Virus record (IMG/VR): IMGVR_UViG_3300023371_000071 | Length of the DNA stretch: 64,000 nt | From: a virus | Taxonomy: Duplodnaviria > Heunggongvirae > Uroviricota > Caudoviricetes | Reading direction: 5' to 3' (one strand) | Position numbers and translations under genes: made by a program | Shown here: positions 1 through 64,000 of the stretch, piece by piece | Position numbering within the stretch: the first letter of the stretch is position 1 | How the letters are laid out: every line of letters begins with the position of its first letter | The notes under the pieces: model-generated | Told to the model about the DNA's origin: nothing | The model's input: the letters and a program-made list of their open reading frames with translations, nothing else | The model's database searches: none

Positions 1-1
1 T

Positions 2-1285
2 CACCACCACGCAGAACCCGACGGACAAGACCCAGCAATAATTGTTAATAACCAGATGTGCGACTATGATAATAAGTGTCTATCTGGTGTTGGTGTAGTC
101 TATAAATTTTGTAAAGTTTTAGATGATCTAATTGGTGTATCATATGCTGACGATTTCCTTGATTTGGTCGCTCTTGGAATGGTTGCTGATATGATGGATT
201 TGCGTTCTTTTGAAACGAAGCGATTGATTGATATTGGATGCACAGAAATTCATAATCCGTTCTTTGTCCATATGGCGAAAAAGAATGATTATTCTATGAA
301 GAGTAAAATTAATCCATTTACAATTTCATTTTATGTAGCTCCATTTATTAATGCAATCACTCGTAGTGGTAATGATGCAGAAAAGTTGCTGATCTTTGAA
401 TCTCTATTAGATCATCGAGCAATGCGATTAATTCCATCTGGTAATCGCAATCGTAAAGGATTAGAAGATTTACTTGTGGTTGAAGCAATCCGCGTTGCTG
501 GTAATGTTAAAAAGCATCAGGATGATGCAAAAGTTAAGGCACTTGATGATTTACGATTCCGCATTAATTCTGGAGAATGCGATTTTGGTATCTTGATTAT
601 CACTCTTGATAATCCTATTGATACCAATCTTACTGGTTTGTTAGCAAACCAAATTATGGCTGAATATGGTAAACCAACTTTGATTTTAAACAAGAGGATA
701 AACAATGAAACAGGAGAAATCACTTGGGAAGGTTCTGGCCGAGGCTTCATTACTCCTCATGTTAATGATTGGCGTGCTTATCTTGAACAATACGCTATGT
801 ATGCAGAAGGTCATGCGATGGCTTTCGGAGTTGGTTTTATCCCTGATCAGCTGACAGACTTTAAGCATTTAATGACCACTAGCCCAATGGATATTACAAA
901 GTCTTATGATGTTGATTTTGTATTCCAAATGACTGATAATTTTGATGCCGACATTCTTGATGTTGCAAAATATGATGAAATGTGGGGTCAAGGTTTAACT
1001 CAGCCGATGGTGGCTATTAAAAATATTTCTTTGAAGAAAGACGACATTCTTCTGCAGGGTAAAGGCACATTAAAACTTAAACTTGGTAATCATCGTACTA
1101 CATGCATTAAGTTTGGTGGAACCGATATTTATAATGAATTACAGTCTTTGTTCCCGTCTGATGATGCTACAATTAAGCTCAATCTAATCGGCACCTGTGC
1201 TTTAAATGATTGGGGTGGAAGCATTTCTCCCCAGCTAAAGCTGGTTGATTATGATGTGTCATATGTAGATACTTGGGGTTTTTAA
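2..1285 (+). CDS. RecJ-like DHH-family ssDNA exonuclease, 5'-truncated at the window edge
   Basis: The frame is open from position 2 and starts with HHH (a DHH motif). 'DLVALGMVADMMDL' matches the RecJ motif DLVALGTVADVVPL. A DHHA1-like region follows. TAA stop. Confidence 0.6.
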   Translation, partial: HHHAEPDGQDPAIIVNNQMCDYDNKCLSGVGVVYKFCKVLDDLIGVSYADDFLDLVALGMVADMMDLRSFETKRLIDIGCTEIHNPFFVHMAKKNDYSMKSKINPFTISFYVAPFINAITRSGNDAEKLLIFESLLDHRAMRLIPSGNRNRKGLEDLLVVEAIRVAGNVKKHQDDAKVKALDDLRFRINSGECDFGILIITLDNPIDTNLTGLLANQIMAEYGKPTLILNKRINNETGEITWEGSGRGFITPHVNDWRAYLEQYAMYAEGHAMAFGVGFIPDQLTDFKHLMTTSPMDITKSYDVDFVFQMTDNFDADILDVAKYDEMWGQGLTQPMVAIKNISLKKDDILLQGKGTLKLKLGNHRTTCIKFGGTDIYNELQSLFPSDDATIKLNLIGTCALNDWGGSISPQLKLVDYDVSYVDTWGF

Positions 1286-1286
1286 T

Positions 1287-1315
1287 TTGACAACTTCAAA
1301 AAGAAATGGTATAAT
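1287..1315 (+). promoter_or_regulatory. Consensus sigma70-type promoter (TTGACA-17nt-TATAAT) upstream of the helicase gene
   Basis: TTGACA at 1287-1292, an exact 17-nt spacer, TATAAT at 1310-1315. The gene start lies about 34 nt downstream. Confidence 0.55.
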
Positions 1316-1348
1316 ATAATTGTAGAAAATAGGAAAGTAGGAACTTAA

Positions 1349-2509
1349 ATGATACTGACTGCTAAGCAAGAAGAAGGTCTTAAGATTGCGGTCAAGCGTT
1401 ATAAGGACCACGAACCTTATACTTGTATTGCTGGTTATGCCGGGACAGGTAAAAGCACACTTATTCGATTTATTATCAGTGCATTGAATATTGATCCTGA
1501 TGATGTGTGTTATGTAGCCTATACCGGCAAAGCCGCGCAGGTTTTGCGTTCAAAAGGATGCCCGAATGCAATGACCGCACATAGATTACTATATAAATCT
1601 GTACAAAAGGATGATGGAACATTTGTTCATTTTCCGAAGCGTCCATTATTTCCTTTTGCTCTAATTGTTGTAGATGAAATTTCCATGCTACCAAAACCAA
1701 TGTGGGAACTTTTATTATCTCATCGAATTCATGTAATCGCTCTTGGTGATCCCGGTCAGCTTCCGCCTGTTATGGCTGAAAGTAATGGTGTGTTGGATAC
1801 CCCGCATATTTTTCTGGATGAAGTTATGCGACAGGCTGCCGAAAGTGAGATTATCCGTTTAACAATGGATATTCGTGCAGGAAAAGGTTTGACTCCTATG
1901 TTGGGCCAAGAGGTAAGAATTGTAGGGCGTGAAGAACTCCTACAACCTGGTTTTCTTGCATGGGGAGATCAGATTATTTGCGGTAAAAATGAAACCCGCA
2001 ATCAAATTAATAGAGTAATGCGACAGATCAAAATGAATACTGAAGGAATTGAACCTTTAGTAGGAGACCGAATTATCTGTCTGCATAATGAATGGGAATG
2101 TATAAATCTAACTGGTGATGCTCTTGTAAATGGTTTGAGTGGCACAATTACTGATTTGAAATATACAAATGATAACCCATTTATGGAGAAAACTCCCATC
2201 ATCGACTTCCAGCCTGATATTGATGACAGTGACACCTTTAGAGGATTAGAAGTCGATTATAAGCTTTTCACTGAACATGTGCCGACTGTGAACAAAGAAA
2301 CCTTCAAGAAAATTCCTAAGTTCTATCGACCCAAGGAGTTTGATTATGGATATTGCATTACTTGCCATAAAGCGCAAGGTAGCGAATATGATAAGGTTAT
2401 TGTTCTTGAGGAATACTTGAGAGGTGAAAGCAAAGATGGTCATTCTCGTTGGCTTTATACTGCTGCTACTCGCGCTGCCAAGAAATTAATTATTGTGAGG
2501 AATTATTAA
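1349..2509 (+). CDS. SF1 DNA helicase, Dda/RecD-like
   Basis: Walker A 'AGYAGTGKST', Walker B 'VVDEISML', and 'CITCHKAQGSEYDKVIV', which is the helicase motif VI found in RecD/Dda/Pif1. At 386 aa it is Dda-sized. Confidence 0.8.
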   Translation: MILTAKQEEGLKIAVKRYKDHEPYTCIAGYAGTGKSTLIRFIISALNIDPDDVCYVAYTGKAAQVLRSKGCPNAMTAHRLLYKSVQKDDGTFVHFPKRPLFPFALIVVDEISMLPKPMWELLLSHRIHVIALGDPGQLPPVMAESNGVLDTPHIFLDEVMRQAAESEIIRLTMDIRAGKGLTPMLGQEVRIVGREELLQPGFLAWGDQIICGKNETRNQINRVMRQIKMNTEGIEPLVGDRIICLHNEWECINLTGDALVNGLSGTITDLKYTNDNPFMEKTPIIDFQPDIDDSDTFRGLEVDYKLFTEHVPTVNKETFKKIPKFYRPKEFDYGYCITCHKAQGSEYDKVIVLEEYLRGESKDGHSRWLYTAATRAAKKLIIVRNY

Positions 2510-3258
2510 TGATTATGATCGCCGGCCCATGCGCCGTGGAAACTGCGACTGACACTTATAAAATCGCAGAGGAATTAAGTAAATATGATAAAAAAATCAT
2601 TCTGCGTGGCGGTTGCTGGAAACCCCGCACTAGACCAGATTCCTTCCAGGGGCTCGGAGAGGTCGGCGTTGATATGCTTGTTGCTGCGTATGAATTATAT
2701 GGACTACAAGGGTGCTGTTTAGAGGTAATGAGTAAAAAACATTTGGATTATGTTATTAATCATTATCCAGAAAAAAACATTATTCTTCAAATTGGCTCTC
2801 GTAATATGCAAAATTTTGAACTACTTAAATTAGTAAGTTCTTATTCTAAGGAATATGGTAATACAGTACTTCTAAAGCGAGGCTTTGGAAATACCGTTGA
2901 TGAAATGTGTGGAGCGAGGGATTATTTACAGCATGACAATGTTATCTTATGTGAGCGTGGTATTAGGACTCTGTCTGATGCTAGTCGTTTCACTTTGGAT
3001 TTGTCCGCCATCCCTGTGTTACAGCAAAAAACTGGGTGTCGAGTTATCGTGGACCCATCCCACGCTGCTGGAGAGAGAAGTCTGGTATCCGGATTGGCAC
3101 GGGCTGGTATCGCCGCAGGAGCAGATGGCTTGGAAATTGAGGTAAAATCAATGTTTGCCAAGTGTCCGCGTAAATGCGATGAAGCACAAGCTCTCCCCAT
3201 AGATGAATTTTATGTTTTAGCACATGTGTGTGAAGATATTGACAAAATCTTAAAATAA
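2509..3258 (+). CDS. 3-deoxy-D-arabino-heptulosonate-7-phosphate (DAHP) synthase, type I-beta-like (KDO8PS/DAHPS fold)
   Basis: 'IAGPCAVE', 'LRGGCWKPRTRPDSFQGLG' (compare Thermotoga DAHPS 'RGGAFKPRTSPYSFQGYG'), 'IGSRNMQNFELLK', 'VILCERGIRT', 'RFTLDLSAIPV', 'VDPSHAAGERSLV', 'AGADGLEIEV'. The ATG at 2509 overlaps the upstream stop (TAATG). GAGG ribosome-binding site. Confidence 0.75.
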   Translation: MIMIAGPCAVETATDTYKIAEELSKYDKKIILRGGCWKPRTRPDSFQGLGEVGVDMLVAAYELYGLQGCCLEVMSKKHLDYVINHYPEKNIILQIGSRNMQNFELLKLVSSYSKEYGNTVLLKRGFGNTVDEMCGARDYLQHDNVILCERGIRTLSDASRFTLDLSAIPVLQQKTGCRVIVDPSHAAGERSLVSGLARAGIAAGADGLEIEVKSMFAKCPRKCDEAQALPIDEFYVLAHVCEDIDKILK

Positions 3259-3278
3259 TAATATAAGAGGTATATAGT

Positions 3279-4283
3279 ATGCAATATGCTGATAGCAAAA
3301 ATTTATTTGACCAACTATCTGAAGATTTTTCCAGAAAGTGTACAACAACTTCTCAGCCTATTAATTATCTAAAATTCTGTAATAACAATGGCCAAATTAA
3401 TACTGATTTGGATATTCAGCGAGGTTACCAATGGGATGAAAAACGTCAGCAAGAGATGTGGAACAGTTTGCTGCTTAATGCTCATATTCCTGAATTCCAT
3501 GCATTAATCCGCAATGATATTTACGACATTATTGATGGTAAACAGCGACTATTAACGATCTTTAAAATCATCAATGATGAAATTCCTCTGAAATACAGCT
3601 ATGCAGGTCCCGAGCTGCACTGGCTTTTTACTCAAGGAAAAAATAAAGATGCTCTTGTCCGACAGATTAATTTTTCTTGTTTACCAAAGGAGTTGCAATA
3701 TCGTATTTATAATACTACGATTTTGATTACTACTTACTCTAATCTTGACAGAGATGAACAAATTATGCTCTTTAAAAAAATTAATAATGGTAAAGCATTA
3801 AGTGATTTTGCAAAAGGATTGTGCGAAAATTTCTTTATCCGCAAGGATGGTACTGCTGAAATGCTAAAGCATTCTGTGTTTAAAAATTCAGAATGGAAAG
3901 ATGAAGAACAAGAGGCAATTGAGAAAGCGTTAGTTCGCTTTATGATTCTTAAGCATAAAAATATGGTAGTTTCTCTAGAACCCACAAAGATGATTAGTTA
4001 CTATCCTGAATTTGATCGTGACGTATTAAATTTGAGCGTTAAGCAAGTAAATGCTGTCTTAGATCGTATTCCCACTTTGCATAAAATTCTTAAATGCCGC
4101 GCTTGGGAATCTTATTTTCCAGCATTTTTAATAGTAGTTGATCGTCATCCTGAGCTTACAGCAGAACAAATTGACACCATGCTTGTAAAAATTCGTTCTT
4201 GTACTGCTGGGCGCGGAGCTGATTTAAGAGCCAGTATTGTTGCTGAACGCATCGACACTGTAGAATCTTTAATTGACAATTAA
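3279..4283 (+). CDS. DUF262 (ParB/GmrSD N-terminal nuclease-like) domain protein
   Basis: 'DLDIQRGYQW' and 'IIDGKQRLLTI' (the DGQQR-type DUF262 motif). No recognizable DUF1524/HNH half. Confidence 0.6.
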   Translation: MQYADSKNLFDQLSEDFSRKCTTTSQPINYLKFCNNNGQINTDLDIQRGYQWDEKRQQEMWNSLLLNAHIPEFHALIRNDIYDIIDGKQRLLTIFKIINDEIPLKYSYAGPELHWLFTQGKNKDALVRQINFSCLPKELQYRIYNTTILITTYSNLDRDEQIMLFKKINNGKALSDFAKGLCENFFIRKDGTAEMLKHSVFKNSEWKDEEQEAIEKALVRFMILKHKNMVVSLEPTKMISYYPEFDRDVLNLSVKQVNAVLDRIPTLHKILKCRAWESYFPAFLIVVDRHPELTAEQIDTMLVKIRSCTAGRGADLRASIVAERIDTVESLIDN

Positions 4284-4301
4284 ACAAAATTATGATATAA
4301 T
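4273..4301 (+). promoter_or_regulatory. Consensus sigma70-type promoter with extended -10 (TTGACA-17-TGaTATAAT) upstream of dnaE
   Basis: TTGACA at 4273-4278, a 17-nt spacer, TG at 4293-94, TATAAT at 4296-4301. The -10 context 'AAATTATGATATAAT' is almost identical to the promoter at 11771. Confidence 0.55.
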
Positions 4302-4328
4302 ATATACAGAAATGATAGAAAGAGGTTC

Positions 4329-7300
4329 TTGGATATGTTTTTTAACTGTCATAATCATACGATGTATTCAAACCTCAGACTTCTGGACTGTATCATCAAA
4401 CCGAAAGACCTAATCGACCGTGCGATCGAATTAGGCCTTTCTGGTATTGCGATTACCGACCATGAAGCACTGAGCGCTCATATGGAAGTAAACATGTATG
4501 CGAAGAAAATTCGTGAAAAGCATCCTAATTTTACTATTGCGCTCGGTAATGAGATTTATTTGACTGACACAAGAGAGAAAGGTCAGCCATACTATCACTT
4601 TATTTTGATTGCTAAAGATGCTATTGGTCACAAAGGTTTGCGTGAGCTTAGCTCTAAGGCATGGTATAATTCTTATTTTGATCGAGGTATGGAGCGTGTT
4701 CCTCTGCTCAAGAGCGAGTTAGAAGAAATTATGACTCGATACAAAGGTCATATTATGGGTACTACTGCCTGTATGGGCGGTGAGCTGTCTAAACTGATTG
4801 TGGAATATCAGATTCTCAAAGAAATGAATCAGCCCAATCAGGAAATATTTTATAAGATGCAGGATTTCATTCAGTTCTGCATGAGAGTATTTGGTCCAGA
4901 TGATTTCTATATTGAATGTGCGCCATCTACAATGAAAGATCAGATCATGGTCAATCGGTGTCTCGGTGAAATGGCACAACTTTATGGATTGAATTTGGTG
5001 CCGGCTACCGACTCTCATTATCTCAGTCCTGAAACAAGATTTGCGCATAAGGCATATTTGAACTCTAAGGGCGGAGATCGAGAAGTTGATAGCTTCTATG
5101 AATTTGCGCGTTTGATGGATGAAAAAGAAGTGAGAGAACTTCTACTTCATTCTTTTGAAGAAACTACTGTTGATATGATGATGCATATGACAGAAGATAT
5201 GCGTCAGAAAATTGAGTGGTATTCTTTGGAAAAACCGCAGCAGATTCCTGTTGTAGAAGTTCCAACTAGAAACGCTGGCTTTCTTGGGTGGGGAATTTGG
5301 CAAGAATATCCCACGCTTTATGATATTAACCTTAATGGCAATGAACAAGAGCAATATTGGCTTGATTGTTGCATGGAAGCTTTGGTAAATAAAGGACTTG
5401 GTGAAGATGTCTACCTCGAAAGACTCGAAATTGAAGCAGACGTTATTCGATATATTGGCAATCGTCTTGGGACTTGTTTGTTTGCCTACTTTAATACTTT
5501 CAAGCACTATATTGATTTGTTCTGGGAGTGTGGTAGCATCGTCGGTCCTGGCCGTGGATCTGCCACTGGTTTTCTGTCTAATTATCTCCTTGGTATTACT
5601 CAGCTAAATCCTATCAAGTGGAATCTTCCTTGGTGGCGTTTCTTGAATAAAGAACGTGCGGAATTGCCTGATATTGATATCGACCTTGCTCCTTCCAAGC
5701 GAGCTGAAATCTTTCAGCGTATTCGTGAAGAACGTGGAGAAATGGGACTGATTCAGGTTATTACATTCGGTACTGAAGGTTCTAAGTCTGCAATCTTGAC
5801 CGCCTGTCGTGGTTATAGAATGTTAGATGAAGATGGAATTGAAATGTTTCCTGATGGTATTGATGTTGACGTCGCTCAGTATATTGCATCTTTGATTCCA
5901 TCCCATCGCGGTTTCCTTTGGAGCATCAAGGATGTTGTATATGGCAATAAGGATGAAGATCGTCAGCCTATTGCCGCATTCAAGAGAGAAGTTGACAAGT
6001 ATCCTGGACTTTTAGATATTATCTTTGCGATTGAAGGAATCGTGAAGCAGCGTGGTTGTCATGCATCTGGTGTCATTATGTATGAAGAGGATAAGATTTA
6101 TGACACCGCGGCGATTATGAGAACTCCTTCTGGTGATCTTGTAACCTGTTATGACCTTCACATGGCAGAGGCTGCTGGTGACACTAAATACGACTTCCTT
6201 GTAACCGAAGTTTCTGACAAAATCATTAAGGCTCTTGAACTGATGCAAGAGGATGAAGTAATTGATCCTGATATGAGTTTGCGTCAGATGTATGAAGAGT
6301 TCTTGCATCCTGAGCATATTGATACAACCGATCCCGAAATTTGGGAAGCACTTGCAGAGGGTAGCGTATTGGATGTATTCCAGTTCAGCGGTGGCGTTGG
6401 TTTGGCGATTGCAAAGAAGCTTCGTCCAACTGATCCTCTGGAAATGACCGCAGCGAATGCAATGATGAGACTTATGTCTGAAAAGGGTAAAGAGTCTCAG
6501 CAGGATAGATATGCTCGTATCAAGAGTCAAGGAATCAGAGTCTTCGATATGGAAATGAAAGAGCATAATCTGCCGAACAGCATGATTAAAGCAATGCATA
6601 AACATTGCGACAAGTATTATGGCTGTTGCGCAATTCAGGAACAGATGATGGAGATTCTGATGGATCCTGAGATTGCAAGTTTCAGTTTGAAAGAGGCAAA
6701 TGATGCTCGTAAGATTGTTGCTAAGAAGCAAATGTCTCGTATTCCCGAGCTTAAAGGTAAGGTTTATGATGTAATGGATCAGCGACTCGCTGACTATGTG
6801 TGGGAAGTTGCGGTAGCTCCTCAGTTGGGTTATGCATTCTCCATGAATCACTCTCTGCCTTATTCTTTCGTCGGTATTCAGACAATTATCTTAGCACGAA
6901 AGTTTGATCCGATTTATTGGAACACTGCATGTTTGATTGTAAACAGTGGTGCAACAGATGAAGATCTTGAAGGTACAACGAACTATGGAAAAATCGCAAA
7001 AGCCATTGGTGACATTCGAAGTGCAGGAATTGCAGTCTCCACGGCAGACATTAATAAATCTAAATATGGATTTTCTCCAGACGTTGGAGAGGGCACAATC
7101 ACCTACGGACTTAAAGGTCTACTCAATGTTGGAGACGATGTCATCGCAGACATTATTGACAAACGCCCTTTCACTAGCTTCGGAGATTTCCTTGGCAGAG
7201 TCAAGTGCGGAAAACAGGCAGTAATTTCTCTTATCAAGGGTGGCGCATTTGATAGCTTTGGTGAGCGTAAGCGCATTATGGCTGAATATTTGTGGTTGAA

Positions 7301-8189
7301 CTGCGATAAGAAAAAGAGAATCACACTTCAGAATATGAATGGTTTGATTCAAAGAGGTCTGCTGCCTGATCATCTTAGTCTGCAGAGCAAGGTTTTTGAG
7401 TTTAATCGTTACTTGAAAAATGTATGTAAGTTGACTGACGGTTATTATGTTCTGGATGATAGAGCGTATGGATTCATCGACAGATTCTTCCCTGATGTTC
7501 CTCTGGAAGTATTTGGTCCGACTTATGCAATGAATCAGAAGTTGTGGGAAAAGGTATATCAACAGCAAATGGATTTTGTGCGTGAGTGGATGAAAGCTAA
7601 TCAGGACGAAGTTCTATATCAGCTGAATAAGAACATTTTTGAGGAAGAGTGGAAGAAATATGCTTCTGGTAATTATTCTTCTTGGGAAATGGAAGCATTA
7701 TGTTTCTATTATCATGAGCATGAGTTGAAGAACGTCAATCGCGCACGATATGGAATTAGCAATTTCTTCGATCTGCCAGAAGAGCCGATTATCGAAAAGA
7801 CATTTAAGCGTGGCGGTATTGAAATTCCGATTTATCGTTTGAATAGAATCTGCGGCACATGCATCGCTAAGAATAAAACAAAAGGTACAGTATCTCTGTT
7901 GACTCCTGAGGGTGTTGTCGAAGTTAAGTTTAGAAATGAATATTTCAGTTTGTTCGACAAGCAGATTTCTGTGCGTGGCGCTGATGGCGTAAAGCATGTT
8001 GTGGAAAAGTCTTGGTTCAATCGTGGTTCTATGATTATGGTAACTGGTATTCGCCGTGGTGATGATTTCATTCCGAAGAAATATGCAAGCACAGTTGGTC
8101 ATCAGCTGTATAAGATTGAAAACATCACTTCTAATGGTAGCCTGACTCTTAAAACGGAGCGCGCAAGCGGGGAGGCCGAAGAAGAATGA
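4329..8189 (+). CDS. dnaE: DNA polymerase III alpha subunit (DnaE-type, PHP domain plus polymerase core)
   Basis: N-terminal PHP motifs 'CHNHTMYS' and 'ITDHEAL'; the hallmark 'GPGRGSATGFLSNYLLGITQLNPI'; 1286 aa; TGA stop. Confidence 0.9.
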   Translation: MDMFFNCHNHTMYSNLRLLDCIIKPKDLIDRAIELGLSGIAITDHEALSAHMEVNMYAKKIREKHPNFTIALGNEIYLTDTREKGQPYYHFILIAKDAIGHKGLRELSSKAWYNSYFDRGMERVPLLKSELEEIMTRYKGHIMGTTACMGGELSKLIVEYQILKEMNQPNQEIFYKMQDFIQFCMRVFGPDDFYIECAPSTMKDQIMVNRCLGEMAQLYGLNLVPATDSHYLSPETRFAHKAYLNSKGGDREVDSFYEFARLMDEKEVRELLLHSFEETTVDMMMHMTEDMRQKIEWYSLEKPQQIPVVEVPTRNAGFLGWGIWQEYPTLYDINLNGNEQEQYWLDCCMEALVNKGLGEDVYLERLEIEADVIRYIGNRLGTCLFAYFNTFKHYIDLFWECGSIVGPGRGSATGFLSNYLLGITQLNPIKWNLPWWRFLNKERAELPDIDIDLAPSKRAEIFQRIREERGEMGLIQVITFGTEGSKSAILTACRGYRMLDEDGIEMFPDGIDVDVAQYIASLIPSHRGFLWSIKDVVYGNKDEDRQPIAAFKREVDKYPGLLDIIFAIEGIVKQRGCHASGVIMYEEDKIYDTAAIMRTPSGDLVTCYDLHMAEAAGDTKYDFLVTEVSDKIIKALELMQEDEVIDPDMSLRQMYEEFLHPEHIDTTDPEIWEALAEGSVLDVFQFSGGVGLAIAKKLRPTDPLEMTAANAMMRLMSEKGKESQQDRYARIKSQGIRVFDMEMKEHNLPNSMIKAMHKHCDKYYGCCAIQEQMMEILMDPEIASFSLKEANDARKIVAKKQMSRIPELKGKVYDVMDQRLADYVWEVAVAPQLGYAFSMNHSLPYSFVGIQTIILARKFDPIYWNTACLIVNSGATDEDLEGTTNYGKIAKAIGDIRSAGIAVSTADINKSKYGFSPDVGEGTITYGLKGLLNVGDDVIADIIDKRPFTSFGDFLGRVKCGKQAVISLIKGGAFDSFGERKRIMAEYLWLNCDKKKRITLQNMNGLIQRGLLPDHLSLQSKVFEFNRYLKNVCKLTDGYYVLDDRAYGFIDRFFPDVPLEVFGPTYAMNQKLWEKVYQQQMDFVREWMKANQDEVLYQLNKNIFEEEWKKYASGNYSSWEMEALCFYYHEHELKNVNRARYGISNFFDLPEEPIIEKTFKRGGIEIPIYRLNRICGTCIAKNKTKGTVSLLTPEGVVEVKFRNEYFSLFDKQISVRGADGVKHVVEKSWFNRGSMIMVTGIRRGDDFIPKKYASTVGHQLYKIENITSNGSLTLKTERASGEAEEE

Positions 8190-8410
8190 TGAACGAGAAA
8201 GTGATGAAGTGGCGATCGTCGCCACTTCATCGTAAATGTATTTTTTGTAAACACTTAAAATTTATAACCATACCGGCTCATCTGCCATGTAATGATTACT
8301 ATAAATGTGTTGCTAAAGACAAATATATTGATTATTGTTTGCCAGATATGACAAGAGCTCCAAGACCGTTTTGTAAATTATTTGAATTAAATACGGAGAT
8401 AAAAGAATGA
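8186..8410 (+). CDS. Small Cys-rich hypothetical protein, possibly a zinc-binding fold
   Basis: ATGA overlap with the dnaE stop suggests translational coupling. 7 Cys and 3 His in 74 aa. No recognizable homologue. Confidence 0.35.
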   Translation: MMNEKVMKWRSSPLHRKCIFCKHLKFITIPAHLPCNDYYKCVAKDKYIDYCLPDMTRAPRPFCKLFELNTEIKE

Positions 8411-9003
8411 AATATATTGTAGCACTTATTGGCAAGGCAGGAGCGGGAAAAGATACAATTGCTCAGGGCTTAGCTACACTCAATCCTGACTGGAATATGA
8501 TTGTCTCTTGTACAACCCGCCCTCGTCGAGAAAATGAAGTTGAAGGTATCAACTATTATTATCTTACAAATGAGGAGTTTGCGCAGAAAGTACTGAATGG
8601 CGATATGCTTGAAGCTACTTATTTCAACGATTGGCATTATGGTACTATGGCTTCTTCTCTTCACGAAGGTGTAAACATTGGTGTTTTCAATCCTGAAGGC
8701 TACGATTGTCTTACAGAGATGGGCGGCGGAGAAATCAAAGTTATTGGCTTCTATATCAATAGCGATGATAAAACTCGTCTACTGCGCCAGCTTAATCGCG
8801 AAGAAAACCCTGATGTTCATGAGATCGTCCGCCGCTTTAGCGCAGATGAAGAAGATTTTTATGATATTGATAACGATCCAGACTATCCTGTATATGTAAT
8901 TCAAAATGGAAGAGATACTTCTCTACCATATGTTGTACATGAAGTCAATAAAATCATTCACGCGGTTCTAGATATTGTGCCTCTTGTGGGCAGTCATGAA
9001 TAA
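8407..9003 (+). CDS. gmk: Guanylate kinase-like (d)NMP kinase
   Basis: P-loop 'GKAGAGKDT'. The guanylate-kinase signature 'TTRPRRENEVEGINYYYLTNEEF' (compare TTRPPRPGEVDGVDYHFV). 'YFNDWHYGT'. ATGA overlap with the upstream gene. Confidence 0.65.
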   Translation: MKYIVALIGKAGAGKDTIAQGLATLNPDWNMIVSCTTRPRRENEVEGINYYYLTNEEFAQKVLNGDMLEATYFNDWHYGTMASSLHEGVNIGVFNPEGYDCLTEMGGGEIKVIGFYINSDDKTRLLRQLNREENPDVHEIVRRFSADEEDFYDIDNDPDYPVYVIQNGRDTSLPYVVHEVNKIIHAVLDIVPLVGSHE

Positions 9004-9066
9004 TTTATTGGGCGAAATTTTGAAATATCATGTCTACCCTATTTTATAACTCAGGAGGTCAATGAA

Positions 9067-18683: not shown

Positions 18684-19364
18684 TTAGTTTGCTGGTGGAG
18701 GTGGTGGAGGCGGGGGAGGATTACATCCACACTCCTCGGGTTTACTTCCATTCCAATCAGAGTTTTTTGGCCCTTCCTCAGGCTTTACTAAACCAAGCGC
18801 AGTTAAATAAGTTTGAGAAAGGCGAAGAGAAGCAGGACGAGACTGACGCCAAGATCTGAGTTCTTTAACAATGCTAGAAGAAGCTTGCATTAATTCAAGA
18901 TAACCAGCGCCCATTTGTGCCAATGTATATGTTGGCGCAAGAGTGTCTTGAATCAAACCAATGCGCTGGGCAATAGTCTGACTACGTTCATCTTCTGGAC
19001 CATTAGACAATTTAAAGTCTAAATAGTTACCAAATACAGAGCAATATTGATGAACAATCGCGCACCAGGCACTCATAAAATCATTCCAGGGAAGCTTATC
19101 CTCAGTAAGAATAAGAGTTGGAAATTCATGTTCAATACGAATGAACATGTCTAAAGTGTCCTGAGAAATTGTAAATGCACCATCGTCCTCTCCCGGTTCC
19201 CAAGCTGTGATGGCATCAATTTGCTCCAATACTCTAATCATAATTAATGAAAGTTGCGGCTGAATGGCTGTTAAAATACGACCAATAGGACCCAAAGTAT
19301 CAATTTCTTTCATCACATGATAGCGGGCCTCGCCATAAGAAAAATTACGAATTTCAGTTAACAT
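18684..19364 (-). CDS. Hypothetical protein with C-terminal Cys-Gly-Cys plus poly-proline tail (CGCNPPPPPPPPPAN)
   Basis: 226-aa ORF overlapping the rSAM-2 stop by 11 nt. The C-terminus is encoded by a G-rich tract at about 18690-18730. Confidence 0.45.
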   Translation of the reverse strand: MLTEIRNFSYGEARYHVMKEIDTLGPIGRILTAIQPQLSLIMIRVLEQIDAITAWEPGEDDGAFTISQDTLDMFIRIEHEFPTLILTEDKLPWNDFMSAWCAIVHQYCSVFGNYLDFKLSNGPEDERSQTIAQRIGLIQDTLAPTYTLAQMGAGYLELMQASSSIVKELRSWRQSRPASLRLSQTYLTALGLVKPEEGPKNSDWNGSKPEECGCNPPPPPPPPPAN

Positions 19365-20742
19365 TTAACTCCGTTACCTCCTCAAGATATTTGAATTGCA
19401 CTTTCTTTTCTTCAGACAAATCTCTCCAAACTACACTCCACACCCCATGTTCTTGTAGCCATTTCATTTCAGTATAAATCATAGCATGAGCTACTGCACA
19501 TACAGTAGGAATTGGAGTAATTAAATTACGAGTGCATTCATATTGAGCACCAAGACAGGTGCCAGTACATAATTCATTAATAGGACATTGCGCACAATGC
19601 GGCAAAGATGCTTTATGCATAGAATATGTTGAAATTAACAATTCCGGATTGATGCATTCAAATTTCAAAATTTCTTTTTCATCAGGCACCAATTTACCAT
19701 AATACATATCTTCATATCCTGTGCGGTGACATGGATACATCATTAAGTCACTTACACGTAATGTAAATTGGCTTTGAATACCGCAGGTAAGACCACGTCC
19801 ACAAGTTGTTAAAGGCTGACTAAACATATTAAAACCATTTGCTTTAACTAACCAGCCTGCCATAGCATATGGATCTTTATTAATTTTATTTTCCCATACC
19901 CAATCAAGAACAAATCTCATAAATTTACACAAAGACTGAACTTGATCATAATTCCATTCTTCATTGCGGACATGCAATAAATACAGGCTCTCCCATGGGA
20001 TATTGTGTTTTTCCATCATTTCTTGGAACCACAAGAAATTTTGAGGCCATGCATCAATATTTCTACTATATACCATTGGATGCAAGCCACCATGAATCAT
20101 ATGAGAAAATTGAAATGCACGATCATAGTACTCGTCATCTCGCACACCACCACCCAAATCCACATCTAGATCATGTAGATAAGGACGATTGTCTTCCATA
20201 TATTTTCCATCAAAACTCGCACTAAGACCTAGAGTAATACCTATACTTTCGAATTTAGCATGAAGTTCTTTTACTCTTGCAGTTGCTTCTTCAGAACACA
20301 CAAAAGTAAAATTAGTAGGAATTACAATTTCAATTGGACGATATAAAGGATCTAAATCCTTAAAATGTTCATAAATAGTTTCTAATACTTTATATCCAAC
20401 TTCTTGAGCTAATAATTCACCAGAGAAAATTTCAATGTTAGCGTTCCAATCATTATGAGTGTACCATTGTAAAATAGTTTTTAGATTTTCAATAGTACGC
20501 TCTTCGTTGAAACAATCTTCACTAAAAATCTTTTTGCGATGACGATGTAAATAACAATATCTACAACCTAAATTGCAACGCGGTGAAATAATTAACTCAA
20601 TATTTTTCATTTTCTGATCTCTTGGGGTATCAATAGAGAAATCATCATAAAAATATTTCTCAATTACCCAAGCGCCCAATTCATGATTTTCTTTTTGATA
20701 TTGAGACAAACCAGTATCATTTACATTGCAATGCTCGGCCAT
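19354..20742 (-). CDS. Radical SAM enzyme with C-terminal SPASM domain (rSAM-2)
   Basis: 'CNLGCRYCY' (CxxxCxxC). C-terminal 'CAQCPINELCTGTC' (Cx2Cx5Cx3C SPASM motif) with further Cys residues. GAGGAG ribosome-binding site. Confidence 0.8.
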   Translation of the reverse strand: MAEHCNVNDTGLSQYQKENHELGAWVIEKYFYDDFSIDTPRDQKMKNIELIISPRCNLGCRYCYLHRHRKKIFSEDCFNEERTIENLKTILQWYTHNDWNANIEIFSGELLAQEVGYKVLETIYEHFKDLDPLYRPIEIVIPTNFTFVCSEEATARVKELHAKFESIGITLGLSASFDGKYMEDNRPYLHDLDVDLGGGVRDDEYYDRAFQFSHMIHGGLHPMVYSRNIDAWPQNFLWFQEMMEKHNIPWESLYLLHVRNEEWNYDQVQSLCKFMRFVLDWVWENKINKDPYAMAGWLVKANGFNMFSQPLTTCGRGLTCGIQSQFTLRVSDLMMYPCHRTGYEDMYYGKLVPDEKEILKFECINPELLISTYSMHKASLPHCAQCPINELCTGTCLGAQYECTRNLITPIPTVCAVAHAMIYTEMKWLQEHGVWSVVWRDLSEEKKVQFKYLEEVTELNVN

Positions 20743-22133
20743 GGTTTCATCGCTCCTCTATTTACTAAAATTTTATAATATCGCATCATTTCTTCCACAG
20801 CACCATTGCCTAATAAACGCAAATAACTGCAAGGTACAATAGAAGGATTAGTTGTATAGTCTTCCTCAACGCCAATATGACAATATAATCCACAAGTCAT
20901 CATAAACATTAATAAACGATCATCTTCATTATATGCATATTTACTGTTGATTTGTCCAGCGCAAGCCATTGTTACAGCCATTTGATCAAAGAAATATTTT
21001 CTAGACATAATATCGGCATGGAAAGACATAGAACCATAAGTGCGTTTCATCCAAACCTTATCATTAGTATTCATATTACATCCACTTTGCATTGCATGCT
21101 TAGTCTTCATTTTTTCATCAAGAGCTGCATTACGACAGAGACGATTACAAGTATAAATATTTCCTTCATGATCAATAGTAATATTATTCTTACTAGCGGA
21201 ACAAGAATAAGAATTTTCTTGTGTCGCAATAGGATTGCCAGCTTCTGCTTGGAAAAATACTTCAGGTCCATTAAATAATTGACCAAAAAGAGGGCGACCA
21301 TCATAGCAAGGTTTATCTTGTACATTTACTCTCGGTAAAAAGCTAAGCCATTTTGCAAATGTCTCACCATCTTCTTGAGTATAATAGCCTGGGTCAACCA
21401 AAGTTGGGCAACCCGCAATTTGTAAACTAATATTTTTTTTACCTTCAATTAATTTATCGCATTCAACTTGTAAATCATTGAAGAATTTATAATACCAGTT
21501 AAATGAATCAATTCCTCTCTCATTCATAATTTTCATATAACTAACATCTAATGTAGCTTTAGTATTAATTACAAGAGAGAAATATTCCATATCTGCAGGA
21601 CAACGAGTTAAAATTTCTTTCATAGTTTTAATTGTGCTCGCAGTCGCTCCAGGATGACGAGAATCATCATTAAATTCAGGTGGACCATCTAAAGACATTT
21701 GAAGATTAAAAGTGATTTTACGTTTGTGGTGAGTTGCATAAACCATCATTGGCAAGAAAAAATCTTCATAAATGCGATCGCCCAAAAGAGCATTAGTAGA
21801 AAACATTACATCTTTAGCATTTGGATAATAGTCAAATAATGCTTCAAATGTTGCTCGCCAGTACTGACTATTAATTGTAGGTTCTGCGCCCCACAAACTT
21901 ACATTTTCAATAGCATCACGGATGCCTGCGGTGACACGTTTAACATTTTCTACAAAAGTTCCATCTTCAAGTGCTTGACGAATATCTCTATTATAAGAAG
22001 CCATGCACTTTTTTTCTTTTTCAATATAACAATATTTACATGCCATATTGCAATCTGATGACCAGTGTAGGCTGACGCTGGCTATATTAGCCAGCGCTTC
22101 GCCTAAATAATCAAGAGAAGGAATTTGTTTCAT
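20721..22133 (-). CDS. Radical SAM enzyme with SPASM/twitch-like Cys-rich C-terminus (rSAM-1)
   Basis: 'CNMACKYCY'. C-terminal 'CSASKNNITIDHEGNIYTC' (C-x13-GxxxxC) and 'CNRLC...CGLYCHIG...PC'. GAGAGGAG ribosome-binding site. Overlaps rSAM-2 by 22 nt. Confidence 0.8.
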   Translation of the reverse strand: MKQIPSLDYLGEALANIASVSLHWSSDCNMACKYCYIEKEKKCMASYNRDIRQALEDGTFVENVKRVTAGIRDAIENVSLWGAEPTINSQYWRATFEALFDYYPNAKDVMFSTNALLGDRIYEDFFLPMMVYATHHKRKITFNLQMSLDGPPEFNDDSRHPGATASTIKTMKEILTRCPADMEYFSLVINTKATLDVSYMKIMNERGIDSFNWYYKFFNDLQVECDKLIEGKKNISLQIAGCPTLVDPGYYTQEDGETFAKWLSFLPRVNVQDKPCYDGRPLFGQLFNGPEVFFQAEAGNPIATQENSYSCSASKNNITIDHEGNIYTCNRLCRNAALDEKMKTKHAMQSGCNMNTNDKVWMKRTYGSMSFHADIMSRKYFFDQMAVTMACAGQINSKYAYNEDDRLLMFMMTCGLYCHIGVEEDYTTNPSIVPCSYLRLLGNGAVEEMMRYYKILVNRGAMKPWPSIAM

Positions 22134-22154
22134 ATCTCCGTTTTCTCCTCTCGC

Positions 22155-23648
22155 TTAATTCGAGTAATTTCTTGAATAATAATTACTAGTATAATTACCA
22201 GTTTTATTGCCAGAATTATATGTAGAATAGTTACCAGACTTATAAGTGGTATGATAACCTGTCTTATAGCTAGTATAATCCGCGGTATCATAACTATGAT
22301 TGGTGCCATTATGAGAACTCTTGGCGCCACTGTCATTAGAAGAATAATAACTTCCATGATGGGAGGTATAATCCGCGCTATCATAGCTATAATTACTCGT
22401 TTTATAAGTTGTATAATGCGTTTTTGCGCTTGCATTATAACCACCATGATTACTTGTGTAATCTGCACTATCGTGAGAATATTTTCCACCATAGTGAGTA
22501 GTATAATTTGCGCCTTTTGCAGATGCATTATAAGTAGCAAAATTGCTGCCATTATATCCGGCATAATGAGTGTACTTTCCACTGTTATATCCAGTATAAT
22601 CTCCACCATTAGCAGATGCGTAATATGAGCCTTTGTGCGTAGCATAGTTTGTGCTATGATAGGCATAATTACCACCATTGTGGACGGAATAATGTGCATT
22701 TGCTGTTGTATAATATCCGCCAAAATTATTAGTATTATAAGAACTTAAGTGACCAACTTTTTCACTCTAATAATGTGTACTATTATGACCAGATTTATGT
22801 GTAATATAATATGTTTCATAATGAGCAGTATTTTGCCCAGTATAATGATTAACATAATAAGAAGTTTTTACTGTGGCATTATAATTAGTATAGTTTGCAG
22901 TATCATAAGTTACATAATGAGTAGTATAATATGTGGCATTATTTGAAGTATTGTAGCCTGCATAATGGCTATATTTTTGCGCACCATTATGTGTATCAAA
23001 TTCAGTACTAAATTGATTACCAAAATGATCTGGACAATGTGAAGTATTATAAATTTGATAGTGCGTAGTATAATAATTAGTATAATACGCTTTATGGTTA
23101 CTACTATAATCCGCAGACTTATGAAGACGATTGCCCGTATAATAAGTTCCATGGAACTAATAATGAGCACTCTTATACGTTACATAATTTGTTGTATTAT
23201 GTTCATAATTTCCACCAAAATAAGAATAATAATGAGTACCATTATGAGTAGTATAATAATCTGCATAATGATTCGTATAATAACTTGCATTATGACCATA
23301 TCGATGACTGTTAAAATACTCAGTATAATAAGAATTATGCCAAGCTGTCCAGTTATTAATATCATATCCGGTATAATAATTTACTAAATGCCCTGTATAA
23401 TAAGCATCATTATATCCAGATTTATGACCTGATTTATAAGATGAAAGATGCCCGTTATAATATGTACCTTTTTCACCATTGTGATGGGTAGCATAATGTC
23501 CACTATAATGTGAACTTAAATGTCCGCTCAAGTGCCCTGAATAATATGCAGGGCAATGAGCAGCTTCTTGGGCCTAAATTGCAGTTAATGGATTATTTAA
23601 GTCAGAAGGAATAATTTTATTTCCTTTGACTGCTGTTGAAGTCGCCAT
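22155..23648 (-). CDS. Tyr/Ser/Thr/Asn/His/Gly-rich low-complexity tandem-repeat protein 2 (about 497 aa), with 3 in-frame TAGs
   Basis: ATG at 23646-48 with AAAGGAGG 9 nt upstream. Frame-continuous through TAGs at 23574, 23157 and 22768 to a TAA at 22155. Sequence of the type '...GHLSSHYSGHYATHHNGEKGTYYNGHLSSYKSGH...' with no aliphatic residues. The antisense and off-frame ORFs in the ORF track are I/M/V-rich mirror images. Confidence 0.6.
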
Positions 23649-25060
23649 TGTGGATTATTCCTCCTTTTTATTAAGTTACAGTAACATTATGCGATTTATT
23701 ACCAGCACGATAAGCGGTATAATTAGAAGTATTATAAGTGCCATAATTAGCAGTATAATAACCTGTCTTATAATTACTATGGTTACCACTATTATAACCA
23801 CTCCAGTGAGAATTACGAGCAGCATTTTGACCACTATTATAAGAGCTATCATGTCCACTCTTATTACCTGAATAATGACCACTATTATATCCGCTCCAGT
23901 GAGAACGCTGTGCAGTTAAATTAGAGTTATTATATGTTGCATAGTTACCGCTTAAATGACTTGTATAATAACCACTATTATAACCACTCCAATGATTATT
24001 ATAAGTGGAATAATTTGAACCATTATGACTGGTGTAATGACCACTTAAATGTCCTGTATAATTACCATTATTTTCAGAGCTTCTATGAGAAGTATATACA
24101 GTCTTATTATGATTAGTGTAATGCGTAGCATAATAACCACTTAAATGCCCTGTATAATCACCTGCATTGTGAGATACATAATGAGCTCTATAACCAGTTT
24201 GATATCCCATATTATGACTAGAATATCGTCCTGTATAATGAGTAGTATAATTATTACTATTATAAGTTGAATAATGATTATTTTTTCCTGTGTATTGAGC
24301 AGTATAATTAGAGCTTAAATAGCCAGAATTGTATCCAGTATAATTAGCTGCATCACGACTAGTGTATTGAGTACCATTATGCCCTGAATAATGCGTTTTT
24401 TGTCCTGCTTTATTTGTACTATTATAGGTCGAATAATGAGTTGTATAATTAGTAGTTTTTGCTCCACTATTATAGGTGGAATAATGAGAGCTTCTGTGAG
24501 CATAATCATATGTTTCAAAATGACTATCATAAGCAACAGCACGGTGAGATTTTGCTCCAATATGATAAGTGGTATATTGAGTACCGTAATAGCCAGTATA
24601 ATGACTATTTTGATTAGTATAATGACTATAATAATAATTATTATAATTAGTACTCTTATAAGAACTATCATGTGAACTATAATAACCACTATAATATTCT
24701 GCATTATGACTTTCAAATTCTGCCGCTCTATGATAAAAATGACTTTTTTCAGTAGTATTGCGAGTTGTATAATGAGTTGCATAATAAGTAGCATTTCTAC
24801 CGCTGTAATGTGGAGCAAAATACGTATTATAATGAGCTTCACGATGAGCAGAATAATAAATACCACATGCTGCCCAGTTATCAAAATATTGCCAATTACT
24901 ATGATGAGATCCATAGAAATCGGAATTATGAGTTGTATAATAGCTACTATAATGACTACTCTTATAACTACTTTCTCTGCCGCTATAATATGTTGCATTA
25001 TATGAAGTATATTGTGTTGCATAAACCGTAGATTTATGCGCATTTAAATATCCTGCATTA
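22155..25060 (-). repeat. Degenerate coding tandem repeats (TAT/TAC-, AGT/TCT-, CAT-, AAT-rich) spanning both Tyr-rich genes
   Basis: About 2.9 kb of extreme low complexity. All three frames on both strands stay open except at TAG. Repeat unit roughly 5-8 codons of the form x-Y-x-[ST]-[GN]-H. Confidence 0.7.
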
Positions 25061-25287
25061 TAAGCGGCACAACCGTAATTGATAGAACCAGCTTGGCTAT
25101 CAATAACATCCGATAATTCTTTAGGCGAATTATAATTTAATTTAGAATTATAAACTGCAATAGGATCATGTTGCCAATTATATTTGGCTAAACCCAATTT
25201 ATCAGTTCTAAAATTATCAATTCGATTTCGAACTAATAAATAATCAGAATATGCAGTTTTCTAACCCGTTGAAACTGGTACCGCCAT
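23671..25287 (-). CDS. Tyr/Ser/Thr/Asn/His/Gly-rich low-complexity tandem-repeat protein 1 (about 538 aa), with 1 in-frame TAG
   Basis: ATG at 25285-87 with AAGGAGGG 6 nt upstream. TAG at 25261. Non-repetitive N-terminus of about 85 aa ('MAVPVSTGQKTAYSDYLLVRNRIDNFRTDKLGLAKYNWQHDP...'), then [S/G/T/N]-Y-x-[S/T/G]-H-type repeats. TAA stop. Confidence 0.65.
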
Positions 25288-25316
25288 TCGTTCGCCCTCC
25301 TTTATCTCTATAAAAT

Positions 25317-25345
25317 ATTATAACAAAAATTTTTATCTATGTCAA
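25317..25345 (-). promoter_or_regulatory. Consensus sigma70-type promoter (TTGACA-17-TATAAT) driving the Tyr-rich/rSAM operon
   Basis: On the minus strand: TTGACA (reverse complement of 25340-45), an exact 17-nt spacer, TATAAT (reverse complement of 25317-22). The ribosome-binding site and ATG of Tyr-rich gene 1 lie about 25 nt downstream. Confidence 0.55.
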
Positions 25346-25351
25346 AAAAAA

Positions 25352-25377
25352 ATATGGCCGCAATTAAGCGGCCATAT
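25352..25377 (-). terminator. Rho-independent terminator after the tail-fibre gene
   Basis: ATATGGCCGC-aattaa-GCGGCCATAT hairpin, followed on the minus strand by T9. Confidence 0.7.
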
Positions 25378-25567
25378 TTACTATAAAATTTTAACATAAA
25401 GTTAAAATATATATATTCACATTTACCGCAATCACCATGGGTTGCGTGATGTGGGATTTATCGGACAACATTCAAAATTTAATGTCTATGAAGTAATAGA
25501 TAAATACCACCAAATCTGTTAAACAGCAATTTTTCAATCAATTGGTGTGTATTTTATATAAAAATTA

Positions 25568-28500
25568 TTAACGAACTTTAATCCAGATTCGTCCATTTAC
25601 TTCAACATTACCAGTGCCCCAAGTCTCATAATTAGGGATTTCAGAAACAGTGCCAACAATACGATCAGGATACATCATAATTTCTTCTCTTGTCATTAAA
25701 CTAACAGTGCCATTCGGACCAGTACATACTGCTGCACCAAGAGGATAAGAATTTCTATCTTCATAAGTATATGCTAAAGCACGTCCAGCAACCGCCAAAG
25801 GAGTTTTACATTCGTTTGTTTCACCCATAGCAGAACCAAAAGTATCAGATACAATACTTGCCCCAGCCTACAGTCTCTCTGTTGAAATTTTCATTTCTCC
25901 AGAAATATCTTCTATTACCACTCGGCCTGGCTCAACTGTTTCTGCTTTTCTAAATTCAGCATAGTCATTCCAAACAGCATTATATACTTTAGTACCATAA
26001 ATAGCTCCAGCAACACCAAGACCACCAGATACTTTTAATGCACCAGAAGTAGTATTTGTTGCTGCGGTAGTATTTGTAATAGATACTACACCAGTAAATG
26101 TTTTAGTACCAGCAAAAGATTGTGTGCCGGTAGTTACAACGCCAGCTTGATTTGTTGCAGCATTAGGAACATATAATGTAGCAACGCCAGTGCCAGTAGC
26201 AATACTTAATCCACCAGTATAAGTCGGAGTATGATAATAGTTAGTGTTAGTATTTGGATTTGCTGGCATAGTTACCTTTAAGTCTACTCCAGCGACAGTA
26301 CCAATAGTACTTGTTTGTCCCCATGCTAAAGTAGGGCCGCTATTAGTTACCGCTTTCCAAGAAGGAGCGGCAGAAGAGCCACCACTTGTTAAAATCTAAC
26401 CCGCAGTTCCTGTACCCAAAGAAGCAAGAGCAGAAGAACTTGATGCATATACTAATCCATATGCTGTCCAAGATGTTTTTCCAGTACCGCCGTGACCGAC
26501 CCCTAAAGTGCCAGTAATACCAGGACGTGGGCTCGCCGCAAATACGTTAGCCGCGGTAGTAGAGCCAAGATTAACCAACATGGATGGATTTGAAGTAATT
26601 CCAGTACCACCATAAGCTACAGCAAGAGCATTGGTTAATTGTAAAGTAGGAATGGAGGTTGTACCATAAAATGTTACATCTTTATTATCCATTCCAATTC
26701 GCATTGCATTATTAAAAGTTGCTTCTGTGCTGGTGTTAGTTCCAGAACCAGAGGTTTGAAGCACAAAATAATTTGCATTAGATGATCCAGTTCCTAAAAC
26801 ACCCGCACGCCATTCTGCCCCATAATTGGTAGTTTGATGTTCCCAAATAATAAACTTATCAGTATCACCAGTTAAAATACGAATATCGTCATTAAAGGTT
26901 TTTGCACCAGCAAATGTTTGCGCGCCAGTGGTGACAACGCCTCCTTGCGTAGCATTTGCTGCATCAAGCGTAACAGTTCTATTTTTTCCTGCGACAGTAA
27001 TAGATAAAGTTTCACCATTAGCTCCTGCAGTAGAACTAAAGTTGCTAAATAGTGAGCTCGCATCACAAGATGTTATTATACCACCGTTTAAATAAACTGG
27101 TACACTTGCACTACCAGCTGTTCCAGTTAATGCTTTAATTTCACCACTAGACATATAGACAGGCTGAGTAGTTGAACCAAGAGTGGAGGATGATGCTGTT
27201 AATGTACCAGCATTTAAGAAGATTGGTTTTGCGCTTGCACCAACACTGGCGCCAGAAGCCTTAATTATACCATCTTCCATATAAATTGGTTTAGTCGCGC
27301 TACCAATATCTGAGGTAGACGCTGTGATTGTACCACTATTTAAAAATACTGGATTATTAGATGCACCAACAGTAGAGGACGATGCTGTTAATGTACCAGC
27401 ATTTAGATACATAGGAACAATACCAGATCCAACCGTAGAAGTGGATGCTGTTGCTGCACCATCTGCTGCGATATATACAGGCTTTACTCCAGAACCAATT
27501 GCAGTATCATTGGTATGAACTACAAACTGATATCCCGTAGTAGATGCTGCGACATTAGGTAAATTAAATACGTTACTATTCGCCGTACCAGAATCAATGC
27601 GAACGTCATAATCAGCAGTAGAAGCATTGGTCTTATGAAAGTCTAAATAACGACCAATTTCACTTACACCAGATCCATTAACAGTAACAAAACCATTGTT
27701 AAACCATGCGCCAGATTTTGGTAAAGTAATAGTAATAGTTTCATCCGCGCCCTTATTGGTATGACCATAAGTATCAACAGTAATCTGCGGAATGGCAAAA
27801 GAGGTTGCGGCTCCAGTTAATGTTGTAACAGTATTGCCGCTAGTATAACCACTACTTGGTCCCTTCTTAGCATGCTTTGCGTCATAGGTGACTCCGTTAG
27901 TTCCAGCAGTACCAGTTAAAACAACAATATCATCATCTGTTGCTGTTGCACTAATATTAATCTATACATTCTTTTTAGTGACAGTAATTTTACCATTGGT
28001 ATCTTGGCTAATAGTATCAATAAAAGCGGATGCATTACCTGATGTACCTGGGCTAGACACAGCAGTTTGAAGAACCTTGTAGCTACCTTCATCACCAAGC
28101 AATTCCCAGCGACTATTGTAACTATTCCAAACATATTCTTTTGTGCCATAAATAACCACATCGCCAGCTAAACGATCATCGGGCCAAGTATATCCAGAAA
28201 TTTTAGGATCAGTATTACTTTGATTTGTGATAGCTACGGTAGCAACACCGATATAATGCATTGCATTTGTTAAACCAAGATTAATACGTAGCTGCTCGGC
28301 AGTAATTGAACCTCCAAGAGAAACACTTGTGCCTGCAATATTAACTGAAGAATTAACTAATTTATTATTAGCAATTGATCCCGCTAACATAGCATTGGTA
28401 ACTTTACCAGTGCCAATAGTAGTAGTGATGTTCCAATCGGCACTTCCATTAGAAGAGCCTGTGCCACCTACGTCTCCACTTAAAGTAACTGCTCGTGATG

Positions 28501-29902
28501 CATTAAGTTTAGAAGCAGAAGTGGCATTACCACTGAATGTAGTTGCATATACAGTTCCTTGCGCATAAATATTCTTCCATCTAGCAGTATCTGTACCAAG
28601 ACTATATGTATTATGTGCAGAAGGATTAATATGTTGAGCAGTGGTAGTTCCACCAATTGTAGCACCACTCGCACCAATTTCTGCCTTTTTAGCAACAATA
28701 GTTTCACCAAATGTTGCACCACCAGTAACGGTTAATGCTTGTGTAGCATGATTACTACCAATAACTGCTGTTCCAGTACTTGTTAACTTTGCAGAAGCAG
28801 TAATATATGGAGCAGAAATAGTGCCTTCAGAACTAATATTTCCAACCGCTGCAATAGTAGAAGATGCACTTATAGCACCAGTAAAAGAAGATGTTTCAGT
28901 TACAGCAAGAGTGCTTTGTAATGTGGTTGCGCCAGTTGCTTTTAAAGTTCCATTAGCAACAATATTTTTTAAATTTGCAACGCCAGCTCCACTAACATAA
29001 TATGTTGTACCACCAAAATATAAAGAAGTGCCTGACGCTACAGTTGTTTTATTATTTAAAGCTACTGTATTAGTAAAAGTAGTAGCTCCATTGAAAGCCG
29101 CAGTTCCAGAGGCGGTCAAATTAGAAGCAATAGCTACAGGAACCGCTGCGATGTTTAATGTATTTGTTGTGTCAGAAAGAGTTTGATAAATAATAAATTG
29201 AGAGGCTTTATTATCAAAGATACCTCTTGTTACAGAAGTTGCTTTCATTTGCCATCCATGAGAACTGTTTTTCACATTAACATAAGCATCTCCACTAGAA
29301 GTGTTGATTGTTAATGGACCAGTCATCGTATCGCCATCAATATTCACATATAAATCATCTAAAGCAGCTTCACAGTTTGTTAAAAAATTATTAACTGTTA
29401 AAATCGGACTATTATTGTGATATAAATTGCTAGCATCACTTGTATATAAATACAACCCTCCAACTTGAGGATTTGTAGATTCTGCCAAACTTAAAATTGC
29501 CTTACCAGCGCTATCTTTAATAGCTTGCCCACTACTAAGAGTGACACCAGAAGACAGAACAGGGGAGGACTTAAAAGTCTTCACTCCATAAATTTCTTGA
29601 GCAACTAAGCTCAAAACACCAGAATGGTCTGATGAAGCATATGGCAATTCTCTAATTGCCTCTTGACCACCAACTTCTAATTTAATACAGCTGGCTTTTT
29701 CATCGTCGCCATCTGCTTTCACAAAAGTGATTACAGGCGCACCTGTTAATAAATCTGCGTACTAAGCATTTAACGGCACTCTCTCTGTGGCAGTATCAAT
29801 ATAAAACTTACCATTATCAGGAGTAAAATAAGCATAACCTTCAGTTATTTTTTGATTACCTAAGCTTGCCGCAGGACCTTTAAAAATCTTAAAAAGAGCC
29901 AA
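25568..29902 (-). CDS. Tail fibre / receptor-binding protein (about 1444 aa), with 4 in-frame TAGs
   Basis: ORFs 27962-29722, 26396-27412, 25868-26269 and 25568-25828 all share a frame and are joined by TAGs at 29762, 27962, 26396 and 25868. Putative TTG start at 29900 with GGGGAGGG upstream. Thr/Gly/Ala/Ser-rich beta-strand repeats. TAA stop. Confidence 0.6.
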
Positions 29903-29933
29903 TCTTCAGCCCTCCCCTGCTTATTTATTATTC

Positions 29934-30527
29934 TTATGAAATATATAATTCATGCCAACGTACCGCTTTATCTTCTAAGATAGCAATACGGGCAAGTAAT
30001 TCCTCAACGCCATCCACGCTTAAGTCCTCTTGTTCAGCACCCATTTCATTAGTTGGGAAACCTTTAAGAATATTTGCAGCACAGGCTTGAGTACTTAAAT
30101 TATATACATAAATATCTTCTGCGGGATCAATAGTATAGAAACGAACAACGAATTTAATTGGACCCGCACTTTTGGTTGCCCCTTTTCCAAGTTTCCAACC
30201 AAAATAAATTTTATTAGGATCGGTAGTAGTGTCCATATCTAAGACAGGACAAATTCTTCCTTCCTTGCTTGCGTTTAAATATTCAATAACACAAGTCATT
30301 GTAGATAAGTCTACTGAATCAAAATACCGATCAGCACAAAAATATACTGTATCCGCTTGGTGGTCATTTTCCACACCGAGGAAAGACTGGTACTCAGTAG
30401 GCAAAGTTAGCTTACGAGAGTTCCAGTCAATCTCGATAATGGGCTGAGCTAATTCAACATGATCAGCAAGCATAATGGTGGTATTTTGAATAGACTTTAA
30501 CACCTTATCATAATTAGAAAAAGCCAT
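29934..30527 (-). CDS. Hypothetical virion/tail protein, paralogous to the N-terminus of the 30547-32316 product
   Basis: Shares 'F.A.R.FD..DL....CV..Y.N' and 'F..RFY..D...Y...TQ....I.KG' with the upstream gene. Confidence 0.45.
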   Translation of the reverse strand: MAFSNYDKVLKSIQNTTIMLADHVELAQPIIEIDWNSRKLTLPTEYQSFLGVENDHQADTVYFCADRYFDSVDLSTMTCVIEYLNASKEGRICPVLDMDTTTDPNKIYFGWKLGKGATKSAGPIKFVVRFYTIDPAEDIYVYNLSTQACAANILKGFPTNEMGAEQEDLSVDGVEELLARIAILEDKAVRWHELYIS

Positions 30528-30546
30528 TCAAAACTCCTCCATTTAA

Positions 30547-32316
30547 TTATTCTTCGTATTCAACAGTAACTTTTCCGTTACGATCTTTCTTTAAAGTAAC
30601 CTTCTTAGATTCGGTAAGTTCACCGCTAACAACCATATTAGTACCATCAAATACCTTATGATAAATCTTACATCTGTAGCTATAAGAGTTATAGGTTGCA
30701 TTTGCTGGCTGTTCCAAAACAGGAGTAATGGTGAGAGTGGTGTCAGATAGATTGCTGACACCAGTGGCTTTTTCTGTAACCTTGTCACAAGTCCAGCTAA
30801 TTACCCATTCTTCTGGATGGATTGCAGATTTACTATCTAATGGGAAAATAGGCTCTGCAGTAATCTTAGAATCATTATAAGTCAACTTAACTTCAGTTGG
30901 CTTATCTGGCCAAGCGCGCAAAACGCAAGGGGTGCCAACTGCCAATGGCTCAGACTTTGTATTGTTGCGATAATTAATTGCATGGCAAGAAACAATACCT
31001 TCTGTATCCTTTGGAGGAATATAAGTATTTCCGTCTACGCCATCAGTTACTTCTACATCGTCAAGAGTCCAAGTATACTTCACATCTGCAGGCTTATTGT
31101 AGCCAGTGACATCAAAGATTAACTTATTGGTATAAGTAGTTTGTCCTTCTTCTGCGGATGGAGTCTCACCCAAGGAATACATTTTAATTGGGAACTTACT
31201 AATATCACCATGCTTCAATTCTGCGGCAGCAGGAATTGTTGCGGTCTTAGTGTTAATCCAACGAGTACCGGAAGCTGCAGTCTTATTACCAATTTGTGCG
31301 AAATAAGTACCAGCAGTGGTAACTACATATTCCTCATCTTCTTCTACAACATTCTCAAGAACGTCATAAAGTTGTTCTTTACCACGATACCAGCGATATA
31401 CAACTTCACCGCCCTGATCCTTGTTTGGAGATTCGCCTTTAACAGCTAAACGAAGAATACCATCTGGGTACAATAGATTACCATCTTCATCCTTTAATTC
31501 GGCATAATCTTCATAACCCTCAACATCAGTACTAAGTTCATATTCAACGGTATTATCCAAATCAAGAACAATAGTAGGTGCAGCACCATCAAGAGAGTTA
31601 ATTACACCAGAGTATACTGGACGAGTACGAATCAAGTTCTCCAAGTCAGTATCTAATTCGGCACCAACCACATCAAGATCAAGAGTACCCTTAATTGCGC
31701 AAGAGCTCTTCTGAGTAGCAACACTATAAGTGATTGTTGCAGGATCGGTACCATAGTCAAGAGCGTAGAAACGAAGAGCAAATTCGATAGAGCCGCTCTG
31801 CTCAGTCATCTCATTAGTAATAACCCAACCAAGAAGAACAAAGTCATGAGACTCGGTCTCACCAGTCTCAGCGTTAATTACAACTTCCTCTGAATAAACG
31901 TCAGTTAAAATAACAGGAGAGTTGCCCTGCTTTACCTTCTTGTTATTTGCATTGTACCACTGTACCACGCATAGAGTTTCATTTAAGTCCATTGCATCAA
32001 ACCAACGAGGGACTTTAAAGAAAATAATTTCAGCATTGGTATCGCCCTTAACACCAACACCAACATTTTTGAATTCGTTGGGTACGGTAATTGTACGGGC
32101 ATCCATGTCAACTTCAAAAGGTGGCTCCTCTAATGGGAGACGATAAAACTTATTACTTAAGTTCTTACCATGCTCTCTTGCAACCTGTAAGGCGTTAAAA
32201 TAAGTAGCTAATTCACCCTCTTGAAGAGAAACACCATATTGAGCTACATCAATCTGTAAATCATCAAAGAGTTTCTTATATTCTTCCTTGAATTTCTTAG
32301 TAATTACTACTTTCAT
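30547..32316 (-). CDS. Hypothetical tail protein (589 aa), TAG-free
   Basis: Continuous ORF. The N-terminal domain is homologous to the 197-aa downstream protein. Confidence 0.5.
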   Translation of the reverse strand: MKVVITKKFKEEYKKLFDDLQIDVAQYGVSLQEGELATYFNALQVAREHGKNLSNKFYRLPLEEPPFEVDMDARTITVPNEFKNVGVGVKGDTNAEIIFFKVPRWFDAMDLNETLCVVQWYNANNKKVKQGNSPVILTDVYSEEVVINAETGETESHDFVLLGWVITNEMTEQSGSIEFALRFYALDYGTDPATITYSVATQKSSCAIKGTLDLDVVGAELDTDLENLIRTRPVYSGVINSLDGAAPTIVLDLDNTVEYELSTDVEGYEDYAELKDEDGNLLYPDGILRLAVKGESPNKDQGGEVVYRWYRGKEQLYDVLENVVEEDEEYVVTTAGTYFAQIGNKTAASGTRWINTKTATIPAAAELKHGDISKFPIKMYSLGETPSAEEGQTTYTNKLIFDVTGYNKPADVKYTWTLDDVEVTDGVDGNTYIPPKDTEGIVSCHAINYRNNTKSEPLAVGTPCVLRAWPDKPTEVKLTYNDSKITAEPIFPLDSKSAIHPEEWVISWTCDKVTEKATGVSNLSDTTLTITPVLEQPANATYNSYSYRCKIYHKVFDGTNMVVSGELTESKKVTLKKDRNGKVTVEYEE

Positions 32317-32321
32317 TAAGA

Positions 32322-32788
32322 TTATTCCCCTTTCTCAATTTTAACCAATTGTTGGAATAATTCAACAATTTCAGTGTAATAGCTTTGAACTTGAGCACCA
32401 AGAGCCTGAGTTAAATAAATCTAACGAGTAATTTCAAAATTAGTCGCTTTTAAATCAATAGTAAACTCAGAAGACAACCGATAATCTGATGTCCCTGGAG
32501 CCAAAGTCATAAGCTGAAGAGTCGTTTTTCCAGAAATTAAACGGACCGGTTGCCGCAAAGACACTCTGTAAATGTTGTAAGCTGTATCTGCGGCTGGCTG
32601 CTTAAATTCCAACTCAACTACATCCCGCATCCCCTTATCATCTGTCATAATTAAAAAGACTTGATCAAGAATTCTCGGATTCTTATTTTTAGATACATGA
32701 AATTCAATATCAACCAAATCAGTTCCTGAAGCAAAACCTCTTGCAGGATTTAATTTGTCAAGTCTATCAAAATACATAATTGCGGCCA
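32322..32788 (-). CDS. Hypothetical protein (about 155 aa), one in-frame TAG
   Basis: ATG at 32786-88 with AGGAGG 8 nt upstream. TAG at 32421. TAA at 32322. Confidence 0.4.
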
Positions 32789-32864
32789 TAGTTGTTATCC
32801 TCCTAAAATAATGGGAGAACTTTATTTGAAAGTTCTCCCACATTCTAGATTATATTAAAAATTA

Positions 32865-33086
32865 TCAAGACTTTTTACTAGAATCTGTCCATCCAATTTC
32901 AGTCCACTGATCCAACTCATCCTCTGGAATAGTGACAACTTTTTTTGTAAGTACTCCATTGGTGAGAGTTTTACCTGAATCAGCAATTAATCTCAATAAA
33001 CGGACATGGTAAACGTCTTCAAGGTGAATGGGGGTGTCGAGCACCCCATTCGTACCTAAATAACGATATAAAACTGTTTTTTTCAT
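32865..33086 (-). CDS. Small hypothetical protein
   Basis: 73-aa ORF, tightly packed with its neighbours. Confidence 0.35.
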   Translation of the reverse strand: MKKTVLYRYLGTNGVLDTPIHLEDVYHVRLLRLIADSGKTLTNGVLTKKVVTIPEDELDQWTEIGWTDSSKKS

Positions 33087-33104
33087 ATCCCTATTCTCCT
33101 TTTA

Positions 33105-36100
33105 TTAAGCTTGCATAATTTGGACAAGATTTGGATTAGCTGTAATATGAAGATCATAGTTAGTAATCCAATCATCTACATAGGAAAGAATTTCATCATA
33201 TGAAGTACTGTTATTATCGTAAGTAACAACAAAACTACTTAAAGATAAATATTCTTGAGAGCTTGCACCAAACATGGCATTTGTTGACAACCAAGTTAAA
33301 GCGTTTGCATTAATTGGTCTTTGAGCGGTGCCAAAATTAATAATAGACCAACCACAGTTTTGGAATGTCTTATTACCATAAGCAGCACCAAAATCTTCAA
33401 TACCATCATTGTTAGTGTCTCCAAGACTGTACTCATTATAAGGAACAGTAAGAACAACACAATCCTTATTTCGGCATGCATTTGCAAATGCACTATTGCC
33501 AAAATAGCTAACATTGTTAGTATTGTCAACCACTAAATTAGTACAATTTCTGAAGCAGAAAGTTCCAATAGTAGTTAGTGAGTCAGGGAAATCAACATGA
33601 ACTAAGCTGGTTGCTTTATCAAATGCAAAATCATTAAATTTATAAATCTTACTTAAATTCTCTGCATTTTCTTGACAACCTAAGAAGAACACAGCGTACA
33701 GATCAGTATTTTGACACATACCATTAGATACAGAGCCTGTTGCAGAAGTACCTGCAGCAATTTCTAAGATCGGCCATTCGACACCTTGTTCATCAAATAC
33801 GGTAATTGGGAAACAAACTTTTCCACCAATGCCATAAGTAGGATCAAGACCAACAATAGCATAATTGCCAAGAACGGCGTCTGTTTTATAAGTAATATTT
33901 AAATACTGCTGATCAATTATATTGTCATAAACACTACTTTCCATGTAAACCGCATAGAAGTTCATGTCGCTACCTGCTAAAATACGATTTAAATCGGTGG
34001 TGTCAGTAGAAGAAGTAAGAGAAGTATGCCAACCAATAAATTTATAACAAGAAGTCAAAGCCAAAGAGGTGCTATCTCTTTGAGGAATTCTAGTAGGAGT
34101 AATAATTGGCTTACCAGCAGGAGTTTCAATTTCTTCAAACAAAGAGCCATCATAATTATAAAAGCTCATAGTATAACCATGCACTTTATATACTGCAACA
34201 ACAGTTACGCGTCCACCATCAATAGCAGATAAGACGTGAGTATTTAATTCATTAGTTGCATAAAGTGTAACTTTATCATTATCGGTAATTACGGAATGTG
34301 CCGCTCTAAAATCAAATGTGCCATCTTCAATTGCCCAACCAACAAAGTCATAATGCAATCTAGAAGGTTCTTCTCCTTCGTAAACTACTGGGGACTCAGC
34401 ATATCCATAAGGATACTTTAACCATCCAAGTGTCTTTTGAACACCTTCTGCATTATATTCAACAAAATGAACAGAATAAGCAGGATTTACTTTGTCACCA
34501 GTAATTTCAAGATCTGGATAAAGTGCATTATAACGTTTCCACAAAGTATATTCGTCTAATGCATCTCCCTCTTCCTGATTGTTCACGTGCATACGACCAG
34601 TTAAGCCTGGAAGAATTTTAGTATTTGGTAAAAGTTCATTATAAGTTAAGAAAGAGCGGTAACGATAAGTATCAGTTTCCACAGTTGCGGTTTTATCCTC
34701 ATACATATCTAAGAAAGCTGTTACAATATCAAGATTTTTAATGACGTTTGTATCAAAAGCATCATCAAAAGTATAAATTACACCATCATTAAGTTTATTG
34801 ATCCAGCCTTCCTCATAATAACCAGTAGCTCCGTTAGGATCATGGTATACTTCGTAAGTGGTTTGATTTTTTAATTCATAATACTTTGTTGCACGATCGA
34901 AAGATGTACCAATTTCAACTAATTTATATGGAGACCATTCCACATCGGTAAAGTCACACTTTAAAATAGGTGTGGTATTTCCATCAGTAATAATGCCATT
35001 GTGTTTAGCTTCTTTTACTTTATATAAGTAATCTAACAAACGATAAGAATCAATACCCATTTTACTTCTGTCTAATACAAATGTCTCAATATTACAAGTT
35101 GTATTAGCATTAGGAGTAGTGGTATATTTATCTGTTAAATTCTTAATATATAAACCAGTTGGAGTATTATCAATGGTTGGAGCTGTTTCTACAATACCCC
35201 TTAATTCAAGAGGTTGTTTCAAAACAAAGGAGGTAATTGTTTCTGGCAAGTACAAGGTCTTTAACAAGTTACCTTCAGTAAACTCGACAGAACTTAATTG
35301 TGTACCTGTTGCCATAAAAGTATTAATTTTTTCAGCACCAGTTAATTGAAGAGAACCAGCCAACTTAGTTAAATTAGATAGGTCCATATATGTCAAAAGT
35401 CCTTTTGGACTTGTAGCAGTGATAGCCAAAGCATCAATAAATTTATCTGTGATACCATCATTGCGATAGCCATCTATCAAAGAACCAAGTGTGAAAGTAC
35501 GCAAACGAATTGCTTGAGAATAGTCAATTTCATTAAGGTACTTGTCACTTAAGTTGCCAAGATCCGCGATATATTCTGGACCGCGAATATAAGCCAACTG
35601 TTGAGACAATGGAACGCCATCGTCTAAGCGGTTTTTAATAGAAGATGGTGGGTCAATAAGAACAGGATCGTCTTGACCGGCAACATAAGGCTTAGGCGTG
35701 GTAGCAGTTTCATCATATACTACAGATAGATACTGAGATAAGTATCCATGTAGATTGAATGATGCACTTGCCTGCAAACCTTCTACTAAGTTACCTTCTT
35801 CATCTTTAGTATCATCAGAAGTACGAGCAAGGTCGTTTGCATTATAACGCAATTTAATTTGCTTCTTAATAAATTCAGGATTATAAGAACCACCTAACCA
35901 CTGAGAGTCAAGATAATTCAAACGATTGCGGAAGAATGCTTGACGATTTAAAGTTCTATCACCTTGCAAGCAGTAGAAATAACCTTCAGTTTGAGAAATA
36001 GTTCCTTCTTGATCGGTATATCCTGTAGTTGCAGGAGAGATATATTTATAATCAGCGTCAATGTTCTTCATAATTTCGCTCCACTTGTCAGAACCATTGG

Positions 36101-39100
36101 TATTATAATGTTCATTAAGTGTATCGAGTTCAATCGCACCTTCATTGCGTAAGCCGCGATAAATTGCTAAAATTTTGTCCATCATTAATCCAGCGAAGTT
36201 GATCCATAAAACTGAACCAGCACCAGAGAAGATGGAAGCATCTTTAAATGCATGACCTGTGTCGTCATAAATATCAGGATCTTCAGATACTAATGTTGCA
36301 TCAGTGTTGTAGTCCCAAGAAACATGTCCGGAATTGTTTACACCTAACTGAGTATCAATATCGTAGAAAATTGGGAACCAAATAAAATCACCGTTAGCAT
36401 TAGACTTAGCAGTTGGACCCCATGTTGCAATCATCATATTCTTTTGACGAGAGTCATAGCACAAAAGCAATTCAGTCATAATGAAATAGATTGCACAATA
36501 ATCAAGATCAAAGTGCTCAGTAAATTCATTTCTGAACTTAGCTTTTCTATAGCGGATAGAGTCAGTATCAAATTTCTCATAAAGATCTGCGCTAAAACCT
36601 TCCCAGACCAAATTTACTTCAATAGTAAATTCATCACGAGCATAGTTTTCACTAATCTCTAATCCACAATTTGCAACTGCCTCTTGGTCACTACCTTCAG
36701 GCATTTCGTAATAGAATAATCCATCTTCATGTTTTACAAAAGTATAAGGTCCAACGTATTTCTCATAATCATGAGTCATACCATTAGCTTTATCTTCTTC
36801 AGTCAGAGTGCCATTTACAGCTACTAAGAAATCAGTAAATGTCTTAAGATTATTAACAATTACGCTATTTGCATTATCTGTTTCATTCAAAGTCTGATAA
36901 GCAGCTTGAATGGTAGGAGTAATATTTGCTTTTGTATAAGTCTGATCTGCGCCAAGAGTATAATAAGTAACACCATGCTCATATTGAGAAGATAAGGTTA
37001 AATAATATTTGGTCGCATCTAATGCACTACCAGTGAACTTTGTGGTATCTGTGCTATGTACCCAATCCCACATTACCTTAAAATTCTTGGTATGATCTTT
37101 AATATACTGATTTGCTACACCAATCTCATTATCTTTATAAACATCTCCGATATCCCAGTCTTCATAAGTATAACGAGGCTCGAAATGATTATAAATTTGT
37201 AGACGACCAGCATTTTCTTCAGTGTTAGGAATTAATTCGTAGAAACCATTCACATCATCGCTTTGGAATTTACCAAGACCAGACTGGTTCTGGCAGAATT
37301 CCCAACATTCGGCTAACTCGCCAAAAGTACTCTTACGAGGCGTAGTTTCTTCTCTTAGCTCTTCATCATCGCTTAATTCATCGACCTTCTGCCAAGAGGT
37401 ATGAATCTTTTCTACGGAATATGGATTATATACACGTTTTGTTGGGTCTAAATCCCATCCAAAGTCAAAGCCAAATGTATTGGTAGCACCCTTATCAAGA
37501 TTAAAATTGTACTTACCAACATACTCAATATTACCATCAATGTCTTCCCAGAATACCAAAATTGGGAATCCGAAAACAGTGGTTCTATAATCTTTGGTTT
37601 GACCAAAATATTTCTTTAATGGATGTCTCAAGTCTGCACTCTTGTCACTGCCAGTTTGATTTGCAATAGTCTGGATCAAATTGGCAAATTGCGTATTATG
37701 TGTACTTGAACTTTCCATATAGTCAGCTTTTAAACAGAAAGTCTTCGCGGCGATACCATTACCAATATCAATTTTAGAAATCATTTTACTTTCGTCATTA
37801 TGATCTTGATACCAGTAATCTTTCTTGTTTTCGTCGCCATCCCAAGTTTCAAAGCGGAAAGGTTTGTCCCAACTTGTAATACCAGAAACTTTTTCTTGGG
37901 TCTTTAACTTATAATTACGACGTGGATAACCCTGAGAAGAAGTTCCTTGCACGTCCAATTCAACATTCTGACAATGGAAGCCTTGACTTGGTTTAGCTGG
38001 ATTCCAGAAACGAATACCAACAGCTTTCTTGTTTCCTTTTGCGTAAGGAAGTTTATTGTCAGCCGTAGCACCTACATCAGAATTTTTATAAGTTGTAATA
38101 ACCATTGTTGGGATAATATCTGCTTGACGCACTTTAGCATAATCAATTTTATTACTTTCAACAATAGAACCATTGCGATTATAACGATTATGTCTCTCAT
38201 CAAGAGTTGGAGCATCACCAATCCAGTTTTGAGTAATCGCAGAATAATTTAATGCATTTGTGTAAACACGAATATTAAAAATATCAACATCACAATAATC
38301 AGAGTTAATAACAATCTTATCAACGGAAGCGCTAAAGTCATCATTAGAAGTAAATTTCATAATATTGGTCAAAACACCATTAACATATAAATAAATTAAT
38401 GGAATAGTATTTGAAGTTGGAGCACCAGTTTCTGTATTATAAATCTGAGTAAATTTACCAGCTGCATCTACTACGATAGAAATTTTTACTCTTTCATCAT
38501 CGGTATAACGAGCATTAACAACTTTAGTTTTAGAAAGACTGAAGAAAGCCTCTTGAGTACCAAGCATAAAACCACGATAGTTGCTAGGATTAAAATATGT
38601 TAAAAATGCTCCTTCGCCACTAGATACAGTTTTTACCTGTTCAGTTTCTGGAGTTCCATCTTCGTCGAACATTGGGTTGCCATTAGCATCAATCTTTTGT
38701 ACTGCTTTTTCAATAATTAAGCGAGAGTAATCAACAGCATTACGAACTTTAAAATCAAATTCATAAGTACGAGAAGCCGCTTTGACAGTAGACATCGCTG
38801 CTAAAGGAATTTCAACAGAAGCACCATTGCTAACTCTTAAACAAGTACCTTCAGATTCATCCTCAATCCAACCATTATTAGCCCAGTTAAAATTATTAAA
38901 TTTAATTTCTCCAAGACCAATAGTATCATCTTGAGTTTCTGCTTTGTTTGGCCATTGTTGACGTTTATTTGGGGTTTCTAGATTAGAACGTCCAAGAGCA
39001 TTCAAATATAAAACTGCACCTTTTGTAGCGTCAAGGTCCATCTTATAATTTGGAACAATGAACACTTGGAATTCTTTATAAGTTAAACCGCACTGTAAAA

Positions 39101-40418
39101 TGAAAGAGTTCATTTCATTTACATTATAAGTAGCGATAGTCCATGGTTGCCATTCGGTTTCAGAATAAGTTACAGTAACACCAATTTGTTCTTCACCATT
39201 GATGTAATATTCAACATACGCTTTACCATCATTACGAGTTGGATCATATACATTATAAGGAATCTTAATAATTGTATAATTTTCCTCTTCTGTCTTATTA
39301 TATGGAGACCAAATAATTGGTACAGCTTTTTCACCAGAAGTGATATTTCTAAATACACCAATACCGTAATGATAATCACCAACAACAACTTCACTCGTGC
39401 CGATCATCATTGTCGCGTGAACATCTAATGTATGACCACCTTGATCTACGTTAGACAATAAATCATTTAATTTAAAGGCGCCACTTTGAGAAGTAACAAC
39501 ATCGCTTACTTCATAGCTAAGTCCGCTTAATCCATCAGTGAGCGTATAAACAACATTAATACTCCAGTCGTCAGGAAGCTTAGATCCTTGTCCGGCATAA
39601 ACTTTATAATAATATTGCACATCTTGTTCTTCTGGTTTTAAGAGTGCAATTGGATTCCATTGATTTGTTGGCTCATAGTGAACATCAACACAAGTAACTT
39701 GACGAGTTACTGGAGAGCTATAGCGGAGATCTACTTCTACTTGGAAAAGGAAATAGTTCTGATCACCAGCAACCACATCATCGGCATTTAGCTCAATATC
39801 AAACCAATCTCCAACATCAACGGTAAAACTCTTTGTAAAACGAGGAGCAATACCTTCTTTATATTCTCCAACGTTATTATAAATTTGCAAAGTAAAAGTA
39901 CCAGATTGACCTCCGCGGGCATCAGTAACTTTACCTTTACCAATTAACTTTGTTCCATATGGATGATATTTAGGAAAATCAATAGAAAGCAAAATGCTGG
40001 AATCGAAGATTTCATCTCCATCTCCATCGCCGATTCCACCACCACCGCCACCGGCAATGAGAAGCTTTTCGCAATAAGCAAGAACATCATCCATCTGCAC
40101 AATCTTATAGAACGTATTATCAGAATTAATAATAATACTACCAACAAGATAGTGATCTTCTAAAATATTCTCACGAGGAAATGGATATAGTGCTGTTTCA
40201 GGATCTAAAACAAGCTCTTCGGGTGGAGTGTCACCATAAACGAAAAGGATACCATTTCCGCTCATTTGATAACGGTTACCATTTACATCGAAGAAGATTT
40301 TTCTATTATCATAAGCAAAATAAACGGCGCCGTTTCTTTTAATCGCGGCATTAACCATTTCTTCTGTACCATGATAAGGACTAAAAGCATCAGTAGAGAT
40401 TCTTTCAGATACATTCAT
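33105..40418 (-). CDS. Giant 2437-aa virion protein with C-terminal BspA-like leucine-rich repeats (putative adhesin or receptor-binding megaprotein), TAG-free
   Basis: Continuous ORF with an AAGGAG ribosome-binding site. C-terminal 'KIYKFNDFAFDKATSLVHVDFPDSLTTIGTFCFRNCTNLV' is a BspA-type leucine-rich repeat. Poly-Gly/Asp linker 'GGGGGGIGDGDGDE'. Confidence 0.6.
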   Translation of the reverse strand: MNVSERISTDAFSPYHGTEEMVNAAIKRNGAVYFAYDNRKIFFDVNGNRYQMSGNGILFVYGDTPPEELVLDPETALYPFPRENILEDHYLVGSIIINSDNTFYKIVQMDDVLAYCEKLLIAGGGGGGIGDGDGDEIFDSSILLSIDFPKYHPYGTKLIGKGKVTDARGGQSGTFTLQIYNNVGEYKEGIAPRFTKSFTVDVGDWFDIELNADDVVAGDQNYFLFQVEVDLRYSSPVTRQVTCVDVHYEPTNQWNPIALLKPEEQDVQYYYKVYAGQGSKLPDDWSINVVYTLTDGLSGLSYEVSDVVTSQSGAFKLNDLLSNVDQGGHTLDVHATMMIGTSEVVVGDYHYGIGVFRNITSGEKAVPIIWSPYNKTEEENYTIIKIPYNVYDPTRNDGKAYVEYYINGEEQIGVTVTYSETEWQPWTIATYNVNEMNSFILQCGLTYKEFQVFIVPNYKMDLDATKGAVLYLNALGRSNLETPNKRQQWPNKAETQDDTIGLGEIKFNNFNWANNGWIEDESEGTCLRVSNGASVEIPLAAMSTVKAASRTYEFDFKVRNAVDYSRLIIEKAVQKIDANGNPMFDEDGTPETEQVKTVSSGEGAFLTYFNPSNYRGFMLGTQEAFFSLSKTKVVNARYTDDERVKISIVVDAAGKFTQIYNTETGAPTSNTIPLIYLYVNGVLTNIMKFTSNDDFSASVDKIVINSDYCDVDIFNIRVYTNALNYSAITQNWIGDAPTLDERHNRYNRNGSIVESNKIDYAKVRQADIIPTMVITTYKNSDVGATADNKLPYAKGNKKAVGIRFWNPAKPSQGFHCQNVELDVQGTSSQGYPRRNYKLKTQEKVSGITSWDKPFRFETWDGDENKKDYWYQDHNDESKMISKIDIGNGIAAKTFCLKADYMESSSTHNTQFANLIQTIANQTGSDKSADLRHPLKKYFGQTKDYRTTVFGFPILVFWEDIDGNIEYVGKYNFNLDKGATNTFGFDFGWDLDPTKRVYNPYSVEKIHTSWQKVDELSDDEELREETTPRKSTFGELAECWEFCQNQSGLGKFQSDDVNGFYELIPNTEENAGRLQIYNHFEPRYTYEDWDIGDVYKDNEIGVANQYIKDHTKNFKVMWDWVHSTDTTKFTGSALDATKYYLTLSSQYEHGVTYYTLGADQTYTKANITPTIQAAYQTLNETDNANSVIVNNLKTFTDFLVAVNGTLTEEDKANGMTHDYEKYVGPYTFVKHEDGLFYYEMPEGSDQEAVANCGLEISENYARDEFTIEVNLVWEGFSADLYEKFDTDSIRYRKAKFRNEFTEHFDLDYCAIYFIMTELLLCYDSRQKNMMIATWGPTAKSNANGDFIWFPIFYDIDTQLGVNNSGHVSWDYNTDATLVSEDPDIYDDTGHAFKDASIFSGAGSVLWINFAGLMMDKILAIYRGLRNEGAIELDTLNEHYNTNGSDKWSEIMKNIDADYKYISPATTGYTDQEGTISQTEGYFYCLQGDRTLNRQAFFRNRLNYLDSQWLGGSYNPEFIKKQIKLRYNANDLARTSDDTKDEEGNLVEGLQASASFNLHGYLSQYLSVVYDETATTPKPYVAGQDDPVLIDPPSSIKNRLDDGVPLSQQLAYIRGPEYIADLGNLSDKYLNEIDYSQAIRLRTFTLGSLIDGYRNDGITDKFIDALAITATSPKGLLTYMDLSNLTKLAGSLQLTGAEKINTFMATGTQLSSVEFTEGNLLKTLYLPETITSFVLKQPLELRGIVETAPTIDNTPTGLYIKNLTDKYTTTPNANTTCNIETFVLDRSKMGIDSYRLLDYLYKVKEAKHNGIITDGNTTPILKCDFTDVEWSPYKLVEIGTSFDRATKYYELKNQTTYEVYHDPNGATGYYEEGWINKLNDGVIYTFDDAFDTNVIKNLDIVTAFLDMYEDKTATVETDTYRYRSFLTYNELLPNTKILPGLTGRMHVNNQEEGDALDEYTLWKRYNALYPDLEITGDKVNPAYSVHFVEYNAEGVQKTLGWLKYPYGYAESPVVYEGEEPSRLHYDFVGWAIEDGTFDFRAAHSVITDNDKVTLYATNELNTHVLSAIDGGRVTVVAVYKVHGYTMSFYNYDGSLFEEIETPAGKPIITPTRIPQRDSTSLALTSCYKFIGWHTSLTSSTDTTDLNRILAGSDMNFYAVYMESSVYDNIIDQQYLNITYKTDAVLGNYAIVGLDPTYGIGGKVCFPITVFDEQGVEWPILEIAAGTSATGSVSNGMCQNTDLYAVFFLGCQENAENLSKIYKFNDFAFDKATSLVHVDFPDSLTTIGTFCFRNCTNLVVDNTNNVSYFGNSAFANACRNKDCVVLTVPYNEYSLGDTNNDGIEDFGAAYGNKTFQNCGWSIINFGTAQRPINANALTWLSTNAMFGASSQEYLSLSSFVVTYDNNSTSYDEILSYVDDWITNYDLHITANPNLVQIMQA

Positions 40419-40453
40419 AAAACGATTTTCTCCTTCCTCTCAAAAAATAAAAA

Positions 40454-40479
40454 GGGCAAAGTGCAGTGTCACTTTGCCC
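40454..40479 (-). terminator. Rho-independent terminator
   Basis: GGGCAAAGTG-cagtgt-CACTTTGCCC hairpin, followed on the minus strand by TTTTTATTTTTT. Confidence 0.65.
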
Positions 40480-40499
40480 TGTGTAGTAAAATTTATAAA

Positions 40500-42146
40500 T
40501 TAGGCGAATTCTCCCCAGACAAGATCAATAGTAACTGCAGAACCAGAAGCGGTTACAGTTAAGTTATTACTCTTAACGGAGAAGGAGCCTTCTACTTCCT
40601 CACCAGACTGCTGAGCCACGACAGTCTTAACAGTCGCGGTATTGCTTGCAGCGGATGCAGAATAAGCAATACTGCTAAGAGTGTGATTGGCTACAGAATA
40701 AGTACCAGTGGTGATAGCAGTTACATGGCCATACTCATCATAAGTTACGCCACTAATCGCAGCGAAGGTTTGAGTGGTACCAGCAGTAGTAAGATTTGCA
40801 GTACTGGTCTTTGCCTGTACGGTCTTAGTTGGGTGAGCAATAGTTAAAGTAGTACCACTAGCGCTGCCAGTTAAGCCACTACCAACTGCAATAGAACCAA
40901 CATTAGACTCTTCACTTGCAAAGCTCTGAACAAGAGTGAATTCAGAATCAGAAACAGCAGCTGTATACTGATACAAATCATCATTGCCTGCAGGTACGTA
41001 CTTCCACTCAAGAGCAGCAGTAATCTTACCGTCGGTCTCAGTACCAGTTGCAATGAACAAATCACCGACCTTGGCGCCAGCTTGTACCAAAGCACCAGAA
41101 GTATTCTTGATATCGCCAGCGGTACTTACAATGTAAGTATCACCAACTGCAACACCAGAATTAGCAACTGGAAGATTGGTAGTTCCGCCAACCGCGCCAA
41201 TAAATGTCATTGCATTCGCAGTCTTTAGCTGTGCGGTAATTGCAGCATCAACTTCAGTCTTAGTGTAAAGATCAGCAAGAGTTGCAGTACCATTTACAAA
41301 CTGAGCAGTCGCCTTTGCTGCGCCATAACCATACTTAATAATCGGAGTGATACCGGTGCTAGCAACTTCCTCACCATCAGCAAGCTGAATAGTAGTCTTA
41401 AAGGCACCATTATTATCAAAAGCATTGGTAATGCTCTGAGGGGCAACATTCAAATTAATTTGATTTGTGCCAGTTGCAGTAATCGCAACACCGCCACCAT
41501 TATTTAACTTTAAGGTATGGTTGGTAGTGCTTGCAGTTTTTGCAGTACCATCTGCATTATAACCACTCTTGATTTCACCCAAGGTGATAGTAGCCACATT
41601 ACTTGCAACGCTTGCGCCCAAGCTATTGCTGGTAATAGTATCTGCAGAAGTGATGACAATACCATTGCTATCAGCATTAACATTGGTAGTCGCGGTATTA
41701 CCACTTGCAATAATTAAGCTAAATCCATCGGTTACATCTGTGCCATTCTTGTCATACAAAGAAAGCTTAGCCTTAGCCTTCTCGCCATCAGTTACTTCTG
41801 AATATACAGTTTCGCTGCTGGCAATAATATTCTCAAGAACAGGAGCAGCATTAATTTGTACCCATTGAGAATTGTTTTCAGTTGTATTATAGCAACACAA
41901 AATGTTATCCTTGCGGACATAGTAAAGAGCAGTCTTACGCTCCTCAGGTGGATAAGTAGGCAAATCCGCAGTGGTATTTACCATAACAATATCACTTAAA
42001 CGAAGTCTCTTGCCACCCAAGTCAGCATACATAATATGCTCATCGGTCGTAACATACACATTACCATTAGTAATGTCAACCTTACTTAGATTAGTAGATA
42101 AACCACTTAAAAAGCGAAGTTTGTTATCTGTTGCATTAATCGCCAT
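40500..42146 (-). CDS. Fibre-like structural protein (548 aa, Ala/Thr/Ser/Gly-rich), TAG-free
   Basis: Composition and repeats typical of tail fibres or decoration proteins. Confidence 0.5.
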   Translation of the reverse strand: MAINATDNKLRFLSGLSTNLSKVDITNGNVYVTTDEHIMYADLGGKRLRLSDIVMVNTTADLPTYPPEERKTALYYVRKDNILCCYNTTENNSQWVQINAAPVLENIIASSETVYSEVTDGEKAKAKLSLYDKNGTDVTDGFSLIIASGNTATTNVNADSNGIVITSADTITSNSLGASVASNVATITLGEIKSGYNADGTAKTASTTNHTLKLNNGGGVAITATGTNQINLNVAPQSITNAFDNNGAFKTTIQLADGEEVASTGITPIIKYGYGAAKATAQFVNGTATLADLYTKTEVDAAITAQLKTANAMTFIGAVGGTTNLPVANSGVAVGDTYIVSTAGDIKNTSGALVQAGAKVGDLFIATGTETDGKITAALEWKYVPAGNDDLYQYTAAVSDSEFTLVQSFASEESNVGSIAVGSGLTGSASGTTLTIAHPTKTVQAKTSTANLTTAGTTQTFAAISGVTYDEYGHVTAITTGTYSVANHTLSSIAYSASAASNTATVKTVVAQQSGEEVEGSFSVKSNNLTVTASGSAVTIDLVWGEFA

Positions 42147-42165
42147 AAGTTAGTCCCTCCTATTT

Positions 42166-43521
42166 TTAATTATCAGAAATTGCAGACCAAGTCATAGTCA
42201 TGCTAGAAGAACGAGCATCGACATACTCGGTAACAGTAGTATAAGTAACTCCATCAAAAGTAAGATTTCCAATGCGACTATCCATCGGTTGAGCCCAATT
42301 GCCTTGAGCAGTTAATACATACATATTATCTGTATCGGCAACAACACCAGCTGATGGAACAGGCACTAAACCAGCTAAGCCTTGACTCTTAGTAAAATCA
42401 TAAAGTAAAGCTTTACCGTCAGACTCAGGAACATCTGTACCATTAATACGAACACCATTAATATAATCTAATCCGCCAATTTGATTTTGTAGATTTTCTA
42501 AGGAGCCAAGAATGCCTGAGGCAATAATTGGATTGCCTTCTGCATCAGTACCGGAAGCAGTTCCGATAATTGAGGCTAAACCATCTACATCAGTACGTAA
42601 CGTACCAATATTAGTTTGTGCAATTTTAACAGAACTTTCTAATGTGCCAGTACGAGACTCTAAATTGGCAATAGATGTATTTAATGTCCCAACAGTTGTT
42701 TTTAAACCAGAAACATCTGTCTCAAGTGTTCCTATACGAGTTTCAAAACTAGAAAGATCAACTGGGCTACCCAACTCTTCCCATTTTTGTCCATCGTAGA
42801 TATATTCTGTTGAAGTTTCTTTTACGATATAAATATCGCCAGATTCTGCTGTTTCTGGAAGATCATCTTCTGTTTCAACAGAACCGCGATAATGAGTTGC
42901 TCCAGCGAATTCCGCTTGAGCCTCTTCCTTAGTATAATAATTATTGGTTAGATTGGATTTAACACCTGCGACCTCAGTTTGCAATGCAGTAATTGCGGTT
43001 TGAAGTCCATCTACAGTAGTTGGATTTGGTTCATACCAACCTAAAACGAAAGTTGTACCATCTTCATCAAGAGTAACCTGAGGAATTAATCCTGCTTTCC
43101 AAGGGTACTCATCATTAACTTCTTGAAGCACGTAAGCGGCAGGAACTTCTGCCCCAGACTCATCTTCATGAGCAGCAACATAACGATAATACTTAGATCC
43201 AAAATCTCGTAAAGTCAAAAGACCCTGATCATCAAGAACAATAGTATTTTCGTCTACATTAACTGCGTCTCCACCTGCTCCAGAACCAACTTCAAGTAAA
43301 GTGCCAGCAGTATCGGAAATTACATATACCGTAGAGGTGTTATCTGTTTCATTAACATAAGTAACAATTTGACCAACATAAGCAACTGTGCTTGTGCTTG
43401 CATATGTTACAAGAGCGTCATAATCATACCAAATAGAAGTGGAATCTAATGGAATAGGGTTACCACGCTTGATATTAATCGGAAGAGGCATAAATCCGCC
43501 GTCTTTTTTAATTACAGCCAT
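42166..43521 (-). CDS. Fibre-like protein with heptad-like 'GTLxTxVxGL' repeats (451 aa), TAG-free
   Basis: 'TRIGTLETDVSGLKTTVGTLNTSIANLESRTGTLESSVKIAQTNIGTLRTDVDGL' is a coiled-coil/fibritin-like repeat. Confidence 0.5.
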   Translation of the reverse strand: MAVIKKDGGFMPLPINIKRGNPIPLDSTSIWYDYDALVTYASTSTVAYVGQIVTYVNETDNTSTVYVISDTAGTLLEVGSGAGGDAVNVDENTIVLDDQGLLTLRDFGSKYYRYVAAHEDESGAEVPAAYVLQEVNDEYPWKAGLIPQVTLDEDGTTFVLGWYEPNPTTVDGLQTAITALQTEVAGVKSNLTNNYYTKEEAQAEFAGATHYRGSVETEDDLPETAESGDIYIVKETSTEYIYDGQKWEELGSPVDLSSFETRIGTLETDVSGLKTTVGTLNTSIANLESRTGTLESSVKIAQTNIGTLRTDVDGLASIIGTASGTDAEGNPIIASGILGSLENLQNQIGGLDYINGVRINGTDVPESDGKALLYDFTKSQGLAGLVPVPSAGVVADTDNMYVLTAQGNWAQPMDSRIGNLTFDGVTYTTVTEYVDARSSSMTMTWSAISDN

Positions 43522-43535
43522 TTCTTTTCTCCTCC

Positions 43536-44753
43536 TTATCCTAAAGTAATTACGTAGTTTTCAGTTGGATCGAGAGCTGCTGGCTCATATACCCAAACTT
43601 TATAGTCTACTGCCTGGTAACCGCTCTTGCCTTCAACTTGTACGTAATCCTCTTGAAGTTTGAACTCAGAAGTAATATCTGCGTTCTGACTGACAGGCAT
43701 AGTAACTTTCTTAACACCAATAGAGCTTGTCGCAGGAATTGCAACAACTACCTTCGCGGCATTCGCCACTGAACTTGCCTCATATTGAGGCAATGTTTTT
43801 GCGGAAACTGCTGCATTACTATTTGTTAATTTTCTAATATTGGCAGAATTTAAGGCTGTACCTGCAGTCATTGCACCATAGAAAAATTGACGATAGCCAT
43901 AAAGCTTACCGCTCTTAGCTGTTGCAGTTCCTTCTTTAATGCGATAGCCTGCAACTGCATTACCCAAATTATTAACAGGAATGTCACCTTGAGTATATTC
44001 TGCAGTAGCATTAATGTAATAAGCAGTATCATCAGTTACAGTCAAAGCTGGGAATGTACCAGTAGTTGCTGTCTGAGCAGTATTGCCAATGGTATCAGTG
44101 ACAGAATAAGTTGCAGTGACACCAGTTGGACTAGGACCATATTCATAAGAGCCTGGATTAAAAGTCAAAGTATAGCTTGGGGTCACAGTACTGCCAACTT
44201 CATAGGCTTTGTTTTGTGCTGCGGCGATACTTAAACCTGGCTGAGTAACATCAGGATTTTCTGGTTGAGAGAACAACATTTCAAAAACTTCTTTAACATT
44301 TTTGCCTTGTGTTTGTACAACCTCAGAACCAGAAGCACCAATCTCAACATATCCTACGTCAGTAGTAAATGTTAAATTCTGGTCAAAATAAACGTTTTCA
44401 GCGTTATAATTGCCATCCATGGCTTTCCAGTGAATGCCGTCATAAACATAAGCTGTATGACTATAAGAATCACCAAAAAGTAATTCCTTAATTACACATA
44501 CATCATTTTTAATGAGTGTGGCACCAGCAGTAACTCTTGCAATTGCTTCTTCCTTAGACTCAGTAAACACGCCATTTTCTTGAAGGCGTACGCCTTCATA
44601 AAAATTAGCTTGAGCTAAATTTTTTTCTCCTCGAAGCAATTCTCCGGTATCTGTTAAGAAGTATAATGCATTACTTTGTTTAGAAGCTAAAGCATTATAT
44701 TCTGCTCGCGTACCAAATTTAAAGAGTACGGGACTATTAGTTGCCATAAGCAA
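43536..44753 (-). CDS. Hypothetical virion structural protein (405 aa), TAG-free
   Basis: Continuous ORF in the structural block. No recognizable motif. Confidence 0.45.
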   Translation of the reverse strand: MLMATNSPVLFKFGTRAEYNALASKQSNALYFLTDTGELLRGEKNLAQANFYEGVRLQENGVFTESKEEAIARVTAGATLIKNDVCVIKELLFGDSYSHTAYVYDGIHWKAMDGNYNAENVYFDQNLTFTTDVGYVEIGASGSEVVQTQGKNVKEVFEMLFSQPENPDVTQPGLSIAAAQNKAYEVGSTVTPSYTLTFNPGSYEYGPSPTGVTATYSVTDTIGNTAQTATTGTFPALTVTDDTAYYINATAEYTQGDIPVNNLGNAVAGYRIKEGTATAKSGKLYGYRQFFYGAMTAGTALNSANIRKLTNSNAAVSAKTLPQYEASSVANAAKVVVAIPATSSIGVKKVTMPVSQNADITSEFKLQEDYVQVEGKSGYQAVDYKVWVYEPAALDPTENYVITLG

Positions 44754-44843
44754 TTTACCCCCTTCTTTATTATAAATAAAATGTTGAGCTACGCTCTTTT
44801 TTCTATCAAATTATGACTAATTCAATTATCTAATACAACCCAT

Positions 44844-45233
44844 TTATGCAGCTGTATCATAAGTATAATCAATGAATAGATAAAGAGGATCGTCATTATC
44901 TAAAATGCGGTTTGCATTTAGAAAATTCTAAATTGAGTTAGCATCAAAGCGTAAGCTATAAATAGGTACTTGCATTACATTAGTGGTATCAAAAGACCAC
45001 TTGCCTCGAGTATCTTCTTTATATAGACCATTCACGCGCGTGCTTAATGGAGTAGGAGTGTCATTTAAATAAAATTTAATTCCAAATACTCCTCCAGAGA
45101 TAGTTAAAGCTGAAATACGAATGGAACTATCAAACATAGAACCACTAATTAACATTTCTGCAGTTAAATTGGCAGGATAATTACGACTATCTCCATCTTT
45201 AACATATCGCATTTGTTTTGTTTTTGTTGCCAT
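44844..45233 (-). CDS. Hypothetical protein (about 129 aa), one in-frame TAG
   Basis: ATG with AAGGAGGG ribosome-binding site. TAG at 44928. TAA at 44844. Confidence 0.4.
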
Positions 45234-45244
45234 AATATCCCTCC

Positions 45245-47944
45245 TTAGAAGATTCTATCTTCTGCTTTCGTAGCAGTGATATTCATAGTTCCATCATGAG
45301 AGAAAGAATAACTAAAAGATTTTACAAAATATTCTCCTCGAATTCCAGTTATATCATCTGAAACAGATATGCGCACATTTGGTTCAAAATAATAAACTGG
45401 CAAAGAATTTAAAGTAATAGTTTCTTGATAATAAGTATATTGATATACCATATTATCTAAAACTTCTTTAGCACTTTTTCCCTAGCCACTTAAAGTAAAA
45501 TAATTAAGTAATCCACCCACCAAATTTAATTTTACATAATTCAATGTAGATTCAGTTGGTTGAGTGTCTGTAGGATCAATAAACAATATTTCAGGAGTAT
45601 CTCTAAAAAATATCGCTTTTACATCGTTATCATTAACAACTTTCGGCCGTCTACCGATTTTATCCATACGGTATTTCTCTAATTCGCTACCCTCGCCAAT
45701 AAAATCAATCCAAAACAACAATTTACCTGGATCTTTAAAATATAAAGTATGTGGTAAATTATGTCCTTCACTATCAAGTTCAGCCTAACAGTAAATAATA
45801 TCGGGATGCCAATATTTATTCTCAAACCACTCATTATGTCGTTTAATACGATCTTCTTTTTCTGAATCAGTTAAAGAATTATCTTTTTCAATTTCACTAA
45901 TTGAACGATTATCATATACCAATCGCCAAAAGGCTAACATATCAGCATAACAATAATCATAACCAGTATTCCAAGTATTTTGCCATTTATCAATTAATTC
46001 AATATGAGTACTACTCATAAATAAATCAGCATCGCTACCATCAGCAGCCGGAATTCCAAAAATCATTGAGCCTTTTTCTTGTAAATATTCAATAGACTTT
46101 CCAGTGTTTTTGTCTGTCATTTCTAAAACTGGATGTTTCCAAGATTTTTCATCAGCATCATAATAATAACATTTTGCGGGAACATTTAATTTAGCACCTG
46201 TTTTATATGGATAATATCCTTTATTCATGGCTAACGTTAATTGTTCTATATATGCAGAAGCTCTTGAATTATCATAGGCCATACGGTATAAAATTTCTCG
46301 CCAGTCCACAATCTAAAAATTATTAGTATCCCACTGTAAAGCATCTAAATTCACAGTAACTATAACTGTTTGATTAATATATTCAGGCTTTTCTGGGATA
46401 GTAATACCAAAATAATCAGAATATCGGCTACGACCATCAGCCAAGAAATATTGCCATTTATTAGAATAAGTTCCATCTCCATTGTCGACATATACCCAAT
46501 GAAAAGAATAATAACCATTCAACTCAGTTGTGCCAAGAGTTTCTGTCATTGCAGATAAGAAATTCTCTTCATTAACAATAACATCATGACAATTAAGACC
46601 GTTATTGCGACCTGGCTCAAAATAAATCTTTTTCCCAATTTCGCCAAAACGCCAATTATCTTCTGTATAATAAGTGATACCATTAAATAAACAGAAATAT
46701 TCTTGCGGTTTATTATCAATAGCATAACGTAAATGTATTGGTGCATCAGTTGAAGTTGTGCCCCATACAACAAAATCATTACGAATATTACTTAATAAAG
46801 GCTTATTTGCAAATGAGTTAATCAAAAAACCATTAATAAATTCATATTGAGTCTAAGTACTATTTAAACTATCATAATAAGTACTTTCACCTTCATTTGT
46901 AATTGCACCATGCCAAGCAATATTATGATAAATACGCTTTCTTTGAAAAACAAATCTACCCCAAATATCATAGAAATATTCAAATTCACCAAGCATATTT
47001 ACAATAGCATCAAGAGCTTGTGTGACTGGACTACCAGCATTTACAATTAATTCACCTGGATAAGTAAGTTCTGTTTCACGATATCCTGCAGTATCACCAT
47101 ATTCTACAAATTTAATAATACGATAATAAATTCCATTTAGTTCAAATGGCTCATAAGGAATATAGTAATCAGGATCATCTTCTGTAGCGCCTTCTTTTTT
47201 GGGTGCAGCTTGAATAAAATCATTAGCCAAAGCAGATCCTTCAAATACCATTTGACTAGTATAAAACTTAAAATCAGATGATGTAGAAATATCATAAATA
47301 AATAAGCCTTTATCAGCTACTTTATAATCTAATAATTCTACTGCGCAATCATCTAAATCTGCAATTATAATATTTTCGTAAGATTCAAGAGCATAAGTGT
47401 GTACGGCGTCTCTGACAATTTCTTTGATAGCAATTTCTTTGCGGTAAGTGGTGCCATCACCATTAATAATTTCAATATCACTAAAGCTGTGATCGGCAAA
47501 TAAACTTCCTCCAATTGAACCATCTAACATGCACATTTTATCTTTTCCCTAAATAGAAATTGATAATCCAGATGTATTGGAGGTCTAAGAGAAAGAAGTA
47601 ATAATAAATACTCCCTGTTGAAACCAAATAATTTCATCATGAATTGTATCAATGTAGTTTCGTAATCCAATTAAAACCGCAAATTTAGTATGTAATCCCC
47701 AATAAATTTCATTTAATTCTGAATTGGTATTATCTGTTGTAATATTGAGGCTGCAAGTGCGGCGGGTGGCTGAAGAGCCATCCACAGAAATATTGCCAGA
47801 TACAATATTACCGGTAATTTCTGCGATGGCTCGTTCATCCCAGTCTAATGAAATTAATTTAGCAAATACTTCACGTTGAGTATAATTATCTAACTGCTTT
47901 AAAAAGACATTATCTAAAGAAGCTTGAGAAGTACCAATAAACAT
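45245..47944 (-). CDS. Tail/baseplate protein (about 900 aa), with 6 in-frame TAGs
   Basis: ORFs 47585-47944, 46853-47536, 46313-46825, 45785-46309, 45482-45721 and 45245-45451 share one frame and are linked by TAGs at 47585, 47549, 46853, 46313, 45785 and 45482. GGAGGT ribosome-binding site. The start overlaps the upstream stop as TAATG. Confidence 0.6.
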
Positions 47945-50900
47945 TATCTAACTACCTCCACTTCTTTTTCTTCCTCTTCAAGGACTTGTCGTAAATAATT
48001 ATTCAAACGGTCACGATTAACAAGCCAATTTAACCGCAATGTTTCAACATCATTCTCAGAAATAATTTGTGGATAAGCCTAAACATAAATTCTATATCCA
48101 CCTTGATAATAGTTTTCCACTTGAATTGCATTAATTTCAATCATTTGTCGATTATTAAATATATAGAAGAAATTATAATTCTCAATATCACCCAATGGTT
48201 TATTAATGTTTTCTGGGTCTGCTATTACAGTAAAATTAAAGCGAGCTGCCAAATAATCTTCATAAGCTCGTAACTCAAGCTTTGTTAAATTATCTTTATC
48301 ACCATATTGTTCTTCTAATGTATAAGTTCTAGTTTCAGCTTTGCAATAAACATATACCTAAATACCAGATTGAACTCTTAAATCTAAATCTCCATGAACA
48401 TTCAATGGTAAATTATAGAAATAATGAGCTAAACCATTATCCTCATTATTATCTGTAAATAATGCTTCTGCATCAAAAGCTGTTGAACCAAACAGTACAT
48501 AAGTACCATATTCAATCTCTTCAAAATCCGCGTCTGTAACAGCTGGATATTGTCCTGTTGTAGGATCCACAATACCATGTGCAGGATTTGGAATATATCT
48601 CCAATAAGTATTATCACTTTTACGCAATAAAATACTATTACCATATTGTAATGCTGCAGGCCAATTACCATAATTTAAATCATTATTCCAAACATAAGAT
48701 AATTTCTTTACGCCACATTCGTAAATTGGAATTGAGCGATATTGAATATATACAATACTTGGAATAGTTGCTTTTAAGCCATTCCAGCCTTCAAATAGAT
48801 TTCGACTAAAAACACCAGATTTAGTTTCATAAATTTTTTCTTTTGTAATAGGATCTAAGGCGTATGAACCATCTGCCTCTAACTTATATTCATCAATATC
48901 ATAAGTATATAGTTCTTGTTTTTCAGTTAGACCATATAATCCATATCCTACATAAGTCTGAGCATGAATATCTTGAATGGCTTCAAGATTATCTTCGTCT
49001 ATATTTTCAACTGTTAAAATTAAATATCCTTTTACCAAACTTAAAATATCTGGAGGATTAATATATCGTAATGGCGCGGTTGAATAAGTATCTAGTTCTA
49101 ATTCATAAGTGCCAGTTTTATTAATGGCAAAATTATATTCTCCCCACTCAAAGCTCATACCATATGTGCTTGCTTTATTTATTGTATTTGTAGGATCTAA
49201 ATCATAAATAAATTCAATCTTGCGACATCCAGCACCTTCTGTTAAATCATATTCAGAAAATTCTTTTGAATTTTTCATTACTCTTGCAAGATCGCTTAAA
49301 GAAATTGTTTTTTTCATATCAATATGAACGATTTCGTCTTGAGCATTTAATAAAGAATAATTCGCAAGTGTACTAATATTAAATTTATCTACCTCTGATG
49401 CAGTACAAGAAAAGCTATGTAACATTCTACTTATGGTATCATTAGGAGTCAGACTAACGTTGGTTAATCGAACAATATAACTACCTTCTTGTGGAGATTT
49501 AAATAATTTAATCTTACCATTATTTAGCCATTCTAAAACGGCTAACTTAAATTTCCGCTCATAAGTGAAATTTTCGTCTGTAAGGGCAGTACCAGGTTCA
49601 ATGAATGCACTGCGGATAAGAGTCTTATCTTCTTTAGTTCCAAACCATTCAAGGTCATCGCCAGTAAGAATCCAACTTTTATCAAGATCAGTTTTTTTCA
49701 TAAATAATTGATCATTATCCATATGATATGAAATTAAACCATTAATTGGAAACTCTTTATAATTTAAAATACCATTTCGTAAAATAAAAGGATATTGTCT
49801 ACCAAGCGTAGTTTTTTTAGTTTCAGATAAAACTGACTTAAAAGAAGAAATTTTTGGATTAAAACGAATACGCAATTGTTTGTCACCATCATACAGAAAA
49901 GCATCTTCAAATACTGGAATTGTTAAATTAGCAGTAGATACTCTCTTAGAATAAATATTGCGTGAATTTACTTTTTGCAAAGAATACATATACTTTGCAC
50001 CAGATTCAATAGCATAATCAATATACTGATAACTACGAGTTTTTGATAATGCCATATTAATAGGAAGTTCTGCAATCGTTTCCCAAAGTCGATTTTCGCT
50101 CTAAAAGTCTTGTCTACAAATAACAAAATTACCAATTAGAGGATATTCTTCTATTTTATTTTCTATTAAATATTTTGATTCAGGATAAATATGTAGAATT
50201 ACACGAGCATTTTCATTATCTACCTCTGTAGCTAAATATACATTTAATGTACTAATAGTGACTGTGGTTTGGGTAATTTCATAATTAACAGTATTTACTA
50301 CTAATCCATTATTAGTAATAATGCTGTACTATACTCGATAAATTTCGCCTTCTGTTAAATTAAATGTTAAAATACATTCATCTGAAGAAGCATCTAAATC
50401 GGTATCAGTTTGAGTATTATGAATTAACCATCCAGTATTTTGTAATTCTGCACCTTCACTATTAGAAAAAATAAAACGATATTGATATACTTTTTCTGAT
50501 TCATCCTCATTCTGATAAGTGCCAATAAAAGATGTGTGTGAAATTGCAGTAATTGATTGCATATTTAAACCAGCAATTTCTACGATTGGCTTTGATGTAT
50601 ATTTTACAATAGCAACAGTAGAATAATATCCATCATTACCTGCTTGATCAACATATGCTAATTGAACTTTATAAAAATTACCTACAACAAGTTTTGCCAC
50701 AATGTCCTCTGTCAAGTCATAAATTACAGAACGATTTTGGGCGTCATCTCCATATTTTTGAGAGAAAAGATTTGCAATAACAATATCTGTAGATGTTGTT
50801 TTTAAGCGAAGTCGCATTCCCTTAACTGCGGCGTTACTTACTGTAACATTCATAGAAAAAGGGACCTCTAATGAGGTCCCCGTGTTCGTAGTATAAAATG

Positions 50901-50952
50901 AGGGAATGGTGCCCGCTATATTTGGTGGATATAAGCGGTTAATTGCGGCCAT
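47944..50952 (-). CDS. Tail/baseplate protein (about 1000 aa), with 5 in-frame TAGs
   Basis: ORFs 50329-50952 and 48358-50055 share a frame via TAGs at 50329 and 50101. The frame continues through TAGs at 48358, 48079 and 47947 to a TAA at 47944-46. GAGGAGGAG ribosome-binding site. Confidence 0.55.
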
Positions 50953-50954
50953 TC

Positions 50955-51341
50955 TTACTCCTCCTCAATAAGCATTTCCAAAGCAAGTAATTGTTTGGGG
51001 GTAAATTCCATATTTTCAATAAGTGCAAGAGGAATCTTACGAAGCTCAAGATCTGCAGTAAAATCATTTAGATCTTGACGAGCTTTACGACATTCTTCTT
51101 CCTTGCCTTCTTGAATAGCAAAAACGCCAGGAGCATTCTGAACAAATTCTTGCTTTTCAGCATCAAACTTCAAATATTCAAGAGCAAACTTGCGCTCTTG
51201 GTCAATATAAAACTCTTCTTCTTTCTTAAGCGCAGTAAGATTCTTTGCAATAATCATACCAAGCTTAAAAGGAACTTTAGAATCTTGAAGTTCTTCAAGA
51301 CCTCGCATAAGAGTATCAATTTGAGTATAATTAAGTGTCAT
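50955..51341 (-). CDS. Hypothetical protein (128 aa)
   Basis: AAAGGAGAAAAAGG ribosome-binding site. TAA stop. Confidence 0.45.
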   Translation of the reverse strand: MTLNYTQIDTLMRGLEELQDSKVPFKLGMIIAKNLTALKKEEEFYIDQERKFALEYLKFDAEKQEFVQNAPGVFAIQEGKEEECRKARQDLNDFTADLELRKIPLALIENMEFTPKQLLALEMLIEEE

Positions 51342-51366
51342 AATCCTTTTTCTCCTTTATATATGA

Positions 51367-54300
51367 TTAATAGTAAGATTCCCATCCTGAAGAGGGAGTT
51401 GATTCCTAAGCAGGAAAGAATGTACTAGCAGTATAACTTGATGGCGAATATGAATGAGAGGCTGGGGTATATGAATGTGATGAAGCTGTATAATTACAAG
51501 TTCCATCTGCATTTTTGCTATGTGAAGAAGCTTTATAATAATGGCTTGCTGCCGTATAACTATGTGACTCTTGAGTATATGAAGAAGCAGTATATTGAGT
51601 GTCTGCTTCACATTGAGCAAAACCCGCACTATAACCAGCTTTATATGCCGCCGCGATTTGGTCCATATGATATTTCGTGGCGGCAATATTAAAAGAATCG
51701 GATACTGTTGCCCCCGCGATAGTTAAAGAATAAACAATAGATCCGCCCTCTGCACTCATTGTAAAACCGCCCTCACCAAAAATTTCAGGCTCATCTGTTA
51801 AGTCAACCTATTTTCCTGCGATTGTCAAAGAGCCAGTTAATTTTCCACTGCTTGTACCCATAGTCCAAGCCCCATCTTCAAAAATGGGTTGTCCAGCATC
51901 TTCTCCCATAGAAGTATCAGCACCAACTGTACCAATCTATACGGAAGCTTTTAATTTACCTTCTGAAATTTCATAATTTAATACGTGTCCATGCTCCGCT
52001 AAAGCAAGAGCGGTACCTTCACCGACAGTTGCGCCAGGAGTATTACCATTGCCGTTAAAACTCTCCTGCAACATTTTTCCATAAATACTCTATAATTCAA
52101 TGGAAATAATCGCAGAGCCATCTCCTCCAGCAGGGTCAACACGTAAATTTGCTTGACCAACAGCCTTAGCTAAAGCATTTTTAGCTTTCTTTAAAGCTTC
52201 AATTGCTTTATTCATTGCCGCAGCAGCTAAGTTGTTAGCAGCAACAATTTTTGGATAAACTTCTTCACAAAGAATTCTATTTACCCAAGCTTGAGTTGCA
52301 ACCAATGAAGGAGTAGGTGTTCTTGATTCATTATTATCATCAAGCATAAAAATTACTCCTCCATAAATGGAGCCATCAACATCAAGATTTTTAGTAAATC
52401 TAGCAGATTCACCATAAATATTCCACTAATAAAGATAACCTAAATCGGCTCCACGAGGAACAATTGTAACATTGCTGCCAATAGATTCTCCGCCAGAACC
52501 AAGATAGACATTAAATCCCATACCTTTAGCATCATGATACACAGCAAATAAACCCGCTCCACCAAGCTGTAAAGTTTCATCTGATTGCGCATCTGTTAAT
52601 TCTACTGAAGTGTGGAATGTACCAGTAAAATTAGTTAACCAAACCAAACCATCACTGTCTGGAGGAGTTACAATATCTGAGTCATCTTGAGAAAAATCTG
52701 GGAAACCACTTAAATCAAAAGGAATAATTGTTCCTTCTGCGGCATAATTATCATCTTTACTACCTTTTGTAAATTCAGTGGTTCGTTTATATTCTTCACC
52801 CATTTCATATGCACGTGGCATAATGAAATTAGTATTTGTATCTTCTTTATAAGTCAAACCTTGTAAATGAATTGCTGCAAGATATAAATTACCTTCAACC
52901 AACTCTTCTGTTACTGCAATATCTTCCGAAAGATCAGTAAAAACACCCTGACTTTCAGTCGAAATACCACAATAAATAGAAGCAGTTTCTCCATCAATTT
53001 GAACTTGACCTTTAGAGAAATAAGCACTACCATTATTGCCACTGATAAAGCTTTTTGGAATTGGGAATGGATCTTCTCCTGTTGCTTTTTCTAAACCAAA
53101 ACCAATATCACCTGTAGTAAAATTGATTAACATATTATAATATGTTGGTTCAGCAATTAACTCAATACCTTCATCTTCAGTAGATAAACCCATCCAACCA
53201 TATCGGCCACTAATAATCATTTTACCTTTCATAAAGGCAATAAATGAATCATGACCATTTAAGTTAATCCAGTCACCATTATGCTCGCCATCTCCTTGAT
53301 CTCTAAAACCAGAAGGCATTCCATTTTCATCAGTAAAATCATCATAAAATTTACGATAACCTTGAGCTTGGCCTCCACCAAAATTTCTATCGGTTGCATA
53401 AATTTCATAATCATTAATATACCAATTACCAATGGTTGCATATTTGGTGTATAGATAACCATCAGATCTAATACCTGTCTAAATAACATTATCTTCATTT
53501 GCAAAAGATGCAGTAAAGAAATTCTCTGGAACAGGTAAAACTTCAGTGGTTCCATCTTTATATTCTTTGGTATAAGAAGTAACTTCTTCTCCATTTAAAG
53601 TATATGTAGGATTTGGAATAAAAGAACCATTTGACAAGTTCTTTTCTGGATTTCCTAAAAATATTCTACCAAAAATATTCTTCTATGTCAAGCCATAGTC
53701 ACTAATAACCCATGGATAATCTTTACCGATACGACCATATCTAGCAAAAATACCACCAGTTGTAACTACGCCATAATTTGGGTCTACTAAGAAATAATCA
53801 TGATCTTCATCATTCATAAATTCATCTACCCATAGTAGTTCTTCATGATGACTCCAATCTTGCATCCAACTTAATGTTTTATCCGCCAATTCATCGCAAA
53901 ATGTTGAAATACGTCTTGGTGTCTATGTATATAAGAAAAATTGTGAAATACTTTGATTACCAATAGCATCCCATGCTTGATTACTAATTACATAACCACC
54001 ATTTTCATCTTCTGTCAGATAATCCAATAAACGACGAGGATTTAAATTAATATAACAAGTCTAAGTTGAATTACTAATTAAAGCGTTTCGTCCATCAAAA
54101 TGGATACGTCCTTCACCAGATGGACCAATAAAACCAGTGCCATCAGTTTTAAATCCAAAAGACTGTTGTCCTGCATTGAATCCGTATAGGCCAGGAGTAT
54201 CTAATGATTCATCGCCTTTTTCATGCCAGTCACCCATCATAACACCGGTAAAACGATTGCGCTGATCTTTTGTGCCTGCTGCAATCATTTTTGCAATAAT

Positions 54301-57300
54301 CGCACTGTTCTCATAATCAAGAGATAGACTCTAACCATCCCACTCATTAACAAGAGAAGAAGGATAAAGGTTCTGCGCAAATGCGATACCCTGCGCGACT
54401 GTTGTGGTACCATCCATAAAATATATATAAGTAAAATACTCATCTGTTAATAAATCTTCTGTCCATTGTTGTGCATAAGCCGAAGGATCTGCTACATGAG
54501 TATTTAATTGTTGCGCGGAAAAACCTAACGCATAAGAAGTTTGATTTGCTTTACTTACAGAAGTTCCATTTGGTAAAGTAAATACTGGATATTCAGCCTC
54601 TTTTTCAATTAAGCGTAATACTTTTGTTTGATTGATCTACCATGTTGGATAAATCAATTCATTCATATAATCATATGTTTCGCCGGTTTCTTCAGAAGTA
54701 TCAGATCCAGTAATAATTTTTTGTACTTCAAATACATTTGATGCATAAATTGGTGCTTGACCGTCAGATCTAAATTCTACACGATCTGGACACACAATAT
54801 CATGCGTTTGCATATATTGAGCACTGTTACTTACTAAAATACCTTTTCGGACTGTAATATCATATTCTGCCGCACCAGATACCGTAACCTCAACAACAAA
54901 AGGATAAGGTTGTGTAATGCGGCCACGGATAACATTGCCAATAAAATCTTTATAATTTAGATGGTCTCTATCATCTTTTGGTTTATATGCAGTACCATAA
55001 TATTTCCAAGTGAATTCGCACTTTGCTCTTTCATCCAATGGTAATAATTGACCTTTACGATCATATACTAAACAGTAGATTTCAAATTCACTTGCGGTAT
55101 CAACATAATAATTGCCAGCAGGTTCACTAATGGTAATAACAGGAGTATATTCACAACCAAAAGCTCCTGCTCGTCCAAAAATTAGTTCTTTCTTAATAGA
55201 AAAAGAACCCATACCATCAATATCAATTGTAGCACTAATTTCATTGTCATTATATCGCACATTATGAATAGCATCAATATAAAAATAGCGAGTTGCTTTT
55301 TTATCTAATTCAAATAAATGATCTGAACGATGATTCCAATATGCAATATCTCGTGCGTTATCATCAAGCATTCCCCATGCTCTAATCATAGTAAAACTTT
55401 CTGGGAATTGCCAAGTAATATTAAAATTCGGTTTATTACCATCTCGATCAGTGTACTCGCTTAAACGAACATAAGCGGCATCTTTGTCTGCATATACGTA
55501 ATCTGAAGCAAGATTTCTACGATCCTCTTCAACTTTGATCCAAGGTTCAATATAGTATTGCACATCTGAGAATAAAATATTATCATCATTAGCTAATACA
55601 TTATTATTTTCATTATATACAAAGAAATTACCAACAGTGTCATCGGGAACAAGAGTTTCAGATTCTCTTGGCGCTAATCTATGAGTATCAGTTAAAAGTT
55701 CCATTTTACCTGTTGTAGTTGTAAAGAAATAACCTTTACCAGTAGGTAATTTTTCTGAACAGGAACCAACCAAGTTTCCACGAGAATCATATACGTCATA
55801 GCCAGATGGTTTCAATAACGCACAACGTAATACAACTTTATCATTGCGCGCCAAATTGGCAATATCGCTCTCAATCGTTGTGTTATAATTCTAAAAAATA
55901 AATACATTACTTGTAGTATATGTATTATTAAAATGAATTACAACCTTGTAGCGCTCTTTTGCTTTATTTATATCGGGAGTAACAACAAAATTAATTGGAG
56001 TATTTTCATCATATTCTACATCAGCATCTGTTCCAATAGGGCGCCAATAATTACCACCGAAACGATGAGATGGAATTTCTGAATTATACTCGGGATGCTC
56101 TGGCGCCCATTCAGGATCATATCTATACCAATATGTTTTTGCTTCTAATTCTTCTAATCTTGAATATGTATCAATTAGTTCAAGAGTGTTATCTACTTTA
56201 TGAACCCATGCGGCATAAAGAGTACGATCAGGTTTACGCACTGCCTCATTCTCAGGGTCTGCGCCATATGTAACTACATCATATGTATATAATGTAATTG
56301 TTTCCTCTTGCATTTCCTCAACAGAAAGTCCAAGCAAACAATGTAAATTATTAAAAATAATATTTTTTAACTCTGCACTTCGACCAGTGGCTTCTCCAAA
56401 CTAAACATAGATTTCGTTAATACGAATCTTTTTTTCTTCTTCTGAAAGACTTGTATCATCTTCTACGGCTTTAATCTAAGCCATAAAATCTTCTTTAATA
56501 GTTTCTATGTCTTGAGATCCCCAAGGGATTGGATTACCATATTCATCAATAAATTTATGATCTTGCCAAAACCATACGTCAATACTATCAATAGAATTGG
56601 TAAATTTAGAGATGTCCACAACGATTTGTTGTGTTGAGGCTAAAGTATAAGCATATGGATTACCGTACATATTATTGTTAGTAAAGTAATATTCTTGTGT
56701 TAAAGTTTCAATAGCACCAGAAGTTTTATCTTCAGTGCCTTGACCTCTTACACAAATACGTAATCCATATTCACCAGATTGAGGTCTAAAAGTATGTAGA
56801 AGTGTAGTAACATCAACTTCTAAACCCAATTTTGTGGCACAAATAGGACGTTTTTCAATGTTTTCCCAATGCCATACATGATCTTCGGATATTGGGAATG
56901 TTTCATTCGCAACATCCATAATAAGCGTTTGTTCTTCTCCATGATAAGGACAATTAGCCCAATAACCAACTTCCTACATTGGCGTATTATATGATAAATT
57001 ATATAATCCCACAAAATCATCAAAAGGAAGTTTGAGATTATATATGCTCTATTCATCTTCAGTATTAATTTTTAAACCAATAATAAATTTTTGAAGATTA
57101 AAATCACCATTTGGGATTTGTACATAAACTTGCTGACCTGCACTATATACTTCTCCCTATTTAGCATAAGCATCAAAAACTGCGTCTTGGCTTTTTACTT
57201 TATAGACACCAGTGCGAGCACCTTTATCATCAAGATAAACCTCAATGATTTTACACTCTTTGGTAATATCAAAATTTTGCTTTGATACGACTCCAGTTAC

Positions 57301-57360
57301 AATTGTATAAATCGCATCAAATAAATCGTTTTGCAAATTACCATTTTTCTATTCTGCCAT
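51367..57360 (-). CDS. Giant tail-tip/baseplate-associated protein (about 1997 aa), read through 18 in-frame TAG codons
   Basis: Nine ORF-track fragments share one frame: 56476-56919, 55891-56337, 54637-55854, 54061-54288, 53683-53889, 52426-53319, 52090-52347, 51406-51759 and the start segment. TAGs at 57349, 57157, 57049, 56974, 56476, 56401, 55891, 54637, 54331, 54061, 53923, 53683, 53479, 52426, 52090, 51937, 51808 and 51406. ATG at 57358-60 preceded by AAGGAG. TAA at 51367. The C-terminus is Tyr/Ser/His-rich ('YTASSHSYTPASHSYSPSSYTAS'). Confidence 0.6.
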
Positions 57361-57450
57361 CCATGTTTCATCTCCTTTTACTCAAAACACTTCTATCTTT
57401 TTATAGAAAAATCGTGTGATATATTAGCCGAAATAGACCAACCAAAAAGA

Positions 57451-57472
57451 AGGGGTCTCCGAAGAGACCCCT
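57451..57472 (-). terminator. Rho-independent terminator after the tape-measure gene
   Basis: AGGGGTCTC-cgaa-GAGACCCCT hairpin followed by CTTTTTTGG on the minus strand. Confidence 0.6.
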
Positions 57473-57480
57473 TATATTTA

Positions 57481-60400
57481 TTAGCGTTTTGAACCAATGT
57501 ACTGAGCCGCGCGATTAATAAGATTATCAAAAGCATCTTGGATTTCATTACTATCTTGTACGTTCGGGAATTCTGCGGTAATATGAACTTGTTGTTGCAA
57601 TTCAGTTTCCTTGGTGGTTTGGGTAGTTTCTGCATGTAAATTATACATATTAGCTCTTGAAGCTGCGGTTGCCAAATTAATATATTCATCCATCATAGTT
57701 AATGTGGCTTGATCAAGTTTATTTACTACTTTAACTGTATCAAGCAATTTTTGTGTATCATTTTGATTTAATACTAATTCCGGTCTACTCTTAGTGCCAT
57801 CAACCCAAGCGGGGCCAGTATAATCAGCGAGGCCACCAGTGGCATATTTCTTGCCAGTTTTATCTTTAATTAGATCACCAAGCTTATTGCCAACAATAGC
57901 TCCTGCTACGCTAGTGACACCAGATCCAATGATCGCACCAACTGTGCCACCAACTTTAGAACCTACGCCTCCACCAACAACTCCACCAACAACTGCGCCT
58001 AGAACGGCACCAATATTTAATCCAGAAGATTTATCTTGTGTACCGGTTCCACCAGTGCCGCCAGTTTTACCACCTGTATCTCCAGTTTTATCATTGTTTT
58101 TAGTGGTGGTGGTATCTTTTTTGGTCGTAGTTGTAGTAGTTTTAGTGGTAGTTGTTGTAGTACTGCCAACACTCGCGCCGGCCAATTTTGCCTAGGCCTA
58201 AATAACTTTCTAAATTTCTAAATACATTGATTCATAAGTACCAATAACACTATTTAATTTAGAAATATAATTATCCCAAGCTGTTGTAGTAGTATGAATT
58301 TGACTTACCTCTTGACGCAGTGAATCTGTCATTTTTACAGTTTCATTTTTTGCATCTTCTGTTACTTTATCATAAGTATTTACAGATTCGACCATACTAC
58401 CATAACTAGTATTTGTTAATATAGTTACTTCTGCAATTTTAGTTGCATAATCTGACATGGCCTGTTTAATACGATCATAAGCGGTTTCCATTTCATCTCG
58501 ATAATTATCAGTATCATTAATCATTTCACCAATAATTTCAGCAACAGTACCTTTTGTTCTATCTGTAATTTCTTCAACTGCAATACCATAATGATCAGCA
58601 ATTAATTCATTGGTTGTCATTGTATTTTCACTAACAATATTATATTGCTCTTGTAAATAACGAGAGCGTTCATAATAATGATCTAAAATCTCATTGATTC
58701 TTTGTTGTTTTTGTTCTTCTGTTAAAGTTTCATCCATAGCAATTTCTTTAATAGCTTCAAGCGTGTCTTGGCGTAATTGTAAAGTTTGATTATAAATATC
58801 TTGTTCGTATTCCCAATTGGTATCAGCCATTTGCTGAAGTACATCTTCATATTCTTGCTGGGCTTGATTAATAGCATCTTCATCAGCGGTATATTGATAT
58901 ACCATGTTGCCTTCGCTATCACGAGTTAAGCGTACAGTACTCTTAGCGTTTTGAGCCTCTTCAAGAGCAATCTACTTAAGAAGAAGTTCATATTTAAGAT
59001 TCATCATTTCAATTTCATATTCGCTTAATTCTTTTAATTCACTTTGAGCATTAATTTCATCTTGTAATGCTTTTAATTGCTTTTTATGTACACTAGAAGT
59101 TGTGTCGTTGATTGACTGTTGGATATTACGATTTAACTTACTAATTTCATATAGTTCACGCTGAGAAGAAACATATTGCTCCATTTCTTCCATGTAGAAA
59201 CCATATTCCTCAGTGAGCCAAGCAAGATCATTACCCACACCAACCATTGATTCTTCAAGATCTTTCATAATATCTTCGATTGTAGTATCGTACATATCTT
59301 TTAAGGCTTGAAGAGTTTCTTCAGTCTTAGATAGAATATTTGCTTGTACTTCATTCATTGTCTCTTGCAATGCCTCATATTGAATTCGTTCTGTTTCAGT
59401 TAATCCTTCCGCAGAGTTCATGCGCGCAAGATAATATTGCTCTTCTTCTTTAAGTACATTAAGATAGGACATTTGAGATTCAAGAGAAGCCATATTATAA
59501 TCATATTGCTTTTCATAGAAGAATAACAAATCTTCAAATGTTTGTCCTTTACCCATAAGCTGAAGAATAGACATATAAGAGCCCATAGCTTCAGAAGCAG
59601 CATCAATTTTTGCAGTATGCTTGTCAAGTTCTTCACTAGCAAGTTCAAGAGTCTTACCATAAAGTTCTTCAATTGCTTTTTTAGCTTCTTGAATTGCCTC
59701 AAGATTATCAAGAATTTGAGATTGAATATCCTGTAGACCTGCAACGTAATCAGCTTGATTAAGATCTCCCGCCGCGAATGCAGCTTCAAGTTCTTGACGA
59801 GCTGTGGCAAGATAACTTAAATTCTATTCTGCGATTTGTCCTTGACGAATATAATTATCCATAAGAAGATCTTGTTTTTCAAGAACTTCATCATATTTAT
59901 CATTAATATAATCAAGATAATCTTTTTCAGCTTCATTAATTTCAACTTTGTATTCGACTTTATATTGAATCTTTTCAAGAGTCTTTTCAGAAATTTGATT
60001 CTGCAATTCAAGAATTTCATTTTGTTTGTCACCAATAAGGTTTAAAGTTTCTTGATATTGATCAATCCATTCCAAGGCTTCTTCAAACCATTCGTCCATT
60101 TGCTCTTTTTCTTCTTCCATATTTTCTTGAGCAGAAGCATCAGCAGCGTTGTATTTATCAATAAATGCATTGTATTTAGCTAAAATAGAATCCATTAAAG
60201 CATCATAATTAGAAATATTCCCTTCGCCATCAAAAGTAGCACCAAGAGAAGCAACTCTCTATTTATCAACTGCTAACCACTCTTGAGCCTATCTGACATA
60301 TTCTTCCTATAAGCCAATTTCTTGTTCAATTAAAGAAATTTCTGCTTCTAAATTTTTTAAATAAGATTCTCCATAAACACGCTTTTTAACTTTATCTACT

Positions 60401-63400
60401 TTTTCTAATGCATCCGCCATACGCTCTAATGCATTATCTACTTGGAAATAGCGCTGTTTATGATCTTCTGGCTTCTTTTTATCAAGCTTCTTTGGCTTTC
60501 CGCCACCTCCGCCACCTCCACCTCCGCCGCCACCACCGGTGATACCTCCACCATAGGTGCCTTTGTTAGTGATAGTTTTAATAGCAAAACCTTTAACCAT
60601 ACCATCAACAGGATTGGCATGAACACTTAAAGGAATATAAAAGTCTTGACCATTTTCACCATGGGCGATATAACTACCTGCTTTTGCAGACCACTCTGTT
60701 TGTTCCACTGGAAATTCTTTAGTTTCAACCTGCATATCCATTCCCAATGCCGCAGCCAAAGCTTGCATAATACTTGCTGCTTCATTCGCATTAGAGGCTA
60801 AACCAGAGACAAAACCAGCCAATGAAGTTAAGTTATTCGCAACCACTTGACCCATTTCGCCTTCTCCTAACAATTCACTCCAATTAAGAGCTTTACCTTC
60901 TGGTAAACCATTAACTGCTGTTGATAAGGCTTCAAGCTCATCCGTCATAGATGAAATATCAGCATTACCTGTTAATTGATCTAAAATATGCTTAGAAGCT
61001 TTTTCTTGCAATCTATCGTAAGCTCCATCGACACCATCGGCAGCATCCTACAAATCTTTTAATACGTCATCTTGTAACATAAAGTCTTCTGTTAATGCTT
61101 CAATTCCCTTATCATCCAAATCGAGAACATCACCATACATTTCTTTCATGTCATCAAGAGCTTTTTTATGTTCAACAGTGCCCTTCTATGCCTCTTTTAA
61201 TGTTTTAGAATATGTTTTTAAATTGGACTAAACAGATTTTAAACCCTTTTGAACTCTTGCATATGAAGCTGCCAATTTGATATTATCTTCTTCTGTTTCT
61301 CCATTAATTTCGCCTAATTCTTTTAGATATTCTGTATATTCTTTTAATTCTTCAACACTACCAAAACCAGCTTTAGTTGCCAAATCATCAAGGGAAGCTT
61401 CAAAATTATCCTCTCCAGTACCAGTTGTAGCATCATCTTTAGCTTCTTGTGTCTCTTCTTTTACCCCTCCAATAATTTGATCAAATGCTGAAAGTACATC
61501 TAACCATTTCTATGGATCCCATCCAAGAGCAGTTAAGTCTGCCATCGCCGATGCTTTATCTTGATCAGTAGTTGCAGAAGATAATCTTAATAACGCCTTT
61601 TGCTCTGCTTCAGAAAATTCTATACCATAAGGAGAAAATTTTTCTGTGTTACCTGCAATAAGGCCCGCAATCGCAGCTTCTTGATCGGTATATTTATCAT
61701 CTGTAAAATCACGAGTTTCTCCTTCTTTATTTGTCGTAGCAACTTCAATTGATTTTAAAATTGTATCAAAACCTGCCATAGCAACAGATTCCAAGTTCGC
61801 TGCCCAAGTTTCAGGATTAACGCTATCACTTAATTCATATTCTCCCCAACGATTGGCTTCAAATTCACCTCTAGCTCTAATCTCAGCCCTTTTATAAGCT
61901 TCTGCATCAGAAATCTCTTCTCCGTTTGCTTTAGCTTTAGTTTTTTCCTATTCTGCATATGCAGCAATAACTTCTGCATATTCTTCTGCTGTTAATGCTT
62001 CACCTTCTCGGACTTTATCAGCAATATCTGTACGAGTTTTATAAATATTTGCTGCACCTGCCAAAGACATAAGTGCTTCCGCTGCGGCTTGAGCCGCAGT
62101 TGCAACTGCATTAATCGCAGTTTGCAGAGGTCCCTCTAAAGTAAATCCTGCAGCCTTTAATCGATCTTCAAAAGCTTGTACAGAAGCAGGATCTCCCCAA
62201 TCAACACCAGAAAGAGCATTGGAAAATTCATCTAATCTTTCTACCGGAACTGCTTTTAACATTGCTTTCATTCGATCAATACCAATTTGTCCAGCAGAAG
62301 CTTCGGCATTGGCCAAAATATTTGCCGCAGTCTCTTGATCTTCGGCAGTATCAAAAATGTAGTTATCACTAATCATTTCTTCATAAGCAGATTTAACTCT
62401 CTGAGAAAACTTACCATTAGCAATATCAAAAGTCTTAGCTCCATTATTTACCGCGGTAATAATGGCTGCATAAAATCCATCTACATCTTTAGCAATTGCT
62501 GCACCCTATTGCGTTAAACTAAGATTACCTTCTTCATCTTCGGTTAAATATCCTGCTTGAATACCCCAATTTTTCATTAAAGTGGTATCAGTTGGTAAAG
62601 CATATTTTCCGTCTTTTAAAGAAAGTCCCAGTCCCATCGCCAAAGTGTTTTTGTTTTCTGCCCATGCATTACGACCAACATCAAAATATCCTTCTGCTAA
62701 ATTTGCCTAGGATAAAATATAAGCCGTTGCAGGATCTATACCTAATACTTTAGCAATTTGCTCCGGGTCTTGCTTAAAAGCTGCATCAATATAAATACCC
62801 TCTTGAGACCAATTTCTATTTGTATACCCTTCAACATCTTTGTATAATGCCGTTTCTACAGCAGCTAAAGCCTCAGAACCACCAGTTCCATCACTATCAA
62901 ATAATGCAGAAACCAATTTCCAATTATCTGCATTCTATAGCCAATCTGTAGTTACTTCTGTCCCAAAAATTAAAGTTAAAATATCAGCTAAAGCTTTAAA
63001 TTTTTCCAAATTTGCTTCAGTAATAGTGGAATCTGCCATATCTTGATTTAATGCAGTAAAATCTGACAACATACCAATTAAAGAATTAAATCCTTTGGCT
63101 CGATTTGATTTAATTACTGCATCTTCATAAGCTTGCTATGTTGTAATTGCTGCATTAGAATTATATAATTTTAATTCTTCTAAGTCATAACCATTCGCAC
63201 TAGCGATATTAGATAAAATTGAATCTCTTGCCCAAGCTGGGATGGTAGAAAAATCTGCTTTACCATCTTTCGTAAAACCTGCATTAATTAAATCTGTAAA
63301 TGAAGTAACTGTTGCGTACCAACTATTTAAATCTTCTGATGTAACCTATAAGGTATCTCGACTAGCCCATAAAGTTCCAATTCGACTATTAACATCCTAT

Positions 63401-64000
63401 TTTTCTGTATCAGTAGATGATTCTAACCACTTATCCAAAGCAGTTTTGCCTGCTGTATCTTTGGTAATATCATCTAACCCTAAAAGCAGAGATAATAATT
63501 TGCGATCTTCTGACGTTAAATTATCAAAATCAATTAAAGCATCTTCTGTATTTGCGAATTTATTTAAAATTTCATATAATGTATTTGAAAATAAAATTGA
63601 TTTAGACAATGCATTGTCTTGTGAATTTGCGATATATTGCCATTCTTCACCAATTTTTGCAAATTGATCTTGAGTTAAAATACCATACTATTCTAATAAA
63701 TCTAACTCTTCTTGTGAGATCAATCCACCCTCTTGAATTGTTGCTAAAATTTCAGACAATGCAGGAATAGCATTTTTAAAATTTAATAAATTATCGGTTG
63801 AACGAGATGATTGTGTCTAATGATAATTGTTTAATCCATCAACTTGTGATAAATCTAAAGTTCCACCTTTTGTAAAAAGGCTTAAAATTTTATTTATATC
63901 CCCATTAGCCCAATCTTTAATTAATTGCTATTCGTAACCACTAAGTTCTGATAACATTTTTTGCTATCTTCTAGTTAACTAATTGCCAAATTCGCCCCAT
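57481..64000 (-). CDS. Tape-measure protein, 5'-partial (over 2170 aa in the window), many in-frame TAGs
   Basis: All-helical coiled-coil ORF fragments at 57481-58185, 58210-58905, 58972-59586, 59824-60195, 60307-61011, 61510-61794, 61948-62376, 62707-62916 and onward share one frame. They are joined by TAGs at 58192, 58198, 58210, 58972, 59824, 60307, 61510, 61948, 62707 and others. C-terminal glycine-zipper 'GAVLGAVVGGVVGGGVGSKVGGTVGAIIGSGV'. Internal poly-Gly 'GGGGGGGGGGGGG' (about 60499-60540). TAA stop. Confidence 0.65.

Follow-up and report, generated by a model that had tools for sequence, protein, structure and literature searches.

The closest described parallels to the locus analysed here are the code 15 gut phages of Borges et al. 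and the crAss-like and Lak phages reported earlier, which likewise carry in-frame TAG in structural and lysis genes; as far as the available text of Borges et al. goes, their phages also resemble it in having a standard-code replication module and TAG aligned with Gln. According to that text, the recoded codon is thought to be a post-transcriptional switch between early and late infection, the accepted explanation being that early genes are translated under the standard code of the host before the suppressor acts, and selection enriches or depletes recoded stops by gene family, each family having been tested for TAG against CAG and CAA: lysis genes and, in crAss-like phages, a tail tube gene prefer the recoded stop and integrases avoid it (10.1101/2021.08.26.457843). 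The same text reports a phage-encoded suppressor tRNA or other code-change machinery in only 35-40% of such phages, so that it is not obligatory, and cites T4-like phages as a case in which the codons of late genes suit the tRNA set of the phage (10.1101/2021.08.26.457843). The available part of that paper does not describe late structural genes as avoiding TAG to graded degrees in step with their codon bias.

A more specific comparison is with Phass-1 (OQ749652), which belongs to the proposed Phassvirus group (the 'Caudoviricetes code 15 clade' of NCBI) and is a distant relative of the phage represented by the window, that is, the whole 64-kb stretch of DNA analysed here. PolIII alpha and NrdD are 38% and 46% identical between the two, respectively, and the tail module proteins are homologous, whereas no similarity of the window to Phass-1 was detected at the DNA level. 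In Phass-1, the tape-measure and hub genes are AT-rich and TAG-rich (110 TAG among the 3150 codons of the former), and the capsid gene (0 TAG, 15 CAG, 0 CAA) and the receptor-binding fibre genes are TAG-free; which orthologues bear TAG varies between close relatives (PMC10607447). The two phages differ in genome size (136 kb for Phass-1 compared to ~174 kb for the phage of the window, as judged from a contig of a 98% identical strain) and in GC content (0.445 and ~0.36). Phass-1 has 36 tRNA genes (PMC10607447) and three annotated tRNA-Sup-CTA, whereas a search for a suppressor tRNA(CUA) yielded no tRNA in the 64-kb window of the ~174-kb genome or in 12 related loci.

The phage represented by the window is siphovirus-like, TAG-recoded (code 15) and equipped with an SPbeta-like replication module. 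When TAG is treated as sense, the summed length of open reading frames (ORFs) of at least 100 aa increases from 70.3 kb (table 11) to 91.0 kb, and fragments of conserved genes split by in-frame TAG are joined into ORFs of 2158, 1997, 1444, 1002, 899 and 656 aa; the merged ORFs are single genes in relatives, in which CAA or CAG occupies the TAG sites of the window. Among the residues of other sequences that align to TAG columns, 22% are Gln, against a background of 3%, and strain-level changes at TAG sites are to or from CAG or CAA. On the evidence of these alignments, TAG is decoded as Gln in this phage. As in other recoded phages, the replication genes are TAG-free and the late structural and lysis genes use TAG. 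The SPbeta-like replication genes, the SpoIID, SH3 and PG_binding domains of the endolysin and a homologue in a Faecalibacterium phage hint at a Firmicutes-type host.

With TAG counted as a sense codon and ORFs merged accordingly, the early/replication operon on the plus strand (56..13462; 13 genes, spanning RecJ_OB to dUTPase by Pfam) contains no in-frame TAG in 4,394 codons and its genes end with nine TAA and four TGA; nor does the plus strand of this region contain a TAG-terminated open frame of at least 60 aa, so the original prediction that some 4,400 codons from RecJ to dut lack TAG, in frame or as a terminator, is borne out. The operon encodes a RecJ-like protein, an SF1 helicase, a DAHP-synthase-like protein, GmrSD_N, PolIII alpha, guanylate kinase, NrdD, NrdG, dUTPase and small ORFs, and the relatives L012 and L013 have the same early genes plus ~10 kb more upstream, all TAG-free. 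The end of dut overlaps, on the same strand, a gene for a RuvC-like Holliday junction resolvase (13455..13943; phrog_159, phrog_827) with four TAG in 162 codons; this is followed by the final plus-strand gene (14009..14530; 173 aa, one TAG) and by a predicted bidirectional intrinsic terminator (14540..14570) where the plus- and minus-strand gene sets converge. Since a gene with four TAG overlaps the TAG-free dut and the next predicted terminator comes only at 14540, this arrangement fits post-transcriptional gating.

The late genes are on the minus strand. At the far end of the window, the tape-measure gene (57481..64000) runs off with its C-terminal part of at least 2158 codons, which has 22 TAG; the orthologue in the 98% identical strain is 3818 aa long. 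A predicted intrinsic terminator lies 3' of this gene (57450..57473), and beyond it come TAG-rich tail and baseplate genes (44844..57360) of 129 aa (one TAG), 899 aa (six), 1002 aa (four), 128 aa (none) and 1997 aa (18). Next are three TAG-free fibre-like genes (40500..44753) of 548 aa (40500-42146), 451 aa (42166-43521) and 405 aa (43536-44753), with an intrinsic terminator hairpin 3' of the 548-aa gene (40453..40480) that is kept in relatives, including four pairs with changes on both sides and the pairing intact. The gene for a 2437-aa protein with a C-terminal BspA-type leucine-rich repeat (33105..40418), probably a tail fibre or adhesin judging by its domain, has 22 CAG, 56 CAA and no TAG. 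It is followed by a TAG-free 73-aa ORF (32865..33086; a gene of 70-77 aa occupies the same place in relatives), a 173-aa gene with one TAG between TAG-free neighbours (32322..32843; the same TAG is found in the strain L010 and CAA in the outgroup L004), TAG-free genes of 589 aa (30547-32316) and 197 aa (29934-30527), whose orthologues have 0-2 TAG (29934..32316), and a gene for a 1444-aa fibre-like protein with four TAG (25568..29902). The unit at 18353..25345 starts at a consensus sigma70-type promoter (25345-25317) and encodes Tyr/His/Ser/Asn-rich repeat proteins of 538 aa (one TAG) and 497 aa (three TAG) along with two radical SAM/SPASM genes and genes of 226 and 104 aa, the latter two without TAG. 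The lysis cassette (15558..18299), which lies between predicted terminators at 18348-18322 and 15552-15529, consists of the endolysin gene (16329-18299; three TAG), a 117-aa gene (15975-16328; none) and the holin gene (15558-15962; none). The highest TAG density of the window, five TAG, is in a 125-aa gene (14961..15338).

Thus, the late genes at 33105-44753 and 30547-32316, hereinafter the block, contain no TAG in 4,430 codons, as originally predicted. The 13 TAG-bearing late or post-dut genes have 73 in-frame TAG altogether; the TAG-bearing structural genes have 60 in 8,837 codons, and the tail genes adjoining the block have 0.2-1.0 per 100 codons. The predicted flank density of about 1 per 100 codons is therefore the upper end of the observed range, the mean being only 0.68, and the number of TAG expected in the block falls from the predicted ~40 to ~30. 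The bimodality that had been proposed is a real and non-random heterogeneity, but the pattern across the window is graded, not strictly bimodal, given that the 73- and 197-aa ORFs, the holin, 117-aa, 104-aa, 226-aa and 128-aa genes and the two radical SAM genes are TAG-free as well and two post-dut genes bear TAG.

Could this unevenness be due to chance or to faulty gene calling? The 589-aa gene taken alone is marginal (P(0 TAG) ~0.04-0.07) and the small genes are non-significant. For the block as a whole, however, chance is refuted: with normalisation to Gln codons, the difference between block and flank within the window is highly significant (Fisher P = 1.3e-10), the 2437-aa gene alone has P(0 TAG) ~1e-7, and the same contrast recurs in all of 24 relatives. 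Full-length orthologues confirm the gene models, so that the uneven density survives gene calling and we regard chance or an artefact as hardly credible. Off-frame TAG is not depleted (69 in the 2437-aa gene and 65 in the tape-measure fragment) and the depletion is therefore specific to the reading frame.

Pooled over 24 recoded relatives, TAG accounts for 0.092 of the Gln codons in the block and 0.324 in the flank, and the block share is the lower one in each of the 24 (Wilcoxon P = 1.2e-7, a paired test that overstates significance because the relatives share phylogeny and are not independent). The blocks of relatives are TAG-poor rather than TAG-free: most of the 24 carry TAG there, orthologues of the 2437-aa gene have 2-24 each, and L010, a 98-99% identical strain, has four TAG inside the block, at sites where the window has CAA, AAG, CAG and CAG and L004 has CAG, GAA, CAG and CAA. 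These four are, from the codons at the same sites, apparently recent gains; in the flank, 13 TAG are common to the window and L010. The zero in the window is below what the rate of the sub-clade predicts (P ~0.0007-0.01). Because the depletion is conserved and graded, the complete absence of TAG at 33105-44753 and 30547-32316 probably represents a low extreme and not a categorical class.

The codon usage of the block is also distinctive. CAG makes up 34% of CAA+CAG in the block and 13% in the flank, TAG/(TAG+CAG) is 0 and 0.64, respectively, and GC3 is 0.25 against 0.18. Together with a CAG share of 31% in the corresponding low-bias late genes of standard-code relatives, these values indicate that TAG takes the place of CAG in the flank. 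The mutation bias is the same in block and flank, as gauged by Leu codons, an imperfect neutral control (block and flank values of 0.97 and 0.89 for TTG/(TTG+CTG) and of 0.89 and 0.92 for TTA/(TTA+CTA)). A principal component analysis of codon usage without TAG orders the genes from early through the block to TAG-bearing late, the endolysin gene having early-like usage despite its three TAG; this ordering and the codon counts set TAG-free and TAG-rich genes apart, contrary to the shared codon-usage signature that would have spoken against the original prediction. Among the late genes, the 548-aa gene has the strongest bias towards G-ending codons. The TAG share of Gln codons is weakly correlated with G-ending bias in the window alone (rho = -0.35, P = 0.10), and in the relative IMGVR_3300045988_149268 it is correlated with the G-ending share of Lys+Glu codons at rho = -0.70 (P = 4e-4). 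With a CAG share of 0.28 and a G-ending share of 0.27 for Lys+Glu, the 2437-aa gene is only modestly biased and nonetheless lacks TAG, which indicates that TAG itself is avoided rather than CAG favoured.

One of the originally proposed scenarios would account for the TAG-free block by import of the block from a standard-code phage, with TAG not yet accumulated. Fibre genes are often swapped between phages; within the family, related tail and head modules also occur in standard-code form (L043, L030, L036/37 and 12 of 40 capsid loci), and the Faecalibacterium phage FP_Brigit, which uses the standard code, encodes a homologue 35% identical to the 405-aa protein. The higher GC3 of the block is compatible with this scenario, and so is the Gln codon usage of the 2437-aa gene, which equals that of the low-bias late genes of standard-code relatives (CAG share 31%). 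Against it, the block is syntenic in the 24 recoded relatives, all close relatives share one gene order, block and flank alike differ from L010 at ~12% of codons, and the protein identities of block and flank to the window (for example, 0.69 and 0.74, 0.53 and 0.60, 0.39 and 0.39) rank the relatives in the same order and are of similar size in every pair compared, with no discordance in presence or identity. Furthermore, the difference in codon usage, rather than fading, is kept in 24 lineages, graded gene by gene, down to ~30% identity. At such divergence, saturation of synonymous sites is to be presumed (as suggested by amino acid identities of 37-65%) and an inherited signal of import should be erased. 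Leu first-position C/T usage is alike in block and flank, and a search of standard-code genomes for a donor found no homologue nearer than the recoded relatives. By these comparisons, the block is vertically inherited, and we consider import quite improbable.

The other original scenario, gating of a late subset by suppressor availability, implies that the block consists of middle genes whose translation precedes the build-up of the suppressor, with the TAG-bearing genes following later. The intermediate codon usage of the block is in line with this possibility, and the conserved spacer of ~90 nt ahead of the 405-aa gene, together with the conserved terminator behind the 548-aa gene, suggests that the 405-451-548 genes may form a transcription unit of their own. 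However, every gene of the block has TAG-bearing orthologues somewhere among the relatives, 98-99% identical strains included, and these orthologues must be translated while the suppressor is active. Moreover, the units bounded by the predicted late terminators (57450, 40453, 25350, 18322 and 15529) mix TAG-free and TAG-bearing genes, so that unit edges do not match the edges of the TAG-free sets: between 40453 and 25379, the TAG-free 2437-, 589- and 197-aa genes alternate with the TAG-bearing 173- and 1444-aa genes. The relatives have TAG-free capsid and tail-tube genes interspersed among TAG-rich ones, only a few bases apart, and a search for a promoter motif distinct to the block found none. 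Gating thus fits the early genes, for which it is the accepted explanation, and fails in its strict form for the late subset, where we deem it unlikely.

The explanation that we favour is suggested by the genes for abundant proteins, for which the evidence comes from family relatives and not from the lineage of the window itself. The comparison covered 40 capsid loci, 12 of them standard-code. The capsid of a relative of the window is 51% identical to the Phage_capsid_4 protein of Phass-1. In 28 recoded relatives, the TAG share is 0.020 in capsid, scaffold-like and probable major tail genes compared to 0.335 in the late genes interleaved with them, the former share being the smaller one in every one of the 28 genomes; AAG accounts for ~0.75 of Lys codons in capsid, scaffold-like and tail-tube genes and for 0.26 in the others. 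In the 12 standard-code relatives, the same genes have 80% CAG and 60% AAG. The bias is therefore strongest in the presumably most abundant proteins, abundance being assumed from function, and is kept across relatives. The depletion of TAG is conserved and linked to codon bias.

We consider it probable, although far from certain, that the TAG-free fibre block lies at the low end of an avoidance that is both conserved and graded, and is neither a timed nor an imported class. Under this hypothesis, the phage would read TAG as Gln late in infection, as the alignments suggest, the suppressor tRNA not being in the window; TAG would arise chiefly through C-to-T changes at CAG codons, the genome being biased towards AT, and the persistence of each TAG would be set by its cost in the given gene. 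In early genes, translated under the standard code of the host, TAG would be a stop, hence lethal and never tolerated. In late genes, it would be a poor Gln codon, the suppressor tRNA presumably competing with the release factor, and would be purged in proportion to translational demand, so as to be nearly absent from capsid, scaffold-like and probable tail-tube genes and rare in the fibre block of the window, whereas in the low-copy tape-measure, hub and baseplate genes it would drift toward mutational equilibrium. We infer the selective agent to be translational demand or protein copy number, just as we do the functions of the block proteins. The resemblance to classical translational selection, with a link to expression that is presumed here, is that codon choice differs between genes of the same genome and of the same operon and that the presumably most abundant virion proteins prefer G-ending codons, also in standard-code relatives; the difference is that here the disfavoured codon is a reassigned stop, such that a failure of decoding truncates the protein rather than merely slowing its synthesis.

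The converse possibility is that TAG enrichment is what has been selected, as a safety lock on the tape-measure, hub, baseplate, lysis and nuclease genes against premature or host-forced harmful expression, with the fibre block as the unselected baseline. Such a role has been proposed for lysis and some tail genes in the available text of Borges et al. (10.1101/2021.08.26.457843), the densest TAG genes of the window include RuvC, the 125-aa gene beside the holin and the endolysin, and the tape-measure gene of Phass-1 is very TAG-rich. However, TAG/(TAG+CAG) in the flank (0.5-1.0) is at or below the first-position T share of Leu codons (0.9-1.0), so positive selection is unneeded, and the departure from the Leu-based expectation lies with the block (0-0.2). 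TAG positions turn over fast, in flank genes as well, and, in a further difference from the phages in the available part of that study, the lysis genes of the window are not the most recoded, the holin gene having no TAG. Accordingly, we regard selected enrichment as rather doubtful. The split in TAG use between early and late genes has already been published, and the graded pattern among the late genes is a modest addition to it.

Several lines of evidence bear on the genetic code of the window phage. When TAG is treated as sense, ORF coverage rises from 70 to 91 kb, and same-frame fragments join into ORFs of 2158, 1997, 1444, 1002, 899 and 656 aa (gene starts being placed at the first start codon following a stop); full-length versions of the fused genes are also present in public gene calls of relatives. 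Alignment columns with TAG hold Gln at 22% against a background of 3%, and in strain comparisons TAG swaps with CAG or CAA. Taken together, the fused full-length ORFs, the Gln at TAG columns and the alternation with CAG and CAA show that the window phage reads TAG as Gln (code 15). No tRNA genes were found within the 64-kb window. The plus strand carries a replication and nucleotide-metabolism operon (56-13462), in which Pfam domains of RecJ_OB, SF1 helicase, DAHP-synthase-like, GmrSD_N, DNA polymerase III alpha, guanylate kinase, NrdD, NrdG and dUTPase are recognizable and upstream of which near-identical contigs encode SPbeta-type YorF, YorH and DnaB. Tail, fibre and lysis genes make up the late set on the minus strand (64000 to 14961), among them an edge-cut tape-measure gene, genes for large tail proteins and for fibre-like proteins, and those for an endolysin and a holin. 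An unusual cargo is sited between the helicase and the polymerase (2509-4283, plus strand): a DAHP-synthase-like gene, which falls short of the DAHP and KDO8P synthase cut-offs of NCBIfam, and a gene for a GmrSD_N (DUF262) protein. Judging by the exact 386-aa helicase of the window, which is present on at least 22 public contigs from JGI, ENA and Logan samples (many measuring 50-200 kb), the lineage is widespread across sequenced metagenomes.

The original prediction that TAG is absent from the early genes and from a large set of late genes is borne out. The 13 early genes (4,394 codons) contain no in-frame TAG and terminate only with TAA or TGA, and on the early strand no open frame of at least 60 aa ends in TAG. 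Among the late genes, the fibre-like genes at 33105-44753 (2437, 548, 451 and 405 aa) together with the 589-aa gene at 30547-32316, hereafter the block, show no TAG in 4,430 codons; the 73-aa ORF 32865-33086 and the 197-aa gene 29934-30527 are TAG-free too, as are other late genes, the holin and two radical SAM genes among them. The predicted density of about one TAG per 100 codons in the flanking tail genes, with some 40 expected in the TAG-free genes, was too high, the TAG-bearing structural genes having 60 TAG in 8,837 codons (0.68 per 100; about 30 expected in the block), but the depletion of the block stands (Fisher P = 1.3e-10 per Gln codon, block vs flank). Off-frame TAG is equally frequent in the TAG-free and TAG-bearing sets, so the depletion is frame-specific; avoidance of TAG or CTAG at the DNA level was dropped for the same reason, off-frame TAG being undepleted. 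A RuvC-like resolvase gene (13455-13943, plus strand) overlaps the dut stop and carries 4 TAG in 162 codons, the second-highest density in the window, in a plus-strand operon that is otherwise TAG-free. This gene is likely transcribed alongside the early genes and translatable only once the code has changed; unlike it, the RuvC homologue of Phass-1, a distantly related recoded phage (OQ749652), lacks TAG.

So could the TAG-free late genes be a subset gated in time, as was initially suggested? Strong terminators are predicted on the minus strand at 57473-57450 (after the tape-measure gene), 40480-40453 (between the 548-aa and 2437-aa genes), 25379-25350, 18348-18322 and 15552-15529, and a bidirectional one at 14540-14570. 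The 40480-40453 hairpin is conserved in five lineages, four of its pairs being maintained through two-sided compensatory changes, and a conserved Shine-Dalgarno region lies 3' of it; another terminator-like hairpin (50860-50881, minus strand), with a stem of 6 GC and a T tail, is located within the 1002-aa gene, about 70 nt from its start. Genes without TAG (2437, 589 and 197 aa) and with TAG (173 and 1444 aa) alternate between the terminators at 40453 and 25379, and therefore the timing of transcription alone is insufficient to split the two sets. No convincing late-promoter motif common to the units (GATAGAA / TTGATA) emerged when one was sought.

One of the late units deserves separate mention. 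The unit at 18353-25345 (minus strand) opens, immediately downstream of a terminator, with a perfect TTGACA-17-TATAAT promoter and encodes two proteins of about 500 aa that consist of approximately 18% Tyr and 9% His along with S/N/T/G, with a periodicity of four residues and about 110 aromatic-x-[SNTGK] triplets each. The two radical SAM/SPASM genes that follow are best matched, in all cases far below curated cut-offs, by the peptide maturases PapB, the cyclophane-forming YhhB/AmcB and HxsB of the His-Xaa-Ser system. The unit resembles a set of giant RiPP-like substrates and cognate maturases within the late region of a phage; Phass-1 carries a radical SAM pair as well. A standard-code ORF of 197 aa, rich in Ile, Met and Leu, lies in another frame over the Tyr-rich repeat gene (22130-22723, minus strand) and is probably a by-product of repetitive, AT-rich sequence rather than a gene.

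The other possibility originally raised, mosaic acquisition of the block from a standard-code relative, does not withstand comparison with the relatives themselves. Full-length homologues of the 2437-aa protein are identifiable at 99, 65, 63, 56, 48, 48, 38, 37 and 34% identity, and their contigs keep the gene order 1002-899-129-405-451-548-2437-73-173-589-197, with 0.09-0.29 TAG per 100 codons in the block orthologues vs 0.44-1.7 in the flank. After the addition of 28 IMG/VR loci and the removal of duplicates and unrecoded genomes, the TAG share of Gln codons is lower in the block than in the flank in all 24 recoded genomes (pooled, 0.092 vs 0.324), with a Wilcoxon P of 1.2e-7 that is generous because the genomes are related to one another. 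Block and flank show parallel amino-acid identities to the window (0.98/0.97, 0.69/0.74, 0.53/0.60 and 0.39/0.39), and codon divergence between the window and the 98-99% identical strain L010 is about 12% in both. No standard-code relative of the tail module (L043, L030 and L036/L037) comes closer to the block than the recoded relatives do, and among annotated standard-code phages the best matches are 25-35% identical. Megablast of two 12-13 kb pieces of the window against INPHARED produced no matches, and tblastn searches of annotated phages with the 548-aa and 589-aa proteins returned no useful annotation. The block has been inherited vertically, and nothing points to a recent import; at these divergences, synonymous sites are presumably saturated, and an inherited lack of TAG should have decayed by now.

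The absence of TAG is not absolute among the closest strains. L010 has four TAG in the block, at codons that are CAA, AAG, CAG and CAG in the window and CAG, GAA, CAG and CAA in the outgroup L004; because neither has TAG there, these look like recent gains, and 13 flank TAG are common to the window and L010. A second 98% strain carries a single TAG, located in the 451-aa gene. The TAG-free fibre block of the window is a low extreme: it belongs to an intermediate, TAG-poor tier, and its nearest relatives have 1-4 TAG there. The family further includes standard-code members, L049-L052, L065, L066 and L081-L086 in addition to the tail-module relatives, with 0-1 TAG per thousands of tail or head codons, and the code must therefore have switched within the family.

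What keeps TAG out of the block? In the flank, CAG has been largely replaced by TAG, with TAG/(TAG+CAG) at 0.64 for the window and 0.5-1.0 for relatives, vs 0-0.22 in the block. The choice between C and T in the first position of Leu codons is the same in both sets of the window (block vs flank, TTG/(TTG+CTG) 0.97 vs 0.89 and TTA/(TTA+CTA) 0.89 vs 0.92), so that the flank is near the mutational expectation and the block far beneath it. A limited mutational supply in the block was rejected given that CAG is more common there than in the flank. As anticipated, codon usage differs between the block and the TAG-bearing genes: with TAG excluded, a single PCA axis (35% of the variance) orders the genes from early through block and radical SAM to TAG-bearing late ones, the endolysin being the sole exception. 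Within the window alone, the TAG share is weakly correlated with the use of G-ending codons for Lys and Glu (rho = -0.35, P = 0.10). In the 2437-aa gene, TAG is avoided but CAG is not preferred to CAA, which suggests that TAG itself is penalised there; harm from truncated fibres is a speculative cause.

The tape-measure gene (57481-64000, minus strand) is cut by the window edge. Its orthologues (L014 1-9881; L046 8615-19915) encode 3,766-3,818 aa with 54-66 visible TAG, and the 3818-aa one, in a 98% strain, fills the entire 10-kb upstream flank ahead of any head genes; judging by this exceptional length, the tail would be very long. A homologue search with the N-terminal 1137 aa yielded no matches at 1e-20, and a 96-aa tape-measure peptide scanned against metagenomes likewise found none. 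Walking upstream from this gene in the closest IMG/VR relative (L046) exposed three TAG-free genes, among which connector-like genes with 3-9 TAG each are interspersed. The 384-aa capsid homologue (0 TAG, 15 CAG, 2 CAA) matches phrog_4088 and is 51% identical to a Phass-1 protein with a Pfam Phage_capsid_4 match; a 326-aa gene is, from its position only, a candidate tail tube; and the third, just upstream of the capsid gene, is whole (234 aa) in L047, on the same contig. Pfam and PDB sequence searches did not directly identify the L046 capsid and tail-tube candidates. In this relative, the TAG share declines with G-ending bias (rho = -0.70, P = 4e-4). Across 40 capsid loci, which are not independent samples, the 28 recoded ones show a TAG share of 0.020 (18/905) in the three genes for presumably abundant proteins vs 0.335 (1,704/5,094) in other late genes, lower in 28/28 genomes; these 40 loci have no DNA-level overlap with the window lineage and overlap it at the protein level through L047 only (34%). 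These three genes already prefer CAG (80% vs 31%) and AAG (60% vs 30%) in the 12 relatives with the standard code, so the codon-bias gradient is older than the recoding, and TAG was overlaid on it. Phass-1 is alike, with 110 TAG in 3150 codons of the tape-measure gene and 28 in 2156 of the hub gene, and none in the capsid and receptor-binding fibre genes.

The uneven use of TAG is best explained by mutation-selection balance. CAG would turn into TAG by mutation; in early genes, translated under the host code, TAG would be a lethal stop, in heavily translated late genes a costly Gln codon, and in low-copy tail genes nearly neutral. Behind the demonstrated counts, their conservation and their link to codon bias, the selective agent would be translational demand or copy number, with the functions of the block proteins and the tail-tube candidate likewise inferred. 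A rather unlikely alternative is that recoded TAG codons are built-in translational attenuators, a tuned adaptive load, as opposed to tolerated drift, that helps set virion stoichiometry in polycistronic late operons. The tape measure, hub and connectors, at three to a dozen copies, would then gather tens of TAG and rare codons, and the capsid and tail tube, at hundreds of copies, and the fibres, at intermediate numbers, would stay TAG-free; in a variant, TAG may be purged there because truncation products of the fibres, capsid or tube would poison assembly.

The preprint by Borges et al. (10.1101/2021.08.26.457843) describes early genes in the standard code, recoding of structural and lysis genes, and gene families that favour or avoid recoded stops, ascribed to regulatory selection; the Phass-1 paper (PMC10607447) reports that the TAG status of orthologues differs among close relatives and implies a TAG-free capsid gene. 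We found no direct treatment of graded, abundance-like TAG avoidance among late genes in the text consulted of these two papers, and such avoidance, which standard-code relatives already show in the form of codon bias, modestly extends this work. The window represents a typical code-15 phage, in which the split between standard-code early and recoded late genes is already explained in the literature. The recoded stop behaves as an ordinary disfavoured synonymous codon, its per-gene density being graded, conserved family-wide and inverse to a codon bias that predates the recoding. TAG-free genes in recoded phages are not foreign or early by default, and relatives should be compared first. The graded pattern yields a testable prediction on suppression efficiency and virion stoichiometry, and in uncultured phages the TAG load of a gene might give a rough indication of its translational demand.

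Follow-up and report, generated by a model that had tools for sequence, protein, structure and literature searches.

Do the perfect consensus promoters found along this phage DNA work with the RNA polymerase of the host, and, where TAG-containing genes lie behind the same promoter type as the replication genes, what sets the time at which each product is made? We examined these questions in a 64-kb stretch (64,000 nt; the window) of a large, gut-type phage of ~170 kb and in related genomes and contigs, designated here by L numbers.

Consensus promoters and the polymerase that reads them

An exact search of the 64 kb for TTGACA-N17-TATAAT confirmed the four sites, with coordinates and strands, of the first-pass annotation; only three 11/12 sites occur in the whole window, leaving a sharp gap beneath the perfect ones.

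1287..1315 (+): P1; TTGACA 1287-1292, 17-nt spacer ending TGG, TATAAT 1310-1315; 33 nt to the ATG of a RecD-like helicase (1349)
4273..4301 (+): P2; TTGACA-17-TGaTATAAT; the -35 is part of the 3' end of the GmrSD_N coding sequence, and the stop of that gene (4281-4283) is in the spacer; 33 nt to the DnaE ATG (4335)
11771..11799 (+): P3; TTGACA-17-TGaTATAAT; overlaps the end of the NrdG coding sequence, stop included; 30 nt to the ATG at 11830
25317..25345 (-): P4; TTGACA 25345-25340, 17-nt spacer ending TGT, TATAAT 25322-25317; 29 nt to the ATG of the first Tyr-rich gene (25287)
3239-3267 (+): 11/12 site
53691-53663 (-): 11/12 site
59473-59501 (+): 11/12 site

Dinucleotide shuffles gave a mean of 0.06 perfect matches, and none gave four (0/100; Poisson P = 5e-7). 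All four sites carry TGn directly 5' of the -10 (TGG, TGA, TGA and TGT in P1 to P4), making up 4/9 of the TGnTATAAT occurrences in the window (9 observed vs 7.5 expected). Each is intergenic or at a gene end, on the strand of the next gene, and the end of its -10 is separated by 29-33 nt from a start codon with a Shine-Dalgarno sequence upstream. With a consensus -35, a 17-nt spacer, a TGn extended -10 and a consensus -10, P1-P4 belong by sequence to the strongest promoter class.

Some details of the earlier description needed revision. The 15-nt identical -10 context attributed to P2 and P3 shrinks to a run of 12 nt (TTATGATATAAT), with 13/15 matches over the claimed stretch. The AT said to follow every -10 is present at P1, P2 and P4 but is TG at P3, and the spacers, described as A-rich, are all A/T-rich, that of P4 having as many T as A (7 each). 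The family numbers exactly four in the window, but this is a lower bound for the phage: L017, a contig that matches the window at 100% identity and reaches 8.6 kb further left, adds one more 12/12 and one 11/12 site, giving at least two further members shortly beyond the left end of the window.

Relatives whose proteins are as little as about 50% identical have promoters at the same four positions. The P1 orthologue in L002 (7419-7447) is 12/12 with TGn, its spacer and flanks having diverged; P2 orthologues are perfect in L002, L003 and L004, and those of P3 in L002, L009, L013, L014 and L015, with rSAM protein identity down to about 48%. P4 orthologues are 12/12 in L005, L006, L007, L008, L013 and L014 and mismatched in two relatives (L010, 11/12; L015, 10/12 with TGn). 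Pairwise identity was 0.93-1.00 for the hexamers vs 0.34-0.51 for the upstream 30 nt (P2, 1.00 for both hexamers vs 0.51; P3, 1.00 vs 0.37 for the flank), a range in which no conserved UP element was seen, and information content peaked solely on the -35, TG and -10. TATG precedes the -10 in P2, P3 and most orthologues. That orthologues keep these elements while the surrounding DNA diverges bears out the proposal that the sites are of the host-RNA-polymerase type. Functionless matches could arise by chance in A/T-rich DNA (the window is 32-41% G+C, and matches of at least 9/12 are not enriched, 57 vs 60.5 in shuffles), but for the perfect sites this reading is refuted, with next to no probability left to it, by the shuffle counts, the information content and the conservation of hexamers vs flanks at co-oriented, orthologous positions.

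The best explanation overall is that P1-P4 are functional promoters for host RNA polymerase with its housekeeping sigma factor (sigma-A in Firmicutes, of the sigma-70 type), in a phage that reads TAG as Gln; we give this a probability of roughly 0.8. Their activity is predicted from the motif and its conservation. The nearest cultured relatives of DnaE are in Enterococcus, SPbeta and phAss-1 phages (38-39%), the phage carries YorF and YorH genes and a SpoIID/SH3/PG_binding endolysin, and SPbeta and Enterococcus phages have replication genes like its own; the probable host is a Firmicute, not E. coli. SPbeta-type phages encode their own polymerase (YonO), and with replication genes so SPbeta-like a phage sigma factor or RNA polymerase of sigma-70-like specificity could be encoded in the ~170-kb genome beyond the window and read the motifs in place of the unmodified host holoenzyme. 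We regard this as very unlikely: the motif is the exact housekeeping-sigma consensus including TGn, it precedes replication genes needed before any phage factor exists, and no sigma or polymerase gene of this kind was found among the window genes scanned.

The plus-strand sites serve the following genes.

1349..11784 (+): genes served by P1 and P2, TAG-free, for replication and nucleotide metabolism (helicase, DAHP synthase, GmrSD_N protein, DnaE, guanylate-kinase-like protein, NrdD, NrdG)
11830..14530 (+): P3 unit, starting with four TAG-free genes through dUTPase (12872-13462)
13455-13943 (+): RuvC in the P3 unit, 4 TAG; its ATG overlaps the dUTPase stop
14009-14530 (+): 173-aa gene after RuvC, 1 TAG
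14540-14570: bidirectional terminator at the end of the P3 unit

The class is dense in this TAG-free replication module, with more sites in the replication region of L017 (the same phage) and of the relative L020, and none was found in ~40 kb of tail-gene DNA upstream of the P4 position in five relatives, a distribution that fits an early class. P1-P4 would need no activator and should be active from the moment of DNA entry; P1-P3, with the at least two sites left of the window, would act as successive boosters along the module. Their early timing is suggested by analogy with the early promoters of T4 (PMC2988021).

The P4 unit and the lysis genes

The earlier statement that a Tyr-rich/rSAM operon carries the same promoter type holds: P4 is 12/12 with TGn. 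The annotation had missed the terminator before P4, the conservation of the operon and a likely role in lysis.

25352..25377 (-): terminator-like hairpin, ATATGGCCGC-TTAATT-GCGGCCATAT; its T-run (25351-25344) merges into the P4 -35
18353..25287 (-): P4-driven operon, six genes
23671-25287 (-): Tyr-rich protein 1; 1 TAG, codon 9
22155-23648 (-): Tyr-rich protein 2; 3 TAG
20721-22133 (-): rSAM/SPASM 1; 0 TAG
19354-20742 (-): rSAM/SPASM 2; 0 TAG
18684-19364 (-): 226-aa gene; 0 TAG
18353-18667 (-): 104-aa gene; 0 TAG
18322..18348 (-): terminator-like hairpin after the operon
15558..18299 (-): lysis cassette, past this second hairpin and reached only by read-through
16329-18299 (-): endolysin (SpoIID, SH3_3, PG_binding); 3 TAG
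15975-16328 and 15558-15962 (-): two membrane-protein genes of the lysis cassette
15529-15552: terminator after the lysis cassette

Every cistron of the operon has its own GGAGG-type RBS. The operon lies between tail and lysis genes, on the tail-gene strand, and its gene order is kept in L005-L015; it belongs to the conserved core of this family of phages. A hairpin with a T-run occupies the same place before P4 in L005, L007 and L013 with different stem sequences, and one occurs at the 18322..18348 position in L005, L007, L013 and L015, again with unrelated stems. The second hairpin directly abuts the endolysin RBS and ATG (18299), leaving no room for a separate promoter. P4 would restart transcription just past the terminator that ends the tail-gene array, drive the Tyr-rich/rSAM operon and, by partial read-through of the second hairpin, probably also feed the promoterless endolysin and membrane-protein genes.

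A hairpin terminator directly before a strong sigma-70-type promoter is also the arrangement of the PeSL elements of T4-type phages (PMC2839356), and P4 with its terminator might be a mobile regulatory cassette or moron boundary, mainly a recombination joint marking an acquired module. G+C content is 0.32-0.335 across 20-26 kb vs 0.38-0.41 in the flanks, and among relatives the size of the genes behind P4 ranges widely (135 to 568 aa). Tyr, Asn and Ser codons would, however, themselves give the low G+C, operon and position are conserved family-wide on contigs of 107-190 kb, and P1-P4 have only functional elements in common, which leaves no repeat for recombination; nor does a stem-loop adjoin any of P1-P3. 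We consider this origin improbable.

TAG codons and the timing of expression

Strong host-type promoters before phage early genes are ordinary biology; the wrinkle here is that TAG-containing genes, including a cell-lysis enzyme, sit within host-type promoter units. No gene in the window stops with TAG, long ORFs open when TAG is taken as sense, and TAG aligns with CAA/CAG in relatives, evidence from which the phage is seen to read TAG as Gln. The codon-9 TAG of Tyr-rich protein 1 falls inside a conserved N-terminus and is thus read as a sense codon.

Between 56 and 13462 the plus-strand genes contain 151 CAA/CAG codons and no TAG. The sharp boundary between dUTPase and RuvC is kept in L005, L007, L013, L014 and L015, and two of the RuvC TAG positions, kept in 6/7 genomes, persist at 60% protein identity. 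Through its overlapping start codon RuvC is predicted to be translationally coupled to the TAG-free early genes. Apart from RuvC, it is the Tyr-rich genes and the endolysin that are rich in TAG, the rSAM genes being almost without it: TAG makes up 22/110 Gln-type codons in Tyr-rich (precursor) genes and 28/167 in endolysins vs 3/337 in rSAM and small genes (Fisher P about 1e-11, in tests that treat related genomes as independent). rSAM2 and the two small operon genes are TAG-free in 7/7 genomes, and the endolysin has 3-8 TAG in every relative examined.

The proposal that the P4 operon is gated post-transcriptionally by its TAG codons is compatible with these data, strengthened by them in some respects, and plausible; by its TAG content RuvC in the P3 unit, on the opposite strand, shows the same gating logic. 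More generally, we tentatively put forward, at slightly under even odds, the view that timing inside the promoter units is set at translation through in-frame TAG. On this view the TAG-free cistrons (the replication enzymes and the two rSAM enzymes) would be expressed immediately, and full-length RuvC, the product of the gene next to it, both Tyr-rich proteins and the endolysin would have to await the build-up of a phage suppressor tRNA(CUA), with only truncated forms made before then. A point against gating is that, were translation to halt at codon 9, Rho-type polarity could leave the rSAM genes untranscribed.

Further points against gating concern the tRNA and the codons themselves. A search of the window, L002, L007, L014 and L017 found no suppressor tRNA. 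In L016, a distant 275-kb relative, a suppressor tRNA(CUA) lies 21 nt behind a promoter of the P1-P4 class, so that the code switch would be early and the delay short. Mutation, too, could account for the TAG content of the Tyr-rich genes, whose low-complexity sequence is rich in TAT/TAC codons a single change away from TAG and is probably tolerant of substitution.

P4 may also be real with its unit effectively late (silenced early by a factor from phage or host, or by delayed DNA entry) or active throughout infection, TAG in the Tyr-rich genes and the endolysin being ordinary recoded codon usage. We hold this to be quite possible, at odds of perhaps one to two. The operon lies among tail and lysis genes on their strand, TAG is patchy among the structural genes (five of 405-2437 aa, including the 2437-aa one, have none), so that TAG content is a poor clock, and precursor TAG positions turn over quickly between close relatives. 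The Tyr-rich precursors of L009 lack TAG; in L010 the standard code breaks rSAM1 into fragments, and in L013 and L015 the gene contains 1-2 TAG. These four cases, and the TAG-free tail genes, also count directly against gating. A 12/12 promoter with TGn, however, needs no activator, and no conserved operator-like repeat was found around P4, where the direct repeat of the window is not kept in L007. The sharp dUTPase/RuvC boundary and the two persisting RuvC codons argue for selection on TAG itself, and the constant absence of TAG from rSAM2 and the small genes likewise speaks against the late or always-active reading.

Comparison with known systems

T4 places many copies of its early promoters through the early region, and extension of early transcripts reaches downstream genes (PMC2988021). 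The sites described here resemble these 'uber' promoters (UP/-35/TGn/-10), with at least five to six along the replication module, and can be set in the same comparison beside T7 A1 and lambda PL. They differ in that the host is probably a Firmicute, no conserved UP element is seen and one member, P4, belongs to the strand of the tail and lysis genes; the timing and strength given here are predictions from sequence.

Bacillus subtilis and its phages use a sigma-A extended -10, the '-16 region' (TRTG-n-TATAAT). TGn is present here in 4/4 promoters, and strong GGAGG ribosome-binding sites precede the genes downstream, but P1 (AATG) and P4 (TTTG) are not exact TRTG.

PeSLs are repeated, mutually homologous, recombining cassettes in hyperplastic regions of T4-type phages (PMC2839356). 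P4 shares with them a terminator stem-loop joined to a strong sigma-70-type promoter at a module boundary; in contrast, only functional elements are shared here, 3/4 promoters are without a stem-loop and the P4 module is syntenic across the family. Morons are autonomous promoter-gene-terminator units inserted among late genes. The P4 unit is like them in its own promoter, bracketing hairpins, lower G+C and non-structural-looking functions, but is no occasional insertion: all family members examined have it at the same location.

Work on gut phages has described recoded stop codons as regulating late and lysis genes after transcription (Borges et al., bioRxiv 10.1101/2021.08.26.457843; phAss-1, PMC10607447); a word search of these two papers did not find 'promoter'. 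The relative L014 comes from a sample series used in Borges et al. (bioRxiv 10.1101/2021.08.26.457843). The present phage is alike in reading TAG as Gln, in replication genes compatible with the standard code, in tail and lysis genes with in-frame TAG and in a size that matches the large TAG-recoded clades. It differs in having no suppressor tRNA in the window and in that TAG-bearing and TAG-free cistrons lie within the same consensus-promoter units, including the coupled dUTPase and RuvC genes.

Four consensus promoter sites in the window and its relatives

An exact search of the window for TTGACA-N17-TATAAT found four sites, those of the first-pass annotation, each at the coordinates named there:

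1287-1315, plus strand: P1, exact TTGACA-N17-TATAAT, before the RecD-like helicase gene
4273-4301, plus strand: P2, exact TTGACA-N17-TATAAT, before dnaE
11771-11799, plus strand: P3, exact TTGACA-N17-TATAAT, heading a unit that includes the dUTPase and RuvC genes
25317-25345, minus strand: P4, exact TTGACA-N17-TATAAT, before the operon for Tyr-rich proteins

Dinucleotide-preserving shuffles contained a mean of 0.06 such sites and never four (Poisson P = 5e-7). Taking as the sigma-70/sigma-A criterion a -35 TTGACA and a -10 TATAAT spaced by 17 +/- 1 nt, all four sites matched the hexamers at 12/12 positions with a 17-nt spacer, and in 4/4 the -10 was abutted by a TGn element (TGG, TGA, TGA and TGT in P1 to P4) that is kept in orthologues. 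Each site is oriented toward the next gene, with 29-33 nt from the -10 to a Shine-Dalgarno-led ATG. The signal resides specifically in the perfect sites: only three 11/12 sites occur in the window, leaving no graded tail under P1-P4, while weak promoter-like matches (57 vs 60.5) and TGnTATAAT alone (9 vs 7.5 expected, 4/9 being P1-P4) are at chance level. Two sequence details of the annotation changed: P2 and P3 have in common a run of 12 identical bases (TTATGATATAAT) rather than 15, and the 'AT' described after the -10 is present in three of the four sites and missing from one.

The main new evidence on P1-P4 is their conservation. A relative with 78% identical DnaE (contigs L001 and L002) carries perfect promoters at the P1, P2 and P3 positions, and P2 is carried by both of the short metagenome fragments that were the sole returns of a DnaE metagenome scan. 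Loci for P4 were fetched through homologues of the operon's radical-SAM enzymes; its orthologue, at the same position, was perfect in L005-L008, L013 and L014, with one mismatch in L010 and two in L015, and these rSAM-fetched loci also held a perfect P3 orthologue in L009, L013, L014 and L015. When the sites were aligned at the -35, peaks of information content were confined to the -35, TG and -10, with flanks of about 0, and pairwise identity followed the same division.

Pairwise identity of promoter orthologues, from relatives down to ~50% protein identity
P2: -35, 1.00; -10, 1.00; upstream 30 nt, 0.51
P3: -35, 1.00; -10, 1.00; upstream 30 nt, 0.37
P4: -35, 0.93; -10, 1.00; upstream 30 nt, 0.34

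P2 and P3 overlap the final codons of the preceding genes, and there the hexamer is retained though the C-terminal coding sequence varies. This pattern points to a selective constraint specific to the promoter elements. The P4 spacer is nearly identical in L005, L007 and L013 and differs in L014 and L015; we considered a conserved operator there and rejected it, since the P3 spacer shows the same pattern (equally similar in L013, different in L014 and L015) and the similarity thus reflects relatedness rather than a site. Judged by hexamers and spacer, TGn, gene placement and element-specific constraint, P1-P4 look like promoters for a housekeeping sigma factor, and we put the probability that they are functional at roughly 0.8.

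Two of the near-perfect sites lie close to or within genes. One, at 3239-3267 on the plus strand (TTGACA-17-TATAAG; 11/12 and lacking TGn), stops only 11 nt short of the ATG (3279) of a GmrSD_N/DUF262 gene and, if active, would give a nearly leaderless mRNA; because L002 has different genes at this position, the GmrSD_N/DUF262 gene may be accessory and have a weak promoter to itself. The other, at 53663-53691 on the minus strand (TTGACA-17-TGgTAGAAT, 11/12, TGn present), falls within a TAG-rich 1997-aa ORF; it may be a promoter internal to that ORF or may have arisen by chance.

Beyond the window, L017, a contig 100% identical to it, reaches 8.6 kb farther left and adds one perfect and one 11/12 site, preceding an HTH gene and the YorH and DnaB genes, and an L002-type genome has further sites every 2.5-5 kb on the same strand. 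Tail-gene DNA upstream of the P4 position, about 40 kb from five relatives, held no perfect site. In L016, a 275-kb contig of a distant relative, the segment 5140-5281 has a perfect TTGACA-17-TGaTATAAT and, 21 nt after it, a tRNA whose anticodon is CUA (labelled 'Pyl' by ARAGORN), one of an array of 24 tRNA genes, and several more promoters of the form TTGACA-17-TGnTATAAT precede tRNAs there; in L016 this promoter class appears to drive the code-switching tRNA. After many promoters of the class comes a similar leader, TATAAT-atatatgt-AAGGTTGA(g/t)a or AAGGT(a/g)A; it is present to the left of the window in the same phage and also in distant relatives (L017 2380-2400; L016 203-215, 1582-1595, 5169-5180 and 8651-8662; contig L020 6396-6410 and 9579-9592), perhaps as a 5' stem-loop or processing signal.

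Gene content, relatives and genetic code

The window derives from a phage, and its genes fall into two oppositely oriented parts:

56-13462, plus strand: replication and nucleotide-metabolism module (RecJ-like, RecD-like helicase, DAHP-synthase-family, GmrSD_N, DnaE, guanylate-kinase-like, NrdD, NrdG, dUTPase)
~64000 down to 14674, minus strand: block with very large tail-type genes first, then the operon of two Tyr-rich and two rSAM/SPASM genes, then an endolysin (SpoIID, SH3, PG-binding)

The window starts inside the RecJ-like gene (1-1285, plus strand), whose complete copy in L017 (8201-9937) encodes a protein of 578 aa that has DHH and RecJ_OB domains; the 409-aa ORF that opens at 56 with an internal ATG thus covers only its C-terminal part. 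At the right end, a TAG-rich ORF is still open at position 64000. The DAHP-synthase-family gene (2509-3258, plus strand; PF00793, E = 7e-45), between the helicase and GmrSD_N genes, is, as an auxiliary metabolic gene, unusual in a phage.

We found no close DNA relatives of the window among sequenced phages, no DnaE relative in the genome collection and, by single-sequence search, no close relatives of rSAM1 (one of the two radical-SAM enzymes) or of a 589-aa tail-region protein in IMG/VR; relatives, on contigs of 107-190 kb, were then obtained by alignment-based search and from the protein database. The window's helicase recurs in identical form on contigs of 50-200 kb. The host is likely a Firmicute, probably clostridial: among cultured phages, DnaE is closest (38-39%) in those of Enterococcus, in SPbeta-type Bacillus phages and in the recoded gut phage phAss-1, YorF- and YorH-like proteins are encoded left of the window, and the best rSAM relative in the genome collection, the sole host lead there, is at 32% identity in an Oscillospiraceae MAG.

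Reading TAG as sense joins fragments into ORFs of 900-2158 aa, and 41/41 tabulated genes stop with TAA or TGA, none with TAG. In alignments of the endolysin, RuvC and Tyr-rich protein 1, TAG columns are mostly CAA or CAG in relatives. The genes at 56-13462 hold 151 CAA/CAG codons and 0 TAG, likewise in relatives. On the three criteria applied, the window phage appears to be recoded from TAG to Gln (code 15), with standard-code early genes. Rfam and tRNA scans of the window gave no matches, and a suppressor tRNA(CUA) was found neither in the window nor in L002, L007, L014 or L017, which cover only part of the ~170-kb genome. That P1-P4 would act early, meaning immediately and with no phage protein synthesis, we infer only from their match to the consensus and from the concentration of the class in the TAG-free replication module.

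Within the tail module, TAG use differs strikingly from gene to gene: the largest gene of the window (33105-40418, minus strand; 2437 aa, relatives matching LRR_5) has 78 CAA/CAG and 0 TAG, and the giant genes neighbouring it have 18-22 TAG. It is preceded at 40430-40500 (minus strand) by a strong hairpin with a T-run (cagggcaaagtg...cactttgccc tttttatttttt), followed by its RBS and ATG.

The P4 operon, lysis genes and TAG codons

A G+C-rich hairpin of 10 bp and its T-run (25377-25344) abut the -35 of P4 on its upstream side. The hairpin and T-run occur at the same place in relatives with different stem sequences, as one would expect where a terminator is conserved. Behind P4 lies an operon of six cistrons, all with a GGAGG-type RBS of their own, among them the following genes:

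22155-25287, minus strand: two Tyr-rich proteins of ~500 aa each, with a conserved N-terminal region and then repeats
19354-22133, minus strand: two rSAM/SPASM enzymes, after the Tyr-rich genes

The repeats consist almost wholly of short Tyr/His-x-Ser/Asn/Thr-type units (e.g. ...HCPAYYSGHLSGHLSSHY...), and the sole family matches of the rSAM enzymes are weak and sub-threshold, to the peptide maturases PapB, YhhB, HxsB, DynA and other cyclophane/thioether formers. Kept in the whole family of ~170-kb phages (~70 homologues, substrate genes of 135 to 568 aa), the pair looks like a giant, protein-sized RiPP-like substrate-and-maturase system.

A second hairpin (18348-18322), likewise kept in structure and not in sequence, follows the operon, and its T-run leads straight into the RBS and ATG of the endolysin, leaving no room for a promoter. 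On the minus strand from P4 (25317) to the convergent terminator at 14540-14570 there was no site of 11/12 or better and no TGnTATAAT. Inspection by eye revealed no second promoter class in the minus-strand gaps, which are mostly too short; in two of them a hairpin is followed directly by an RBS. With no promoter of their own, the endolysin and lysis genes must depend for transcription on read-through that starts at P4 or farther upstream. The 2437-aa gene has the same layout of terminator then RBS with no promoter, suggesting that the tail-gene array is under attenuation or read-through control.

According to the first-pass annotation, TAG codons in the P4 operon would gate its expression. 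The codon-9 TAG of the first Tyr-rich gene is translated, because the N-terminus is conserved on both sides of it, and TAG is unevenly distributed among the cistrons.

TAG among Gln-type codons over seven genomes (counts ignore phylogeny)
Tyr-rich genes: 22/110
Endolysins: 28/167
Two rSAM and two small genes: 3/337

The P3 unit is free of TAG through the dUTPase gene, after which RuvC carries 4 TAG; RuvC starts on the dUTPase stop codon, has no Shine-Dalgarno of its own, and keeps two of its TAG positions in 6/7 genomes at 60% protein identity. In both the P3 and the P4 unit, TAG-bearing and TAG-free cistrons would thus share a transcription unit headed by a consensus promoter.

Several observations weigh against gating. 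The precursors of L009 lack TAG, rSAM1 has TAG in three relatives, and some large tail genes contain none; a single mutation separates Tyr codons from TAG, and premature termination could cause transcriptional polarity. In addition, the suppressor tRNA is absent from the window, and in L016 its position 21 nt after a promoter of the same class would make the code switch early. On the other side, gating agrees with a published model in which recoding acts as a regulator after transcription (10.1101/2021.08.26.457843).

For this family of TAG-recoded Firmicute phages, with the promoters taken as activator-independent consensus sites, gating could be carried further: RuvC, the Tyr-rich substrates and the endolysin, with no separate late promoters, would be transcribed from the start of infection, and the timing of their full-length products would be set only by the suppressor tRNA. 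We consider this unlikely. If true, P4, its operon, the hairpin and the endolysin would form a lysis clock set by the genetic-code switch, and the modification pathway would be ordered too: the rSAM enzymes, free of TAG, would appear ahead of the TAG-containing substrates.

Comparison with known systems

P1-P4 are ordinary in kind, resembling the extended -10 promoters of Gram-positive bacteria, and alone they add little, being what is expected of a phage relying on the host polymerase. Their value is as landmarks: for this recoded and uncultured family of phages, where we found no promoter analysis, they mark out the transcription units; the word 'promoter' was not found in the recoded-phage survey (10.1101/2021.08.26.457843) or in the phAss-1 paper (PMC10607447). 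With the units so defined, TAG-bearing and TAG-free cistrons would share transcripts, including the translationally coupled dUTPase/RuvC pair and the promoter-less endolysin, and the published proposal of recoding as a timer of late and lysis functions becomes a concrete prediction for a few named cistrons. A link of P1-P4 to the code switch would extend that hypothesis in an attractive and testable way.

The P4 unit resembles a moron in its own promoter, its flanking hairpins (25352-25377 and 18322-18348) and its deviating G+C (0.32-0.335 vs 0.38-0.41 in neighbours). The low G+C would follow anyway from the Tyr-, Asn- and Ser-rich coding, and morons are sporadically present, whereas synteny of the P4 operon holds throughout the family, its position being unchanged in L005-L015; on that ground we rejected the moron reading. 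In its hairpin joined to a strong promoter, P4 is also like the PeSL cassettes of T4-type phages (PMC2839356), but P1-P3 have no adjacent hairpin and T-run; the defining feature of PeSLs is, moreover, their mutual homology as recombining repeats, whereas the sites of the window share only their functional elements.

Follow-up and report, generated by a model that had tools for sequence, protein, structure and literature searches.

What does a phage gain from a gene for DAHP synthase (DAHPS), the enzyme of the entry and committed step of aromatic biosynthesis, whose chemistry is textbook knowledge? We addressed this question for a gene in the window, i.e. the whole 64-kb stretch of phage DNA analyzed here. 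Its source can roughly be described as a large phage of the anaerobic gut or rumen type, with a genome of roughly 170-190 kb.

The DAHPS gene is coupled to a helicase gene in an early-type operon

The gene and its surroundings comprise the following features:

1287..1315, + strand: sigma-70-like promoter with perfect consensus (TTGACA-17-TATAAT) and extended -10 TG, just 5' of the helicase gene
1349..2509, + strand: Dda/PIF1-like SF1 helicase (PHROG 325, Dda-like helicase, 324 bits), upstream operon partner
2498..2511, + strand: Shine-Dalgarno sequence (GAGGA, 2498-2502) and stop/start overlap (TAATG), indicative of translational coupling
2509..3258, + strand: DAHPS gene, predicted 249-aa minimal type I-beta DAHP (DAH7P) synthase barrel
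3279..4283, + strand: DUF262/GmrSD_N-domain protein, second and independently variable cargo gene of the same slot
4273..4301, + strand: sigma-70-like promoter with perfect consensus, just 5' of the PolIII alpha gene, marking the 3' boundary of the cargo slot
4329-8189: gene for DNA polymerase III alpha (PolIII alpha)

A preliminary description of this DNA had reported an ORF at 2509-3258 on the plus strand, which was confirmed in the window sequence, except that the product is 249 rather than 250 residues long (249 codons plus stop, TAA TAA). The TAATG overlap reported for the helicase junction was also found: the DAHPS start codon (ATG, 2509-2511) shares one base with the helicase stop codon (2507-2509). 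This junction is kept across clade members as TAATG, TGATG or TAA(N)ATG. An upstream TTG start at 2449 was rejected, because it would overlap the conserved C-terminus of the helicase out of frame; it is also opposed by the clade members, all of which begin with MI(M/K)IAGPC. The N-terminus of DAHPS hence reads MIMIAGPC and places 7 residues ahead of the catalytic Cys. There is no room for an in-frame N-terminal extension, the upstream sequence being occupied by the conserved helicase C-terminus.

DAHPS sits in a co-directional block of replication genes (SP-beta-like module). Together with the TAATG overlap and the GAGGA motif, this upholds the earlier placement in an early-type operon with translational coupling to the helicase. 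As judged from the sequence, promoter 1287..1315 likely drives a helicase-DAHPS-DUF262 transcription unit. The total of promoter-like sites in the region did not exceed the shuffled expectation; only two sites match at 12/12 positions, and both are located just 5' of gene starts. No convincing terminator was detected between the promoters at 1287-1315 and 4273-4301.

Late genes, among them those for baseplate and endolysin, are likewise present in the window; a search for endolysins returned two loci only. TAG seems to be recoded in the late genes, which the preliminary description had not noticed, and in-frame TAG codons also occur in the helicase genes of relatives. ARAGORN detected no tRNA in the 64-kb window, hence no suppressor tRNA that could be tied to TAG.

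The product is assigned to the type I-beta DAHP synthases

The ORF scored 153 bits (E 7e-45) against the Pfam family DAHP_synth_1 (PF00793), for which the cut-off is 25.5. The DAHPS models of NCBIfam yielded 223.6 bits (TIGR01361) and 248.1 bits (PRK08673), which is below the curated cut-offs of 267.75 and 335, respectively. Scores of 153-248 bits rule out a chance match to the family. The profile matches begin only at position 26 of 260 in TIGR01361 and at position 96 of 338 in PRK08673, from which we conclude that an N-terminal segment is absent. Sequence comparison with the PDB retrieved the DAH7PS enzymes of P. furiosus, A. pernix and T. maritima with 163-189 bits, while KDO8P synthases (KDO8PS) reached 27 bits at most. 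The sequence elements of the family are distributed over the protein as follows:

residues 6-8, plus E11: GPC motif
residues 38-50: KPRT motif region (KPRTRPDSFQGLG)
residues 121-125: LLKRG motif
residues 148-151: CERG motif
residues 182-185: DPSH motif
residues 204-207: GADG motif
C8, H185, E211 and D224: predicted metal ligands
K38-P-R-T41, Q94-I-G-S-R98, K123-R124 and C148-E-R-G151: PEP and E4P binding motifs

All motifs that had been named for this product are thus present. The one correction concerns the KPRTSPxSFQGLG-like motif, whose fifth residue is R instead of S; this residue is R, K or D within the clade and the position is also variable in cellular homologs. Conservation of the metal ligands, suggested earlier as a check, was evident from 21 aligned sequences, in which C8, H185 and D224 do not vary and E211 hardly does; all four align with their equivalents in P. 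furiosus DAH7PS. Residues K38, P39, R40, T41, Q94, G96, R98, K123, R124, C148, E149, R150, G151 and R153 were likewise invariant or nearly invariant in the alignment. A hydrophobic tetramer-interface position (I181 in P. furiosus) is retained as L165. At the conserved His position of the 'EVH' motif, clade members carry K, R, S or T instead.

An AlphaFold2 model of the protein (pLDDT 89.7, pTM 0.89) displayed a full eight-stranded barrel composed of eight strand-helix units. The top matches in Foldseek were DAH7PS structures with TM scores of 0.82-0.85, the best being P. furiosus DAH7PS (TM 0.83, 46% identity). In the tree, the phage clade falls on the DAHPS side when compared with KDO8PS, the comparison that had been proposed earlier as a check. 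Profile scores, fold, conserved residues and tree placement all point to a DAHPS, and by its sequence the ORF encodes a DAHP-synthase-like protein of type I-beta whose catalytic and metal residues are intact.

The phage enzyme is a bare barrel

The closest known counterparts are the unadorned DAH7PS enzymes of P. furiosus (PDB 1ZCO, 4C1K) and A. pernix (1VS1), which have the same fold (TM 0.82-0.83, 45-46% identity) and share with the phage enzyme the Cys/His/Glu/Asp metal site and the motifs KPRT, QIG(A/S)R, LLKRG, CERG and DPSH. The phage-encoded protein differs from them by EVK in place of EVH, KPRTR in place of KPRTS and clade-specific features, i.e. a pair of short insertions and extra Cys residues (GGCW, GCC). 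Also absent is the N-terminal beta-hairpin of roughly 25 residues that caps the barrel in every solved DAHPS that was matched, which the preliminary description had overlooked; the matched chains carry 23 to 143 residues ahead of the aligned region. Even the engineered core-only T. maritima enzyme without the ferredoxin-like domain (PDB 3PG8), which aligns over the whole phage barrel, retains about 30 residues including the hairpin ahead of GPC, of which the phage protein retains none. In work by Cross et al. in 2011, this truncation was reportedly still active and had lost inhibition by Tyr. A cellular protein (P0088) is also hairpin-less and also carries EVK; its gene is located directly downstream of a chorismate mutase gene.

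Concerning regulation, which had been listed as a point to check, we found no feedback-regulatory domain in the phage enzyme. In type I-beta enzymes allostery is conferred by add-on modules (PMC8408635), and the unadorned barrels of P. furiosus and A. pernix, which likewise have no regulatory domain, are described as unregulated (PMC6435475). A caveat comes from P. nigrescens, in which the lone I-beta barrel lost most of its activity once parted from its partner domain (PMC8408635). This precedent, the absent hairpin, the EVK motif, the insertions and extra Cys residues of the clade and the profile scores below cut-off count against the reading as an active DAHPS.

A KDO8P synthase-like role is disfavored

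The preliminary description had offered a KDO8PS-like role in sugar-acid metabolism as the alternative. In this case, the phage enzyme would condense PEP with A5P, R5P or another aldose phosphate, and the resulting KDO8P or other 3-deoxy-ulosonate would serve glycan or surface modification rather than the shikimate pathway. The metallo-KDO8PS of A. aeolicus (PDB 1FWN and others) belongs to the same superfamily, has the same Cys/His/Glu/Asp metal site and superimposes with a TM score of about 0.82. It is also hairpin-less, phage residue 2 aligning with chain residue 5 so that the chain starts 4 residues before the start point of the query, and the layout of the phage protein resembles it in this respect. 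However, identity to KDO8PS structures is just 22-24% in Foldseek, and KDO8PS models scored 30-51 bits (cut-offs 242-457; 51 bits being the best), compared with 224-248 bits for the DAHPS profiles, which is about five times higher. The two enzymes can be told apart by one motif, KPRT in DAHPS and KANRS in KDO8PS; A. aeolicus KDO8PS features a motif of the KANRS type together with a long L7 loop for A5P, while the phage protein has KPRT.

Genomic context speaks on both sides. Viral relatives of the enzyme adjoin GT29-like and CMP-cytidylyltransferase genes (L011, L021, L024), which are ulosonic-acid contexts, another (L016) is fused to a cytidylyltransferase, and in a viral structure library the family is represented solely by giant-virus KDO8PS. 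Yet in the tree the phage clade lies outside the KDO8PS-like viral genes and also outside the viral clade that is linked to cytidylyltransferases. Partner genes such as kdsB/C/D, or others for a cytidylyltransferase, glycosyltransferase, isomerase or phosphatase, were detected neither in the early block of the window nor in relatives. An endolysin with SpoIID, SH3 and PG_binding domains and the replication genes of SP-beta-like type suggest a Gram-positive-type host, which would have no need for Kdo. As cited in PMC6435475, the unadorned P. furiosus enzyme was reported to be substrate-ambiguous (Schofield 2005), a point in favor of other aldose phosphates as substrates. On balance, profiles, KPRT motif, tree and neighbors make this alternative unlikely.

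DAHPS occupies a variable cargo slot and is retained by selection

The interval between the helicase and PolIII alpha genes is a variable cargo slot, which had previously gone unnoticed. Synteny on the helicase side is common to L001, L003, L006, L008 and L092. The DUF262/GmrSD_N gene is present in L006, L007, L092 and L093 and is missing from L001, L003 and L008. In other relatives, the slot contains nucleobase permeases, methyltransferases (methylases), DUF5131 or GIY-YIG homing endonucleases. A function of DAHPS as a core component of the replication module or as a DNA-modification enzyme was rejected, because nearly all relatives lack the gene and carry unrelated cargo in the slot.

The helicase has 439 relatives in IMG/VR. 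DAHPS is carried by 2 of 79 related phage contigs and by none of 49 in an overlapping set. By its context, it encodes a host-type enzyme, is flanked by phage genes and is absent from 77/79 relatives, as expected of an auxiliary metabolic gene. We detected no further shikimate-pathway genes, either in the 64-kb window or, in relatives, within 10 kb, so any benefit would rest wholly on downstream enzymes of the host. A link to folate or thymidylate metabolism was rejected, as none of thyA, thyX, folA and pab occurs in the 64-kb window, a negative observation that extends over these 64 kb.

The phage DAHPS proteins form a diverged, monophyletic clade of about 11 clusters, which was met in phage contexts only. 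Recent capture from a host was rejected, since the species genomes searched contain no homolog above 47% identity. Comparisons among clade members gave dN/dS values of 0.12-0.23 over dS values from 0.7 to >2, indicating that the protein is under purifying selection. The exact DAHPS sequence recurs in 33 collection blocks. Isolate phages yielded no megablast match to positions 1-12000 of the window. Searching 50,697 phage records by tblastn gave only 12 matches, all of ≤44% identity and from unannotated, possibly host-contaminated records; Klebsiella phages were not among them. Other viral I-beta genes (L018, L020) adjoin chorismate mutase genes, from which we conclude that phages use the I-beta family for the aromatic pathway.

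A feedback-insensitive enzyme may feed the host shikimate pathway

The most likely role of phage DAHPS, which we favor with some confidence, is that of a feedback-insensitive auxiliary metabolic gene feeding the shikimate pathway of the host. A host-type promoter would drive the gene alongside the early replication genes, with its translation coupled to that of the helicase. In the infected cell, the enzyme would condense phosphoenolpyruvate and erythrose-4-phosphate. As N- and C-terminal allostery modules are absent, it should ignore feedback by Tyr, Phe, prephenate or chorismate, and carbon could be kept flowing into the host shikimate pathway where host regulation would otherwise throttle it. 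Family, fold, residues, selection, synteny and accessory status were demonstrated directly; activity, insensitivity to feedback and a benefit for the phage we infer. The gene would serve one phage sub-lineage as an accessory gene in a cargo hotspot, outside the replication machinery. The carbon sink could be aromatic amino acids generally, Tyr in particular, or folate/quinone precursors.

Metabolic engineers employ the same trick with feedback-resistant aroG. A related logic, an extra feedback-blind DAH7PS for a specialized demand, is found in P. aeruginosa, whose isozymes PhzC and PA1901 serve secondary metabolism and ignore feedback by aromatic amino acids (PMC6435475). PhzC/PA1901 are type II enzymes encoded in a biosynthetic cluster that defines the sink, in contrast to the phage gene, a type I-beta representative without neighboring pathway genes. 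Phage DAHPS genes as such have been annotated as auxiliary metabolic genes hypothesized to boost the supply of aromatic amino acids, namely in Klebsiella phage KLB31 and as K01626 in viromes (PMC11845039; PMC13303688). These cases and PHROG 5045 represent the same concept of a phage-borne first shikimate step. Nevertheless, the DAHPS of the window matches PHROG 5045 only weakly and partially (63 bits, best stretch residues 1-133). The tblastn results, from which Klebsiella phages were absent, suggest that known isolates probably carry another DAHPS subtype. In the literature we found no biochemical characterization of phage DAHPS genes.

The Tyr-rich proteins are encoded by a separate accessory module

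A more specific reading, raised in the preliminary description, ties DAHPS to Tyr-rich proteins encoded by the same phage. Such proteins are real and account for about 960 codons at 22155-25197 on the minus strand, where in-frame TAG codons are the sole interruptions of the reading frame; their Tyr content had been overestimated at 20-25% and was measured to be 17.5-21.8%. Two radical-SAM genes (rSAM1, rSAM2) adjoin the Tyr-rich ORFs and form a cassette with them; their enzymes probably act on the Tyr-rich proteins. According to this reading, DAHPS exists specifically to provide Tyr for the ~960 codons of 18%-Tyr proteins, which would be a special case of the favored role with a defined sink.

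The timing would fit, DAHPS being expressed early and the Tyr-rich proteins late. Moreover, the three DAHPS-bearing phages with a readable late region (the window, ena:ERZ27268078:k141_521073 and logan:ERR10692484_3023) all have the cassette, and no DAHPS-bearing phage could be directly shown to lack it. However, the three are close kin, with helicases 61-89% identical, and amount to about one independent observation. In addition, a relative of 165.7 kb (IMG/VR 3300045988_149268) carries the full cassette, with Tyr-rich ORFs of 15% Tyr and with rSAM1 and rSAM2 being 53% and 56% identical to those of the window, and has no DAHPS: a 0.6-kb gap lies between its helicase gene and the polymerase gene that comes next, and the contig remained unmatched in the IMG/VR-wide DAHPS scan. 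Conversely, the 16 IMG/VR contigs with rSAM2, identified by searching with a 17-sequence alignment, do not include the 173-kb contig of L008, which bears DAHPS. Single-sequence IMG/VR searches with rSAM1 and with a Tyr-rich protein returned no matches. The rSAM family is also far more common (402 clusters) than the DAHPS clade (about 11), and one set of Tyr-rich proteins contains 178 Tyr residues, compared with roughly 1,000 for single copies of each product of the window.

DAHPS and the cassette are therefore better described as two separate accessory modules, the proposed link was not supported, and we consider a dedicated Tyr supply quite unlikely. It is just as doubtful that the two are functionally coupled, such that early de-regulation of the shikimate pathway would supply Tyr for ~1,000 codons of Tyr/His/Ser/Asn-rich distal fiber or baseplate-associated proteins, cross-linked or modified by two SPASM-like radical-SAM enzymes.

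Finally, it is very unlikely that the gene has no biosynthetic use, i.e. that it drains or re-routes PEP/E4P for host takeover, has lost catalysis in favor of a structural or regulatory role, or is neutral hitch-hiking cargo: selfish elements such as GIY-YIG endonucleases accumulate in the same hotspot and the enzyme departs from the canonical form (hairpin missing, EVK for EVH), but purifying selection is strong, every catalytic ligand is invariant down to 57% identity, the gene has resided in phages for long, its exact sequence recurs in the 33 collection blocks, and in a non-catalytic role there would be no need to conserve four metal ligands along with the residues that bind PEP.

Implications

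The feedback-insensitive auxiliary enzyme proposed here does not establish a new category, since phage DAHPS genes are already listed among auxiliary metabolic genes. Its architecture, a bare barrel without the hairpin, is the smallest of any DAHPS met in this analysis. It offers a useful test of the part that the N-terminal hairpin plays in catalysis and assembly, and its compactness makes the phage protein a candidate for use in pathway engineering. If active, it would represent a natural case of a virus opening the committed step of the aromatic pathway with a DAHP synthase that escapes feedback.

The DAHPS gene is coupled to the helicase gene in a probable early operon

The preliminary description had placed the ORF of a type I-beta DAHP (DAH7P) synthase (DAHPS) at 2509-3258 and had proposed translational coupling to the preceding helicase gene. 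Both claims were borne out: the ORF, on the plus strand, comprises 249 codons followed by TAA TAA, and in the TAATG at 2507-2511 the helicase stop codon and the DAHPS ATG share an A residue. A GAGGA Shine-Dalgarno motif is located 6 nt upstream of the start, and the coupled stop/start junction (TAATG, TGATG or TAA(N)ATG) is conserved in all relatives examined.

Features flanking DAHPS
1287-1315, predicted sigma-70-like promoter, 12/12 consensus, extended -10, directly upstream of the helicase gene
3279-4283, plus strand, DUF262/GmrSD_N-domain protein, second variable cargo gene, directly 3' of DAHPS
4273-4301, predicted sigma-70-like promoter, 12/12 consensus, extended -10, directly upstream of the PolIII alpha gene

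No convincing terminator was found between the two predicted promoters, and therefore the helicase, DAHPS-like and DUF262 genes look like a single early transcription unit, which would be read by an RNA polymerase of host type. The DUF262 gene is present in the related loci L006, L007, L092 and L093 and missing in L001, L003 and L008; the proteins of the window and of L006 are 38% identical. A C-terminal nuclease domain was not recognisable in this protein, which may act in defence, anti-defence or sensing of DNA modification.

The protein is a DAHPS-type barrel lacking the N-terminal hairpin

Within the DAHPS/KDO8PS superfamily, profile searches assign the protein firmly to the DAHPS branch. 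It matches Pfam PF00793 with 153 bits and the NCBIfam profiles PRK08673 and TIGR01361 with 248 and 224 bits, respectively, while the best KDO8PS model reaches 51 bits. Among solved structures matched by sequence, the DAH7PS of P. furiosus, A. pernix and T. maritima scored best (163-189 bits), as compared to at most 27 bits for KDO8PS chains. The AlphaFold2 model, computed with 21 homologs as input, is confident (pLDDT 89.7, pTM 0.89) and shows a full (beta/alpha)8 barrel, in which only residues 42-46 (beta2-alpha2 loop) and a loop near residue 155 are of low confidence. Foldseek likewise ranked DAH7PS structures on top (TM 0.82-0.85, 37-46% identity), followed by KDO8PS (22-24% identity). All six motifs listed initially were found; KPRT is followed by R rather than S. 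Across aligned phage and cellular homologs, the metal ligands C8, H185, E211 and D224, whose conservation had been suggested as a check, are invariant or nearly so, as are the substrate-binding residues R33, K38-P-R-T41, Q94/R98, K123/R124, C148-E-R-G151 and R153.

The protein starts with MIMIAGPC, so that just seven residues precede the catalytic Cys. All solved DAHPS retain an N-terminal beta-hairpin of ~25 residues, which is missing from the phage protein, and mainly for this reason its scores fall below the NCBIfam cut-offs. Space for an upstream extension is lacking, as the preceding sequence encodes the conserved helicase C-terminus in another frame. Regulatory domains had also been proposed for inspection, and neither a ferredoxin-like nor a chorismate-mutase domain is present. 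The close phage homologs, referred to as the clade, share further deviations, i.e. GGCW for GGAF, an additional GCC, two short insertions and EV(K/R/S/T) for the conserved EVH. However, judged by alignment register, A. aeolicus KDO8PS is naturally hairpin-less, and the cellular homolog P0088 lacks the hairpin and carries EVK, which argues that the deviations of the clade are compatible with activity. The P0088 gene directly follows one for chorismate mutase, and its contig also encodes FtsZ and aminoacyl-tRNA synthetases.

DAHPS is an old phage gene in an accessory-gene hotspot

Close homologs of DAHPS are 58-92% identical and all ~250 aa long. Every clade member with context read resides in a phage replication module, including those on contigs of 170-190 kb. 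Beyond these homologs identity falls to at most 51%, the matches being cellular enzymes of unrelated phyla, and none of 185,579 scanned species genomes contained a homolog exceeding 47%. Pairwise dN/dS ratios of 0.12-0.23 within the clade (dS 0.7 to saturation) demonstrate purifying selection, and the identical protein sequence was found again in 33 assembly-collection blocks, 18 of which had contigs of 50-200 kb. The gene is old, selected and phage-resident rather than a host fragment acquired recently.

The surrounding module is SP-beta-like, with the order YorF, AAA_24, YorH, DnaB, RecJ-like, Dda-like helicase, DAHPS, sometimes DUF262, PolIII alpha, guanylate kinase, NrdD/NrdG and dUTPase. 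Only 2 of 79 IMG/VR relatives retrieved by helicase alignment carry DAHPS (L096 and L097, contigs of loci L008 and L009), and it was absent from all members of an overlapping set of 49 IMG/VR relatives. In most relatives PolIII alpha comes straight after the helicase; in others the gap holds different genes.

Junction cargo in relatives (two xanthine/uracil-family permeases (Xan_ur_permease pair), Dam-type and N6/N4 methyltransferases, DUF5131 or GIY-YIG endonucleases)
L050, 7241-9962
L075, 7447-8836
L053, 7688-8161
L061, 7366-8214
L057, 10044-10952

As the gap can hold unrelated genes, the junction between helicase and polymerase represents a hotspot for accessory genes. DAHPS is one such cargo and not a conserved member of the module. 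A link of DAHPS to replication or DNA modification is therefore no longer needed. The phage-encoded nucleobase permeases are perhaps of interest in their own right.

The PolIII alpha gene is apparently split in several relatives, and GIY-YIG endonuclease ORFs separate the parts, which suggests invasion of the polymerase gene by introns or homing elements.

Apparent PolIII alpha pieces
L057, 8002-9855 and 11140-13131
L088, 4811-6022 and 7009-8760
L089, 8144-9466 and 10024-12090

A sugar-acid role is found elsewhere in the family

Alternatively, the enzyme could serve as KDO8PS or in sugar-acid metabolism instead of the shikimate pathway. Elsewhere among viruses the family does have such a role: L011, L021 and L024 form a clade in which genes for a GT29 sialyltransferase-like protein and a CMP-cytidylyltransferase follow the synthase gene, L016 encodes a cytidylyltransferase-DAHPS fusion adjoining a DHQ-synthase-like gene, and in the viral structure library giant-virus KDO8PS are the sole family members. 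Viral family genes in L018 and L020 are paired with chorismate mutase, i.e. with the aromatic pathway. However, neither type of partner was found for the clade of the window gene, in the window or in relatives, and this clade is DAHPS-type by sequence. The phylogenetic placement proposed earlier led to the same result, as in a neighbour-joining tree the clade of the protein is monophyletic and falls on the DAHPS side, clearly apart from KDO8PS-like viral genes. Moreover, endolysins with SpoIID, NlpC-P60, SH3 and PG_binding domains, together with the SP-beta-like genes, suggest that the host is of Gram-positive type, in which case it would not need Kdo. We therefore regard a sugar-acid role as unlikely and favor the shikimate pathway.

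The GT29-linked enzymes are themselves DAHPS-like and hairpin-less with a KPRSSP motif, and MurB-like genes also lie downstream. This looks like a phage pathway for a 3-deoxy-ulosonic-acid glycan, with a synthase of DAHPS type rather than KDO8PS or NeuB type.

Neighbourhoods of hairpin-less DAHPS-like genes
L011, 8533-10690
L021, 4290-6480
L024, 3861-6155
L016 (fusion), 6718-10723

Apparent TAG recoding of the late genes

If TAA and TGA alone are read as stops, very long ORFs emerge in the late region.

Region with apparent TAG recoding (minus strand)
16329-63999, whole region; further examples 45245-47977, 47944-50964, 25568-29905, 22155-23654 and 16329-18311
57481-63999, giant ORF, 2,173 codons, 24 in-frame TAGs
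51367-57381, giant ORF, 2,005 codons, 18 in-frame TAGs
16329-18311, endolysin ORF (SH3_3 and PG_binding; in relatives also SpoIID and NlpC/P60)

Homology to relatives continues through the TAG positions, and relatives have stops at the same sites. Opposite the TAGs of the window Q and K are commonest, and opposite in-frame stops of relatives Q is most frequent, followed by E. The endolysin ORF reaches ~160 codons upstream of the annotated ATG via three TAGs, and the alignment with the homologs from L177, L095 and L094 runs through these. Early plus-strand genes of the window, including DAHPS, contain no in-frame TAG, and no tRNA genes were found in the window. Some relatives have a TAG inside the early helicase gene (codon 210 in L063, 213 in L067 and 20 in L075, gene from locus position 6001), and therefore recoding in those phages is not limited to late genes. 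TAG-to-Gln recoding has been described for gut phages, and the pattern in the window is probably of this kind.

The tyrosine-rich cassette and DAHPS are separable

DAHPS had tentatively been tied to some 1,000 codons of proteins with 20-25% tyrosine. The region encoding these proteins does exist and extends beyond standard ORF calls, but its Tyr content is 17.5-21.8% (178 in 963 codons). It is Tyr/Ser/Asn/Thr/His-rich and of low complexity (~960 codons), and lies after baseplate-like genes and before a radical-SAM gene pair and the endolysin gene.

Tyr-rich/radical-SAM cassette
18684-25317, minus strand, whole cassette; in relatives L095 3992-9168, L176 2-4997 and L177 2302-5926
~23654 to 22155, minus strand, Tyr-rich frame 1, 500 codons, three TAGs as sole interruptions
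23671-25197, minus strand, Tyr-rich ORF 2, 508 aa
20721-22133 and 19354-20742, minus strand, radical-SAM genes

Both radical-SAM genes encode C-terminal Cys clusters, and JGI annotates some homologs as "radical SAM protein with 4Fe4S-binding SPASM domain". A further member is a 226-aa protein that ends with ten consecutive prolines. The cassette as a whole may yield a fibre or coat protein that is modified by radical-SAM enzymes.

Both DAHPS-bearing relatives with a reachable late region carry the cassette on the same contig, with Tyr-rich ORFs (17-23% Tyr) upstream of the radical-SAM pair. However, the three co-occurring phages are close relatives (helicases 61-89% identical), and shared ancestry alone would yield this. 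The cassette is found in some relatives and missing in L094. IMG/VR contig 3300045988_149268 (165.7 kb) has a complete cassette and no DAHPS, neither at its helicase-polymerase junction nor in a collection-wide DAHPS motif scan, while contig 3300045988_168855 has neither module. DAHPS probably also occurs without the cassette, since the 16 IMG/VR contigs carrying the radical-SAM gene do not include the 173-kb contig of L008, on which DAHPS is encoded. The family of the second radical-SAM protein comprises 402 clusters, and many of these lie on contigs 100-275 kb long, as compared to ~11 clusters for the DAHPS clade. The two modules are thus independently mobile; the proposed tie found no positive support, and a functional link is improbable.

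A diverged lineage that may feed the host shikimate pathway

Phage-borne DAHPS as a concept is already known. DAHP synthase of Klebsiella phage KLB31 has been annotated and discussed as an auxiliary metabolic gene (PMC11845039), DAHP synthase was listed as such in a groundwater virome (PMC13303688), and shikimate genes were reported in gut phages (PMC12180181). PHROG 5045 is an existing phage DAHP synthase family, which the present lineage matches weakly. Our literature search found no biochemically characterised phage DAHPS, and the lineage has no counterpart in isolate phages. New are the diverged I-beta lineage and its trimming beyond any solved DAHPS, a modest architectural twist.

Allostery of type I-beta enzymes comes from add-on modules at either barrel end (PMC8408635) and unadorned barrels of the P. 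furiosus type are unregulated (PMC6435475). As a caution, the Prevotella nigrescens barrel loses most activity without its CM domain (PMC8408635). The phage enzyme would use a divalent metal to condense PEP and E4P to DAH7P and would be insensitive to end-product feedback. Overall, we consider it reasonably probable that early-expressed DAHPS is a feedback-insensitive enzyme that maintains or raises flux into the host shikimate pathway, which host enzymes would then complete via chorismate, yielding aromatic amino acids or other compounds made from it.

Follow-up and report, generated by a model that had tools for sequence, protein, structure and literature searches.

In-frame TAG codons in the late genes of an uncultured, distantly SPbeta-like gut phage are best read as glutamine

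Under translation table 11, the minus strand between positions 51367 and 57360 of the phage DNA analysed here (a stretch of 64,000 nucleotides, hereafter the window) shows many short open reading frames, several of them with possible starts. An earlier note on this DNA had listed nine fragments, all in the same frame and each ending at TAG, and had read them as one protein of about 1997 aa with 18 in-frame TAGs and a terminal TAA. Is this a row of small genes, or a single gene in which TAG is a sense codon, and if the latter, which amino acid does TAG specify?

Frame 0 of the interval has 1998 codons, with 18 TAG, no TGA and one TAA, which is the last codon (51367-51369); the remaining two frames of the strand contain 83 and 266 stops. 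Judged by the out-of-frame rate of 54 TAA and TGA codons per 1997 codons, the chance of an open run that long is about e^-54. The gene lies directly downstream of the tape measure gene and starts with an ATG at 57360 preceded by AAAGGAG; a single ribosome-binding site and ATG had been given in the note. Of the 19 pieces into which its TAGs split the frame, 11 have at least 60 codons, which is compatible with the nine fragments listed before. On a contig 99.99% identical to the window, a public gene caller in which code 15 is permitted likewise calls this product, at 1997 aa. In relatives, the homologue is a single ORF of 1917 codons with 12-13 TAGs, mostly at other positions. Ten of the TAG sites in the window gene fall within aligned blocks, and the fragment borders are not conserved, since only two of the ten are TAG in relatives also. 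No match to this giant protein is found in Pfam or PHROG. Its last TAG stands 12 codons ahead of the TAA; in this gene and some others, a final TAG so near the gene end is indistinguishable from a real stop.

The pattern is specific to one codon and extends over the window, in which 13 of 34 genes contain in-frame TAGs (73 in total). Treating TAG as sense merges fragments into ORFs of 2173, 2005, 1446, 1007 and 911 codons; treating TGA as sense changes the ORFs hardly at all, and very long ORFs arise only in the first case. The genes end in TAA (29/34) or TGA (5/34) and none requires TAG as a terminator, as had been stated for the gene ends definable at the time. When genes are re-called with TAG as sense, a check that the note had proposed, full-length RuvC, SpoIID endolysin, a ~3,730-aa PhageMin_Tail tape measure and a giant protein of ~1,917-1,997 aa are recovered. 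As far as can be judged from the sequence, in-frame TAG is a sense codon. The in-frame TAGs are no artefact, because the window matches independent public contigs at 99.99-100% identity; the identical sequence is present in more than 20 independent assemblies. The short table 11 ORFs could be taken at face value, as separate small genes under the standard code, as pseudogenes that decay within a defective element, or as products of faulty assembly. Such a reading would have to accommodate 1997 codons free of TAA and TGA, interrupting stops that are all TAG over 13 genes, domains and homologues that cross the TAGs without conserved borders, and identical independent assemblies of a widespread phage whose essential genes are affected. 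We consider it effectively refuted by the open frame, the homologues and the independent assemblies.

The other recoded genes include those for the tail and lysis. The C-terminal part of the tape measure protein (~2,160 aa) is encoded at 57481..63999 on the minus strand, where the gene is cut by the window edge, with 22 in-frame TAGs past the first ATG and 24 over the open frame. Homologues of this protein are 3,725-3,736 aa long and carry Pfam PF10145 (PhageMin_Tail). The count of 22 or more in the partial window gene compares with 41-66 in relatives and 110 in phAss-1, a phage discussed below. On the same strand lie genes for a baseplate or distal-tail-like protein of 1002 aa (47944..50952; phrog_30026; 4 TAGs), which has a homologue of 944-975 aa at the equivalent position in relatives; a tail protein of 899 aa (45245..47944; phrog_1887 'tail protein'; 6 TAGs) with a weak match to DUF5048; and a 129-aa protein (44844..45233; 1 TAG), called at 129 aa on an identical contig as well. 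The tail-fibre-like protein of 1444 aa (25568..29902, minus strand; 4 TAGs) is 31-32% identical to ORFs of relatives, and its gene starts with TTG, preceded by GGGGAGGG. Two low-complexity proteins rich in Tyr, His, Ser and Asn (497 and 538 aa, with 3 and 1 TAGs) are encoded at 22155..25287 on the minus strand.

The endolysin (656 aa; 16329..18299, minus strand) consists of SpoIID, SH3_3 and two PG_binding_1 domains. Two of its three TAGs lie inside the SpoIID domain, and the Pfam SpoIID match (residues 22-102) runs across both. The 162-aa RuvC-like resolvase (13455..13943, plus strand) has four TAGs, all of them spanned by the Pfam RuvC match (residues 5-147). These matches bear out the previous remark that conserved motifs in the two proteins continue over the TAGs. 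The counts given there were also right for the tail fibre, the 899-aa gene, the endolysin and RuvC; the 1002-aa gene had been assigned five TAGs and has four. The RuvC gene, which shares its strand with the TAG-free dUTPase gene, overlaps the end of the latter and is followed by a gene for a 173-aa protein (14009..14530, plus strand; 1 TAG) with homologues in relatives. Adjoining the holin gene, which has no TAG, is a gene for a 125-aa protein (14961..15338, minus strand) with five TAGs; its TAG share of glutamine positions, 0.42, is the maximum in the window, and it shows the strongest TAG bias together with RuvC.

Recoding is confined to certain genes, namely those for the tail, lysis and several other late functions. 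The early module (2..13462, plus strand) comprises ten genes, for RecJ-like, Dda-like helicase, DAHP-synthase-like and GmrSD_N-like proteins, DNA polymerase III alpha, guanylate kinase, NrdD, NrdG, one uncharacterised protein and dUTPase, with 147 Gln codons and no in-frame TAG. These early genes for replication and nucleotide metabolism are readable in the standard code. TAG is absent throughout the stop-to-stop frames of all ten and therefore serves as no terminator there either. The recoded genes have 72 TAG and 356 Gln codons, so that TAG occupies about 17% of the Gln positions, versus 0 and 147 in the early genes (Fisher p=1.5e-10). The division into early standard and late recoded genes has exceptions, in that RuvC is recoded and a block of tail and adhesin genes is not. 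This block of seven late-strand genes (29934..44810, minus strand) has 1 TAG versus 152 Gln codons, the sole TAG being in a gene for a 173-aa protein (32322..32843, minus strand). One of its products, 2437 aa long, combines BspA-type leucine-rich repeats with an Ig-like and a tail-tip domain; the codon usage of the block differs from that of the recoded late genes. The code blocks do not simply track strand or operon, since this 14.9-kb block lies inside the late-strand tail cluster and the plus-strand switch occurs at the overlapping dUTPase and RuvC genes. With its foreign codon usage, the adhesin block might conceivably, if improbably, be a recently imported module; if it is, TAG density would serve to time how long DNA has resided in a recoded genome.

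The amino acid specified by TAG can be approached by comparison. In conserved columns that hold a TAG, glutamine is found in 120/120 homologues at SpoIID column 74 and in 108/120 at RuvC column 67, bacterial proteins annotated with code 11 among them, as had been expected for these two alignments; NCBI and JGI homologues annotated with code 11 have it at SpoIID column 74 in 7/7. TAG and glutamine codons also exchange between close relatives: the RuvC gene of L001 (96% identical) has CAA or CAG at two of the four TAGs of the window gene, and RuvC relatives at 70% identity have TAG at sites where the window has glutamine. When all loci are pooled, a window TAG is most often paired with CAA (33), TAG (29) or CAG (13). 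In a likelihood test on non-redundant relatives with 128 TAG-versus-sense pairs, glutamine fits best, by 61 nats over Glu, 67 over Lys and 85 over Ser. Glutamine stands opposite 27% of TAGs versus 45% of CAA/CAG codons; TAG sites are thus less conserved, which fits an origin of TAG at less constrained sites and weakens inference site by site. The note had cautioned that the sequence does not reveal the actual amino acid, a caveat that the Gln columns and the likelihood test largely lift. By these comparisons TAG corresponds to glutamine (genetic code 15), and the note's overall reading of code-15-like recoding is upheld by the fused homologues, the glutamine at TAG columns and the lack of TAG ends. 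We put the probability of two coding regimes, with TAG read as glutamine in the late genes, at about 0.92.

The phage is a further case of a known trick. Code 15 has been described in crAss-like, Lak and 'gemstone' clades of gut phages (10.1101/2021.08.26.457843; PMC7886860), with metaproteomic backing for TAG as glutamine in crAss-like phages (PMC9523058), and the same recoding pattern has been reported (10.1101/2021.08.26.457843; PMC9523058; PMC10607447). Common to these clades and the window phage are structural and lysis genes with in-frame TAGs that align with glutamine, replication genes compatible with the standard code, coding in blocks, and a low-GC genome in which TAG is little or never used as a terminator; some of the genomes in these clades carry a suppressor tRNA(CUA). 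The window belongs to a ~168-kb uncultured gut phage with two coding regimes, which would be of a lineage other than theirs: a distantly SPbeta-like siphovirus with a DNA polymerase III alpha and a ~3,730-aa tape measure. The TAG-free holin gene and the strong TAG bias of the 125-aa protein and RuvC set it apart as well. In SPbeta-like phages (Spbetavirus; Bacillus phage SPBc2, NC_001884) and the Enterococcus phages EF1 and VRE9, DNA polymerase III alpha (YorL-type) is 38-39% identical. The YorF, YorH, YonD_N, YonB, YomV, YomU tube, YomW and YomO Pfam families are found in relatives with their order kept, and a giant tape measure is likewise followed by large distal tail proteins. These phages use the standard code, unlike the window phage; no recoding was found in EF1 (PMC10607447). 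Dual-coded phages (Mgcod, 10.1101/2022.06.29.495998) are similar in that the genome is split into code-11-readable and code-15-requiring stretches, and differ in that the 14.9-kb TAG-free block of the window sits within the late-strand tail cluster.

The host is probably of Clostridia type, a judgement based on the SpoIID/SH3/PG_binding endolysin; the phage was not found as a prophage in the GTDB representative genomes searched. The essential tape measure, endolysin and tail genes are all interrupted by TAG, yet the phage is widespread.

Another comparison is phAss-1 of the proposed Phassvirus group (GenBank OQ749652; NCBI 'Caudoviricetes code 15 clade'; PMC10607447). It too has a human-gut siphovirus-type genome with DNA polymerase III alpha and NrdD/NrdG; its tape measure is very long, at 3,149 aa, and it reads TAG as glutamine in virion and some DNA-processing genes. 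It carries a large set of tRNAs with Sup-CTA genes, without a dedicated aminoacyl-tRNA synthetase. Its genome is 136 kb versus ~168 kb, and identity to the window phage is 38% for DNA polymerase and 21-33% for tail proteins. Megablast of the window gave no match to any phage record, phAss-1 included. Membership in Phassvirus was rejected on these values, as its members share 80-86% nucleotide identity.

Translation of the late genes would involve a suppressor. The window contains no tRNA (ARAGORN, Rfam), no tRNA(CUA) lies in the 8.6 kb upstream, and among the window genes there is no Pfam or PHROG match to a release factor (phage RF2) or an aminoacyl-tRNA synthetase. Accessory code-change genes are optional and occur in a minority of recoded phage genomes. 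TAG suppressors were detected in only 40% of the genomes that recode TAG (10.1101/2021.08.26.457843). The TAGs might on these grounds be leaky stops without a dedicated code switch, read through at low efficiency by the host or a host suppressor and giving mostly truncated products with a small amount of full-length protein. Yield, though, is efficiency raised to the number of TAGs, and with 18 in the giant gene and the still higher tape measure counts given above, read-through of this kind would leave essentially none of the essential tail proteins. That TAG is wholly avoided both in early genes and for termination points to systematic reassignment, and a relative of the phage encodes a tRNA(CUA). 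Leaky stops are a faint prospect, slightly fainter than the other sense readings considered next.

The tRNA(CUA) comes from one close relative only, in a walk over about 130 kb of sequence from relatives. In this genome (IMGVR_UViG_3300021255_000108; 165.7 kb; DnaB 76% identical), it is part of an array of 13-14 tRNAs. Its body is tRNA-Gln-like in having U1-A72, G73 and a D-arm of the Gln kind; the acceptor end, with its weak 1-72 pair and G73, and the D-arm resemble the neighbouring tRNA-Gln(UUG). These features hold in three homologues, the acceptor stems of which covary. The variable arm is unusual, at ~25 nt like that of type II tRNAs (Ser, Leu, Tyr), and charging with glutamine is therefore not self-evident. 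Bacterial SerRS makes use of a type-II-like extra arm and G73. TAG could then be sense but specify Ser, Tyr, Leu, pyrrolysine or Lys, or be ambiguous, and it agrees with such a reading that phAss-1 has three different Sup-CTA tRNAs, that ARAGORN labels the relative's tRNA 'Pyl' and that Lys and Glu are the next commonest residues opposite TAG. The likelihood deficits of Glu, Lys and Ser, the glutamine columns, the exchange of TAG with CAA/CAG between 96%-identical genes and the Gln-like acceptor end and D-arm make it very improbable. The 'Pyl' label is due only to the CUA anticodon. Pyrrolysine was considered and rejected: pylT combines a short variable loop with a small D-loop, in the relatives' tRNA(CUA) the D-loop is normal and the extra arm long, Lys lies 67 nats below glutamine, and no pyl genes (pylS/pylBCD) were seen among the annotated window genes.

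Judged by its relatives and by the code-15 phages described before, the window phage would express an amber suppressor of its own, a tRNA(CUA) that descends from tRNA-Gln and is encoded in a tRNA array elsewhere in its genome. Glutamine would be attached to it by host enzymes, and as soon as enough of it is present, late genes with TAGs would be translated in full. Late in infection, termination by RF1 at TAG would have to be disabled or lose the competition, since near-complete read-through is needed at each TAG of a protein with 18 of them or of a tape measure with over 40. We infer the suppressor in this genome, its charging, the fate of RF1 and any role in timing.

The relative's tRNA(CUA) is homologous to phAss-1's 88-nt tRNA-Sup-CTA. 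The SPbeta-like lineage and the phAss-1 group might share a conserved unusual suppressor, a tRNA-Gln body with an inserted type-II-like extra arm, a speculation that we think unlikely to be correct. If it were, and if the extra arm alters charging or handling, the code switch would be unlike the simple model in which a tRNA-Gln has had its anticodon mutated; conceivably, the tRNA would evade host control, be charged by another synthetase or decode ambiguously. Such a suppressor would be nearly invariant across phages with polymerases only 38% identical.

On the minus strand, a single open frame starts with the ATG at 57360 and closes with a TAA at 51367-51369. Its 1998 codons include 18 TAG and no TGA, and the final codon is the only TAA. 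The two remaining frames of 51367-57360 contain 83 and 266 stops, and the out-of-frame density of 54 TAA and TGA codons per 1997 codons puts the chance of an accidental open run this long at about e^-54. The fragments in this region had been joined by an earlier note, made from the sequence alone, into one protein of about 1997 aa carrying 18 TAGs, and we recover the same frame, the same counts and the same terminal TAA. Very long ORFs arise by fragment fusion in the window only when TAG is read as sense. Reassignment of TGA or TAA was considered and rejected, as treating TGA as sense leaves the window ORFs almost unchanged.

With the TAG-sense table, 34 window genes are defined, and all of them end in TAA (29) or TGA (5), in agreement with the earlier claim that no definable gene end uses TAG. 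The 73 in-frame TAGs are spread over 13 of the 34 genes: the tape measure, truncated at the window edge (22 TAGs), the 1997-aa giant protein (18), tail proteins of 899 aa (6) and 1002 aa (4), a 125-aa protein adjoining the holin (5), the tail fibre (4), RuvC (4), the SpoIID endolysin (3), two Tyr/His/Ser/Asn-rich proteins (3 and 1), a 173-aa protein (1) and two small proteins (1 each). The per-gene counts in the earlier note hold for all but one gene, which has 4 TAGs where 5 had been given. Independent public contigs match the window at 99.99-100% identity. One of them, ENA ERZ27248314 k141_1461088, is 167,964 bp long, and the window occupies about 7.4-71.4 kb of it. The sequence is therefore genuine, and pseudogenes or assembly error were rejected on the same ground. 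A code-15-capable public gene caller (TAG read as Gln) run on the 167,964-bp contig gives the same products, including one of 1997 aa.

Homology crosses the TAG positions. The Pfam match to RuvC extends over residues 5-147, across all four TAGs, and that to SpoIID over residues 22-102, across two, which bears out the proposal that family motifs of both proteins continue through the TAGs. Read with TAG as sense, the fragments of both genes fuse, as had been anticipated, into proteins with full-length homologues (query coverage 96-100%). In relatives, the giant protein has a homologue encoded by a single ORF of 1917 codons, which contains its own 12-13 TAGs. Of the 18 window TAG sites in this gene, ten fall within aligned blocks, and only two of those ten are TAG in the relative. 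The reading of the fragments as separate genes is ruled out, because the borders between them are not conserved in relatives. TAG is thus confirmed as a sense codon in the recoded genes of the window.

The identity of the inserted amino acid requires more care. In the protein database, genes of this kind are called with TAG as Gln, and the close matches themselves contain TAG; Gln in close database homologues was therefore discounted as independent evidence and replaced by codon-level comparison and by control homologues annotated with the standard bacterial code 11. The earlier note expected Gln at the TAG columns of RuvC and SpoIID, and Gln is found in 108 of 120 homologues at RuvC residue 67 (motif ENIQLQ) and in 120 of 120 at SpoIID residue 74 (motif DQAFRA); the code-11-annotated homologues from NCBI and JGI have it at the SpoIID column in seven of seven cases. 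At the codon level, a 96%-identical RuvC gene (L001) shares TAG with the window at two of the four window TAG sites and has CAA or CAG at the remaining two, and relatives with 70% identity have TAG opposite window Gln codons and Gln opposite window TAGs. Over all loci, the commonest codons opposite window TAGs are CAA (33), TAG (29) and CAG (13). A Codetta-style likelihood test on 128 TAG-versus-sense pairs from four non-redundant relatives, with substitution profiles taken from the same alignments, places Gln best, 61 nats over Glu, 67 over Lys and 85 over Ser. Gln stands opposite 27% of TAG sites as against 45% of CAA/CAG sites; such somewhat weaker conservation is what one would expect if TAG mostly appears at Gln positions under less constraint. 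Pyrrolysine was rejected on the features of the suppressor tRNA described below and on the likelihood test, in which Lys lies 67 nats below Gln. Sequence comparison thus supports the earlier interpretation of TAG as Gln in this phage.

Late genes that read TAG as Gln are an established feature of crAss-like phages, of Lak phages and of several further gut phage clades (PMC7886860; 10.1101/2021.08.26.457843). Metaproteomics has confirmed this recoding (PMC9523058), and dedicated software exists for block-wise dual coding (10.1101/2022.06.29.495998). Among described cases, phAss-1 and its group come closest: they have a pol III alpha polymerase, a tape measure of 3,149 aa and three Sup-CTA suppressor tRNAs, and they lack a dedicated synthetase (PMC10607447). 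NCBI places phAss-1 in a 'Caudoviricetes code 15 clade'. The window phage has no nucleotide match to phAss-1, its polymerase is 38% identical and its tail proteins 21-33%, and it does not belong to the phAss-1 genus; TAG recoding probably works the same way in both. The earlier observation is confirmed as an instance of a known phenomenon, and existing knowledge of the genetic code is unchanged.

No tRNA was found in the 64-kb window by ARAGORN or Rfam, and no release-factor or synthetase gene among the window genes by Pfam and PHROG annotation. We walked outward along IMG/VR relatives from the DnaB, GyrA-like, YonD and HAD-like genes, and roughly 130 kb of their sequence contained no tRNA(CUA) before a tRNA array was reached. 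The array, of 13-14 tRNAs, lies about 36-40 kb upstream of DnaB in IMGVR_UViG_3300021255_000108 (165.7 kb), whose DnaB is 76% identical to that of the window phage. It includes a tRNA-Gln(UUG) and a CUA-anticodon tRNA at 7085-7179 of the fetched contig L125 (Rfam tRNA model, 55 bits). The latter has U1-A72, G73, an encoded CCA, a D-arm resembling that of the neighbouring tRNA-Gln and a variable arm of about 25 nt. Homologues occur in phAss-1 (L158 12445-12532, corresponding to phAss-1 62445-62532) and at 2618-2708 of a further contig, L162 (91 nt). The acceptor stems of the three are wholly different yet paired, and all retain a weak 1-72 pair and G73, which are identity features of tRNA-Gln in E. 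coli.

The published mechanism most likely applies to the window genome as well (10.1101/2021.08.26.457843; PMC10607447). A phage-encoded amber suppressor derived from tRNA-Gln would be charged by host enzymes, and its expression would allow translation of the TAG-containing late genes. The full-length yield is the suppression efficiency raised to the number of TAGs, which is 18 here and 41-66 in the tape measures of relatives, so that suppression must be nearly complete; this implies that RF1 would be outcompeted or inactivated.

The long amber suppressors of L125, L158 and L162 form a family of 88-95 nt with an invariant anticodon arm, CCGGTCTCTAAAACCG, an inserted extra arm, and a Gln-like acceptor end and D-arm, common to phages that have only 38% identity between their polymerases. 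We found no discussion of the extra arm in the searchable literature, and regard this conserved suppressor as a mildly novel side observation. A long variable arm is typical of bacterial tRNA-Leu; in the L125 array it is present on the CUA suppressor and absent from three 76-nt tRNAs with Leu anticodons (4869-4944, UAA; 6583-6658, CAA; 6665-6740, UAG). L162 (JAZQXF010000002.1, 6,550 bp) is made up almost wholly of 17 tRNA genes, among them the long-arm suppressor. Its assignment to a 'Candidatus Nanosyncoccus' MAG most likely reflects misbinning of a phage fragment. The L125 array also contains an ORF (4100-4591) resembling PTH2 peptidyl-tRNA hydrolase, and an RNA-ligase-like ORF of 487 aa lies about 12 kb from it (L122 7699-9159). 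Both were labelled by eye, and may hint at additional phage control of translation. A metagenome search from the PTH2-like ORF returned more arrays and no extra CUA tRNA except in the same phage. ARAGORN also called a tRNA with anticodon UUA (ochre suppressor, 'tRNA-Stop') at L097 16738-16821, a 23-kb IMG/VR contig that has only a HAD-like protein (50% identity) in common with relatives of the window phage; this may be a false call or reflect TAA read-through in another phage.

Recoding is patchy across genes. In the recoded genes, 17% of Gln positions are TAG (72 TAG, 356 CAA+CAG), as compared with 0 TAG and 147 CAA+CAG in ten early genes (Fisher p 1.5e-10) and 1 TAG and 152 CAA+CAG in a seven-gene block at 29934-44810 (-) (p 2.4e-9). 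One of its products, of 2437 aa, combines BspA-type leucine-rich repeats with an Ig-like and a tail-tip domain. Its GC3 is 0.25 against 0.20 in the recoded late genes, and the CAA share of its CAA+CAG codons is 67% against 85% (p=5e-6); its codon usage lies between that of early and recoded late genes. These differences point either to a block recently imported from a standard-code genome, possibly as a host-recognition module, or to a different expression class. This essentially TAG-free adhesin block with its distinct codon usage is likewise mildly novel. The coding regime does not simply follow strand or operon, because the TAG-free dUTPase gene, ending at 13462 (+), overlaps the start of the 4-TAG RuvC gene at 13455 (+). 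The change at 13455-13462 occurs within an apparent single operon, and in 70%-identical relatives the open frame of dUTPase has one TAG. A TAG bias towards lysis genes is reported in crAss-like phages, whereas here the holin has no TAG, and TAG takes a larger share of Gln positions in the adjoining 125-aa protein (14961-15338, -), 5 of 12, than in any other window gene.

Under standard-code annotation, dozens of spurious small ORFs replace the genes for the tail, tape measure, endolysin and RuvC, so that this abundant gut phage needs table 15 and is better served by a two-code scheme. With its TAG-free early genes and adhesin block, and a RuvC gene recoded despite overlapping a TAG-free gene, it is a clean example of gene-by-gene patchiness, usable for testing recoding as a translational timer against a simple trace of gene history. 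It also adds an SPbeta-like siphovirus lineage of about 165 kb, with hosts that are probably Clostridia, to the TAG-to-Gln phages. Its DNA polymerase is 38-39% identical to homologues in SPbeta (Bacillus), EF1 and VRE9 (Enterococcus) and phAss-1 (gut), and its relatives, in gut-metagenome contigs of 150-190 kb, have the SPbeta-type Pfam families YorF, YorH, YonD, YonB, YomU, YomW and YomO in the same gene order. No match was found for window positions 45000-64000 by megablast against 50,697 phage records, for a TAG-free 417-aa piece of the giant protein in IMG/VR, for a 185-aa tape-measure piece in JGI metagenomes, or for the DNA polymerase in GTDB genomes (a prophage/host test).

The plus strand carries a replication and nucleotide metabolism module at 1-13.5 kb (RecJ-like, Dda-like helicase, DNA pol III alpha, guanylate kinase, NrdD, NrdG and dUTPase, then RuvC). 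The minus strand carries the holin, endolysin, two radical-SAM proteins, tail fibre, adhesin-like block, tail/baseplate-like proteins and tape measure, which at full length has about 3,730 aa and a PhageMin_Tail domain. Neither the 1997-aa protein nor the tail fibre matches a Pfam or PHROG family; the location of the former after the tape measure gene suggests a distal-tail component. The 'baseplate-like' labels of the earlier note stand on gene order and a single weak 'tail protein' match in Pfam and PHROGs. NrdD (9004-11268, +) shares 46% identity with its counterpart in the distant phAss-1 and only 29% with those of the otherwise much closer relatives L004-L007, which suggests exchange of the ribonucleotide reductase gene. 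DAHP-synthase-like and GmrSD_N-like genes (the latter a DNA-modification-dependent nuclease domain) lie between helicase and polymerase at 2428-4283 (+). Unlike the remaining genome, about 10 kb upstream of the terminase region in a relative (L070 10400-20400; about 136-146 kb of IMGVR_UViG_3300029305_003293) has few clear genes, overlapping open frames in several phases and no Rfam matches. The two radical-SAM genes (19354-20772 and 20721-22154, -) adjoin two Tyr/His/Ser/Asn-rich low-complexity proteins of 497 and 538 aa (neighbourhood 19354-25317, -) with repeats such as HYSGHY, YTTHY and NSGxxT; a similar kind of motif, SHSYTxASH, occurs at the C-terminus of the giant protein. The radical-SAM and low-complexity proteins are a possible enzyme-substrate pair for post-translational modification of tail proteins.
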